This document shows, piece by piece, positions 1 through 39,001 of a DNA stretch of 39,001 bases. Made by a program: the position numbers and the translations under genes. Under the pieces are notes generated by a model. The model was given only the letters and a program-made list of their open reading frames with translations, did no database searches and was not told the DNA's origin. How positions within the stretch are numbered: position 1 is the first letter of the stretch; each line of letters opens with the position of its first letter. Where the stretch lies: NCBI GenBank assembly GCA_041308705.1, contig JBFZBA010000061.1, positions 1-39,001 of the forward strand. The letters run 5' to 3'. This DNA comes from Candidatus Altimarinota bacterium (GTDB lineage: Bacteria > Patescibacteriota > Gracilibacteria > BD1-5 > JAGOOR01).

Positions 1-1
1 G

Positions 2-682
2 CATAAAGCTGAAATGGCAGAGGCATTTAAGAAAAACAATATCGACGGCGATCTCCTCCAGGAAGAACAAAACCTCATCACAGCCCTCACCCCGAAATAC
101 CCATTTCTCGCGGGAAAAACTTCTCTTGAGGGATTTCTCATGCCAGATACATACAGGATAACTGGCGGAACAGACCTCGAGACTATGGTAAGTAAAATGC
201 TCGATAATTTCCAGATACGAATCTACGATCCATTTCTCGCCAGTGGCAAACCTGTTGATGCATTTTATGATGTACTCATCCTCGCCTCTATCGTCGGTGA
301 AGAAGAAAAGAGCTCTACTCAGCTCCCGATAGTCGCCGATATTCTCAAGAAACGACTCCGCCAAGGATGGCACATAGGTGCTGATATCACCGTCTGCTAC
401 GCTGAGCTCATACCAGGAAATGAATGCCAAAAATATGTAAACAATCACTATAGCCTGGCAAAAAGTGTTCGTGATGCAAAAAATAACATCTACGATACTA
501 GAACAAAAATGGGGCTCCCCCCAACACCAATAGCCAGCATATCAAAAGAAGCATTTATGGCGACACTTAATGCAACGGCCGAAACAGCAGCATGGTATTA
601 CCTGCATGACTCTGAGGGAATCATACGAACAGCAACGAGCGAAGCTGAACATGAAGCAAACAAGTCAAAATATCTCCGATAA
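2..682 (+). CDS. mltG: Endolytic murein transglycosylase MltG/YceG family, C-terminal part (5' end lies upstream of the window)
   Basis: The frame is open from base 2. Motifs LILASIVGEEE, GADITVCYA, YDTRTKMGLPPTPIASIS and WYYL are typical of YceG/MltG. TAA at 680-682. Confidence 0.8.
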   Translation, partial: HKAEMAEAFKKNNIDGDLLQEEQNLITALTPKYPFLAGKTSLEGFLMPDTYRITGGTDLETMVSKMLDNFQIRIYDPFLASGKPVDAFYDVLILASIVGEEEKSSTQLPIVADILKKRLRQGWHIGADITVCYAELIPGNECQKYVNNHYSLAKSVRDAKNNIYDTRTKMGLPPTPIASISKEAFMATLNATAETAAWYYLHDSEGIIRTATSEAEHEANKSKYLR

Positions 683-691
683 TCACACAGG

Positions 692-1162
692 ATGGATAAA
701 AATACAATCCGTCTCCTCGTGAAGGAAAAAATAGGATCAATGTTGCCTGATTCAAAGACACAGGAAAGTGATGAAGTCTGTCAAAATCTTATACAAAATC
801 TGAATCAAAAAGATTTCCAGGCGCTCATAACCTACGAGCCACTTGCTGATGAAGTAGATATAACCACCATGACAAATTGGTTCCAGAATCAGTGAAAGAC
901 TGTCATAGTGCTTCCTCATCAAGGCATGACAGATATTTCACTACCTGAGAAGAGTCTTATTATAGTACCATGAAGAGCATTTACCATCGACGGAAAGCGA
1001 ATCGGACGAGGTGGTGGATTCTACGACAAACTGCTTGCAAATAATCCAATACTAGAAAGTATCGGAGTATGTTTCGCTTGTCAGATATTTCCAGATATCC
1101 CACAGGACAGCTGGGACCAAGGAGTAGATGAAGTTGTATTTGCAGAGAATACTCTAGAATAG
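692..1162 (+). CDS. 5-formyltetrahydrofolate cyclo-ligase (MTHFS family)
   Basis: ORF 692-895 continues in frame through TGA 893-895 and 971-973. Motif IVPGRAFTIDGKRIGRGGGFYDKLL. TAG at 1160-1162. Confidence 0.8.
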
Positions 1163-1166
1163 TCAC

Positions 1167-2945
1167 ATGAATTTTTGGCAAAAAACAAAACGGTTTTTGG
1201 AACCAGCTTTTGAAGATAAATGGACATTTATTTTCTTGACAGGTATAGCCTCACTTGCAGGAACATCGACATGATATATCCAGATTTACATGATCGAAGT
1301 TATAACCAGAAGTTTCTCCTGAGGGTCTCTAGATAATTTCTGGAATATTTTATGGGCTATAGTCTTTGCCTTTGCGATATCACTGGTATTTATCTGGATA
1401 CTGAGGAATTATGTATGGTGCATACCACAAATAGGTATGGAAAATGCCATGATAAAAGAATATTTTATCAGATTTTTTAAAGGAAATGCCAATACAATAG
1501 AAAATTTCTGAACAGGAAGAATGATAAACATAATCTGAAGTGGGACAGACAAGTGGTCTATGCTCCTCAATGATACAGTAACAAATGTATCTAGATGGGT
1601 GGGATTACTTTCTCTCTCCGTAGTAATACTTGTAAAAATATCGAGCGTATACGTCTGAATGTTCTTCGTCATGTTTGTCTTGATTATGCTCAATCTGGTA
1701 ATTTTTTCACGATATGGATATAACATGCGGCTCAAGAGGAAAAATATATATGTTGAAAAATCAAGGCAGCAGGCAAAGATGATCATGAACAAATTTGAAG
1801 TGCTTCAAAATAACAGAATTTTGTGAGAAATAAAAAAGCTCGTGGATATAAATATAGACATCAGACAAATATCTCAAAAAATACAAAGTATAAATGTAGG
1901 GACCTGGCAAATAAGCAGGGTTATTATTGCAACATTTACATTAAGCATTTGTGTACTGTTCTACGAACGAGCAAAAACTGAAGGGGTTAATCCTTTATTT
2001 ATAGCAGAACTTGGCTCGATTATGTGACTTATGGCAACATTTTCGAGTTATTTTAATCTCCTCATAGAATGGTATATTACATTCACAAAAGAAATAGTGC
2101 ATGTTGAAAAACTTTGGGATTTTATTGATAAAACAGATGAAATCGAATGATACGATCGAGGTGAAAAATTTGAATTTAAAAATGGAGATTACGAATTGAA
2201 AAATTTGAATTTTTCCTATCAAAAAAATAATACAGTCATAAAAAATTTCTGAATGAAGATATCTGGATGAAAGAGGACGGCTTTAGTAGGTCGGAGTTGA
2301 TCATGAAAAACAACCCTCATGAAACTCCTCGCAGGCTACATGAAGCCAACAGGATGAGAGCTCCTCATAGATGGTCAGGATATCTCAAAAATACGACTCG
2401 ATAGCTACTATCCTCATATCGGTTATCTCACTCAGGAACCATCAGTATTTGATGGCACAATAGAAGAAAATCTCCTCTATGGAACAAAGAAAAAACCAAC
2501 AAAAAAAGAAATAGAACAGGCTATAGAACTCGCGGAGTGTCATTTTATTTATGAGCTCGAAGATGGGATAAAAACAGAAATTGGCGAGCGTGGTGTCAGA
2601 CTGAGCTGAGGACAGAAACAACGACTAGCGATTGCAAAAATATTTCTCAAAAATCCGGAAATCATCCTCCTAGATGAACCGACAGCCGCACTTGATAGCT
2701 ACAGTGAGGAGAAGGTGGCAAAAGCATTTGAACACCTCTTCGAAGGTCGCACCGTTATAGTTATAGCACACAGGCTCCAGACAGTAAAATCAGCAGACGA
2801 TATCATCGTCCTCGAAAAATGAAAAATCGTAGAAAGAGGCACACATAAAGAACTCCTCAAGCTATGAAAGAAATACGCTGGTATGGTAGATCTACAGAGC
2901 GGAGTGGTGAAAGAAGGAGACGAAGAATCTTTAATTCAGAACTAA
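1167..2945 (+). CDS. ABC exporter, fused permease plus ATPase (MsbA/ABCB-like), about 592 aa
   Basis: One frame is open from ATG 1167 to TAA 2943-2945 when TGA = Gly (about 17 TGA codons). Walker A ALVGRSGSGKTT has both central Gly as TGA (2298-2300, 2304-2306). Signature LSGGQKQRLAIAK has a TGA at 2607-2609. Walker B ILLDEPTAALD. H-loop IAHRL. Confidence 0.9.
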
Positions 2946-2951
2946 GACACT

Positions 2952-3749
2952 ATGAAATTTTCTTGTTCTCCTGACAATCTCCATATCCTCGCTGACTTTG
3001 ATCTGACTCTCACGTTAGCATGAACATGAAGGAAATTTCGTTCTATTGTTTCACTCCTTCGCAGTGGAGAATACTTGAGAGAAGACTACGCATCACGAGC
3101 ACATGAACTTTTTGACCACTATCGTCCGATTGAAGTAGATCCAAATATTCCTCTCGAAGAGAAAAAATGACTGATGAGAGAATGGTGGCAGAAGCATTTC
3201 GAACTCATGATCGAATGTTGACTCACAAAAACCGATGTAGAAAGTATTACCGAAAAAAGCCATCTCGAACTTCGTCCAAAAGTTGCTGAAACATTACAAC
3301 TCCTGAATGAGAATAATATCCCTGTGGTCATCATTTCTGCGAGTGCTATTGGTGAAGCTGTCCCACTTTTTCTCACAAAAAATCAGTGTAATTTTCCAAA
3401 TATTTCGTTCGTTTGTAATCGATTTATCTGGGACGAAAAAGGCATCGCAAGAGATGTATGAAAACCTATCGTTCATTCATATAATAAAGATGAAACAGTA
3501 TTGAGGGATTTTCCGGCTGTGTTTACACAGATTCAAGATAGAAAAAATGTCATCCTCCTGGGTGATAGCCTGTGAGACATCGGAATGATTGAAGGATTCG
3601 ACTACGATGCACTCCTCAAAATAGGTTTTCTCAATCCTGGATCAGAAGGTATGCGGACCAAATATTTCGAAGCCTTTGATACTGTTATAGAAAACGACGG
3701 CGATTTTTCTCTTGTGAACGAGACCATTCGCACTATTATCTGAGAATAA
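2952..3749 (+). CDS. HAD-superfamily pyrimidine 5'-nucleotidase, cytosolic 5'-nucleotidase III (UMPH-1)-like
   Basis: Hand translation with 7 TGA = Gly. Motifs: HAD motif I LADFDLTLT, VVIISASAIGE, NRFIWDEKG...VHSYNKDE, ILLGDSLGDIGMIEG and LLKIGFLNP, which resemble the cN-III family. TAA at 3747-3749. Confidence 0.7.
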
Positions 3750-3797
3750 CTCATCTATTTTGTCTTTTGTACTTTGTACTTTGTATTTTTAGTTTTT

Positions 3798-4664
3798 ATG
3801 CCTCTCATCGCCTCCCATCTCCTCCTCAAATCCTACCCAGACTATGAACTCCTCGATTCTGGAGATGGTATGAAATTTGAGCGTTATTGAAGTTTCAAGA
3901 TAGCACGACCGGAATCTCAAGCGCTCTGGGGCCGCCGACAAGAAGATTGGAGTTGGGATGCTTTTTTCGACAAAAGTGGTGGCGGTCAAGGAAGCTGGAT
4001 GAAAACACCCGACGATGTCCGAGATTGGGTGATGTCCTATGGCGATCTCACATGGCAATGTCGATGGTCTCCTTATCGTCATGTGGGAGTATTTCCTGAA
4101 CAAGCTGTCCACTGGGATTGGACGAGAGAAATTATCCGAAAATCTGGTAGAAAAGAAGTAAAAGTATTGAATCTCTTTGCCTACACAGGAATAGCCTCAA
4201 TAGCCTGTGCAAAAGAAGGGGCTAAGGTAACTCATGTTGATGGATCAAAACCAACCATTGGATGGGCTCAGAAAAACATGGAACTCTCAGCTTTGCCCAA
4301 TGATTCTATTAGATGGATACTCGAGGATGTGGTCAAATTTGTCGAACGAGAAGCACGCAGATGAAATACCTATGACGGATTTATCATGGATCCTCCGGTA
4401 TTCGGTCATGGAGCCAATGGTGAAAAATGGGAATTCGATACTTCTTTTCCTCTCCTTCTCGAGAGTATAAAGAGAATCATCTCTCCAGATCCCCTATTCT
4501 TCCTCGTAAATACCTATGCCTCGAGCATATTCTCGACGACACTGGCAAATATCCTCGCAGACATACTGCCAGCAGGCACGATAGAGCATGGCGAGCTCGG
4601 CATACAGGAAACGGAGGGTGAGAGGAGTATTACGACAGGAGTGTACGCTCGTTGGAAGAGATAA
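3798..4664 (+). CDS. Class I SAM-dependent methyltransferase (COG1092/RlmI-like rRNA m5C methyltransferase family)
   Basis: ATG 3798 is in frame with ORFs 3999-4364 and 4386-4664 through TGA codons. Motifs YELLDSGDGMKFERYG, VLNLFAYTGIASIACAKEGAKVTHVDGS and FIMDPPVFG. Confidence 0.75.
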
Positions 4665-5807
4665 CTATATCTTGCCCATGGCGATATTTTTTGACTTCTG
4701 AACTCGTGAGATAAATGTTTCGGCTATGCGAGATTGTTCGACAAATCTATCCTTCATGTGCACCAGATTTCTCACACGGAGGATGATACCTCGATGATCA
4801 GTGAGTACATGAATCTGGGGTTTGAGGTCAGCATCTGTGAAATTATAGATAGATTTGAAGAGGCTGATTTCTTTTCTCGAATTATAGTACTGAGGCAGAG
4901 CATTGTATCCGACGACTTCCATGAGGAGCTCTTTTGCGGCGGCTATATCACTCTCATAGGTAAGGAGAAAATCATTTGATATCATGAGAAAATCAGAACC
5001 ATGGGACCAGTTTTTGATACTTTTCTCAAAAATAGTTTTGTTTGGAAATGATATGATTTTACCGGTAAATCATTGCACTCAATACTCCTCGATAGTCGTC
5101 AGGAGGGGCGTGATAGATTTGACTCGACCAGTCATAGTATCGAGCTCTATGAGATCACCGGGCTGATAACCAGAATCAGCTTCTATCACAAACCATCCGA
5201 TAAAAGACGACACCACTTCTCTGAGAGAGAAACCAATGGCCGTCGTGAGAATTGCAATAAAAGGCAGGAATGAGATAAATTCAGCAGAAAATATCATCAG
5301 AAGGGCCGCGAAGAAGAGAATGTAGAAAAACCATTTGTGGAGGGAGAAGAGAACTTCTCGGTGTGATTTGGAAAATCAGCCCGCAAAACGAGACAAGAAA
5401 CTTCTCGAAACAACATGGAGGAAGTAGATAAATATAAATACCAGGAGATACCACGAAAATTGCTGAATAGTACTGCCTATTTGATGAGAACGCAATTCTT
5501 GCAAACGCTCAATATCGAGATTGATTTCATCGAGCTCTGACTGTTTTTTCTGAAGAAAATCCTCTCTCCTTTGTTCAGCTGTTTCATCATTTTCATTAAG
5601 AGGCCTCTGCTTCTCAATACTTATAATCGATAAAATCTCCAATTGTCTCTGTTTGAGCTTTTTGAGCGTATCAGATGAGGTCACTTCAGCAGTTTTTTCA
5701 TAACTCGGAAAGAGTGAGATAGACGCAGACAGACTATTTGCATCCTGCGAAAAGACGAGCGGAAAAGAAAAAAGAAATATAGAGAGAAAAACGAGAAAGC
5801 GTCGCAT
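4665..5807 (-). CDS. MscS-family mechanosensitive channel with N-terminal signal peptide and coiled-coil segment
   Basis: ORFs 5376-5807, 5079-5297 and 4665-4985 share one frame. I translated the junctions and found only TGA codons, no TAA/TAG. The TM3-beta domain signature GDLIELDTMTGRVKSITPLLTTIEEYGVQGFTGKIISFPN is present. Confidence 0.75.
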
Positions 5808-5810
5808 GGT

Positions 5811-6185
5811 TTATTTGGTGTAATCTACGATATAAATACTTCCTCTGACGAGGACGAGTCCACTCTTCTGGTCAAAAATAACAGGAAATATAGGGTCACA
5901 CGACTGTACACCGAGAATATTGGCGACCCGTGGGCATACTTTTGTAGTAGCATCACAGATAGGACGAATAGTGGCAATTATTTTACCATTCTTGAGCTGA
6001 GCAGCGATACAACTATTTAGACTCACACTAGTGACTGCGGGCGACAGTGTAGGACAGCCTGTGGTCGAGCGAGCATAGACTCTCGGGCAGATATCCTGGT
6101 CGTCTGCTACACCATCTGCATCGGTATCTGTGAGGGCAAAAGCAAGCGCTGAAAGCGACCAGAGAATGAGAATGATTTTTTTCAT
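5811..6185 (-). CDS. Small secreted Cys-rich protein with a thrombospondin type-3-like Ca-binding repeat
   Basis: Signal peptide MKKIILILWSLSALAFA followed by DTDADGVADDQDICP. Eight further Cys residues. The gene lies 3 nt downstream of the MscS gene. Confidence 0.6.
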   Translation of the reverse strand: MKKIILILWSLSALAFALTDTDADGVADDQDICPRVYARSTTGCPTLSPAVTSVSLNSCIAAQLKNGKIIATIRPICDATTKVCPRVANILGVQSCDPIFPVIFDQKSGLVLVRGSIYIVDYTK

Positions 6186-6271
6186 AACTAAATGGTATCA
6201 TAAAATCCCATAGAAATCAAACTTTGTAGCGACAAAAATTGCATTTTCATCCTTTTTATTAAGATACAGAC

Positions 6272-8188
6272 ATGTCTATCCGAAACTTCTGAATTATTGC
6301 GCATATCGATCACGGCAAATCAACCCTTGCAGATAGGATGCTCGAATTCACAGGAACCAAGGAAAAACGCGAAATGAAAAACAGCCAGATGCTCGATACA
6401 ATGGAGATAGAGCAGGAGCGTGGAATTACAATAAAACTCACACCAGTACGGATGTCCTGGAAAGGAAATGAAATCAATCTCATAGATACGCCAGGACATG
6501 TGGATTTCCAGTATGAGGTCTCGCGAAGTCTGGCATCAGTTGAATGAGTCGTTCTGGTGGTCGATGCAACGCAATGAATCGAAGCTCAGACACTCTCAAA
6601 TCTCTACATGGCGATTGAACATAATCTCGTCATCATACCCGTCCTGAATAAGATAGACCTCCCAAGCGCAGATGTCCCACGCGTCACACGCGAGATAGTC
6701 TCGCTGATAGGTTGCGATGAAGCGGATATCATACCCGTCTCTGCAAAGGTAGGAACCAATGTCGACAAAGTCCTCGATGCTATCGTTGAGCGAATCCCCG
6801 AACCAAGAAAAATAAATCGAAAGTGAGAAATAATTGCAGCGATGCCCCCTTGAGAAAGGGGGGTAGGGGGGATTTGGTGAATTGAAGAAGTCGTTCCAGA
6901 AAGTGTAAAGTTGTGATTAATATTTGATTCTCAGTACGATTCATATCGTGGTGTCGTCATCTATATCAAAATTTTTTCAGGTGAGATAAAACGAGGCGAT
7001 AAAATCACACTCATGAGTACCGACACTGTTGTCGATGTTCTCGAAGTAGGTTGTTTCAAACCAGAATATCACCCACTCCCCTCACTGAAATCATGAGAAA
7101 TCGGCTACATAGTCACAGGAATTAAGACACTGCAAGAAGCCCGCGTCGGAGATACTATTTTTGCCGGTGCACCAGAGTACAAACACCCTATTCCAGGATT
7201 TCAAAAAGTTGTCCCCTATGTCTTTGCTGGAGTCTACCCGGTCGATACAGAAGACTACAACCAGCTCAAGACGGACATCGAGAAACTCAAGATGAGTGAC
7301 AGTAGTCTGACAAACGAACACGAAGTCTCCCCCGCTCTCGGACATGGATTCCGTTGTGGATTTCTCGGACTCCTCCATATGGAAATTGTAAAGGAGCGCC
7401 TCGATCGAGAATTTGATTTGGATGTGATTTTAACATCTCCTCAAGTGACCTATCAAGTGATGATGCCCGGAGACCACAGCCATGAATTCAAGAATACTCC
7501 TCTCAAGGTCGAACAGATTGGAGAAAAAACCTACACCCGCCTCTGGATCAGAAATCCAGAAAATCTCCCAGAACCAGGAACCTACGAATGGATAGAAGAG
7601 CCTATTGTGAAGCTCGAGATAATCACTCGGTCAGATATGGTCGGTGAGATGATGAAGCTCGCTCAAGAACATCGTGGTATCTACAAAAATCAGGCATATA
7701 TCGATGAGAATCGCTCAATCCTGACCTACGAGATACCCATGGCAGAGATTATCACCGATTTCTACGACGAACTAAAATCTCGCTCATCAGGCTATGCGAG
7801 TATGAGCTACGAACAATTGAACTACAAAAGAGACGACCTTGTGAAGATAGATATCCTCGTGAACAACGAGCGAGTCTCAGCTTTCTCAACAATCACACAC
7901 AGAAGTAAATCATTCCATGTCGGAGTTGAGCTCTGTGGCAAGCTGAAAGAAGCCATCCCAAAACAACTCTTCTCTATCCCCATCCAGGCAGCTATTGGTG
8001 CGAAAGTCATCGCTCGTGAAACCATCTCACCACACAGAAAAGATGTCATAGGGCACCTCTACGGGGGCGATGTCACCCGAAAGAACAAACTCCTCGACAA
8101 ACAAAAGAAGGGAAAGAAAAAGATGAAAGAATTTGGAAAAGTCTCAATCCCGAGTGAGACATTTATTGATATTTTGAAGAAAAAATAA
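6272..8188 (+). CDS. lepA: Translation elongation factor 4 (LepA), carrying an extra insertion of about 28 aa after the G domain
   Basis: [30 protein letters not shown] and NKIDL are present. ORFs 6338-6547, 6608-6826 and 7292-8188 are all in frame with ATG 6272. [23 protein letters not shown] and the C-terminal [13 protein letters not shown] are typical of LepA. Confidence 0.93.
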
Positions 8189-8189
8189 T

Positions 8190-8702
8190 ATGCCAGAAAT
8201 AATAGCAATTACCGAAATTCCCGACGCATTAAGAAAGGTAAAAGAAGCAGGATATACATTGGAAGAACTCTTTGAACAAAGACATTCACTCTTCTCTCCT
8301 CAAGAACTACAACAAATAGATGCAGATTGTGTAAATGGGGACCCCTGAAGTCCAGAACATACTGAACTATGTCAATATGGTCTAGCAACCATGCTGGTCA
8401 ATAAACAAAGAGAAAAATACGAACAAGCTATGCGAAGAGGACCTCTAGAAAACTGTGATAATACTTTCTCTAGTAGTAATGATGAATGGAGAGAAAAAAT
8501 GAAAAAGGTTCGAGTCGTAGAATTTTGGACAGGGTATCCAAATAAACCAGCCCCAACGATAAAAGAAAAAAGAAAAGCCCTTTCAGAATACAGATCCTGA
8601 AATACTGCTATTTTCGAAAGAAGATTAGGAGCCTACCATTTACCGAAAAATATTACAGATGAAGAATTAATTCACTGGGATGGAGAACCGCTAGTTAAAT
8701 AA
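8190..8702 (+). CDS. Hypothetical protein (170 aa), translationally coupled to lepA
   Basis: ATG lies 1 nt after the lepA stop. The frame is open through TGA 8346-8348 and 8598-8600 to TAA 8700-8702. I recognised no motif. Confidence 0.5.
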
Positions 8703-9227
8703 TTACTTTTCACTCTTCCCGTGAGCATCATCAAAATTGAGCTGTAGGCTATTTGTCGGACCATTGTAGAGTTCACAGAGAACTCCTGCAGAGGCATACA
8801 TCCTCTTTGCGGCGAGAAATTCATCACGAGCCTCATATGTAGGACTGGTGAGGTAGACGACGCGTTTAATGCCAACTTGGACGATGAGCTTCGCGCATTC
8901 ATTACAGGTCGGCATAGCGCAGTAGAGAGTCGCTCATTGCATATCTCGACCCATAGAGTTCAATATAGCATTTGCCTCAGCGTGGACGACATAAGCGTGT
9001 TTTGAATCATACAGACGCAGGAGATTCCCCTCTTCATCTCGGCCACGTGCATGCGGGAATTCATCATCAGGACATCCTCGCGGAAATCCGTTGTAACCAA
9101 TTCCCACAATTCGATTATGTGAATCGACGATGCACGCGCCTATCTTGGTACGAGCATCTTTACTCCTCTGAGCGGAGAGGAGCGCCAGTCCCATGAAGTA
9201 TTGATCCCAGGTTATTCGTTCTGCCAT
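8703..9227 (-). CDS. comEB: dCMP deaminase (ComEB/cytidine-deoxycytidylate deaminase zinc-binding family)
   Basis: ORFs 8934-9227 and 8703-8915 are joined by one TGA (MQ-G-ATLYCAMPTCNECAK). Zinc motifs VHAEANA and PTCNEC are present. Confidence 0.88.
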
Positions 9228-9252
9228 AAATAAATTTTAATTTGTTTAAAAC

Positions 9253-9261
9253 ATTATAACA
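9253..9261 (-). promoter_or_regulatory. Candidate extended -10 promoter element (TGTTATAAT) for the dCMP deaminase gene
   Basis: The minus-strand sequence ttgttataatg lies about 25 nt upstream of ATG 9227. I saw no convincing -35 element. Confidence 0.3.
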
Positions 9262-9286
9262 ATTCTCTCAAAAACAGAAATAGGTT

Positions 9287-9366
9287 TTTAGGGTAATGAC
9301 TGTCTGAGCGGGATGAATACAGAGAATAAGCTGAAAGCTGTTTATAGCGAGTTTCATTACCCTAAA
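9287..9366. repeat. Perfect 13-bp inverted repeat (TTTAGGGTAATGA / TCATTACCCTAAA) enclosing 54 nt
   Basis: Arms at 9287-9299 and 9354-9366 were read directly. The element lies in the 202-nt spacer between two minus-strand genes. A second 9-bp AT-rich hairpin lies at about 9378-9399. Confidence 0.5.
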
Positions 9367-9429
9367 TGATTTTGGTACTTTTTTCATAAAAAGTACGAAG
9401 ACTGACTCTGAGTCGGATATAGATAGGGA

Positions 9430-10269
9430 CTACAGAAGGTGAGCAATGTCATATTTCCTCACTTCTTCGATGAGATTCTTTCTTGTTTGAATATCCTGTC
9501 TCGGTTCGTTGAGCAATACCCCTACAGGCATTTTTGCCAATTTGAGACACGAGAGGAAACTCTCATAGTTTGGCATATAACCATTTCAGACATGAACAAT
9601 ATTTCGTTCATACCATTCGCGATTCTGCACACGATTATAGGTGGGACAGAGTTGGAGGACTTCGATATAGGCAAAACCTGGGTGACGGAGTCATTCTTGG
9701 AATACGGTTGTCATATGATCCATATCATAAGAGAGAGTCCGTGCGACAAACGATGGATTACATCCAGAGAGTATGCGAAGCGAATCAACTGGGGGCGTAT
9801 CGACACCGCGAGGAGTCGCATTCATTTTCGTACCAGGCAGCGTCACAGAGCTTGCTTGTCCAGTTGTGAGGCCAAATGTCGCATTGACATGGTGTATGAA
9901 GAGAATATTTCTGTCGTGTCGAACAGTATGAATGAGATGATTAATCCCCTCGCTCAGAGTCGCACCATCACCAGCGTGAGCTATGACCGTCATCTCAGGA
10001 TGAGCAATTTTGATACCAGTTGCGAGTGGGAGAACTCGACCATGAAGCCCATGAATCGTGGTAAGCCCCACCTTATCAGATTCATTGCCAGAACATCCGA
10101 CATCATAGGCGACAATCGTCTGAGATGGTTGTCGTCACTCGAGCGTCAGCGCTTGGAAAAGTGCTTTTTGGATGCCGTAGTTTCCACAATCATCACACCA
10201 GGTCATTGGTTGATCAGTTTCTTCGAGAGAAACATAGATATCCGCATTTTTTTTGAGAGAGTCAAACAT
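9430..10269 (-). CDS. 2-oxoacid:ferredoxin oxidoreductase beta subunit (TPP-binding, KorB/PorB-like)
   Basis: ORFs 10135-10359 and 9691-10071 plus the tail to TAG 9430-9432 share one frame via three TGA codons. Motifs WCDDCGNYGI, AYDVGCSGN, GDGATLSEGINHLIH and HVNATFGLTTGQ. The start was chosen at MFDSLKK (10269). Confidence 0.8.
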
Positions 10270-10406
10270 GTGACAGATAATAGCAAAAAGAGAGAGGAAA
10301 TCCACTTTTTTATACATCCAGAGCAAAATTATGCACTTTTTTTCCAAAAAGACTTGCATTTATACACATTTGTCTAGAATACCTGGGTACTTATCTCTCC
10401 TTTTTT

Positions 10407-10643
10407 ATGTTAAAGATTCGTTTTTCTCGTGCAGGTCGTAAACATCTCCCTCACTATCGTATCGTTGTCACAGAACACACTAGACCAGTAAAATCTGGCG
10501 AAATAGATATCCTTGGCTGGTATGATGCTCATACAAAGAAGTATGAAATCAACATGGACAAAGTCCGTTCTCGAGTCGGTCAAGGTGCTCAATTGTCACC
10601 TTCTGTCGAAAAACTCCTCAAAGCAAACTCTCTCACTGTTTAG
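10407..10643 (+). CDS. rpsP: 30S ribosomal protein bS16
   Basis: MLKIRFSRAGRKHLPHYRIVV... is the canonical S16 N-terminus. Confidence 0.95.
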   Translation: MLKIRFSRAGRKHLPHYRIVVTEHTRPVKSGEIDILGWYDAHTKKYEINMDKVRSRVGQGAQLSPSVEKLLKANSLTV

Positions 10644-10699
10644 TGTAGAGTTTTAGAGTATTTGTTCGTGGCTCAGCGGTATTATCCTCTCCCCCTTTT

Positions 10700-10948
10700 A
10701 TGGCAGAAAAATTTATACGCTTTTGTATCACAAACATTGTCGAAAACCCTGACGCAGTTTCCCTGGAGATCAAGGAAGATCCAGACGCTACACGCTACCA
10801 ACTCACTGTCCACAGTGATGACATGAAGCGTGTGATTGGTCGTGGATGAAAAACTATCCGAGCTCTCCAATCTCTCGTCCGTATTATCGGCATAAAAAGT
10901 GATAAAAAGCTCTTCTTAAACCTCGTCGAACCATGTTCACCTCAATAG
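10700..10948 (+). CDS. KH-domain RNA-binding protein (YlqC/UPF0109 family)
   Basis: Conserved position after rpsP. Motif MKRVIGRGGKTIRALQSLV, with one Gly of the GxxG loop encoded by TGA. Confidence 0.8.
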
Positions 10949-11445
10949 TCTACGCTCAGACATCCACCTTTGCAGATGCATCTTCTCAGATTTATACTCT
11001 GGAAGAACTCATGACCGTCGGCATCGCTATACTTCTCCTCATCGCTGTTATCCTCACAATTGTGTTCGTACTTTGGTGAGGATTTTTGTTAGTCATTTCT
11101 GGTGGCGATGAACAAAAAGTGCATCCGGCTATCAATATGATTCGTTATTCGCTTATTGGTCTCATCGTGATGATTGTGATTATCCTCGTCACACCTGCAG
11201 TCTCTCGAGCAGTAGGATTTGAATCAATCGGTGAGAAATTCAGTCCAGGAAATATATTCCAGACCATGAAGTGCGTCTCTGATCGTGTATTTGGAAATAC
11301 TGACCAATCATGTTTTGCTGTCGCAAGCGGACAAACAGGTTTTTCATCAAACAGCTCATCATCAGGAATTCCTACTTTCGGAGGAAGTCGTAGTCAAGGC
11401 GGAAATAGTCCAAATGGTGTCGGGAACTGGACAGGAGATCTCTAA
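10933..11445 (+). CDS. VirB2/TrbC-like (T4SS-pilin-like) two-TM protein with a Gly/Ser/Asn-rich tail
   Basis: ATG 10933 is in frame with ORF 11086-11445 via TGA (VLWGGFLL). The arrangement is a hydrophobic helix, the loop SGGDEQKV, then a second hydrophobic helix. The gene overlaps the KH gene by 16 nt. Confidence 0.55.
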
Positions 11446-11454
11446 ATAATATCC

Positions 11455-11982
11455 ATGAAGCTCATCGTCGGTCTCGGAAATCCATGAAAAGAATACAGAG
11501 AAACTCGGCACAATGTCGGGTTTCTTTTTGTGGATGATCTCGCCTCTCAGATGAGTGCAGAGGAATGGAAAAAGTGATATCAGTGACTCCATACTTCGTG
11601 TAGTCTCGAGTGAACCAAGTGTATTCTTCTGAAGCCTGAGACCTACATGAATCTCTCCGGTAAAAGTGTCCAAGCCTGTGCATCATTTTTCAAAATAGCA
11701 GCAAAGGATATCATCATCATCTCGGATGACATAGATATGGACTTTTGAAAGGTGCGATTTCGTGAGACAGGAAGCGGTGGCGGACACAATGGTATCAGCT
11801 CGATTATTGAATCATTGGGAACAAATAATATCAAACGAATTAAAATAGGTATAGGCCGACACCCTCACATGGATGCAGCAGATTGGGTACTCTCAAAGTT
11901 TACAAAAGAAGAAAAGGACCAACTCGAAGATATATTTATTGAGGTAGAGAAGAAATTACTGGAAAAAATCTCGTCGGATTAA
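11455..11982 (+). CDS. pth: Peptidyl-tRNA hydrolase
   Basis: [23 protein letters not shown] (TGA at 11485-11487), [20 protein letters not shown]. Confidence 0.92.
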
Positions 11983-12021
11983 ACTTGTAAAAGCTCTCAA
12001 ACATATTACACTCGCCCGTAT

Positions 12022-12097
12022 GCCGATGTAGCTCAGCTGGTAGAGCAGGAGTATCGTAAACTTCAGGTCGCAAGTTCGAATCTTGTCATCGGCTCCA
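12022..12097 (+). tRNA. tRNA-Thr (anticodon CGT), CCA encoded
   Basis: Hand-folded cloverleaf. Acceptor GCCGATG/CATCGGC, D arm GCTC-AGCTGGTA-GAGC, anticodon arm GGAGT-ATCGTAA-ACTTC, T arm GCAAG-TTCGAAT-CTTGT, discriminator T plus CCA. Confidence 0.9.
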
Positions 12098-12122
12098 AAA
12101 CTATAATTCGAAATATTCTTGC

Positions 12123-12199
12123 GGTCGCAAGTTCGACTCACTTCGTTTTACTCTCTCCTCGCTAGCTCGGCGTAAAACTCGCTCCTGTCATCGGCTCCA
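12123..12199 (+). pseudogene. Broken duplicate of the tRNA-Thr 3' half
   Basis: GGTCGCAAGTTCGA (12123-12136 = 12066-12079) and TGTCATCGGCTCCA (12186-12199 = 12084-12097) are exact repeats. The 4 nt between them in the tRNA are replaced by 49 nt that contain a GTTTTAC...GTAAAAC hairpin (12145-12151 / 12172-12178). No matching 5' half is present. Confidence 0.6.
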
Positions 12200-12213
12200 A
12201 TTAGAGACAATCT

Positions 12214-12239
12214 AAGACTTGGGTCACGAGTCTTTTTTT
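12214..12239 (+). terminator. Rho-independent terminator candidate after the tRNA region
   Basis: AAGACTTG-ggtca-CGAGTCTT stem (one G-U pair) followed by TTTTT. Confidence 0.55.
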
Positions 12240-12379
12240 CTCGCTTTTTACAAAAAAATCCCTATAATTCCCCTGTTTCACTGAGAGGACTCTCTGGATT
12301 TGCTCGATGACTGAAGTTTTCAGTTATGGCGTAAGTCTAGGCTCTTCCCTTGAAGCGCTTATTTTCTTCATTTTTTCTT

Positions 12380-14527
12380 ATGATTTCAGGTATTCGCGAC
12401 AACAATGTCGGAGAGATTACTCCGATTTCGAAGTCTTATACTATCGCTGGTAAGATATACACTTTTGAGACTGGTACATTTGCCCTCCTCATCGATGGAG
12501 CCATCACGATCAAGGACGAACTCGGTCATGTCCTCCTCACCACAGCTGGTGTCAGCAAAAAAGGTAAAGCAGGAGCTGACTGGTTCCCTCTCTCTGTCGA
12601 CTATCAGGAGCGTTTTTATTCTACTGGTCATATCGGTGGTGGACGATTCAACAAGCGTGAAGCTCGTCCGACGACTTCTGCTATTCTCAATTCTCGTCTC
12701 ATCGATCGACCTATTCGTCCGATGTTCCCAAAAGGCACAACAAACGAAGTCCAGATCATCCCAACTATCTACTCTGCGACTGGTAAACAAGATTTCGGTG
12801 TCTGGGGTATCGCTGGTGCGAGTATCGCTCTCCAGCTCGCTGGTGTTCATCAATTTGAAGACGCAGTCTCTGGTGTCCGTCTCGCAGTTATGGAAGACGG
12901 TGGTATGATTTTTGATCCTACCTTTGAAGAAATCAATAACGCTCTCTACGAGCTCGTCGTCGCAGGTACAGCAGATATCATCACGATGGTTGAAATGGGC
13001 GGTAAGGAAGCAAGTGAAGAGATGATTATGCGTGGATTTGAGTACGCTCAGAAAGTCCTCGCAGAGCTCTCTGCAGCTCAGAAAGACTTCATCGCGACAG
13101 TAGAGGCAAAATACCCTATCACAAAGATGGACCTCGATATCAAGGCTGGGGTAGCTGGTCTCGAGGAAAAAGTCTTCGCAGTACTCTCTGCTGAGAAAAT
13201 CGAAGCACTCTACAATATTGGTAAGATAGATTTTCACCACAAACTCGAGGAAATCATCGAGGAAGCAAAAACAGCTCTCGGCTACACAGAGGATACAGAA
13301 GAATTGAACGGCAACGAAATCGGTGAACTCGTTTACAAGTTCGTCAAAAAAATCATGCGTAAAAACATCCTCGAATCAGGTCGTCGTCTCGATGGTCGAA
13401 AAGGTGACGAGGTACGCCCTATCATGACAGAAGTTGGTCTTCTCCCTCTCACGCACGGTTCAGGTCACTTCCGTCGTGGTGTCACATCAGTCCTCTCTAT
13501 CGCTACTCTCGGTGGACCTCTCGATAACGAGCTCGTCGAAGGTATGTATCCAGAATACGAACGACGCTACATGCATCACTACAACTTCCCTCCATACTCA
13601 GTCGGTGAGATAAAGATGATGCGTGGAGTTGGTCGTCGTGAAGTCGGTCATGGAAATCTCGCTGAAAAAGCCCTCATGCCTGTCCTCCCAAAAATAGAAG
13701 AATTCGGTTACACAGTCCGTGTCGTCTCTGAAGTCCACACCTGTAATGGCTCGAGCTCTATGGGCTCAGTCTGTGGATCGACACTCGCCCTCATGGATGC
13801 TGGTGTCCCTATCACAGCACCTGTCTCTGGCGTCGCTATGGGTATGGTCTTCGATGATGCAACTGGTAAATATGTCGTCCTCTCAGATATCCAGGCTCAA
13901 GAGGATTTCCTCGGAGATATGGATTTCAAGGTCGCAGGTACTCGAAAAGGTATCACAGCGCTCCAAATGGATACAAAGATTGACGGTCTCACGCTCGCAA
14001 TCGTCCGTGAAGTATTCGAACAAGCAAAAGGTGCTCGAGAATTTATCCTCCAGGGTATGCTCAAATCTATCGAAACTCCTCGTCCAGAAGTCTCTCCTCA
14101 CGCTCCTGCACTCATCTCTATGAAGATCGACCCATCAAAAATCGGTATGGTCATCGGTAAAGGTGGTGAAACTATCCAGGACATGCAGAAATACTTCGGA
14201 GTAGAAATCTCTATCGAAGACGATGGAACCGTCGTCATCACTGGTCCAAGCAAAGAAGCTGGTGAAGGTGCGAAAAAAGCTATCGAAAATATCGTCCGTG
14301 ATATCGAAGTCGGTCAAGAATTCGATGGTGAAGTCGTGAAAATCCTCGAAGGTGTCGGAGCTATCGTCGAAATCGGTGGTGGCAAGTCTGGTATGATCCA
14401 TATCAGTAAGCTCTCTGATAAGCGAGTAGAACGCGTAGAAGATGTCGTCAACACAGGAGACAAAGTCCACGTAAAAGTCATCCAGGTCGACAACGACAAA
14501 GGACGAATCGGATTGCAGAAGGTATAG
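12380..14527 (+). CDS. pnp: Polyribonucleotide nucleotidyltransferase (PNPase)
   Basis: Two RNase PH domains plus KH (GKGGETIQ) and S1 (GMIHISKL) domains. The ORF is uninterrupted. The start is taken at ATG 12380 rather than the upstream TTG. Confidence 0.95.
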   Translation: MISGIRDNNVGEITPISKSYTIAGKIYTFETGTFALLIDGAITIKDELGHVLLTTAGVSKKGKAGADWFPLSVDYQERFYSTGHIGGGRFNKREARPTTSAILNSRLIDRPIRPMFPKGTTNEVQIIPTIYSATGKQDFGVWGIAGASIALQLAGVHQFEDAVSGVRLAVMEDGGMIFDPTFEEINNALYELVVAGTADIITMVEMGGKEASEEMIMRGFEYAQKVLAELSAAQKDFIATVEAKYPITKMDLDIKAGVAGLEEKVFAVLSAEKIEALYNIGKIDFHHKLEEIIEEAKTALGYTEDTEELNGNEIGELVYKFVKKIMRKNILESGRRLDGRKGDEVRPIMTEVGLLPLTHGSGHFRRGVTSVLSIATLGGPLDNELVEGMYPEYERRYMHHYNFPPYSVGEIKMMRGVGRREVGHGNLAEKALMPVLPKIEEFGYTVRVVSEVHTCNGSSSMGSVCGSTLALMDAGVPITAPVSGVAMGMVFDDATGKYVVLSDIQAQEDFLGDMDFKVAGTRKGITALQMDTKIDGLTLAIVREVFEQAKGAREFILQGMLKSIETPRPEVSPHAPALISMKIDPSKIGMVIGKGGETIQDMQKYFGVEISIEDDGTVVITGPSKEAGEGAKKAIENIVRDIEVGQEFDGEVVKILEGVGAIVEIGGGKSGMIHISKLSDKRVERVEDVVNTGDKVHVKVIQVDNDKGRIGLQKV

Positions 14528-14558
14528 TTAGTAATTTACAATTTAACTAGAGCGGCTT

Positions 14559-15002
14559 ATGATCTTCTGATTTTGGATTATAGTTCTGATAGTAAACTCC
14601 TCAGAGCTCTCAAATGAAACATTAGTCGTTTGTAATCTTCTGTTCATACTAATCTTCATAGTGCAATCGTGAATTAAATACATGCCTCAATTAATGGGGT
14701 TATATATATTCAAGAACAGTGTGATAAATAAAAAATTAAGCTTATATATTGCAACAACTGATAGAGAGTATCTTGAAAAAATGATTGATGGTAGGGATGA
14801 TTTTGATGGTATTTACTGAGAATGTCATGAACGATTCCTTAGCCACATTTATGAAAGTGATAAATATGAGAAAGATGAATTAGAATATTACGACAGTAAT
14901 CTGGCAGAAAAGAATTCTTGAAAAATATATCATAAATGGGGATTTTGGAACATAATCATTTCTCACACTATACTCTTTGCCTTACTTGTAAGTAATCTTT
15001 AA
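14559..15002 (+). CDS. Hypothetical membrane protein (147 aa; the start could instead be ATG 14683)
   Basis: The frame is open with 4 TGA = Gly and ends at TAA 15000-15002. There are hydrophobic N- and C-terminal segments. The sequence is AT-rich. Confidence 0.4.
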
Positions 15003-15517
15003 TGGAAAATAATCCAAACCAAAATTACTCTATATGAGAAGATCCTCGTTCTTTCTTTAAAAATTTATTAAAGGATGATCATAAGTACTTACAAGAAAGT
15101 GCTGAAAAGTGGGCAGAGAAATTAACCTACGATTTAAGCAAACAAATAATTCAATTTAATTTCTTGTTTGTCGCTTTTGTAACAACTTTACAGGATGAAT
15201 TTACAAATAAAAATCTGCTATACATATCAATTATACTAAGCATATTTTCAATTATTTGAGCTTTTTGGTATCTTAATTTAATTTGCAACGAAAACATAAA
15301 AAGCATGAACAAAAGAAATGATATAGTAGAAAAAAGTTTAGAAAAAATAAATAAATGAGAGGACCCTCTTTTAGTACTTCCGGCACACAATGTAGAAATG
15401 TCTTACGCAATGTGATTACTGAGATGAAAAGAGGTATTTTTAAGAATTCTACAAAGAGCAGTTATTTTATGATTTATAGGTAGCTTAATTGTAGGAGTAG
15501 TTTGAATGTTGGGCTAA
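15002..15517 (+). CDS. Hypothetical membrane protein (171 aa) with a central TM hairpin and a C-terminal TM segment
   Basis: The start overlaps the previous stop (TAATG). The frame is open with 6 TGA = Gly and ends at TAA 15515-15517. TM segments: IIQFNFLFVAFVTTL, LLYISIILSIFSIIGAFWYL and AVILGFIGSLIVGVVGMLG. Confidence 0.45.
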
Positions 15518-15518
15518 A

Positions 15519-15785
15519 ATGAAATCCCCTCTCCTCCAAATCCCCTGAATCTGAAAAGTCATCGCCCGTGATTTAGTAGAAATGGGTTTTATCGAGGTAT
15601 CGGATTTACGAGGACAGAATCCAGAAATCATCTATGAAATGGCGAATAAGCTCCGAGGAAGTAAACAGGACCCTTGTCTCCTCTATACCTTTCGCTGTGC
15701 GGTATATTTCGCCGATACTCCTCCCGAGAAACGCGACCCAGAACTCCTCAAATGGTGGAATTGGAAGGATAGGAAATACAAATAG
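15519..15785 (+). CDS. Helix-hairpin-helix protein (Cdd1 / 'pathogenicity locus' PF11731-like)
   Basis: MKSPLLQIPGIGKVIARDLVEMGF, where both Gly of the HhH GIG motif are TGA. The C-terminal LLKWWNWKDRKYK is also present. Confidence 0.65.
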
Positions 15786-15793
15786 TCTCCCCT

Positions 15794-16014
15794 TCCCGTC
15801 ATTCCGGGCACGCGAATACCATGCCGTAGGCGGGTATGAGTACGACCCGGAATCCAGGAGAATAAACTACGCGGAGCGAGCCTAATACAATTATAAGGAT
15901 TAAATATTTTTACCTGGATCCCCGGGTCGCGTTTTCCCCTGCTTCACAATGAAAAAACTTGCCCGAGGATGACGGAATCAAGTCTGGATACCGTGTCGAG
16001 CACGGTATGACGAA
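15794..16014. repeat. GC-rich nested-palindrome (MITE/REP-like) intergenic element
   Basis: ATTCCGGG (15801-15808) pairs with CCCGGAAT (15846-15853). ACCCGGAATCCAGG (about 15845-15858) nearly pairs with CCTGGATCCCCGGGT (about 15913-15927). The outer arms CCGTCATTCCGGGCA and TGCCCGAGGATGACGG are imperfect complements. A perfect hairpin ATACCGTG-tcgag-CACGGTAT lies at 15988-16008. Confidence 0.6.
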
Positions 16015-16050
16015 TCAAAACTGTATACTTTTTTTCAACGGTATGACAGG

Positions 16051-16353
16051 CTACTTACCCCATTTCTTCTGCCACTCCAGTAGTCCGCAGACGTGAGCAC
16101 AAAATGACTCCCCTTTTTTGGTGAGTGAATAGCGTATTTTTATTGGCTTTTGTTGGACTATTTCCCGCACGATGAATCCTTCCTCTTCCATCTCAGAGAG
16201 ACGAGTGGAGAGGATTTTTTGATTGATGTCCCCTATCTCATCTTTGATAGCAGTAAATGTTTCATGTCCATCGTGCATGGTTTTCAGGATAACCATGATC
16301 CATTTTTTGTTGATGAAATTCAGAACCTCAGCGATGTCACAATCTTTTTTCAT
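16051..16353 (-). CDS. HxlR-family (DUF24) winged-helix transcriptional regulator
   Basis: Length is 100 aa. Motifs KWIMVILKTM..., ETFTAIKDEIGDINQKILSTRLSEMEEEGFIVRE and IRYSLTKKG. Confidence 0.85.
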   Translation of the reverse strand: MKKDCDIAEVLNFINKKWIMVILKTMHDGHETFTAIKDEIGDINQKILSTRLSEMEEEGFIVREIVQQKPIKIRYSLTKKGESFCAHVCGLLEWQKKWGK

Positions 16354-16359
16354 AAAATT

Positions 16360-16431
16360 AGTTGCAAAAAGAAACTAAGTAAATATACTAAACTAAGTTT
16401 CAGTATATATATCAATTATATATTTGCAACT
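16360..16431. promoter_or_regulatory. Divergent promoter region with candidate operator inverted repeats
   Basis: AGTTGCAAA (16360-16368) and TTTGCAACT (16423-16431) form a perfect 9-bp inverted repeat. Between them is an imperfect palindrome GAAACTAAGT...AACTAAGTTTC. Confidence 0.3.
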
Positions 16432-16454
16432 CATTCATTTCTTAACAATCGCAT

Positions 16455-17153
16455 ATGAAGTATATATTTATTGTCACGCTCACGACTCTGATGCTCGCAG
16501 GTTGCAGCATCTATGAGACTAAAGATTCACAAACAAGCACTCCTGCAGAAGAAGTGGAATATAGTGTCAGCCCTGCCGACATGCTCTCCCCTACTCTCGC
16601 AGACACTCTCGCGACTAGCGACATATCAGAGCAAGAGAGAAATTCTCTCATCTGGATGAGAGAAGAAGAAAAACTCGCACACGATGTCTATACAGCACTC
16701 TCTCAGAAATGGGGAAAACAAATATTTAGCAATATCGCTGCCAGTGAACAAACACACACAGGAGCAGTTCTCGGACTGCTGACGAAGTATGGTATACCTG
16801 ACCCAGCAAAATCAGAACCAGGAGTATTTACCTCTCCAGAACTCCAAAAACTCTATGACACTCTCATAGCTCAAGGGAATACTTCCCTCCTGGATGCACT
16901 CATAGTGTGAGCGACGATAGAAGACCTCGACATCTACGACCTCGATACTCAGATGAAAAATATCGATAACGCTGATATAGCTACTGTCTATGCCGAGCTC
17001 AAGAGAGGCTCAGAGAATCACATGAGAGCCTTTGTGCGAAATATCACTCAGGCTGGATGAAGCTATACACCCAAATACATATCACTCTCCGACTACGAAG
17101 CTATCCTCAGCACCGAACAACAGCGATGAATGGGCAGAGGCAGAAACAATTAA
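16455..17153 (+). CDS. DUF2202 (ferritin-like) lipoprotein
   Basis: Lipobox LMLAGC. Motifs IWMREEEKLAHDVY, NIAASEQTH, GATIEDLDIYDL and GSENHMRAF. Three TGA = Gly codons. TAA at 17151-17153. Confidence 0.7.
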
Positions 17154-17177
17154 TATTTATTTTTTACACTACTTTTT

Positions 17178-19028
17178 ATGAATCATCTCACCTATTCCGA
17201 AGCACAGAAGCTCGCACAATCTGGCAAAAAAATCATCTATATAGATGTACGAACCCCTGGAGAGCATCATCTCGAACATATCAGGGATTCTATCAATCTC
17301 CCGCTTGATTCATTTGATGCGACGAGCTATCGAGAAAAACTCGAAAAATACGACATGGTTATCGCCTATTGTAACACAGGAAATGTCTCTTCTCAATTTA
17401 TCAAACGGGCAGCACAATCAGGTATCAATAATGTCTCTAATCTGACAGGTGGTATATCTGTGTGCAAGGATTGTCCTATTGAAAAAGAAAAATGACCGCT
17501 CCCCATCATGAGACAAGTCCAGGTAGCAGCAGGATTGCTCGTACTCCTCGGTATCATCCTCTCATGGATGGCATATCCTTTTATCGGTATAAGCCTCTTC
17601 GTCGGAGCTGGTCTCGTATTCGCAGGGATAAGTGGATGGTGTGGTATGGCAAAAATCCTCGGAAAGATGCCATGGAATAATCCAAAACTCTATCAGAAAA
17701 GCACAGAAGTTACAGGAGAAAATCTCCTCATACGTCAGTTCGAAGACAAAAAACTCGCTCATTATTCGTACATAGCTCTGAGCGACAGTGAGGCAGTAGT
17801 CGTCGACCCTGAGCGTGATATTCAGAAATACTTAGACTTTGCAAAAGACAAAAATGCAACAATTGTCGGAGTACTCAATACTCATCCTCATGCTGACTTT
17901 GCCAGTGGACATCTCGAGCTCCATGAAAAAACGGGAGCAACGATTTATGTCGGAGAAAAGGTAGGTGCTGAATACCCTCACGTTGGAACAAAAGATGGTG
18001 ACGAGATAACTTTTTGAAGTTCAAAAATTGTCTCTTATTTCACACCAGGACATTCGCCTGATAGTATCAGCTATATGACTCTGGACGCACGCGGAAAAGA
18101 GATAGGGTTCTTCACAGGCGATTGGCTCTTTATCGGAGATGTCGGTCGTGCGGATCTCAGAGAAAACGTCGGAAATATCAAGGCTCAACAGAGAGAACTC
18201 GCTGGAAATATGTATGACACAACTCGTACGATATTGCCACAGATTGATAGAGACACTATGATACTCCCCGCTCACGGAGCTGGAACATCGTGTGGAAAAT
18301 GACTCAGTAAACAGAATATGGCGACGCTCGAGAATCAGAGAAAATTTAATCCTATGCTGCAGGATATGTCACGAGAGGATTTCGTAGCAGAACTCACTTC
18401 AGACCAGCCCGCTATCCCTGCATACTTCACCAATAGTGTCCTCCTAAATAAAAAAGGAAATACTTCTTTCACGGAGTCAAAAGAACAAATCAAATCACTC
18501 ACCACTCTTCCAAAAGATATCAGAATCATAGATACCCGAACATGGGAAAAAGTGGCACTGAATCCAGTCCATACTGATGCGCTCAATATCGACCAAGAAA
18601 GTGCAGCATTTACAGGGCTACTAGGTGCCATCATCATGCCCGATGAAAAGTACGCCATTATCATTGAGAAAAATGCAAATAGAGAAAGTATTGTTCACGA
18701 TATTCTCAGTATCTGATATGAGAAAAATCTCGTAGGAATATACAGCCTCGAACATGTCCATATAGATTCGATAAAAACAACACGAGCCGACATCAAAGAA
18801 AATCCATCCATACGCATCCTCGATGTGCGAAGCGTCGGAACAGTGACAGACAATCCCTACGATCTCCCGAGCATCAATATCCCTATCGAAGAATTACCAC
18901 ATCGTTTCACAGAACTCGATAAAAAAATCACCTATGTGCCTTATTGTGGAGGAGCATACAAATCCAGTCTCGCCCTCACGTGGTTACAATCACACGGATA
19001 CAAAGCACAAAAACTCACCATCTCATAA
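17178..19028 (+). CDS. Rhodanese - DUF2892 (YgaP-like 2-TM) - MBL-fold persulfide dioxygenase (CstB-like) - rhodanese-like - rhodanese fusion, 616 aa
   Basis: ORFs 17178-17495, 17508-18017, 18075-18302, 18318-18716 and 18825-19028 are all in one frame and separated only by TGA codons. Motifs: [46 protein letters not shown] and [12 protein letters not shown]. Confidence 0.75.
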
Positions 19029-19037
19029 TCCCCTTCC

Positions 19038-19823
19038 ATGATTATCCTCGGCTACATATCATCCATTCTCGTTGGGGTCACACTCGGACTCATCGGTGGA
19101 GGAGGGAGTATACTCACTGTCCCTATTCTGGTATATCTCTTTGGTATTCCTATGGTAGTAGCATCGAGCTATTCCCTGTTCATAGTCTGAGTCACGAGCC
19201 TCATAGGTGGTATGAAATACACACGACAGAAACTCGTGAAACCAATGCAGGTTATGGTATTTGGCATTCCAGCAGTTATTGCAGTGTTTTTGACGCGTGT
19301 ATGGATTTTACCCAGTATTCCCGCCGATATACTTATCTGGGGAATATCTGTCTCAAAAGATATACTCTTGCTTGGTTTTTTTGCAGTGCTCATGATAGCG
19401 GCTTCGCTTTCTATGATTTTCCCGCAGAAACTCAAAAACACTGGAAAGAAAAAACACATTATCTGGATTATATTAGAAGGAGCAGCAGTCGGAACCATTA
19501 CTGGATTAGTGGGTGCTGGAGGAGGCTTTATGATTATCCCTGCTCTCGTGATATTCAATAAAATGCCAATGAAAGAAGCAATAGGTACTTCGCTCTTTAT
19601 CATCGCTCTCAATTCTCTCATAGGATTCACGAGTAGTCTTCATGGAACTGAAGTGGATTGGATACTTCTTTTACAGATAGCGAGCCTCGCTATCGTTGGT
19701 ATATTTATCGGCAATAAAGCCTCAAAAAAAATATCTTGAGAAGTCCTCAAGCCCATCTTTTGATGGTTCGTGCTCATACTCGGCTCTGTAATTCTCATAC
19801 AAGAACTGAGCCATATATTATAA
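19038..19823 (+). CDS. TauE/SafE-family sulfite/anion exporter
   Basis: GLIGGGGSILTVPILVY and GLVGAGGGFMIIPALV repeats. Three TGA = Gly codons. The frame extends past the track's stop to TAA 19821-19823. Confidence 0.85.
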
Positions 19824-19846
19824 TTTATTTTTTACCCCTTATTTTT

Positions 19847-20161
19847 ATGTCACGCGTTATAGAACTCAATCACCAGAACTTCGAAAAAGAAGTCTCAATT
19901 GGTGTTACGCTCGTCGATTTCTGGGCACCTTGGTGCGGGCCATGCCAGATGATGCTCCCAAATCTCGCTGAGTTTGCAGAGAAAGCATCTGGAGTAAAAG
20001 TTGCCAAAGTAAATGTCGATCAAAATATGGATCTCGCTCAACGATTTCGTATTATGGGTATACCAACACTCATAGTCTTTAAGGACGGCCAAATCATGGC
20101 ACAAACCTCTGGAGTTCACAATGCAAGTCAACTCACGGAACTCACGAAAAAATACATCTAA
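19847..20161 (+). CDS. trxA: Thioredoxin
   Basis: VDFWAPWCGPCQMMLP, with GIPTLIVFKDG downstream. Confidence 0.93.
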   Translation: MSRVIELNHQNFEKEVSIGVTLVDFWAPWCGPCQMMLPNLAEFAEKASGVKVAKVNVDQNMDLAQRFRIMGIPTLIVFKDGQIMAQTSGVHNASQLTELTKKYI

Positions 20162-20174
20162 TTTTTAAAAAATA

Positions 20175-20201
20175 AAAGACCTCCTAAATTGGGAGGTCTT
20201 T
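20175..20201. terminator. Bidirectional intrinsic terminator between convergent genes
   Basis: AAAGACCTCC-taaattg-GGAGGTCTTT, flanked by A-runs upstream and T-runs downstream. Confidence 0.7.
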
Positions 20202-20218
20202 TAAATAAGTATACCAAA

Positions 20219-20554
20219 TTAATCTTTCATGACGCCGAGAAATGACTGAATAATGGCGAGGACAAGAGCAAATATTGCTGCGGCCCAAAAACCATTGGTA
20301 CTAAATCCGTTGATGAAATTATCAACCAGAAGGACCATCAGGACATTTATCACGAGTGAGACGAGACCGAGAGTGAGCCAGTTGAGAGGTGCTGTCAGCA
20401 TCTTCAAGAGGAGACCTATGGTCGCATTAACGAGGCCGAGGACGAGAGCCACGATGAGGGCTGTCATAAAACCATTGAGCTCGACACCTGGAACCAGATA
20501 CGCAGCAGCAAAAACAGCTACAGCCGATAACAAGATTGATACGAGAAACTTCAT
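20219..20554 (-). CDS. Phage-holin-4_2 / YvlD-family small membrane protein
   Basis: 111 aa with 4 TM segments. Motifs AAAYLVPGVELNGF and INVLMVLLVDNFI. Confidence 0.7.
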   Translation of the reverse strand: MKFLVSILLSAVAVFAAAYLVPGVELNGFMTALIVALVLGLVNATIGLLLKMLTAPLNWLTLGLVSLVINVLMVLLVDNFINGFSTNGFWAAAIFALVLAIIQSFLGVMKD

Positions 20555-20654
20555 AATTAAAAAGGCTAAGAAGTAAGAGAGAACAGTATAGAGGAGAAGT
20601 CATTTTCTCACAAAAGAAAGCTTGCATCAGATATTTTCCCAATACAATCCCTCT

Positions 20655-21878
20655 ATGCAAAACGAAAAAACACTCCTCTACGCTCAAGCTCTAGAAGCAT
20701 TCAAAAACATATCTCTCACAACTCGTGAAGAGAAAAAAGCGATACCAGAAAACTATATAGTCGCAACCCATGGACCAGCTCTCGCAAAAGTCCTCTGTGA
20801 TACCCCAGAGACGCTCAATATGATAGGTATATACCGGGTCAATTGTTCACATATTGGCAAAGAATCAGATCTAAATGCCCTCGCAGAATATCTCAGAATG
20901 ATTCATAAATTCGTCCCTATTCTGATAGATCTCCAGTGACCAAAACCTCGTATTCACGAGATGGGACTAGAGGGTGATATCATAGTACAGATCGGAGAAA
21001 TGCTCGAGGTCACATATGCGCCAGCGACTTCAGAAGAGCGATTTTGTGAACCAGGTAAGCTCCGTGTCTGTTTTCCACAAATTATCGAAGTCATGCAGGT
21101 AGGTGATGTCGTGATATTCGATGATGGTAAGATGTCTGCCACAGTCCGAGAAAAGTCAGAAGACAGAGCTGTCATAGAATGCACAGAAATCCTCTCAGGA
21201 AGTAATAGTTTTGTCCTGGGTGGTCGCAAATGAATATGCGTCCGCAATCGTCCTCTTGGTATTGAGTGTATCACAGAACATGACAGAAAAAGCATCGAAT
21301 TTGCTCGAGATATTCTCGGATTTGATTTTGTCGACAATATCATGGTCTCCTATTTCAGCACTCCAGCTGATATAGATAATTTCATACGGATCATGCGTGA
21401 CGAATACCACTATACTGGCAATCTCTGAGGAAAATTTGAGACACCTTATGCAGTGCTCAATGCTGAGGAAATACTCTCCAAAAATGAGCTCACTCTCGCC
21501 ATGCTCGGTCGAGGTGATCTCCGTGTTGAGATGGACCCACGAGCTGTAGTAAACATGCACGATATACAAGCACATTTCTTTGATTCATGCAAGAAACACG
21601 GTGTCGAATCTATCTGTGCAACAGGATTTCTCGAGAGCATGCTCACACCAGAAGGCACAGTCACGCCAGAAGAAATATACGATATGGAAACATCAATGAC
21701 TACATGACCCGATCATCTCATGCTCTCAGGGGAATCAACCTACGGCGCACAAGCGCGAGAATCAATAGAGCTCGAGTGTAACTATCAGAGGAAAATGCTC
21801 GAGAAACTCCAAAGCTGAGTAGTCTCATACAGAGATACTCCCACTCTAGAACTCCGAGAACTTCTCTATATACTCTAG
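20655..21878 (+). CDS. pyk: Pyruvate kinase-like enzyme lacking the C-terminal regulatory domain
   Basis: RVNCSHI, IDLQGPKPRI (Gly = TGA 20937-20939), GGKFETPYAV, MLGRGDLRVE, ATGFLESML, MLSGESTYG. It ends about 40 aa after the last motif at TAG 21876-21878. The start is ambiguous (TTG 20622 or ATG 20655). Confidence 0.7.
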
Positions 21879-21880
21879 TC

Positions 21881-23248
21881 ATGTTTGACTCTCGCCGTAT
21901 ACACAATCTCAATAATGCCCACTACGAGGGTGGCCCTATTCTCTATTGGTCAGAGTGAGCACTCCGTACAGAATGGAACTGTGGACTGGCCTACGCGAGC
22001 GAACATACACATCAAAAAAAAGAAAAACTCATCCCTCTGATTACAATAGACAGTCACTACCAACACGAAAACATTCGTCAGCTTGTTTTTCTCATAGAAT
22101 CTATCACAGAACTGGCAGAATCATACAAAAATAAAGGTCTCACGCTCTCTGTCGCCTATGGGAAAACGAGAGATATACTAGCACAAATAATTGAAAAAGA
22201 ATCTGTTGGAATGATTGTCGCGAGTGCGAGCTATGTGCGATATTTTCAGGACATACTGGAGGACTTCGGTAAAACTCTCAATATACCAGTAGTGATAATC
22301 GATGATGCGAGTCTCTTGCCTCCATGGATAGTGAGTGACCATGTGGAATATGGCGCCTATACCCTCAGAAAGAAATACTGGAATACCGTAACAATGCTGA
22401 CTCCAGAAAAAAATATCTCTCCCGAAAAAGTCGAATGCATACAAACTCACAATGACCTATGAAAAGTAGTCAAATCATCATGGTATCAAGGCTATTTCTC
22501 TGAGCTCTCAGAGATAAGCTGTGGACATACAAATAAATTTATCGGAGGAGAATCACATGCTCAGAAACGCTGGAATACTTTTAAAACAGAAAAACTCGCT
22601 CACTATGATACCGCGCGAAATAATCCAAACGAAGAGAACACTTCCCTGCTTTCTCCCTATCTGCATTTTGGATGTATATCGCCCTTGCAAATCTATCATG
22701 AATTACAGTCACATGAGAAGAATCCAAGTATTCTCGCCTTCCTCGAAGAATGCTTCGTGCGAAGGGAGCTTGCTATCAATATGTGGCACTACGAGAAACA
22801 TCCAGACCAGTGGAATTGCCTCCCTGACTGGGTCATAAAAACCCTCAACGAAGACAGGGAAAAGCAGATTTCCCTCTTACCACAAGATGAATACTCTCTG
22901 GAGGATCTCAAAAATGGAAAAACACAGGACCCACTCTGGAATGCTGCACAACATGAGCTCGTTCGTACCTGAAAAATACACGGCTATGTCCGCATGTACT
23001 GGGGCAAGCAACTCCTGCGATGGTTTTGAGACTGGAAAAAAGCCTATGGAATCGGTGTCTATCTCAACGATACCTATGCCGTCGATGGATGCAGTCCAAA
23101 TGGATACACGGGAGTAGCCTGGTGCTTTGGGAAGCACGATAGGCCCTTTCCTCCTAGGAAAACACACTACTGACTCGTGCGATCTATGACATTTGGAGGG
23201 ATGAAGAAAAAATTTGATATCGAAAAGTACATACAGCAGTGGCAATAA
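21881..23248 (+). CDS. Deoxyribodipyrimidine photolyase, class II CPD type
   Basis: One frame with 6 TGA = Gly. Motifs [60 protein letters not shown] and [10 protein letters not shown]. Confidence 0.85.
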
Positions 23249-23312
23249 GTTGCTTTCTGAGGGTTTTTTTATATGATTCGGACAAATTTTTCACCTTATT
23301 AGTCCCCTCACT

Positions 23313-25973
23313 ATGTCTCTCCTTACTCGCCTCTTTGGTGACCCAACAATAGTCATACTCCACGGATATCAGAAAGACCTCATAAAAATCAAAAAAATCG
23401 AGGAAGAATACCAGAAAACAATCGATAATCTCGGTGCTGTGAAGTCAAAAACAGCGGAATTCAAGTCACGATTTGAGCCAATTCGTCTCGCGTTTATCAC
23501 AGAAAAAGACCGAATCAATAATGATGTAGTCCTTGGTCTCGCAGAAAAAGCAGAAGCACACGAAAAAAATAAAAAAACATATATCCAGTCTCGTGAGGCC
23601 ATGGTACAAAATATCCGTTTTGAAGCACTTGCATTACATCGAAGAGCAAGTGAACTGATTTTCGGGCAAGAATTCACACTCTCAGATGGGTCACAGACAG
23701 TGTGGAACATGATACCATTTGATGTCCAGCTCCTTGGTGCCCTCACACTCAATGGTGGAAATATACCAGAAATGCGTACAGGTGAAGGTAAAACACTCGT
23801 GGCAACTCTCGCAGCCTATCTCAATGCCCTCTCAGGTGACCCTGTCCATGTCGTCACAGTCAATGAATACCTCTCTCGTCGTGACGCAGGAGAGATGAGT
23901 ATCATCTATGGTGCACTGGGCCTCACAACAGGTGTGGTGCTCAATAGCCAGCCACGCGATGAAAAGAGAAAAAACTATAACTGTGATATCGTTTATGTGA
24001 CCAATACAGAGCTTGGATTCGACTATCTCCGTGATAATATGGCACCATCTGTGGCTGATCAGGTCATGTCTCGCCGTGCCTTTGCCATCATCGATGAGGT
24101 GGATTCGATTCTCGTGGATGAAGCTCGTACACCGCTCATCATATCATCCCCTGACAATGAGCCTACTTCGAAATATCTCAAGTTTGCACAAATGGCAAAT
24201 AAGCTCTCACATCCAGAGCACTACACAGTCGATGAAAAGACAAAAACAGTCGCGCTCACAGAAGAAGGTATCGAGAGAATAGAGAAATCTCTGGGGATAG
24301 AAAACATATTTGTCTCAGACCACTACAATGATCTCCATCACATAGAAAATGCTCTCCGTGCAAAAGCATGCTACATACGCGACATCGACTACCTCGTTCG
24401 AGGTCAGGATATCATGATTATCGACGAACACACTGGTCGTGTCATGGAAGGGAGGAGATTTAGTAATGGTCTCCATCAAGCACTCGAAGCAAAAGAAAAT
24501 GTCACAATTCAACGAGAAAGTAAGACTCTTGCAAATATCACTTACCAGAACTTTTTCCGCCTCTATGAGAAACTCTCGGGCATGACTGGTACAGCAAAAA
24601 CAGAAGAGGAAGAGTTCCAAAAAATCTACGGTCTCAGTGTCGTACAGATACCTACGAACAAGCCTCTGATTCGTGATGATCGTGCTGATCTGCTGTTCAA
24701 AAATGAAAAAGGGAAATTTGATTACATCGTCGGTGTTATTGAAAAAATCCACGCAACTGGACAGCCTATTCTCGTCGGTACGGTCTCCGTCGCAAAGTCC
24801 GAGCTTCTCTCTGACATGCTCACAAAGAAAGGCATCAAACACGAAGTCCTCAATGCAAAACAAGATGCTCGTGAGGCTGAGATAGTCGGGAAAGCTGGTC
24901 AAAAAGGTGCTATCACGATAGCTACCAATATGGCAGGTCGAGGTACAGATATCAAGCTGGGCGAATGAGTCGCAGAGCTGGGTGGCCTCGCGATACTCGG
25001 TACAGAAAAACACGAAACTCGTCGTATCGACAATCAGCTCCGAGGTCGTTCGGGACGTCAGGGTGATCCTGGTATGAGTCAATTTCTTGTATCTCCGAGT
25101 GATGATATCATGCGTATATTTGGTGGAGATAAGCTCTTCTCAATGTTCAATTCACCATTTTTTGCAAGCCTCCCTGAAAACGAACCACTCATACAAAGCC
25201 GGACTCTGACAAAGAGAATTACTGCAATCCAAAAACAGGTTGAAGGGCGACATTTTGACATGCGAAAACATGTCCTCGAATATGATGATGTCATGAACCA
25301 ACACCGTCTCATCGTCTACGGTCGTCGACAGAAAATGCTCGAAGATTTCGCAAAAAATGACGATAGTGGCTCTGATATAGACCTCCAAATTGAAAAAATA
25401 TTCCGAGATGAAGCTGAAAGAATAGTTATGCGGCATCAGGACGAGGAACAGAAAGTCGATACAGAGAATCTCTCTGCGAGTCTGAGTGATATTCTCAAAA
25501 ACACTGTGACTCTTCAGAGTAGTGATTTTGATGAAGTGAGAGACGAAGTATTTTCTCTCTGGTCAGAGAAGCTCAGAGAAGTACAAAAACTCTTTGCAGG
25601 GAGAAATTTTGACCAATTTCAGAGAGAGATATATCTTGCAGCAATCGATCAGTTGTGGATGGAGCACATAGAAAAAATGGCAAATCTCCGAGAAGATGTC
25701 GCGTTTGAAGGATATAATCAGAAACAACCTCTTCTCGTGTACCAAGAGCGTGCGTATGAATTTTTCATCCAGATGATGGATGAAGTAAATTATCGCGTTG
25801 TTCGAGGTATCCTCTCAGCAAAAGGAAACACTCAGGTACAACAAGTAGAAATCAATCTCGATAACCTGCAACAAATAGGCGCAGCTCCAACATCAGGTGG
25901 GCACCCACTTTTTCGTCAAAAGTGACCACCTAATGAGGATGAAGAAGGTATCAAGGTGATACGAATAAAATAA
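23313..25973 (+). CDS. secA: Preprotein translocase ATPase SecA
   Basis: [68 protein letters not shown] (TGA 24966-24968), RGRSGRQGDPG. It extends through TGA 25923-25925 to TAA 25971-25973. Confidence 0.95.
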
Positions 25974-26057
25974 ATATAGTATAAGTCAATATTCTTCCTT
26001 CTCTTCTATGGTGGAGAGAAGTTGGTAAACGTGGAACAAATGTAGTACTATGAGGTT

Positions 26058-27572
26058 ATGGAAATAACCCAAAATAGTATATCTCACGAGGATGGTCTCC
26101 TCATCCTGACCTGTCTCGGCACACTCGATGAAAAAACCTCTCCCGCTATATTCGGAAGTGTACTCAAATACGCCAAAGAGGCGCCACAAGTAGCCGTATT
26201 TGACCTCAGTCGTGTCGAGTGAATCAAGACAGATTTCATTACGGGTATCCTGGAAGTAACCAAATACCTCCAAAACAATGGCGGTACAACAATTATTATT
26301 CCGGGAAAACTGGGCGACTTATTGGAGATAACAGGTATCAAACAAGCAGTACATATTTCTCAAAGTATGGACGAGGCAAAGGCGTACGCCCGAGAACGTT
26401 TTCCTCAGGTTATTAATTTCGTACGAGACAAACAGCAGCAACAAGATATCTCCCATGTAACTGAATGAGAAAATGTAGACCCTATATCTTGGAAATTTTT
26501 TGATGATGAAGAAAAAAAGCAGCTCAACATAGAAAATATCCTCAAATATGCCGTGGCAGCAAAAGCATCTGATGTACATCTAGCTACAGAAAAACCCATC
26601 ACTGTCAGAATCGAATGAGTCCTCATCAAGATAGATCACGAGCCATCACTTTCTCGCGAACACATGGATCAGGTGAAGAATAAAATACTCCAAAAGCATC
26701 CAGATATACTCGAAAAACTCGAGAAAGCCCACGATGCAGACTTTGGGTATGTGTCAGAAAGTGACGGAATATCTTTTCGTGTCAATGGAGCATGGGCACT
26801 CGAAAATCTCAACTTCACTTTCCGCAGAATAGAACAAAATGCCAAGACACTTCAGGAGCTCGATTTACCTCAAGCGATAGACCGATTTATTAATGCAAAA
26901 CAGGGACTCGTGCTCATCACAGGACCAACAGGATCAGGTAAATCAACGACACTCGTCGCAATGCTCGAGGAGATAAATAAGACTCGTGGTGAAAATATCA
27001 TCACCATTGAAGATCCTATAGAATTTATATTCAAAGATAAAAAATCTATTTTTTCTCAGAGAGAAGTGGGTCGAGATACTTCTTCTTTTGTCTCAGCAAT
27101 TCGAGCCTCAATGCGAGAAGACCCAAATGTCGTCATGATTGGCGAAATGCGTGATCCAGATACAGTAGAGGCAGCCCTCAATCTGGCAGAAACAGGTCAC
27201 CTCGTCTTCTCAACACTCCATACATCTGGTAGCGTACAGACGATTAGCCGTATAGCTCAATTTTTCAGCCCAGAACAACAGAGACAGATATATACGAGAC
27301 TCGCGGATAGTCTCCTAGGGGTACTCTCACAGAGACTCGTACTTCGGAGAGATGGGAGCAATAAAAGAACGGCCATATTTGAGCTCATGCTCGTGAATAG
27401 CGGAATAAAAAATCTCATCCGTTCTGGCGATCTCTCACAGATAGATAATGCTATCCAAATGGGGCGATCAGAGGGTATGATACCAATGTATATTCATGCT
27501 CAAGAACTTGAACAAAAATGAATCATACACCGAGAAGACTACGCAGGATTCTTTACTAATCAGGATATATAA
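26058..27572 (+). CDS. pilT: STAS (SpoIIAA-like anti-sigma-antagonist) domain fused to a PilT-type type IV pilus retraction ATPase, 504 aa
   Basis: I translated the frame codon by codon from ATG 26058 and found no TAA/TAG before ORF 26664-27521 (TGA at 26220, 26466, 26616, 27519). The N-terminus is LTCLGTLDEKTSPAIF...VAVFDLSRVEGIKTDFITGIL...IIIPGKLGDLLEITGI. The ATPase motifs are ITGPTGSGKSTT, IITIEDPIEF, MIGEMRD and TGHLVFSTLHT. Confidence 0.85.
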
Positions 27573-27578
27573 AAGCCT

Positions 27579-28556
27579 ATGGATTACTTTATAAAAAACA
27601 TCCGCCAATTTCTCCCACATATAGCATTTTGTGTACTATTGCTCATAATTAACACCTCCTGGGCAGCTGGTGTGACAGGTATAGGAAATGCCTCGAGCAC
27701 GACTCGGAACCTCGCGGATAACTCTCTCTTCCGCCCTGGTTCTGGAGATCTCGTATGAGCAGTTCGAAATGTCGCTCTCGATATCATCCGAGCTGTGCGT
27801 ATTATCCTGAATGGTATTGCTCTTCTCGCGATGCTCTATGTCGGATTTCTCTGGGTGAGCAGTATGGGCAATGAAGAAAAACGAAGTGACGGAACATATC
27901 GGATACTCCTCATTGTCATAGGGCTTTTCCTCATAAATGTCGCAGAGCTCCTCTACAATATCATTACTGGTAGTAGTTATCTGAGTAGTGGGTTTAGCCG
28001 TAAAGTATGATCGATATCAACGAGAGATCCAGGTGGAGAATTTAGCCAATCAGCACTTGAAACATGTAATTACTTTTTCTGCCCACAGAATTTCTGGGGA
28101 AATGGAAGCGTTATCGCTATAGTAAAATTCTTCGAAATGGCCATGATAGGTACTGCTGTCGTGATGTTTACCTGGGGATGATTCACTATGTTATTTGCAG
28201 GGAACAATGAAAATACATCAAAAACTGCAAAAATGAGACTGGTATATGGAGTGATTGCTCTCGTTGTCGTAGGATTTATAGAGTCTATCTATCGTGCTAT
28301 ATTTTTCTGAAGAAACCTCAATACCACAGGGCTCATGAGTGTGCTGGTAGCAATAGCAAATTTCTTCCTATTTATGGCAGGTCCCATCGCTATAGTCACC
28401 ATCATCATAGGATCATACTACTATATCACTGCAGCAGGAAATGAAGAACGAGCCGACAAAGGCAAAAAAATAATTCTCTATACATTTTTTGCCACTATAC
28501 TACTCATACTCTCATACACACTCCTCATAGAGCTGATATGACTTAATCTCTTCTAA
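27579..28556 (+). CDS. Polytopic membrane protein with three tandem VirB2/TrbC-like pilin modules, 325 aa
   Basis: ORFs 27795-28010 and 28335-28541 are in frame with ATG 27579. Only TGA interrupts the frame; I translated the junctions by hand. The helix-loop-helix module occurs three times, with loops SMGNEEKR (aa 95-102), AGNNENTSK (aa 207-215) and AGNEERADK (aa 286-294). Confidence 0.6.
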
Positions 28557-28559
28557 ACT

Positions 28560-29003
28560 ATGAAAAAAATATATATACTCATCGCAGCGCTCATTGCCAC
28601 ATCCGGCGTATTTGCGCAGTACCAGCAGGATAATCTCCCTCCAGGGCTCCTCGGTAAAAATCTAATGATTACTACCTACACTGCCAATCCAGATATAGAA
28701 AATAAAAACTGTATACTTATTTCATGACGAGGCCAAACAGCGAGATACAAGTGCTATATTTCAGCATCAAGTGGATTCATAGATTTCATCGCTAGTATAT
28801 ACAAATATATCTTCTTTATCAGTCTCGTCATAGGCGTTCTCCTCATGGTCATACTAGGCATAGGCATGTCTATCTCCGGAGTCGCAACCGAAGAAATCAA
28901 AAACAAGGCAAAAGCCAAAATCATGGACATACTGATTGGTCTCGTGGCTCTCGCTCTGGTCCCATGGATACTCAAGACTATAGCTCCGTTCTTCTTTAAA
29001 TAG
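28560..29003 (+). CDS. VirB2/TrbC-like pilin-like protein with signal peptide, 147 aa
   Basis: MKKIYILIAALIATSGVFAQ signal peptide. The C-terminal module is VLLMVILGIGMSISGVATEEIKNKAKAKIMDILIGLVALALV. One TGA codon. TAG at 29001-29003. Confidence 0.55.
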
Positions 29004-29004
29004 T

Positions 29005-29310
29005 CTACTCCGAATAATCCAAGACTACCTCATAGTGCTCAGCAGAGGCGGCATGTGATTCATGGAGCCCCCCGATACAAGCGAGAAATTGATCATCATC
29101 AGTTTCGATAAGTTTTTCTCCAAATCTATTTTGGACCAAGTGTTCTGCACCAGATTTTACACGGCATGCACAGGTGACGCACGCGCCAGCACGGCATGCA
29201 AAAGGCGAATCGATGCCCAGTTTTTCACATTGTTCTGTGATTGATATTTTTGAATCTCCGGTAAAAGTATGCCAGTTACCCGAGACATCTCTGAGTTTTA
29301 TAGTAATCAT
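29005..29310 (-). CDS. Plant-type [2Fe-2S] ferredoxin
   Basis: CRAGACVTCAC plus a downstream FLACIGG cysteine. The start is at MITIKL (29310) or 10 codons upstream (29340). Confidence 0.8.
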   Translation of the reverse strand: MITIKLRDVSGNWHTFTGDSKISITEQCEKLGIDSPFACRAGACVTCACRVKSGAEHLVQNRFGEKLIETDDDQFLACIGGLHESHAASAEHYEVVLDYSE

Positions 29311-29423
29311 AGTATGCCCAATAGTACAAATTTCTTGCATTTCGCAAGATTTTTATATCATGTCACCCGTTGGGAGTTCGCATTTGCGCAACGCTCGCAC
29401 CAATATTTCTTTATTTTTCTTTT

Positions 29424-30113
29424 ATGCCAAGAGGCAAAAAATACAACGCTGCCATCAAATTCATTGATGAGGGCAAGACATACAGTATCGAAGAAGCTAT
29501 CACGCTCCTCGAAAAAACCAATTTCGTGAAATTCGACCCAACAGTCGAGATTCATTTTAGACTCGGTATCAATCCCACACGAGCTGATCAGATGATCCGT
29601 ATGGGTATGACTCTACCCCACGGGACAGGGAAAGATATCAAAATTGCTGCTTTCACTGATGCAGGTGATGAAAAATCACTCATATCAGGTGGTGCACTCG
29701 TGGCTGGTGGTGATGATCTCATCTCAGGTATCGAATCTGGTTCTATTCCTACCAATTTTGACATCGCTATCGCTACACCAGCTATGATGCGCAAAATGGG
29801 TAAAATTGCTAAGGTTCTCGGACCAAAAGGGCTCATGCCAAATCCAAAGTCTGGAACAGTTGGTGATGATCTCACAGGTATTCTCAAAGAACTCAAAGGG
29901 GGTAAGTTCGAAGTAAAAAATGATAAACAAGGTGGAATCCACGGAGTATTTGGGAAGCTGTCATTTGGGTCAAAAAAGCTCACAGAAAATCTCGAAAATT
30001 TCATCCAGCATGTCAGAGAGGCTCGTCCGTCAGGACTCAAACCAACAGCTACTTTTATAGAGGCTGTCTATGTCTGTACCGCTATGGGGCCTTCTGTTCC
30101 TGTAAAAATCTAG
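29424..30113 (+). CDS. rplA: 50S ribosomal protein uL1
   Basis: MPRGKKYNAAIKFID..., VEIHFRLGINPTRADQMIRMGMTLPHGTGK, LGPKGLMPNPKSGTV. Confidence 0.93.
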   Translation: MPRGKKYNAAIKFIDEGKTYSIEEAITLLEKTNFVKFDPTVEIHFRLGINPTRADQMIRMGMTLPHGTGKDIKIAAFTDAGDEKSLISGGALVAGGDDLISGIESGSIPTNFDIAIATPAMMRKMGKIAKVLGPKGLMPNPKSGTVGDDLTGILKELKGGKFEVKNDKQGGIHGVFGKLSFGSKKLTENLENFIQHVREARPSGLKPTATFIEAVYVCTAMGPSVPVKI

Positions 30114-30130
30114 TCTACTTTTCTAGCAAA

Positions 30131-30985
30131 TTAAGCTCTCTTTGAGAGCTTTTTTTGTGCAAAAAATAGAGCCGCAGCGAGAAGAAGAAATAAAAGAATT
30201 CACTCTGGACCTGTATGTGGAAGTATATCAATAGGAACTGGTTCGGTGAATACAGGCTCCGTTGGCTCCTCTTGAAGAGTCTCAGGAGATGGTACGATAT
30301 CTGGAGACAGTGTATCGAGGGGAGGAAGTACACCCCCGTAGATAACCTTGAGCGGTATACGATTTTCAGAAGGGAGCTCACTACCATCGAGAGAAGTGAC
30401 CTTCTGAAAAGTGAGCTCATACTGACCATCGAGTTCCATCTTCGACTTGAGTGTGATAATTATGATACGCAGATCGTTCGGAGAATTTTTGATTTCTTGT
30501 ACTTGGAGAGGTTTTTTTGTGCTGAGATTTGTAAGAGTTATCTGAGTTTTTGAAGCATCTATCGGACGAGAAAATCACAACTCCAGAGTTGTCTCACTAC
30601 TGACAAGTGGATCTCGAGCGAGATTCATCTGTGGGGTAGCGGAATAGGTGCGCACATGAAGCGGAATCGTTGTGCCTATTTCTTTTCACTCGGCATTATA
30701 GCCATGGACTTTGATTGTGTATTCTGTTGCGGGAGAAATCTGTGTTAGTTCACCTTCTGTCGTTGTGATAAAATCAGTATCCAGGAGGAGACGAGGATTA
30801 GTAGGCTCGAGAAGAGCGCTCTCGTCATAAAATATCTTATACTGGGTTGCTTCTGGTATGGGCATCCATGAAACAGTCATGGAAGTATCGGCTATTTTCT
30901 TTGCTTGGAGGATACTCTGAGAAGAATCAACTGCAAAGACCGAAGAGACTATTGCAAGAAAGAGGAGAATATATACTCTGTACAT
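30131..30985 (-). CDS. Sortase-anchored surface protein: signal peptide, FN3-like domain, Ig-like domain, Pro/Glu-rich linker, LPXTG sorting signal
   Basis: Start at MYRVYILLFLAIVSSVFA (30985). The FN3 pattern is TSMTVSWMPIPEATQYKIFYDE...ATEYTIKVHGYNAEGKE. ORFs 30686-31312 and 30200-30439 are joined through TGA codons. The C-terminus is LPHTG-PEGILLFLLLAAALFFAQ-KKLSKRA, followed by TAA. Confidence 0.7.
30133..30157. terminator. Intrinsic terminator after rplA; the hairpin also encodes the C-terminal tail of the convergent LPXTG gene
   Basis: AAGCTCTC-ttt-GAGAGCTT followed by TTTTT. Confidence 0.65.
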
Positions 30986-31004
30986 AAAAATAATTTTTGA
31001 ATAA

Positions 31005-31652
31005 ATGTACTGAAATACTACACCAAAAACACTTTTTACGAAAGGAAAAAGGACAAGAACGGCGTGATTTACACTTGTAGAAATAATGATTGTCATTGTA
31101 ATCATAATTTTGCTGACACAGCTCGGCAATATAGGAGGATTATTTCGTACGCGCGAGCGCAATAAGGTTGAAGAAATAGCTGTAAAAATAGTGGCAGCTA
31201 TCGATGAAGAAAAAGTAAATGCCCTCCTCGGTAAAACACTTGATGGCAAAATAGTAAGAAAAAGGCTCGCTGAGCTGAATTTCTGAGCGACACCAAACAC
31301 CATCTCCTTCACTTCAGCAGTAAATCTCGCAGAAATAGATGAGGCTACCTATGATGCGGCCTCAAAAATAACAAAGTCATGGTCCCTTGCTGCACTCGAA
31401 TCCGAGCTCTATAAGTGTTCGTCAACAGCAACTCCGATAGAGATTGAAAAAATAGAACTCGAATTTAGAAATGATACAATAAAATTTCTTATAAATGACC
31501 CTGCTATAGAGATTCCTAATCATATAGTACTCCTCCTCAAGCATACAAATACGGCCCATGAGATACATATAGACAGGAGAACTGGGCTCACCTACGAGAG
31601 AAAAAGCCCTGGTAAAAATACTGATGGCACCTGGCAAGTACTTTGTAATTAA
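31005..31652 (+). CDS. Type IV pilin / pseudopilin with class III signal peptide
   Basis: MYGNTTPKTLFTKGKRTRTA-G|FTLVEIMIVIVIIILL, where the -1 Gly is TGA at 31065-31067. The frame stays open through TGA 31284-31286 to TAA 31650-31652. Confidence 0.75.
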
Positions 31653-31658
31653 TTGCTT

Positions 31659-32069
31659 ATGAAACTCATCATCCTCATCATCGGTCTTGTATTGTCTATA
31701 TGGGTAGCTGTCGCTGTCTATACCCCTACACAAGCATTTGTCACCGATATAAAAGAAATATATCTCAAAAGTAGAGCAACGCAGAGAACTATTAGTCAAA
31801 AATCAGAAACAACCATCAATACCATCACAGAATCTTACAAGGAAATAGCTCGAGTCTTTGGAGTGAAAGTCGCAGAAGAAAATATAAAAGAAGAAGTCTC
31901 TACCCCTGCCCCAACAGGCGAGCGGGATCCTGTTGAACAACTTTTTGAACACAATGTAGCCCTCTGGATAGCAACTGCCGCCGGATTTATGACTCTCAGC
32001 ATATACATAAATATCATCTCATTTTTTGCATTTTTCTTGAAGCCTGTGACATTCTTGATGAAAAAATAA
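31659..32069 (+). CDS. Hypothetical bitopic membrane protein (136 aa) immediately downstream of the pilin gene
   Basis: N-terminal TM segment KLIILIIGLVLSIWVAVAVY and C-terminal TM segment. No motif was recognised. Confidence 0.45.
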   Translation: MKLIILIIGLVLSIWVAVAVYTPTQAFVTDIKEIYLKSRATQRTISQKSETTINTITESYKEIARVFGVKVAEENIKEEVSTPAPTGERDPVEQLFEHNVALWIATAAGFMTLSIYINIISFFAFFLKPVTFLMKK

Positions 32070-32113
32070 AAGCCCAACAAACGCCGAGCTTTTAAGCAAA
32101 AATATAATTCAAA

Positions 32114-32671
32114 CTAAGCGCGACCAAGATAATCGTAAGTACGGCTATCAACTCGGACTTTTTCACCCTGTCCAATAAAGAGTGGAACTTTGATTTCGAG
32201 ACCGGTATTGAGTGTTGCTGGTTTCAGATTATTTGAAGCACTATTCCCCTTCTCTCCTGGCGGAGTATCGACGACCTCAAGTATTACAGATGGATCTATC
32301 TGCACATTGATAGGATTACCATCCCAGAACATAACTGTAGTCTTGTTTCCTTCAACAAGGAAATACTTCTTATCACCGATAACATCAGCGGTAATGAAAT
32401 AACTATCATAGCTGGTAGTATCCATAAAGTGATACGCAGTACCATCAAAGTACTGATAATCAGCATCTCGCATCTGGATATCAGCTGCTTCGACTTTATC
32501 CACAGCATGAAAAGTTGCTTGCATTGATTTGCCATTGAGGAGATTAACGATAGTACACTTTTCCATACCTTTGCCCATTGCTACCTTGAGGTGTTCAGAT
32601 TTTGTAACTTCGTACGGTTGACCATCTACGATGATTTTTTTACCGACTTTGAGTTCGTCCATGCTAGCCAT
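32114..32671 (-). CDS. efp: Translation elongation factor P
   Basis: The ORF is uninterrupted. Motifs LKVGKKIIVDGQPYEV, TPPGEKGNSASNNLKPATL and VPLFIGQGEKVRVDSRTYDYLGRA. Confidence 0.95.
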   Translation of the reverse strand: MASMDELKVGKKIIVDGQPYEVTKSEHLKVAMGKGMEKCTIVNLLNGKSMQATFHAVDKVEAADIQMRDADYQYFDGTAYHFMDTTSYDSYFITADVIGDKKYFLVEGNKTTVMFWDGNPINVQIDPSVILEVVDTPPGEKGNSASNNLKPATLNTGLEIKVPLFIGQGEKVRVDSRTYDYLGRA

Positions 32672-32743
32672 AAATGCGTTTTAGAGAGTTAAAAACGGGG
32701 AGATAATACACAAAATAGTAAAAAGGCAAGGAATTTAATCAGA

Positions 32744-32803
32744 GTGAAAAGTAAAATGTAGAAAGGTTTCTACCTTTACCACTTTTTACATTGTACTTTT
32801 CAC
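32744..32803 (-). terminator. Long imperfect hairpin downstream of ftsH (candidate terminator or processing site)
   Basis: GTGAAAAGTAAAATGTA (32744-32760) pairs with TACATTGTACTTTTCAC (32787-32803), 17 bp with one mismatch. There is no clean U-tract. Confidence 0.4.
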
Positions 32804-32814
32804 TTTTCCACTAT

Positions 32815-34800
<1,986 letters not shown>

Positions 34801-34915
34801 ATGAGTGAGAGGGAAAATGATAAGCAATGTCGTGCCCAAGTATATGAAAAAGTTTTGATTTGCAAAAACAGAAGAGTCGATAAAATACCTAGAATTTCTC
34901 GTATAATAATTGACT

Positions 34916-35674
34916 ATGCAGGCTATTATCTTAGCAGGTGGTTATGGCACTCGTCTCTACCCCCTGACTATCAATGCTCCTAAACCGATGATACCAGTTG
35001 ACGGGAAACCGATGATAGAATATCTCGTCGAAAAACTCAACAATATTCCTGAAATATCGGAGATATTTGTCGTCTCAAATGCCAAATTCTATCATGTATT
35101 CGAAGAATGGGCTACAGAGAAAAAATTCACCAATATCACTATCGTCAATGATGGAACCGCGTCCAACGAAACTCGACTGGGTCCCATAGGAGATCTCAAT
35201 TTCTTGATGGAAAAGCATACGATCGACAATGATGTGCTTATACTGTGATGAGATAATCTCTTCGAGGATGACTTATCAGGCATTATAGGAGTCTTTCATG
35301 AAAGAGGTGTGGATGTAATAGGTCTCTACGATGTAGGAAATCTAGAACTCGCGAAACAGCTCGGAAATGTTACTCTCGATGAGAATAATGTCGTGACATC
35401 ATTTGTCGAAAAACCAGAAAATCCTTCATCCAGCATCTGTGCCACTATGATTTATGCTCTCAAAAAAGAACACCTAAAATATATACCGATTCTCCTCGAA
35501 GAAGGAAGAAGGAAAGATGCTGGAGAAATAAAAGCAGGTGAACTCATAGCATATGTCATGAAAAGTGAACAAGTATATGGTCAAACTCTTCAATGAAAAT
35601 GGTTCGATATTGGTACCCTAGACCAGCTCAAAAAAGCAGAAGACTGGATTCATTTGAAAAACGATAAAAAATAG
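34916..35674 (+). CDS. Sugar-1-phosphate nucleotidyltransferase (RmlA/GalU-like)
   Basis: MQAIILAGGYGTRLYPLT..PKPMIPV and LILGGDNLF (two TGA codons). Extended through TGA 35594-35596 to TAG 35672-35674. Confidence 0.8.
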
Positions 35675-35688
35675 AGTACACTGTTGGT

Positions 35689-36048
35689 ATGAATATAAAT
35701 ATACTTCATACCATCGATATTTTTGCTATTTTTGTGGGGCTCATAGGTATAGGTATTATCCTAACTGGGGTATTACGGGGATTTTTTGATTTTATAGGTG
35801 TAGAGCTAGACACTGGCAAAAAGCACATCTCTCACAATGCTATCCGATACAGACTCGGTGTTTATCTCCTCCTGGGTCTCGAATTTCTCGTAGCGGCAGA
35901 TATTATAGAGACCATATTTAAGCCAAGTCTCGAACAATTAACACTCTTGGGTGGTATAGTAATTATCAGAACATTTCTCAATTACTTTCTCAATCAAGAA
36001 CTTGAACATATCAAGAATGACAATAAAATCGTAATTGATGAAAAATAA
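35689..36048 (+). CDS. DUF1622 family membrane protein
   Basis: 119 aa with three TM segments. Motif RYRLGVYLLLGLEFLVAADIIETI. Confidence 0.7.
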   Translation: MNINILHTIDIFAIFVGLIGIGIILTGVLRGFFDFIGVELDTGKKHISHNAIRYRLGVYLLLGLEFLVAADIIETIFKPSLEQLTLLGGIVIIRTFLNYFLNQELEHIKNDNKIVIDEK

Positions 36049-36745
36049 GAAAAAACTCCTCAAAGAAGACCTTGGAAATAAGAAAAAACTCCTCGATATT
36101 ATAGAGAATAATCGTTTTAGAGCTGCTATTTTCTGATCTGCCAGAATCACACCAAACGACACAGTGTATCAGGAAATCGTCGAGCTCGCAAAAAATCTCT
36201 CAAAAAGTAATTATGACATCGTGACAGGTGGTGGCCCAGGCGCCATGGAGGCAGCATCAAAAGGGCACGCACTCGCAGAAAAATCATGCACAAAATGACA
36301 ATCCATAGGTATTAATATAGAGCTTCCTTTTGAACAAAATCCTAATAAATATCTCGATTTTACTGAGACCAAAAGCACATTCTCAGCAAGGCTTGATACT
36401 TTTATGATTCTCTCCCATGTTTTTATCATTACCCCTGGTGGCATAGGTACACTTCTCGAGCTCTTCTACACCTGGCAGCTCATGCAGGTAGGGCATGTCT
36501 GCAGAACCCCCATTATCCTCTGGGGAAATGGCTATAAAAACCTGAAAAAATTTCTCAGAGAAGAGGTGTTGGCTCATGGGTATATGACTGAGCAAGACTA
36601 CGAGATGACCATACAGGTAGAGTCCATAGAACAAGTTCTACAACTCATCAATATGGCACACCGACACCATGAACAAGCATGAGAAAATGCCTGCGTCAAT
36701 ATAAAACAATATATCGCAGGAGCCAAACAACTCGGACTCATCTAG
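36038..36745 (+). CDS. LOG-family (TIGR00730) nucleotide phosphoribohydrolase
   Basis: AAIFGSARI (Gly = TGA), [28 protein letters not shown]. The gene overlaps the DUF1622 gene by 11 nt. It is extended through TGA 36680-36682 to TAG 36743-36745. Confidence 0.8.
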
Positions 36746-38085
36746 AATCCAACTCGAGTCGTATCAATTTCTCGGAATTTCATAAATTTCCCATCGAATA
36801 TAAAGTCCGCATTCCCGACAGGACCATTTCGGTTCTTTCGGATAAATATGGTTGTCTTGCCTTTATTCATATCATTCTCCTGCATTTCTGCATTATTATA
36901 ATACTCTTCGCGGAATATCATGAGGACGATATCCGCATCCTGCTCGATAGATCCAGACTCACGAAGATCGGAGAGAATTGGTTCTTTGCTTGCACGACTC
37001 TCAACAGCTCGAGAGAGCTGAGAGAGAGCTATAATTGGAATATTGAGTTCACGAGCGAGAGATTTGAGTCAGCGAGATATATCAGATATTTCCTGCACGC
37101 GGTTCATAGGATTTGTTCCCTGTATGAGCTGGAGGTAGTCAATCATGACCATATCGAGGCCTGATTCTATCTTGAGACGACGACACTTTGATTTGATTTC
37201 GAGGAGCGTCATGCTCGCAGAATCGTCGATGTATATGTGTGAGGTGGAGAGCTCAGAAAGCGCGTCACCGATGCGGGCAAATTCATCATCAGAAAGCTCA
37301 CCTTTTTGGAGCTTCCAGGAATCGATACCCATGGCAGCACAGACCATACGATCAGTGAGCTGTTCTTTGCTCATCTCCAGAGAGAAAACGGCAACATTTT
37401 TCTTTTTTGAAACATTTTGAGAAATATTGAGAGCCATCGCGGTCTTACCCATCGATGGACGAGCAGCGAGGATGACGAGATCACCTCAACGAAGTCCCTG
37501 AAGTTTATTGTCGAGATTGCGGAAGCCTGTCATGATGCGAGAGTTTTCGATTTGCTTCGGATCTTCATGAATTCACGCATATTCCTCATATCTCAGATCA
37601 AGAATATCGCGTATATGCGTAAGCCTGTTTTTGATGAATGTCTGTGTGATTTTGAACAGTGACTGTTCTGATTTCTCGAGGAGAGTGTTAATTTCAGTTG
37701 CCTCATCAAAACCAAACGATGCAATGAGATTACCGGTATTGATGAGCTTTCTGAGGACTGATTTTGCCTTAACAATTTGTGCATATTCAAATACATGAGC
37801 ACTCGTCGGAACAGCAATAGTGAGGTCAGCCAGATACACATTTCACCCCACAGAATCGAGCTGACCGAGATTGGTCAGAGTTTCAGAAACTGTGACGATA
37901 TCTATAGGGCGGTTCTTGCGATAGAGCTCCAGGATAACAGAATAGATAGTACCGTGGCTCTCATCATAAAAATCATCCGAGGCGACAATATCTGCGACGC
38001 GAATGACTCCTTCTTTGTCTATCAGAAGAGCACCCAAGAGGCTGCGTTCTGATTCCAGGGATGAAGGAGGTATCTTTGCTGACAT
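36742..38085 (-). CDS. dnaB: Replicative DNA helicase DnaB
   Basis: [103 protein letters not shown]. Four TGA = Gly codons. The stop CTA at 36742-36744 overlaps the LOG gene stop. Confidence 0.93.
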
Positions 38086-38093
38086 AGGGAAAA

Positions 38094-38954
38094 TTATCGA
38101 CTAGAGAGACGCTTTGAATCAGGATGAACACCGAGTTTTTCCTCTACTTTTGGGAGCCACACATGGACCACTTCATTATAGGGTTCGAGCTTACGAAGAG
38201 TGAGAAATGTATCATACGCCTTCTGATCTGAGCCAACCTGGAGATGAGAAAGCCCCAGAATTTCAAAGCCTCGAATGCTCTTTGGTTGAGTCTCTGTGAG
38301 CTGCCGAGAGTAGATGAGCGATTCTTCGTATTCGTGGAGCTCATACGCGAGCTCAGCAAGAGTCTCGAGGAGTTGCACATTACGAGGTTCTTTTTCGAGA
38401 CCTTTTTTAAATATATCATAGGCGAGCATATCCTTTCCTTGATGAATGAGATTATTGCCGAGGTAGACATATGCATCTGCTCTCTTTGGGTCATGATGGA
38501 GGATGATATCACGGAAGAGGATTTCTGCTTTTTCATAGTCTTGCTCCATTTCATAGAGCTGAGCGAGGAGGATATTGAGGTCTTCATTATGACGATCTAT
38601 CATGAGACCAGTGATAATCTCAGCACGCGCCTCTTCGTATTCACGCACGACGAGTTTTGCTTGAACGGATTTAAATATTGATTGAAGGGCGAGCTTATCT
38701 TTTGCTGATATTTTCTTCTTCATACCATTGAGAGACACATCATCACGACGGGTCTGATAATCAACTTTCTTCTGTTCGATAGTATGTCTGCGTCGGATAC
38801 GAGTCCTCTCTTTTTCTTTGAACATCTTAAATTCACGCCAGCTACCAACCTTGGACCAAAGCCCGTGACCAGTGTGAAAAAATATATACGCAACACCCGA
38901 AAAAATAAGGAACAGCTCTAACCACAAAAGATTGTAAAAAAGAATGAAACCCAT
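38094..38954 (-). CDS. Membrane-anchored TPR-repeat protein
   Basis: N-terminal TM segment LWLELFLIFSGVAYIFF, then a basic linker and several 34-aa TPR-like repeats (e.g. AEILFRDIILHHDPKRADAYVYLGNNLIHQGK). Confidence 0.75.
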   Translation of the reverse strand: MGFILFYNLLWLELFLIFSGVAYIFFHTGHGLWSKVGSWREFKMFKEKERTRIRRRHTIEQKKVDYQTRRDDVSLNGMKKKISAKDKLALQSIFKSVQAKLVVREYEEARAEIITGLMIDRHNEDLNILLAQLYEMEQDYEKAEILFRDIILHHDPKRADAYVYLGNNLIHQGKDMLAYDIFKKGLEKEPRNVQLLETLAELAYELHEYEESLIYSRQLTETQPKSIRGFEILGLSHLQVGSDQKAYDTFLTLRKLEPYNEVVHVWLPKVEEKLGVHPDSKRLSSR

Positions 38955-39001
38955 GGGAAGTATTAGAGAATTGGTGAATTAATGAGATTCTGTATGCGTT
39001 C

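Follow-up and report, generated by a model that had tools for sequence, protein, structure and literature searches.

The genome from which this DNA comes almost certainly uses NCBI translation table 25. On this reading UGA is a normal glycine codon, albeit a disfavoured one, and termination is left to UAA and UAG alone. The window, as we call the whole 39,001-nt stretch analysed, can with great confidence be assigned to the chromosome of a BD1-5-type Gracilibacteria genome of the candidate phyla radiation that uses this code. The original prediction, that UGA is decoded as glycine (code 25) across the window, is upheld by ORF structure, protein alignments, relatives, tRNA and release factors, all of which concur. 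The reading is correct but not new, as table 25 was published in 2013 and proteomic confirmation followed in 2014.

Gene structure of the window

Under table 11 the window breaks into 76 short ORFs (median 96 aa, coding density 0.77), whereas reading TGA as sense yields 41 ORFs with a median of 258 aa and a density of 0.91. In controls with TAA or TAG as sense, ORF medians stayed at 115-120 aa and nothing was gained. Because ORF structure is rescued only when TGA is sense, these comparisons support TGA as a sense codon. Approximately 30 window genes gave full-length Pfam matches under code 25. Greedy longest-ORF calling under this code yields some spurious antisense ORFs, such as one at 11089-11922 (minus strand) over pth, and a Pfam-guided curated gene list was used in place of the greedy set (Table 1). 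The curated genes contain 112 in-frame TGAs, amounting to 13.4% of glycine codons. As predicted, fragmented genes rejoin once TGA is sense, and all 36 end in TAA (24 genes) or TAG (12).

Table 1. Features of the window discussed in the text
Feature	Position	Strand	Length (aa)	In-frame TGA	Pfam match or remark
Whole contig	1-39001	.			36 curated genes; at least one in-frame TGA in 25
ABC exporter gene	1167-2945	+	592	16	ABC_tran 2-137/137, ABC_membrane
lepA	6272-8188	+	638	8	GTP_EFTU through LepA_C, full length
pth (peptidyl-tRNA hydrolase)	11455-11982	+	175	5	Pept_tRNA_hydro 1-166/183
pnp (PNPase)	12350-14527	+	725	0	
Pyruvate kinase	20622-21878	+	418	5	PK 5-327/328
secA	23313-25973	+	886	2	SecA_DEAD, P-loop_SecA, SecA_PP_bind, SecA_SW
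rplA	29370-30113				Like pnp, a highly expressed core gene that avoids TGA
Type IV pilin-like gene	31005-31652	+	215	3	N_methyl, residues 17-36
efp	32114-32671				Like pnp, a highly expressed core gene that avoids TGA
ftsH	32815-34839	-	674	4	FtsH_ext, AAA, AAA_lid_3, Peptidase_M41

TGA at conserved glycine positions

Nine TGAs had been proposed to lie on conserved glycines of unrelated protein families, and each is indeed a TGA in the frame, strand and peptide context given for it. With TGA masked as X or as an asterisk, seven of the nine fall opposite glycine in E. coli orthologues; for pyruvate kinase and SecA, PDB homologues place glycine there. In the ABC exporter, the TGAs at 2298 and 2304 (Walker A) and 2607 (LSGGQ signature), all on the plus strand, stand opposite glycines of E. 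coli PstB. The GNPG site of pth is the TGA at 11485 (+), and four of the five pth TGAs are opposite glycine in E. coli Pth, with the fifth opposite a gap. The two ftsH sites, 34069-71 and 33829-31, read TCA on the plus strand and hence TGA on the minus strand. Together with 33567 and one more, they make up the four ftsH TGAs, three of which are opposite glycine in E. coli FtsH. In the pilin-like gene, TGA 31065 (+) encodes the glycine at -1 in the prepilin cleavage motif G|FTLVE and lies inside the N_methyl match (22.4 bits vs a cut-off of 21.2).

For pyruvate kinase, the TGA of the DLQ-G-PK site at 20937 (+) corresponds to glycine in the PDB structures 3t05 and 7oo1. In all, masking TGA as X puts residues 106, 204 and 362 opposite glycine in both structures and residue 269 opposite Phe or Met. 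In 1m6n and other SecA structures of Bacillus type, the glycine of KLGEGV stands opposite the secA TGA at 24966 (+). An alignment to E. coli SecA had put this TGA beside a gap, opposite Ala, and was set aside in favour of the PDB SecA sequences. In lepA, TGAs 6545, 6575 and 7094 are opposite glycine in the E. coli protein, 6290 is opposite a conserved Ser and 6914 opposite Ala; the remaining three belong to an insertion around 6824-6878 that is absent from E. coli LepA.

Meaning of TGA across the genome and among relatives

The residues opposite TGA were tabulated throughout the genome by tblastn with the ORFs of seven E. coli K-12 regions as queries. The 102 alignments contained 186 in-frame TGAs, and the codon tabulation kept only the best match per genomic place. 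As the original prediction implied, TGA aligned mostly to glycine, at 94 of 156 non-gap sites (60%), far above the 8% background (binomial p about 1e-61). Approximately 40% of aligned TGAs are opposite other residues in E. coli, the same rate as for GGN codons; in the 64-codon tabulation TGA resembles GGN, with a glycine fraction of 0.60 vs 0.62-0.71. An apparent excess of Arg opposite TGA was traced to antisense E. coli ORFs aligned to antisense orthologues (TCA Ser vs TCG/TCT) and was discarded. All 61 sense codons kept their standard meaning. CGA (n=375) and CGG (n=44) each had an Arg fraction of 0.55, reading as Arg and not Trp, and the tRNA(UCG) shows the A73 and A20 expected of an arginine tRNA.

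The FtsH of the closest relatives, MAGs titled Candidatus Gracilibacteria bacterium, is 79-90% identical to that of the window; some relative MAGs in this FtsH-based comparison bear automatic 'Peribacteria' labels. At the positions of the window ftsH and efp TGAs, relatives have GGA, GGT, GGC, GGG or TGA in 77 of 81 cases. The contig had been placed in either Gracilibacteria or SR1/Absconditabacteria. The FtsH relatives agree with the former, and the latter is dropped because CGA and CGG are still read as Arg.

Across the genome, TGA is strongly avoided in highly expressed genes, at 2.1% vs 10.8%, an approximately five-fold contrast. The window has examples among its highly expressed core genes (Table 1), including pnp with 81 Gly codons.

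A putative UGA-decoding tRNA and the release factors

Elsewhere in the genome, where a tRNA with anticodon UCA had been anticipated, such a gene is present on contig C64 (G000:C64:11100-11178), 15 nt upstream of tRNA-Gly(GCC). It reads GCGGGGG...CCCCCGC-U-CCA and bears the glycine identity set G1:C72, C2:G71, G3:C70 and U73 by the criteria of PMC8629427. The molecule is unusual in other respects. Its anticodon arm has an extra nucleotide, the D-loop is without the usual G18-G19, and CCA is encoded. It is at most 67% identical to any tRNA of its own genome. Of 41 genomes in the order, 39 have the tRNA(UCA); it varies hardly at all across three families and shows compensatory changes at 6 pairs. 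BLAST with the 79-nt sequence gave no match outside the order, and it took a covariance model to reach the tRNA(UCA) of family f13; none was recovered from genome G043 of family f26 among the loci retrieved. Another code-25 family of the same class has a canonical-looking tRNA(UCA), closest to tRNA-Gly(UCC), to which that of this order is only 63% identical. A search for the U34-modifying enzyme MnmE gave partial GTPase-domain matches only.

It is a tentative and rather doubtful idea that the decoder of this order is a strongly derived tRNA, and that more than an anticodon mutation separates it from a glycine tRNA. Recruitment or replacement of the UGA decoder may have happened more than once. 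Alternatively, its unusual build may be adaptive, for instance by limiting misreading of UGG.

The genome has a single class-I release factor locus, with the PET and GGQ motifs of RF1. Against the prfA model it passed the cut-off with 457 bits, and against the prfB model it fell short with 267 bits. RF2, whose loss had been foreseen, was not found in the genome (89% complete, 82 contigs). Nor was it found in four other genomes of the order sampled in a class-wide search, whose RF1 genes contain 5-16 in-frame TGAs each.

Bacterial GlyRS normally uses the anticodon bases C35 and C36. The tRNA(UCA) has neither, so its charging with glycine is a step that we infer. On established knowledge, it would be charged by the single dimeric-type GlyRS (G000:C74:4968-6395) and would pair with UGA at the ribosomal A site, where the loss of RF2 would leave no competitor for this codon.

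Alternative readings of UGA

Gene structure alone does not separate glycine from tryptophan (table 4, the code of Mycoplasma and certain insect endosymbionts), since re-calling the window with tables 4 and 25 gave identical ORFs. The alignments do. Trp was opposite none of the 156 aligned TGAs, and E. coli Trp fell opposite TGG 51 times and opposite TGA not once. Relatives exchange TGA with GGN and never with TGG. The only tRNA-Trp of the genome has anticodon CCA and discriminator G73, whereas the UCA tRNA combines U73 with an acceptor stem of Gly type. Since TGA aligns to Gly and in no case to Trp, table 25 applies instead of table 4, and a tryptophan reading is extremely improbable. Very unlikely, too, is a dual use, in which UGA is glycine inside most genes and a stop at the end of some, such as horizontally acquired ones. 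It could draw on the TGAs that precede the TAA or TAG of secA and pyruvate kinase by 16 codons each. However, among 36 orthologous C-termini the terminator was TAA or TAG and TGA never stood at the expected end; at 33 of these the first stop-like codon was TAA (26) or TAG (7). Co-directional junctions in the window are tight after TAA or TAG, with 0-31 nt or short overlaps in an operon-like arrangement, and the RF2 that would recognise UGA was not found.

That the TGAs are selenocysteine codons or sites of low-level read-through is barely conceivable, although ARAGORN labels the UCA tRNA as tRNA-SeC(tca) and its extra nucleotide would allow a 6-bp anticodon stem, a tRNA-Sec feature. The same tRNA has 7/5 acceptor/T arms and a variable region of 4 nt that lacks a long extra arm, and its best match within the Rfam tRNA clan is the general tRNA model (43.4 bits). 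SelA was not found in the genome and no SelB scored above the cut-off. Cys is opposite just 2 of the 156 aligned TGAs, and the 112 TGAs of this one 39-kb contig are spread over 25 housekeeping genes. The fragmentation of most genes under table 11 would also fit a standard code with pseudogenes or assembly errors, a reading whose probability is practically negligible. TGA alone interrupts the genes and frameshifts are not needed; within 27,423 aligned codons TAA occurred 0 times and TAG 4 times. Relatives show the same pattern and exchange TGA and GGN synonymously, and the genome has a tRNA to decode UGA and yielded no RF2.

Comparison with known codes

UGA as glycine has been described in Gracilibacteria (BD1-5/GN02) and Absconditabacteria (SR1) by Campbell et al. 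2013 and Rinke et al. 2013, as cited in PMC8629427, which itself reports the reassignment in both groups with the same tRNA(UCA) criteria. Metaproteomics of a BD1-5 relative identified 97 peptides unique to a UGA-Gly database vs 3 unique to a UGA-Trp database (PMC4032931). The genome studied here shares with these table 25 systems UGA at Gly positions, a tRNA(UCA) with the same acceptor and discriminator identities, RF1 kept with no RF2 found, UAA and UAG stops, a small candidate phyla radiation genome of about 1 Mb, and nearest relatives titled Gracilibacteria. Nothing essential differs, apart from the atypical tRNA(UCA) of this order.

Absconditabacteria are predicted to have an extended code with CGA and CGG as Trp (Shulgina and Eddy 2021, PMC8629427). 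UGA as glycine is common to both lineages, but here CGA and CGG are Arg. Table 4 systems (Mycoplasmatales, Entomoplasmatales, insect endosymbionts) likewise combine UGA as sense with RF2 loss; in the present genome, by contrast, UGA stands for Gly instead of Trp and its decoder is a tRNA of Gly type.

Implications

Table 25 is required for every gene call on this contig and in the rest of the genome. Table 11 would split 25 of the 36 window genes, and fusions and domain architectures would be misread. The genome is one more member of a lineage that was recognised as recoded in 2013. What it offers as new is limited to two leads, the atypical tRNA(UCA) of the order and the way in which highly expressed genes avoid UGA.

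Reassigning TGA restores the gene structure of the window

The nine TGA codons originally singled out, three in the ABC exporter, two in FtsH and one each in Pth, pyruvate kinase, SecA and a pilin, have the coordinates, frame and peptide context ascribed to them; the two FtsH sites read TCA on the plus strand because ftsH lies on the minus strand. When genes were re-called, only TGA as sense rescued ORF structure, as predicted, and the TAG and TAA controls failed to do so.

ORF calls in the window under four readings of the stop codons
Reading	ORFs	Coding density	Median length (aa)	ORFs of at least 300 aa
Table 11	76	0.77	96	3
TGA as sense	41	0.91	258	14
TAG as sense (control)	70	0.82	114.5	4
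TAA as sense (control)	72	0.85	119.5	5

Under code 25, about 30 window ORFs gave Pfam matches covering the family models end to end, including the ABC exporter, LepA, Pth, PNPase, pyruvate kinase, photolyase, SecA, a STAS-PilT ATPase, L1, EF-P and FtsH. Of 36 window genes listed with Pfam as a guide, 25 contain at least one TGA, and the 112 TGAs amount to 13.4% of their Gly-type codons. Every one of the 36 terminates with TAA (24) or TAG (12), with no internal TAA or TAG, which bears out the expected full-length ORFs.

TGA aligns with glycine across the genome

ORFs of seven E. coli K-12 regions (ribosomal operons, rpoBC, the pnp-ftsH region, the dcw-secA cluster, lepA, pth-prfA and the dnaA-atp region) were compared by tblastn, with TGA displayed as a stop, to the whole genome holding the window (G000; 887,693 bases, 82 contigs, 42.3% GC, 89% completeness), of which the window is all of contig C61. 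After antisense artefacts were discarded, 102 alignments spanning 27,423 codons held 186 in-frame TGAs, 156 of them opposite an E. coli residue. That residue was glycine at 94 (60% versus an 8% glycine background, p about 1e-61), confirming the proposed decoding, and tryptophan at none of the 156. E. coli Trp aligned with TGG 51 times and with TGA 0 times. In the resulting 64-codon table, the Gly share of TGA (0.60) is indistinguishable from that of GGT, GGC, GGA and GGG (0.62-0.71), and all 61 sense codons keep their standard meaning. CGA and CGG stand opposite Arg (0.55 each); therefore the further change to CGA/CGG=Trp predicted for Absconditabacteria (PMC8629427) is absent from G000.

Among window TGAs alone, 14 of 20 aligned opposite Gly. 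With TGA masked as X, pyruvate kinase residues 106, 204 and 362 lie opposite Gly in PDB 3t05 and 7oo1, and the SecA TGA lies opposite the KLGEGV Gly of Bacillus-type SecA structures, e.g. 1m6n. Non-Gly exceptions arise at the same rate as for GGN codons. They include a TGA opposite a conserved Ser in the LepA G1 region (IRNF-S-IIAHID in E. coli) and pyruvate kinase residue 269, opposite Phe or Met.

The decoding tRNA and the release factor

The anticipated tRNA with anticodon UCA is present, as one of 36 tRNAs found in G000 by ARAGORN, and lies 15 nt upstream of tRNA-Gly(GCC). Its ARAGORN label, SeC, derives solely from the anticodon. Its variable region is short, the general tRNA model is its best Rfam tRNA-clan match (43.4 bits), and in G000 SelA was not found and no SelB scored above cut-off. 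It carries G1:C72, C2:G71, G3:C70 and discriminator U73, the tRNA-Gly(UCA) criteria of Shulgina and Eddy (PMC8629427). The tRNA-Trp of this genome has anticodon CCA and G73; its GlyRS is single-copy and of the dimeric type, and glyQ was not found in G000.

Of 41 genomes sampled from the same order, 39 carry a full-length tRNA(UCA), and its 12 distinct sequences show 98.9% of cells paired and compensatory changes at six pairs. In this order it is 79 nt long with CCA encoded, its D-loop AAAUGAGCGA is without the usual GG, and in G000 its identity to every other tRNA is at most 67%. The anticodon arm holds one additional nucleotide and can be drawn with a 6-bp stem (C29-G47 to G34-C42) or with a bulge; the extra pair is invariant and hence uninformative. 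The arm is nearly invariant over three families (the G000 locus and relatives L092-L121). In contrast, tRNA(UCA) of f13, a code 25 family from another order of the class, is 74 nt long, canonical-looking and closest to tRNA-Gly(UCC), with only 63% identity to that of G000. We found no published description of this difference in the literature searched, and it may reflect nothing beyond fast divergence.

No RF2 was found in the 89% complete G000, in line with the proposed code: the sole class-I release-factor locus scores 457 bits with the prfA model (above cut-off) and 267 bits with the prfB model (below cut-off), shows PET as its tripeptide along with GGQ, and contains two TGAs. Among 61 sampled genomes of the class, 47 have a true prfB. 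Genomes without it and with 2-16 in-frame TGAs in the RF1 gene are G000, four sampled from f2 (a family of its order), four from f13 and one from family f26.

Might UGA also terminate? At the C-termini of 36 orthologues whose alignment reached the E. coli end, the first stop-like codon was TAA in 26, TAG in 7 and TGA in 3. Two of these TGAs precede the expected end, one lies 34 codons past it, and none falls on it. Co-directional genes in the window are separated by 0-31 nt or overlap shortly. In the conserved genes examined, nothing points to an additional, terminating role of UGA.

Lineage and other features of the window

The nearest FtsH relatives are MAGs titled Candidatus Gracilibacteria bacterium (79-90% identity), in agreement with the proposed lineage. 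That Gracilibacteria and Absconditabacteria read UGA as Gly is textbook knowledge, codified as NCBI table 25. It has been summarized (PMC8629427), confirmed in a BD1-5 bacterium by metaproteomics, with 97 peptides found only in the Gly translation versus 3 found only in the Trp translation (PMC4032931), and taken as given in recent surveys (PMC13092985). The reading is therefore correct and of use for annotation, and already known, without novelty.

Rhodanese, TauE and thioredoxin genes side by side suggest a sulfur-handling cluster (17178-20161). The minus-strand fn3 ORF, taken from its first GTG, overlaps the start of the pilin gene; the actual start of the fn3 ORF probably lies downstream of 31005.

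Positions of features (window unless a contig is named), with TGA share of Gly codons where counted
Feature	Position	Strand	Observation
ABC exporter	1167-2945		TGA 16/47 (34%)
LepA TGA opposite Ser	6290-6292
LepA insertion	6800-6900		about 30 residues between G domain and domain II; absent from E. coli LepA; three TGAs
T4SS_pilin-like module ORF	10933-11445
PNPase (pnp)	12350-14527		TGA 0/81
Orphan ORFs	within 14559-15517 and 36679-38178		TGA 42-70%
Orphan ORF	15002-15517		TGA 7/10
Rhodanese, YgaP-like transmembrane segment, metallo-beta-lactamase	17178-19028		616 aa, one ORF
TauE sulfite exporter	19038-19823
Thioredoxin	19736-20161
STAS-PilT ATPase	26058-27572		one ORF; N-terminal STAS (Pfam residues 10-107), T2SSE/PilT-type ATPase (155-437)
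T4SS_pilin-like module ORFs	27579-28556; 28560-29003		follow STAS-PilT ATPase
fn3 ORF	30131-31312	-	fn3 match, 33.4 bits, about 30655-30910
ORF, probably spurious	30215-30748	+
Pilin	31005-31652	+
L1			TGA 0/29
EF-P			TGA 0/15
tRNA(UCA)	C64:11100-11178
Release factor	C14:5596-6651

TGA as a synonymous but disfavoured glycine codon

In 21 relatives fetched through FtsH, codons opposite the window TGAs of ftsH and efp were GGA (35), GGT (15), TGA (14), GGC (7), GGG (6) and others (4); in the reverse comparison, 73 of 90 sites carried GGN or TGA. TGG occurred in neither direction. Within the lineage, TGA therefore acts as a synonymous codon for glycine.

Codon preference in G000 is strong and, for a genome of 42% GC, unusual: about three in four aligned Leu codons are CTC (1757/2335), and ATC and GTC are the prevailing Ile and Val codons. 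Genome-wide, TGA supplies 2.1% of Gly codons in ribosomal-protein, EF-Tu/G, RNA polymerase, SecY/E and NusG genes versus 10.8% in other conserved genes (Fisher p = 6e-14). TGA is a disfavoured glycine codon in this genome, and its uneven use fits a codon that is weakly decoded and shunned by highly expressed genes.

Follow-up and report, generated by a model that had tools for sequence, protein, structure and literature searches.

We propose that positions 17,178 to 19,028 of the 39,001-nucleotide window (the whole stretch of Candidatus Altimarinota DNA analysed here) encode a single 616-residue inner-membrane protein, in which all four in-frame TGA codons are read as glycine and in which a YgaP module and a CstB module would have been fused into one chain with CstB-like persulfide chemistry. 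This is the best overall explanation and we give it a probability of about 85%. The first-pass annotation had described a single table-25 open reading frame, and the frame is indeed open over 616 codons up to a TAA stop except for exactly four TGAs; under table 11 it falls into the five same-frame ORFs that the annotation had listed as separated by TGA codons (17178-17495, 17508-18017, 18075-18302, 18318-18716, and 18825-19028). The motifs quoted at that stage were all found, namely YCNTGNV (C65), a 13-letter motif (C155), a 16-letter motif, and YCGGAYKSS (C590). The features of the gene are as follows:

17178..19028, plus strand: YgaP-CstB fusion gene, 616 codons and TAA, four TGAs read as Gly
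17178..17486, plus strand: N-terminal rhodanese, residues 1-103, Cys65 at 17370-17372, CxxC (C96, C99) at its end
17493..17495, plus strand: TGA for Gly106, in the flexible linker between the rhodanese and TM1, pLDDT<50
17505..17663, plus strand: two-helix YgaP/DUF2892 hairpin, AF2 helices 110-131 and 136-162, conserved Cys155
17706..18497, plus strand: CstB-type (type III) persulfide dioxygenase domain, residues 177-440, predicted Fe triad H236, H292, D315 and Cys372-Gly373 loop
18015..18017, plus strand: TGA for Gly280, in a column that is 99% Gly in 91 standard-code homologues
18300..18302, plus strand: TGA for Gly375, in a dynamic loop three residues past catalytic Cys372, equivalent to S204 of CstB
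18510..18752, plus strand: middle Cys-less pseudo-rhodanese, about residues 445-525, aligning to the middle domain of 3r2u, alpha/beta elements in the AF2 model
18714..18716, plus strand: TGA for Gly513, in a SIGYE motif, in a column that is 100% Gly in 91 standard-code homologues
18783..19025, plus strand: C-terminal catalytic rhodanese, about residues 536-616, Cys590 at 18945-18947

Judging from tRNA genes, release factors and aligned columns, the genome reads TGA as glycine and the four TGAs are ordinary glycine codons. A tRNA(UCA) gene (C64:11100-11178) adjoins tRNA-Gly(GCC), and its acceptor (G1-C72, C2-G71, G3-C70, U73) resembles that of both tRNA-Gly genes. The sole class-I release factor found is RF1 (457 bits, passing the prfA cut-off and failing that of prfB), whose gene prfA itself carries two in-frame TGAs; a release-factor profile search found no RF2 in this genome, an absence that is not absolute because the genome is 89% complete. 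In-frame TGAs occur in nearly all long genes of the window. When the TGA sites of three orthologs are placed on the 91 standard-code homologues, 34/53 fall on majority-Gly columns and 0/53 on Trp, and TGA and GGN exchange at the same columns among nine orthologs. Code 4 (TGA as Trp) was rejected because TGA sites never fall on Trp columns; many public orthologs have been translated with TGA as Trp, which puts false tryptophans where glycine belongs. The column of Gly375 holds A, G or N in standard-code homologues, and the surrounding segment (residues 368-377) has a pLDDT<50 in the AF2 model.

Sequence comparison and structure modelling confirm the five-part architecture put forward in the first-pass annotation: one chain made of a YgaP-like rhodanese, a two-helix hairpin, a CstB-type dioxygenase, a Cys-less pseudo-rhodanese, and a catalytic rhodanese. 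Domain annotation of the table-25 translation by Pfam and NCBIfam agrees with PDB, AF2, and Foldseek, and the five parts are visible in the AF2 model (pLDDT 80). The N-terminal rhodanese scores 67.5 bits with Pfam Rhodanese PF00581 (residues 8-94, with C65 within CNTGNVS), the hairpin 30.8 bits against a cut-off of 25.3 with YgaP-like_TM PF11127 (residues 112-163), and the transmembrane domain of YgaP (PDB 2mpn) matches residues 106-168 with an E value of 2.7e-18. As in E. coli YgaP, a rhodanese with its catalytic cysteine precedes the DUF2892 two-helix hairpin; E. coli YgaP ends after the hairpin, at about 174 aa, whereas the fusion chain runs on for 450 residues into a complete CstB module. 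Stand-alone YgaP-like proteins of 172-181 aa are present in relatives. Both flanks of the hairpin are rich in Lys and Arg, and an N-in/C-in topology is therefore predicted, from these charges and from analogy with E. coli YgaP.

The remainder of the chain follows S. aureus CstB end-to-end. Pfam Lactamase_B covers residues 194-339; PDB 3tp9 (E 2e-51) and 3r2u, the S. aureus CstB structure (E 5.7e-42, aligned to residues 183-608), are also the top Foldseek matches of the AF2 model, with a TM score of 0.86 for 3r2u. The middle domain scanned alone has no Pfam match, and cysteine is absent between C372 and C590. The C-terminal rhodanese is recognised by TIGR04271 of NCBIfam (E 6e-11, residues 544-610), and as an isolated fragment it scores 20.9 bits with Pfam Rhodanese, just below the cut-off. 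The published catalytic residues of CstB comprise the Fe triad H56/H119/D145, the loop C201-G202, G198, R370, R413, and C408 (PMC12934615). Their counterparts are H236/H292/D315 (predicted metal ligands, invariant in 23 sequences), C372-G373 (invariant, in a loop of low pLDDT), G369, which aligns with G198, and the conserved R551 and C590 for R370 and C408. All are thus retained except R413, an arginine important in CstB (PMC12934615), whose position is taken by K595, so that the positive charge is kept. Identity to CstB is about 27%, and unlike this soluble protein of 444 residues, the fusion adds about 180 residues (rhodanese and two-helix hairpin) in front.

YgaP and CstB are separate proteins in model organisms, as the first-pass annotation held, and its view that their union in one chain is unusual is borne out by a search of 1.84 billion representatives, where the fusion accounts for 3 clusters of 537 strong matches. 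The full-length form occurs in about 26 code-25 sequences and in 5 standard-code sequences; one ortholog, from SR1, is already in NCBI as 'Inner membrane protein YgaP'. In a sample of 200 genomes of the class the fusion was found in G105 and G042 only, and 400 further genomes of the phylum yielded no other full-length fusion. The five standard-code metagenome sequences (P0028, P0031, P0033-P0035) possess the same five parts in one continuous table-11 ORF, on contigs where TGA serves as a stop, and they place the fusion outside code-25 bacteria as well. They differ from the window protein by a linker that is about 25 residues longer and Cys-rich, by a CsoR/CstR-family (PF02583) repressor upstream, and by an identity of 37-41%. 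Split operons of standard-code relatives keep the two modules in the order of the fusion, but at the junction they have a stop and 14-24 nt between the genes: a cstR-like gene, ygaP (172 aa) and cstB (455 aa) in genome G090 (locus L009), and a cstR-like gene, a rhodanese (173 aa) and cstB (446 aa) in metagenome locus L022. Adjacent ygaP and cstB genes probably fused, the unfused order persisting in relatives. Longer CstB-like proteins (639-844 aa) were also inspected for the reverse CstB-YgaP fusion; none has PF11127, and their extra parts are rhodanese or phosphatase-like (DUF442-type) domains. In the tree the fused sequences form two clades, each well supported, and trees joining both clades are neither supported nor rejected (p-AU 0.61).

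We found no paper in which a persulfide dioxygenase occurs together with DUF2892. Persulfide dioxygenase chemistry has been linked to Patescibacteria of sulfur-rich habitats, Gracilibacteria among them, and adjacent persulfide dioxygenase and rhodanese genes have been described in CPR bacteria of sulfidic sites (PMC10811913); these are separate neighbours modelled on BpPRF, in contrast to the membrane-anchored YgaP-CstB single chain described here. A paper on rhodaneses in sqr-pdo operons considers YgaP only as a reference rhodanese (PMC9163753).

The genomic surroundings point to a small operon running from a DUF2202 gene through the fusion and a TauE gene to a thioredoxin gene, housed in an accessory segment:

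14521..20173, strand not assigned: 5.65-kb segment between the pnp stop and its terminator, holding the whole cluster, absent from genome G089
16051..16353, minus strand: divergent HxlR-family regulator with N-terminal Cys5 (PF01638, E 1.1e-21), candidate operon sensor
16455..17153, plus strand: DUF2202 (ferritin-like) lipoprotein with lipobox LAGC (PF09968, E 2.8e-55), first gene of the operon
19038..19823, plus strand: predicted TauE/SafE-family sulfite (anion) exporter (PF01925, E 1.2e-43), starting 9 nt past the fusion stop
19847..20161, plus strand: thioredoxin, about 104 aa from the ATG at 19847 (PF00085, E 2.1e-28)
20173..20203, strand not assigned: terminator-like hairpin closing the operon

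G089, a genome of the same genus, has this hairpin directly 3' of pnp, and the window protein nests with genomes of family f14, from another order; the gene probably came in on the 5.65-kb segment from another code-25 lineage. Several neighbours recur elsewhere: the DUF2202 gene beside fusion or split genes at L024, L026 and L009, the TauE gene 3' of the G105 ortholog, and thioredoxin 3' of the fusion at L025, L027 and L028. In the literature DUF2202 appeared in one paper only, which is unrelated. The cluster shares with the S. aureus cst operon (cstR / tauE / cstA-cstB-sqr) a TauE-family exporter, and differs from it by an HxlR-type regulator in place of CstR, which is not beside the genes, and by sqr, for which no candidate was found in the 89%-complete genome; its single Pyr_redox_2 ORF, of 289 aa, is too short and lies outside the cluster.

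Frame, code, domain set, conserved catalytic residues, operon, and fused and split relatives are all direct observations, and upon them a predicted scheme may be laid for the topology, the substrates, the products and the role of each cysteine. With the predicted topology the Cys65 rhodanese would face the cytoplasm, and the DUF2892 hairpin would anchor the protein and lead the chain back to the cytoplasmic side. If the enzyme works like its homologue S. aureus CstB, Cys372 would take up persulfide sulfur, which the iron site would oxidise with O2 to an S-sulfonate; this would be handed to persulfidated Cys590 with release of thiosulfate (or sulfite), a product that the adjacent TauE exporter could then remove. 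The extra membrane-tethered rhodanese may capture sulfane sulfur at the membrane for delivery to the module, and thioredoxin may reset oxidised cysteines. The chemistry of persulfide dioxygenases requires O2 and these bacteria are generally taken to be anaerobic fermenters, which counts against this scheme. The missing SQR candidate, HxlR instead of CstR, lysine at position 595 instead of arginine, the sub-cut-off score of the C-terminal rhodanese, and a middle domain that matches nothing in Pfam are also points against it.

The same single protein might serve acquisition rather than disposal, its rhodaneses drawing sulfane sulfur from thiosulfate and its dioxygenase giving sulfite for assimilation, in the manner of Burkholderia phytofirmans PRF (PDB 5ve3-5ve5), where a PDO is fused to a catalytic rhodanese. 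The PRF structures 5ve3 and 5ve4 are significant matches, rhodanese reactions are reversible (PMC9163753), and no SQR was found in the 89%-complete genome to generate internal persulfide. PRF, with its assimilatory role, is nevertheless a much weaker match (5ve3, E 2.5e-16) than the CstB-type structures 3tp9 and 3r2u, and has neither pseudo-rhodanese nor membrane anchor; the window protein keeps the pseudo-rhodanese domain and the CstB-specific Cys-Gly loop, a TauE exporter follows directly downstream, and a CsoR/CstR-family (PF02583) repressor precedes the genes of relatives. We consider assimilation unlikely. As for the gene itself, table 11 yields five ORFs, all of which have a candidate start codon, and these could be taken to mean that a standard-code organism has several small genes here, or a single decayed one. 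Such ORFs would interrupt both the MBL fold and a rhodanese fold, and in orthologs the frame is intact and the TGAs sit at different places; together with TGAs in nearly all long window genes including prfA, TGAs on Gly columns, a tRNA(UCA) and no RF2 found, this reading is already contradicted and its likelihood is negligible.

The first-pass annotation had further wondered whether UGA retains some stop function, having placed one TGA at the boundary between rhodanese and DUF2892 and another near the start of the last rhodanese. The TGA at 17493 does lie in the linker between rhodanese and membrane hairpin, but this linker is internal to the YgaP module, a single polypeptide both in E. coli and in standard-code relatives, and divides no once-separate proteins; the fusion junction proper, at about residues 165-182, is free of TGA. 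The TGA at 18714 was misplaced, since Gly513 still belongs to the middle pseudo-rhodanese domain, in its final helix-strand turn, about 20 residues upstream of the last domain. The comparison with orthologs suggested at that stage was carried out, and standard-code fused relatives read through column 106 with Gly and without a stop. Residual stop function is thus unsupported, given Gly at this column in uninterrupted standard-code YgaP-like proteins and fusions (P0028 and P0031, and the split forms of G090 and G021), GGA in G105, RF1 as the only release factor found in the 89%-complete genome, and the tRNA(UCA).

A second role of UGA might be imagined at codon 106, and perhaps 375, either a slow-decoding pause or a low level of termination; the outcome would be a soluble rhodanese of 105 residues next to the complete membrane protein, or a timing of membrane insertion. 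Among the nine code-25 orthologs TGA is kept in 7/9 at column 106 (GGA in G105, AAC in P0027) and in 8/9 at column 375, and the TGA share of Gly codons ranges from 12% to 74% overall; columns nearly all TGA number 2 against 0.05 expected from shuffles, in a post hoc test on one family of nine related sequences uncorrected for shared ancestry. One-step synonymous Leu codons have no comparable positional conservation in that alignment, the two columns fall within stretches of pLDDT<50, and plain synonymous usage does not fully explain the excess. Against this stand the failure to find RF2 in the 89%-complete genome, the GGA and AAC codons at column 106, and the continuity of standard-code fused and split homologues there, with Gly; the pattern would follow as well from a GC-to-TA mutation bias combined with a tolerance for TGA where sites are unconstrained. 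We therefore judge such a second role highly improbable. Also very unlikely, in our view, is the broader idea that reassigned UGA is not fully equal to GGN. In this family it would be kept at two flexible segments, the linker ahead of the first membrane helix (codon 106) and the mobile catalytic loop (codon 375), and barred from essential glycines, G373 among them. UGA decoding could then act as a programmed pause, or cause rare termination with release of a soluble rhodanese, and in this way coordinate how a multidomain protein folds or enters the membrane.

Our preferred reading, a membrane-bound YgaP-CstB protein with glycine at all four TGAs, bears on two proteins that have so far been studied separately, the role of YgaP being still unclear. 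Their natural fusion argues that YgaP and CstB work in one pathway, and the split cstR-ygaP-cstB operons support the same link. It offers an idea for YgaP, which may gather sulfane sulfur on the membrane side and pass it to a persulfide dioxygenase beside a sulfite/thiosulfate exporter. Finally, very small, host-dependent bacteria would possess a predicted O2-dependent sulfur-detoxifying module, carried on an accessory segment that is apparently mobile among lineages in which TGA means glycine.

The frame at 17178-19028 (+) breaks into five ORFs under table 11 and gives 616 residues under table 25, in which TGA is read as glycine, with four in-frame TGAs. The first-pass annotation had proposed a single gene with TGA as sense, which this translation confirms and in which every motif it quoted was found. 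TGA must be sense in nearly all long frames of the window.

In-frame TGA codons (table 25 translation)
17493, + strand, G106
18015, + strand, G280
18300, + strand, G375
18714, + strand, G513

The window's own assembly (888 kb, 82 contigs, 89% complete) contains a tRNA gene with anticodon UCA that adjoins tRNA-Gly(GCC), and whose acceptor stem (G1-C72, C2-G71, G3-C70) and discriminator U73 are those of both tRNA-Gly genes, unlike tRNA-Trp. The sole class-I release factor found scores above the prfA cut-off (457 bits) and below that of prfB, and the release-factor profile search found no RF2 in this 89% complete genome. The window gene and its orthologs from genomes G105 and G042 together contain 53 TGA codons, which we marked and placed in an alignment with 91 homologues of standard code: 34/53 sites fall on majority-glycine columns and none on tryptophan columns. 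The question raised at first pass, whether standard-code orthologs carry glycines or stops at these sites, is answered in favor of glycine for G280 and G513 (99% and 100% Gly among the 91) and in part for the other two, G106 being glycine in two of the five standard-code fused proteins and the G375 column holding small residues (A/G/N), not strictly glycine. TGA and GGN swap at the same columns among the nine orthologs with DNA, and G105 has GGA, GGT, and GGA at sites 106, 280, and 513. Taken together, the glycine features of tRNA(UCA), the presence of prfA only, the glycine columns, and the TGA/GGN alternation establish that the four TGAs are glycine codons. The prfA gene (C14:5596-6651, locus L020), the only release factor gene of the genome, has two in-frame TGAs of its own. 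Most of the public orthologs (P0003-P0027) were translated with TGA as Trp and show 2.3-6.2% "W", at glycine columns; these false residues weaken Pfam matches and would mislead alignments.

The share of TGA among glycine codons ranges from 12% (window) to 74% across the nine orthologs, which include L007, L008, and L024-L029. TGA occupies column 106 in 7/9 and column 375 in 8/9 of them, and nine glycine columns, G373 included, have it never or once. When TGA was permuted among each sequence's own glycine codons, in a post hoc test that ignores shared ancestry, two nearly-all-TGA columns were observed versus 0.05 by shuffling, and nine nearly-never-TGA columns versus 3.8. The one-step synonymous leucine codons (TTR/CTN) showed no comparable positional pattern in the same alignment. 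Columns 106 and 375 fall in the two segments of the AlphaFold model with pLDDT <50, and the simplest reading of the pattern is that TGA is tolerated at unconstrained sites under AT-biased mutation.

The idea that the TGA at codon 106 marks a protein boundary, where UGA might keep some stop function, did not hold. Codon 106 lies between rhodanese and hairpin, within the YgaP module; the true junction of two formerly separate proteins is at about residues 165-182 and is TGA-free. The stand-alone YgaP-like proteins of two standard-code relatives are unbroken at this position, with an aligned glycine (G090, …TKGKGAISIMRQ…; G021, …KKGKLPLMRQ…), as are the fused P0028 and P0031. Because no RF2 was found, residual termination at codon 106 has no support.

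The proposed five-part make-up is borne out by Pfam, PDB matches, and an AlphaFold model (alignment of 23 sequences, mean pLDDT 80), whose best Foldseek matches are 3tp9 and 3r2u.

Domains of the 616-residue protein
8-94, Rhodanese (Pfam)
112-163, YgaP-like_TM (Pfam, above cut-off)
194-339, Lactamase_B (Pfam)
183-433, PDB 3tp9 (E 2e-51)
183-608, PDB 3r2u, S. aureus CstB (E 5.7e-42)
106-168, PDB 2mpn, YgaP TM domain (E 2.7e-18)
1-103, first rhodanese (model)
104-109, disordered linker (model)
110-131 and 136-162, hairpin helices (model)
177 to about 440, dioxygenase (model)
about 445-525, second alpha/beta domain (model)
about 536-616, last rhodanese (model)

Lys/Arg residues lie on either flank of the hairpin, whose outer loop has four residues. 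The positive-inside rule and the analogy with E. coli YgaP predict a cytoplasmic location for both the N-terminal rhodanese and the CstB module. Residues named for CstB in a 2026 structure paper (PMC12934615) were carried over through the 3r2u alignment: the Fe triad H56/H119/D145 corresponds to H236, H292, and D315, the self-sulfonating C201-G202 to C372-G373, the loop glycine G198 to G369, the positive-patch R370 and R413 to R551 and K595 (Lys for Arg), and the rhodanese C408 to C590. Most of these positions are invariant or nearly so among homologues. The complete cysteine set is C65, C96, C99, C155, C372, and C590. A CxxC motif, C96-K-D-C99 (17463-17474), ends the first rhodanese immediately before the linker; it is kept in a seven-member subclade as CQGC, CKVC, CKSC, and CTVC, and is without counterpart in the P0017 group and the standard-code fused proteins.

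Among 5.8 billion proteins searched, we found about 26 full-length orthologs of the code-25 type (46-58% identity), the best match being an NCBI record, "Inner membrane protein YgaP", of SR1 bacterium Aalborg_AAW-1, and five further fused proteins (37-41% identity) with no excess of Trp. For two of these five, P0028 and P0035, the contigs were traced: table 11 translation works, neighboring genes lack in-frame TGA, TGA is the stop of two of them, and a PF02583 (CsoR/CstR-family) repressor lies upstream of the fusion on both. The five (P0028, P0031, P0033-P0035; loci L001 and L004) have a hairpin-dioxygenase linker about 25 residues longer and Cys-rich (e.g., SCCSTQNCS). Within a library of 1.84 billion representatives, the fusion is seen in only three clusters (P0014, P0032, P0035) of 537 matches <1e-30; the others are CstB-like proteins of about 450 residues, the longer of which have other additions and no PF11127.

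The split genes follow the domain order of the fusion in G090 (cstR-like, ygaP of 172 aa, 24-nt gap, cstB of 455 aa, secreted rhodanese-DUF2202 protein) and on the metagenome contig L022 (cstR-like, rhodanese of 173 aa, 14-nt gap, cstB of 446 aa), and lie in reverse order in G021. In the CstB-part tree, the fused proteins of the two code types fall into separate clades (code-25, 99; standard-code, 98), and the split L022 protein is sister to the standard-code clade; monophyly of the whole fused set could not be rejected (p-AU 0.61). Judging from these sequences, adjacent genes fused one or more times.

Among 200 genomes of the class, the full fusion occurs only in G105 and G042, both of family f14 and of an order other than that of the window genome; no further fusion was found in 400 genomes of the phylum, nor any in G089, a 98% complete genome of the same genus. 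Within 18 nt after pnp, G089 has the same terminator hairpin as the window at 20173-20203, so that 14521-20173 (5.65 kb: two genes for membrane proteins of unknown type, a Cdd1-like gene, HxlR, DUF2202, the fusion, tauE, and trx) is present here and missing there. Loss of the segment in G089 is a possible explanation. The absence from G089, the scattered distribution, and the grouping of the window protein with P0012 of G042 and the G105 group in the CstB-part tree nevertheless suggest an accessory island passed among code-25 lineages.

Within this putative island, the fusion belongs to an operon.

Operon features
16455-17153, DUF2202 lipoprotein, lipobox LAGC
17178-19028, + strand, fusion gene
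19038-19823, TauE
19847-20161, thioredoxin
20173-20203, terminator-like hairpin, end of operon

Nearly alike AT-rich leaders precede the fusion (17154-17177) and trx (19824-19846) starts (TTTATTTTTTAC...TTTTTATG), with no Shine-Dalgarno-like purine run visible in either. A divergent gene encodes an HxlR-type regulator with Cys5; standard-code relatives have a CsoR/CstR-like gene in place of this HxlR-family one. On other code-25 contigs the neighbors are thioredoxin, TauE or a SLAC1/TehA-like channel, single rhodaneses, and DUF2202. A small DUF134 (PF02001) gene is a very frequent neighbor as well, adjoining the fusion in six of them (L007 3670-4044, L024 2782-3081, L025 2652-2957, L027 5472-5720, L028 5229-5600, L029 2646-2975), and its product may be the regulator that these systems normally use. 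The ferritin-like DUF2202 protein with a lipoprotein signal recurs alongside the system (window 16455-17153, L009 643-1437, L024 292-858, L026 6676-7227) and is joined to a secreted rhodanese in G090, which suggests an extracytoplasmic partner.

We infer that the fusion is a membrane-tethered CstB-like detoxification unit. The tethered rhodanese would collect sulfane sulfur, which would be oxidized on C372 at the Fe site and handed to C590, the product leaving as thiosulfate or sulfite through export by TauE; a search for SQR in the 89% complete genome gave no candidate. An earlier study reported a persulfide dioxygenase next to a rhodanese gene in CPR bacteria of sulfidic springs (PMC10811913), and our literature search found no description of the YgaP-CstB fusion. 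The architecture is a rare, conserved, and undescribed combination of two known modules, and its main value is the natural link that it provides between YgaP and CstB.

Follow-up and report, generated by a model that had tools for sequence, protein, structure and literature searches.

VirB2, TrbC and TraA are small hairpin pilins that are stored in the membrane and used together with VirB11 (T4ASS) or with the PilT-like ATPases DotB and TraJ (T4BSS, IncI). VirB11 and DotB play the ATPase role for type IV secretion, as PilT does for type IV pili. A locus of Candidatus Altimarinota bacterium (class Gracilibacteria; GenBank assembly GCA_041308705.1, contig JBFZBA010000061.1), a monoderm, raises the question of what several VirB2-like modules, joined in one polypeptide, do beside a PilT-family ATPase. 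The locus lies in a stretch of 39,001 nts, analysed as a whole and called the window below, and consists of a gene for a STAS-PilT ATPase, a gene with three modules (M1 to M3) of the family PF18895 (T4SS_pilin) and a single-module paralog (Table 1). In the tri-module gene, three VirB2-like modules that follow one signal peptide were fused in frame long ago, and the product has stayed a single polypeptide throughout the class Gracilibacteria.

Table 1. Features of the locus, in positions of the window (AF2, AlphaFold2-type model; a slash marks the predicted cleavage point)
Feature	Coordinates	Strand	Details
STAS-PilT ATPase gene	26058..27572	+	504 aa under code 25; four in-frame TGA; ends TAA
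STAS domain of STAS-PilT, aa 10-107	26085-26378	+	PF01740, 25.5 bits (cut-off 22.6)
T2SSE ATPase domain of STAS-PilT, aa 155-437	26520-27368	+	PF00437, 171.6 bits
Tri-module PF18895 gene	27579..28556	+	325 codons from ATG 27579; TAA stop 28554-28556; single polypeptide under code 25
Predicted Sec signal peptide, tri-module protein, aa 1-29	27579..27665	+	...NTSWA/AG; hydropathy, conservation, AF2 helix 2-24
In-frame TGA codons, tri-module gene (aa 60, 144, 201, 244, 321)	27756-27758, 28008-28010, 28179-28181, 28308-28310, 28539-28541	+	read as Gly; aa 144 in the M1-M2 linker, aa 244 at the M2-M3 junction
Module 1, aa 62-132	27762..27974	+	helix, loop SMGNEEKRSD, helix; divergent copy; hhalign vs M2, M3; AF2 helices 58-94, 99-130
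CNYFFCPQNF motif	28065..28094	+	conserved; in the 44-aa M1-M2 linker, predicted outside the cell
Module 2, aa 174-244	28098..28310	+	helix, loop AGNNENTSKTA, helix; PF18895 32.4 bits alone; AF2 helices 177-206, 211-243
Module 3, aa 252-322	28332..28544	+	helix, loop AAGNEERADKGKK, helix; PF18895 30.3 bits alone; AF2 helices 249-283, 289-321
Single-module paralog, 147 aa	28560..29003	+	signal peptide aa 1-19; PF18895 20.7 bits
Hairpin module of the paralog, aa 75-140	28782-28979	+	
Surface protein	30131..30985	-	signal peptide, fn3 domain, C-terminal LPHTG sorting signal
Prepilin-type (N_methyl) type IV pilin-like protein	31005..31652	+	G/FTLVEIM; PF07963 22.4 bits (cut-off 21.2)

A sequence-only reading of this DNA had described a 325-aa ORF that begins 6 nts after the PilT stop and is fragmented by the annotation track, a description confirmed by the coordinates and by five in-frame TGA codons. 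Because of these codons, the frame is split into pieces under table 11. Code 25, in which TGA encodes Gly, is needed throughout the window, since SecA (886 aa) and PilT (504 aa) are obtained only with TGA readthrough. The table-11 split would also be expected if the frame were an annotation artefact, i.e., several short genes with real TGA stops or a mis-assembled frame. However, the table-11 pieces cut across the modules and have no sensible starts, and TGA is a sense codon contig-wide. In the three homologs checked, the linker TGA columns are occupied by the sense codons ACG or GAT (aa 144) and CAA (aa 244), and the remaining TGA columns align with GGN Gly codons in homologs. Between the modules, where it had been considered that a corrected sequence might place real TAA or TAG stops, as elsewhere inside the frame, none is found among 43 orthologs (24-99% identity) read with code 25. 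Several short table-11 genes were rejected on the grounds of the contig-wide sense use of TGA, the codon alignment and the preservation of the frame in orthologs, and an artefact retains a practically negligible probability. Database searches returned 34 close homologs of the tri-module protein at E <= 1e-60, the 23 full-length ones measuring 315-347 aa.

The 325-aa protein matches PF18895 over three stretches with 54.5 bits (E 1.2e-14), well above the gathering cut-off of 26.6 bits. M2 and M3 each exceed this cut-off alone, while M1 alone gives no match at E <= 1e-3. Alignment of the module family profiles with hhalign yielded P = 1.9e-6 (M1/M2), 4.7e-7 (M1/M3) and 2.1e-5 (M2/M3). Both the Pfam comparison and the repeat-significance check suggested by the sequence-only reading thus bear out its three internal pilin-like modules in one ORF, and the loops that it quoted are all present in the expected modules (SMGNEEKR, aa 95-102; AGNNENTSK, aa 207-215; AGNEERADK, aa 285-293). 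Of the three repeats that it described, M1 is much weaker than M2 and M3. Between clades, M2 and M3 are positionally orthologous, with an identity of 0.35 and 0.49 on the diagonal versus 0.17-0.26 off the diagonal, indicating that the fusion is ancient.

The structure of the tri-module protein was modelled with AF2 on an ortholog of the same length that is 87% identical to the window protein (P0003). A first model, based on 26 sequences, was poor (pLDDT 55.6). The addition of 20 relatives, 3 of them homologs with 40-50% identity and the other 17 distant representatives with 19-28%, led to a second model with a pLDDT of 69.8 and a pTM of 0.52, in which the helices reach 70-86. This model supports trust in the helices, not in the packing of the hairpins. 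The hydropathy segments and the six long AF2 helices pair into three hairpins, each with a short polar loop, as had been anticipated for the membrane topology. Hydropathy, charge distribution and the modelled helices together suggest that, once the signal peptide has been cleaved off, both termini of every module lie outside the cell and its short acidic/basic loop is exposed to the cytoplasm. Concatenation would then preserve the topology of a single VirB2 pilin, because both ends of each module are outside and the loop is cytoplasmic. Searches of the two models against the PDB with Foldseek gave best E values of 0.17 and 0.6, a weak test for short hairpins of moderate model confidence, and the non-significant matches of the first model were V-ATPase c subunits. 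The module profile, compared with PDB sequences, returned chance matches only and no VirB2, TraA or TrwL pilin.

Conservation among the 43 orthologs is unevenly distributed along the protein. The cytoplasm-facing loops and M3, its best-conserved part, are the most conserved, and the parts predicted outside the least, the majority-residue fraction being 0.78 in loop 3 versus 0.35-0.39 in the latter. The residues E99, E211, E290 and K296 are invariant. This pattern fits a conserved contact at the inner face or lumen and a variable exposed surface. Ala29 at the end of the signal peptide is kept in 88% of the orthologs, and cleavage probably occurs after this residue. In the linker between M1 and M2, the two cysteines of the CNYFFCPQNF motif, C163 and C168, do not vary within the close clade and are missing from distant clades; they may form a disulfide bond.

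The linkers also bear on the proposal that the 325-aa protein is a polyprotein precursor, cut in its outside-facing linkers into three pilins that assemble with the fourth. Since every module forms a full hairpin whose two ends lie outside, cleavage would give three normal pilins, and the M1-M2 linker, with 44 aa, is long. Furthermore, VirB2 and TrbC pilins are established to undergo several processing steps. Against this, the M2-M3 linker has only ~8 residues, is poorly conserved (0.39) and contains no recognisable signal-peptidase motif, and the operon has no conserved protease gene. In relatives with as many as 17 modules the linkers are short, suggesting that concatenation itself is the functional form. 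Hence, a precursor of this kind appears quite improbable.

The sequence-only reading placed a fourth copy of the module in the 147-aa gene 3 nts downstream. The gene, its signal peptide and its loop (aa 106-120, SGVATEEIKNKAKAK) were found as described, but its match to PF18895 (E 4.5e-4) remains below the cut-off, and its orthologs are flagged as weak. The paralog was nevertheless recovered alongside tri-module proteins by iterated search (jackhmmer) and by the module HMM. In addition to the hairpin, it has a region of ~55 aa predicted outside the cell, with two Cys. In 37 of 45 species-level loci, the single-module gene is the next one after the tri-module gene.

The relationship of these modules to VirB2 was approached through profiles and through relatives in public data. 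PF04956 (TrbC/VirB2), proposed earlier as a check, does not match the window proteins even at E <= 10. The NF045849 model of a pilin-like conjugal transfer protein matches the tri-module protein weakly, best over aa 69-131. The only bridge from the PF18895 family of the window to PF04956 is P0039, a 3-module relative in which the same module matches PF18895 with 78.6 bits and PF04956 with 39.2 bits (cut-off 27.9). Some multi-module relatives are already labelled 'pilin' or 'VirB2 component' in public data, including a 3-module relative in JGI labelled 'VirB2 component (pilin)'. In Patescibacteria, arrays of divergent genes for VirB2-like pilins have already been described and are essential (PMC12102498, PMC10633639, PMC12857230). 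The double match of P0039, the JGI label, the weak NF045849 match and these known arrays were counted for the link to VirB2.

The T4SS locus of Southlakia epibionticum and the Patescibacteria arrays of 2-11 VirB2-like genes likewise encode PF18895 proteins, with the same two-helix hairpin, the same short charged loop and divergent copies side by side (PMC10633639, PMC12102498, PMC12857230). They differ in that their copies are separate genes beside VirB4, VirB6 or VirB3, whereas in the window three are fused, the fourth is separate and the neighbour is PilT. Similarly, loci L054-L060 (Saccharibacteria, Doudnabacteria and Dojkabacteria) each contain an array of 5-7 single-module PF18895 genes. 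The single-module form is indeed the usual one, as had been assumed: the single-module profile retrieved 71,384 representatives at E <= 1e-3 but only 284 at E <= 1e-30, where proteins of at least three modules score.

The fused form is no isolated case. In CPR bacteria and Altiarchaeales, the single-module profile search revealed no fewer than 150 clusters of proteins that have between 3 and 17 modules. Fused proteins of this size range are common in public data. Distant clades were reached by a genome scan and an exhaustive search of representatives, and had been missed by a word-indexed search with the family alignment. The arrangement in the window can thus be placed among fused 'polypilins', a class that is widespread. 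Some other genes for multi-module PF18895 proteins have a T4CP gene in their vicinity and no PilT, and L005 is a locus with a T4CP gene nearby. In the literature searched, no description was found of fused modules or of a PilT linkage of PF18895 pilins, in agreement with the earlier impression that a polypilin beside PilT is undescribed.

Upstream of the tri-module gene, the ATPase carries the motifs GPTGSGKST (Walker A) and GIKNLIRSG. It matches the TIGR01420 pilT_fam model (PilT/PilU) over aa 158-494 with 359 bits (cut-off 319.1), and its best solved relatives are PilT (254 bits), PilU (183 bits) and DotB (148 bits), followed by GspE/PilB. In contrast, its scores with the DotB and TraJ models (158.1 and 147.3 bits) are far under their cut-offs (463.3 and 368.3), as is that with the VirB11 model (50 bits). 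On these scores, the window ATPase is assigned as a bona fide PilT-clade enzyme. Its PilT subfamily has a C-terminal tail of the pattern ...ED[YF]xG[FY]FTN[QD]D. A PilT homolog search gave 7,982 matches. The STAS-PilT neighbour named in the sequence-only reading was thus recovered with both domains, but the STAS fusion is limited to the close clade (503-505 aa), a sister clade having the same operon with a plain PilT of ~355 aa.

The tight operon and the conserved pilT-tri-mono gene order anticipated by the sequence-only reading are both observed. The gaps are 6 nts (AAGCCT) from the PilT TAA to the ATG of the tri-module gene and 3 nts (ACT) from the end of the latter at 28556 to the ATG of the paralog at 28560. 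Across Gracilibacteria, 29 of 43 assessable species-level loci have PilT immediately upstream of the tri-module gene, separated from it by a short intergenic gap, and in 2 further loci PilT is just downstream of it. In L044 and L051 the order is different, i.e., tri-module gene, small gene, PilT. In 12 of the 43 loci, the tri-module and single-module pair has no PilT within ~6 kb. By clade, PilT is directly upstream in two of three, and the third retains the pair with no adjacent PilT. The outer flanks differ: clade 1 has SecA or DnaJ there, clade 2 YbaB together with an acidic coiled-coil protein. No Pfam family was found for this last protein, which lies ahead of PilT or of the tri-module gene in the clades other than that of the window. 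Promoter and terminator scans, whose counts were no different from those of shuffled sequences, gave no hit within the operon and in particular no terminator-like site. The upstream position in 29 of 43 loci, the short gaps, the replaced outer flanks and the lack of an internal terminator-like site were counted for a coupling to PilT. Such coupling is not obligatory, because 12 of 43 loci lack PilT nearby and PilT orthologs are also found without PF18895 neighbours.

It could be argued that the adjacency is mechanistically meaningless, the tri-module and single-module proteins serving a VirB4-type system encoded elsewhere and PilT serving type IV pili, with nothing in common but a conserved transcription unit. 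No VirB4, T4CP, VirB6 or other type IV secretion genes are present in the 39-kb window. In L001-L003, which are long homologous contigs, none is found closer than 10 kb to the tri-module gene. T4SS components are unusually dispersed in Gracilibacteria (PMC12102498), which would accommodate a distant VirB4-type system, as would the 12 loci with no adjacent PilT and the other multi-module genes near T4CP. However, the PilT linkage survives between clades that are only ~28% identical in the tri-module protein and whose outer flanks are completely replaced, the intergenic gaps are of a few nts, and L044 and L051 keep the link in another order. A neighbourhood without mechanistic meaning is considered unlikely.

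The other neighbours bear on a possible connection to type IV pili. The window contains one N_methyl protein, and no pilB, pilC, pilM/N/O or prepilin peptidase gene. Since the fn3/LPHTG, N_methyl and 136-aa genes are near the operon in the close clade only, their link to it is uncertain. In type IV pilus retraction, PilT acts on type IV pilins by way of PilC. The locus resembles that module in its PilT ATPase and, in the window's clade, in a prepilin-type gene 2 kb away, and this PilT could simply be the type IV pilus retraction motor of the cell. The membrane proteins differ, being VirB2-type hairpins that have no N_methyl motif and are not PilC-like. They may instead be a polytopic inner-membrane partner of PilT (anchor, regulator or platform) that belongs to the ordinary type IV pilus machinery, tunes the retraction of N_methyl-pilin pili and does not form filament subunits. 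The ATPase being a true PilT by TIGR01420 and by its nearest solved structures, the location of the prepilin-type gene ~2 kb downstream in the window's clade and the cytoplasmic loops being the best conserved part of the tri-module protein are in favour of such a partner. Furthermore, Gracilibacteria PilT orthologs appear solitary, outside pilB/pilC clusters, and hence the ATPase of the operon may be the sole PilT. On the other hand, PilC, the known partner of PilT, has large cytoplasmic domains compared with loops of 10-14 residues here, the N_methyl neighbour is conserved in one clade only, and the pair persists without adjacent PilT in 12 loci. Family members also sit in T4SS loci of other Patescibacteria (PMC12102498) and near T4CP in L005. 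A role as PilT partner is likewise considered unlikely.

The inferred function that is tentatively preferred for the hairpin proteins, at somewhat less than an even chance, is that of VirB2-type subunits of a membrane assembly or pilus, with the PilT-family ATPase driving or controlling how they are extracted from the membrane. In this reading, the tri-module protein and its paralog, with four hairpins between them, would form a membrane-embedded pool, from which a VirB2-type surface filament or channel would be built. The PilT-family ATPase would dock on the cytoplasmic face and drive or gate the movement of hairpins out of the membrane or back into it. The STAS domain fused to it in the clade of the window would add a regulatory switch. 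The hybrid filament of T4SS-type subunits and a T4P-type motor proposed by the sequence-only reading is likewise a hypothesis. DotB and TraJ are precedents for PilT-clade ATPases in type IV secretion, and their systems and those of VirB11 resemble the window in combining a hairpin pilin with a hexameric secretion-superfamily ATPase (PF00437). They differ in that the window proteins have no PF04956 match and no VirB4 nearby, in that the ATPase fits the PilT/PilU model, and in the monoderm host. The cytoplasmic loops, of only 10-14 residues, offer little surface for an ATPase to grip, a point noted against the mechanism. The lack of T4SS genes nearby, of a PF04956 match and of a fold match was likewise counted against a VirB2-type mechanism.

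The fusion of hairpins has a possible analogy elsewhere. In V- and A-type ATPases, the hairpins of the c/K subunits are doubled (V-ATPases), tripled (Methanocaldococcus) or multiplied 13-fold (Methanopyrus). There too an oligomerising two-helix hairpin is fused in frame, and by analogy the fusion could fix stoichiometry and the order of neighbours, but the c/K subunits have no sequence or significant fold relationship to the window protein. A bolder proposal is that of a novel dynamic surface appendage of Gracilibacteria made of covalently joined VirB2-type hairpins (3+1), powered by PilT and independent of VirB4, with polypilins of 3-17 hairpins in CPR bacteria and Altiarchaeales as a general way to hard-wire the order of subunits in lipid-associated filaments or channels. 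This proposal is speculative, and is judged unlikely.

That Patescibacteria have VirB2-like pilins is a recent and surprising finding. The fixed, conserved arrangement of 3+1 hairpins in two polypeptides constrains assembly models, since each linker has to be of a length that matches where the neighbouring subunits lie. With a retraction-type ATPase as a conserved operon partner, the idea that a motor extracts or retracts VirB2-type subunits becomes open to direct tests. If the linkage were plain synteny, the tri-module proteins would still be a well-defined, class-wide membrane protein family that is routinely fragmented when genes are called under the wrong code. The fused form, which has 3 to 17 modules and occurs in bacteria as well as archaea, is a solution that recurs and that current T4SS surveys count only as 'a pilin'.

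TGA is a sense codon in the organism of the window, where the genes for SecA (886 aa), PNPase, FtsH and the PilT-like ATPase are unbroken only when TGA is read in this way. A single 325-aa frame beginning 6 nts past the PilT stop, as claimed by the sequence-only reading, is borne out by the coordinates under table 25 (TGA = Gly) and by 43 orthologs, and a table-11 ORF list gives only fragments of this tri-module gene because of five in-frame TGA codons (aa 60, 144, 201, 244 and 321). In a codon-by-codon alignment with three homologs on long contigs (loci L001, L002 and L003), the codons opposite any one gene's TGA are mostly GGN (e.g., alignment columns 32, 80, 98, 116, 179, 206, 229, 237 and 328), which favors Gly over the Trp of table 4. 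The two inter-module linker TGAs of the window (aa 144 and 244) are replaced by ACG, GAT or CAA in the homologs. In addition, no in-frame TAA or TAG, the kind of stop that could have undone the earlier claim, occurs in any of the 43 tri-module orthologs from species-level genomes read with table 25. Hence the fusion is real, and a genetic-code or assembly artefact as its source is ruled out. Public translations of the family, among them P0001 for the window's own protein, frequently show Trp at TGA positions (table 4), and other copies are split into fragments under table 11, for example at homologous locus L061.

Features of the operon and of the related or nearby genes in the window
Feature	Position	Strand	Remarks
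Single-module PF18895 protein, 170 aa	10933-11445	+	27.4 bits (cut-off 26.6); loop ISGGDEQKVH
PilT-like gene	26058-27572	+	table 25; stop TAA
Tri-module gene	27579 (ATG) to 28556	+	325 codons; TAA at 28554-28556
Single-module gene	28560 (ATG) to 29003	+	147 codons; starts 3 nts past the tri-module stop
fn3 surface protein	30131-30985	-	signal peptide, fn3 domain, Ig-like region, C-terminal LPHTG
Prepilin-type protein	31005-31652	+	N_methyl motif G|FTLVEIM
136-aa membrane protein	31659-32069	+	directly after prepilin-type gene; hydrophobic segments at both ends

The 325-aa protein matches PF18895 (T4SS_pilin) in three stretches with 54.5 bits (cut-off 26.6). When tested alone, module 2 (aa 174-244) and module 3 (aa 252-322) score 32.4 and 30.3 bits, but module 1 (aa 62-132) finds no PF18895 match at E <= 1e-3, so that the proposed three-fold repeat stands most firmly for the last two copies. 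The three module family profiles are nevertheless linked by hhalign (P = 1.9e-6, 4.7e-7 and 2.1e-5), and the best stretch for the NCBIfam model of a mycoplasma pilin-like conjugal transfer protein falls on module 1. Hydropathy reveals a signal-like N-terminus followed by six long hydrophobic segments, and the better of two AF2 models (pLDDT 69.8) places helices at 58-94/99-130, 177-206/211-243 and 249-283/289-321. Each module would have its ends outside the cell and its loop inside. The 147-aa protein begins with a signal peptide and an N-terminal region containing Cys, followed by one module; in this fourth copy, announced by the sequence-only reading, the PF18895 score (20.7 bits) is below the cut-off.

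A word-indexed search (E <= 1e-60) retrieved 34 close homologs of the tri-module protein, some partial, with 45-98% identity across the aligned region; the 23 full-length ones measure 315-347 aa. When one genome from each species was scanned, full-length relatives with 27-99% identity turned up at 45 loci, which all belong to Gracilibacteria-type MAGs, oral GN02 among them. These relatives form three clades with a mutual identity of about 28-38%, the window belonging to clade 1. Across clades, modules 2 and 3 show same-position identities of 0.35 and 0.49, versus 0.17-0.26 to other modules, hence the triplication is older than the clade split. Conservation is highest in the predicted cytoplasm-facing loops and the third hairpin (majority-residue fraction of 0.78 in loop 3) and lowest in the predicted extracellular parts (0.35-0.39).

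The ATPase of the window scores above the cut-off of the curated PilT/PilU model (359 versus 319.1 bits) and fails the DotB, TraJ, VirB11, GspE and PilB models; PilT proteins are its closest solved relatives. PilT lies immediately 5′ of the tri-module gene in 29 of 43 assessable loci: in clade 1 (16 of 16 loci) it carries an N-terminal STAS domain, while in clade 2 (13 loci) it is about 355 aa long without STAS. Both share a distinctive C-terminal tail. In clade 3, a divergent PilT is found just downstream in two loci. The single-module gene directly follows the tri-module gene in 37 of 45 loci. The gene order pilT-polypilin-pilin is widespread, but 12 of the 43 assessable loci have no PilT within about 6 kb. 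The genes flanking the trio are not related from one clade to another, clade 1 having SecA or DnaJ and clade 2 having YbaB with an acidic coiled-coil protein, so that the trio has been kept together as a unit. Elsewhere, PilT orthologs are solitary or have other neighbors. That the genes are conserved neighbors with uncoupled functions is unlikely.

Upstream of PilT in clade 2 (loci L026-L038), a conserved protein of 200-400 aa is encoded. In clade 3 (L044, L045, L049 and L051), the same protein is found upstream of the tri-module gene; it starts with MG[FL]FD, has a long middle part that is acidic and of low complexity, and ends in a coiled coil, and no Pfam family matches it. It is absent from the clade of the window, whose PilT has the STAS domain instead. 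At L062, which has the upstream genes of L061, a secreted Fibrinogen_C-domain protein (7150-8016) occupies the post-PilT position in place of the PF18895 genes, with a coupling-protein gene at a distance of 5 kb.

The window contains no T4SS genes and no pilB, pilC or pilM, the surroundings being housekeeping genes. The fn3, prepilin-type and 136-aa genes, 1-3 kb downstream of the operon, form with EF-P a block near the operon in the close clade only. Involvement of the tri-module protein as a membrane accessory in retraction of an ordinary type IV pilus seems improbable. The C-terminus of the fn3 protein, where LPHTG is followed by hydrophobic residues and KKLSKRA, is a sortase-type signal for cell-wall sorting, here in a CPR bacterium. 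The 170-aa ORF directly follows the S16 and KH-protein genes and has a Gly/Ser-rich tail, with no clear signal peptide counted from the first ATG.

A 71-position profile built from 20 single modules was searched against 1.84 billion representative proteins and matched 71,384 at E <= 1e-3; each of the best 150 has at least three modules, and the largest counts are 17 (1,775 aa), 11, 10, 8 and 7, with examples from Peregrinibacteria, Andersenbacteria and Altiarchaeales archaea. Together with Gracilibacteria arrays, this census indicates that single modules are the rule, as the sequence-only reading held, and fused forms recurrent; that the fused protein is a precursor cleaved into subunits is very doubtful. 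The proteins with 7 to 17 tandem hairpins (P0047, P0052, P0067, P0068, P0049, P0040 and P0041), some of them archaeal (OYT27652.1, MCK4491598.1), are hypothetical in every annotation. In another Gracilibacteria genome (L005, 8617-14830), four consecutive or near-consecutive PF18895 genes encode 458, 510, 448 and 170 aa, the 510-aa protein having four modules; a PKD-repeat protein follows, and a TrwB-type coupling-protein gene lies about 8 kb away. NCBI labels one gene of a Gracilibacteria multi-module array "pilin". No description of fused modules or of the PilT link was found in the literature searched, where the relevant papers concern arrays of separate genes; the supposed novelty of a concatenated polypilin therefore holds for its description but not for its occurrence, since fused forms recur with 3 to 17 modules.

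The observation of fused pilin modules beside PilT is confirmed, and the first interpretation is borne out in part, for the architecture, the paralog and the usual PilT partner. As to function, we tentatively favor, at somewhat less than even odds, VirB2-type membrane or pilus subunits that would leave or enter the membrane in a process coupled to the PilT-family ATPase. PF18895 is connected to VirB2 by Pfam's assignment, by one relative matching both families and by the literature. Against this reading count the absence of T4SS genes nearby, the lack of any PF04956 match, uninformative structure and PDB-sequence searches, and the tri- and single-module pair without adjacent PilT in a quarter of loci. 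The tri-module protein is a class-wide fused three-hairpin VirB2-like protein whose operon also contains the gene of a single-hairpin paralog and usually that of a PilT ATPase, and it belongs to a broad and apparently undescribed group of multi-hairpin "polypilins".
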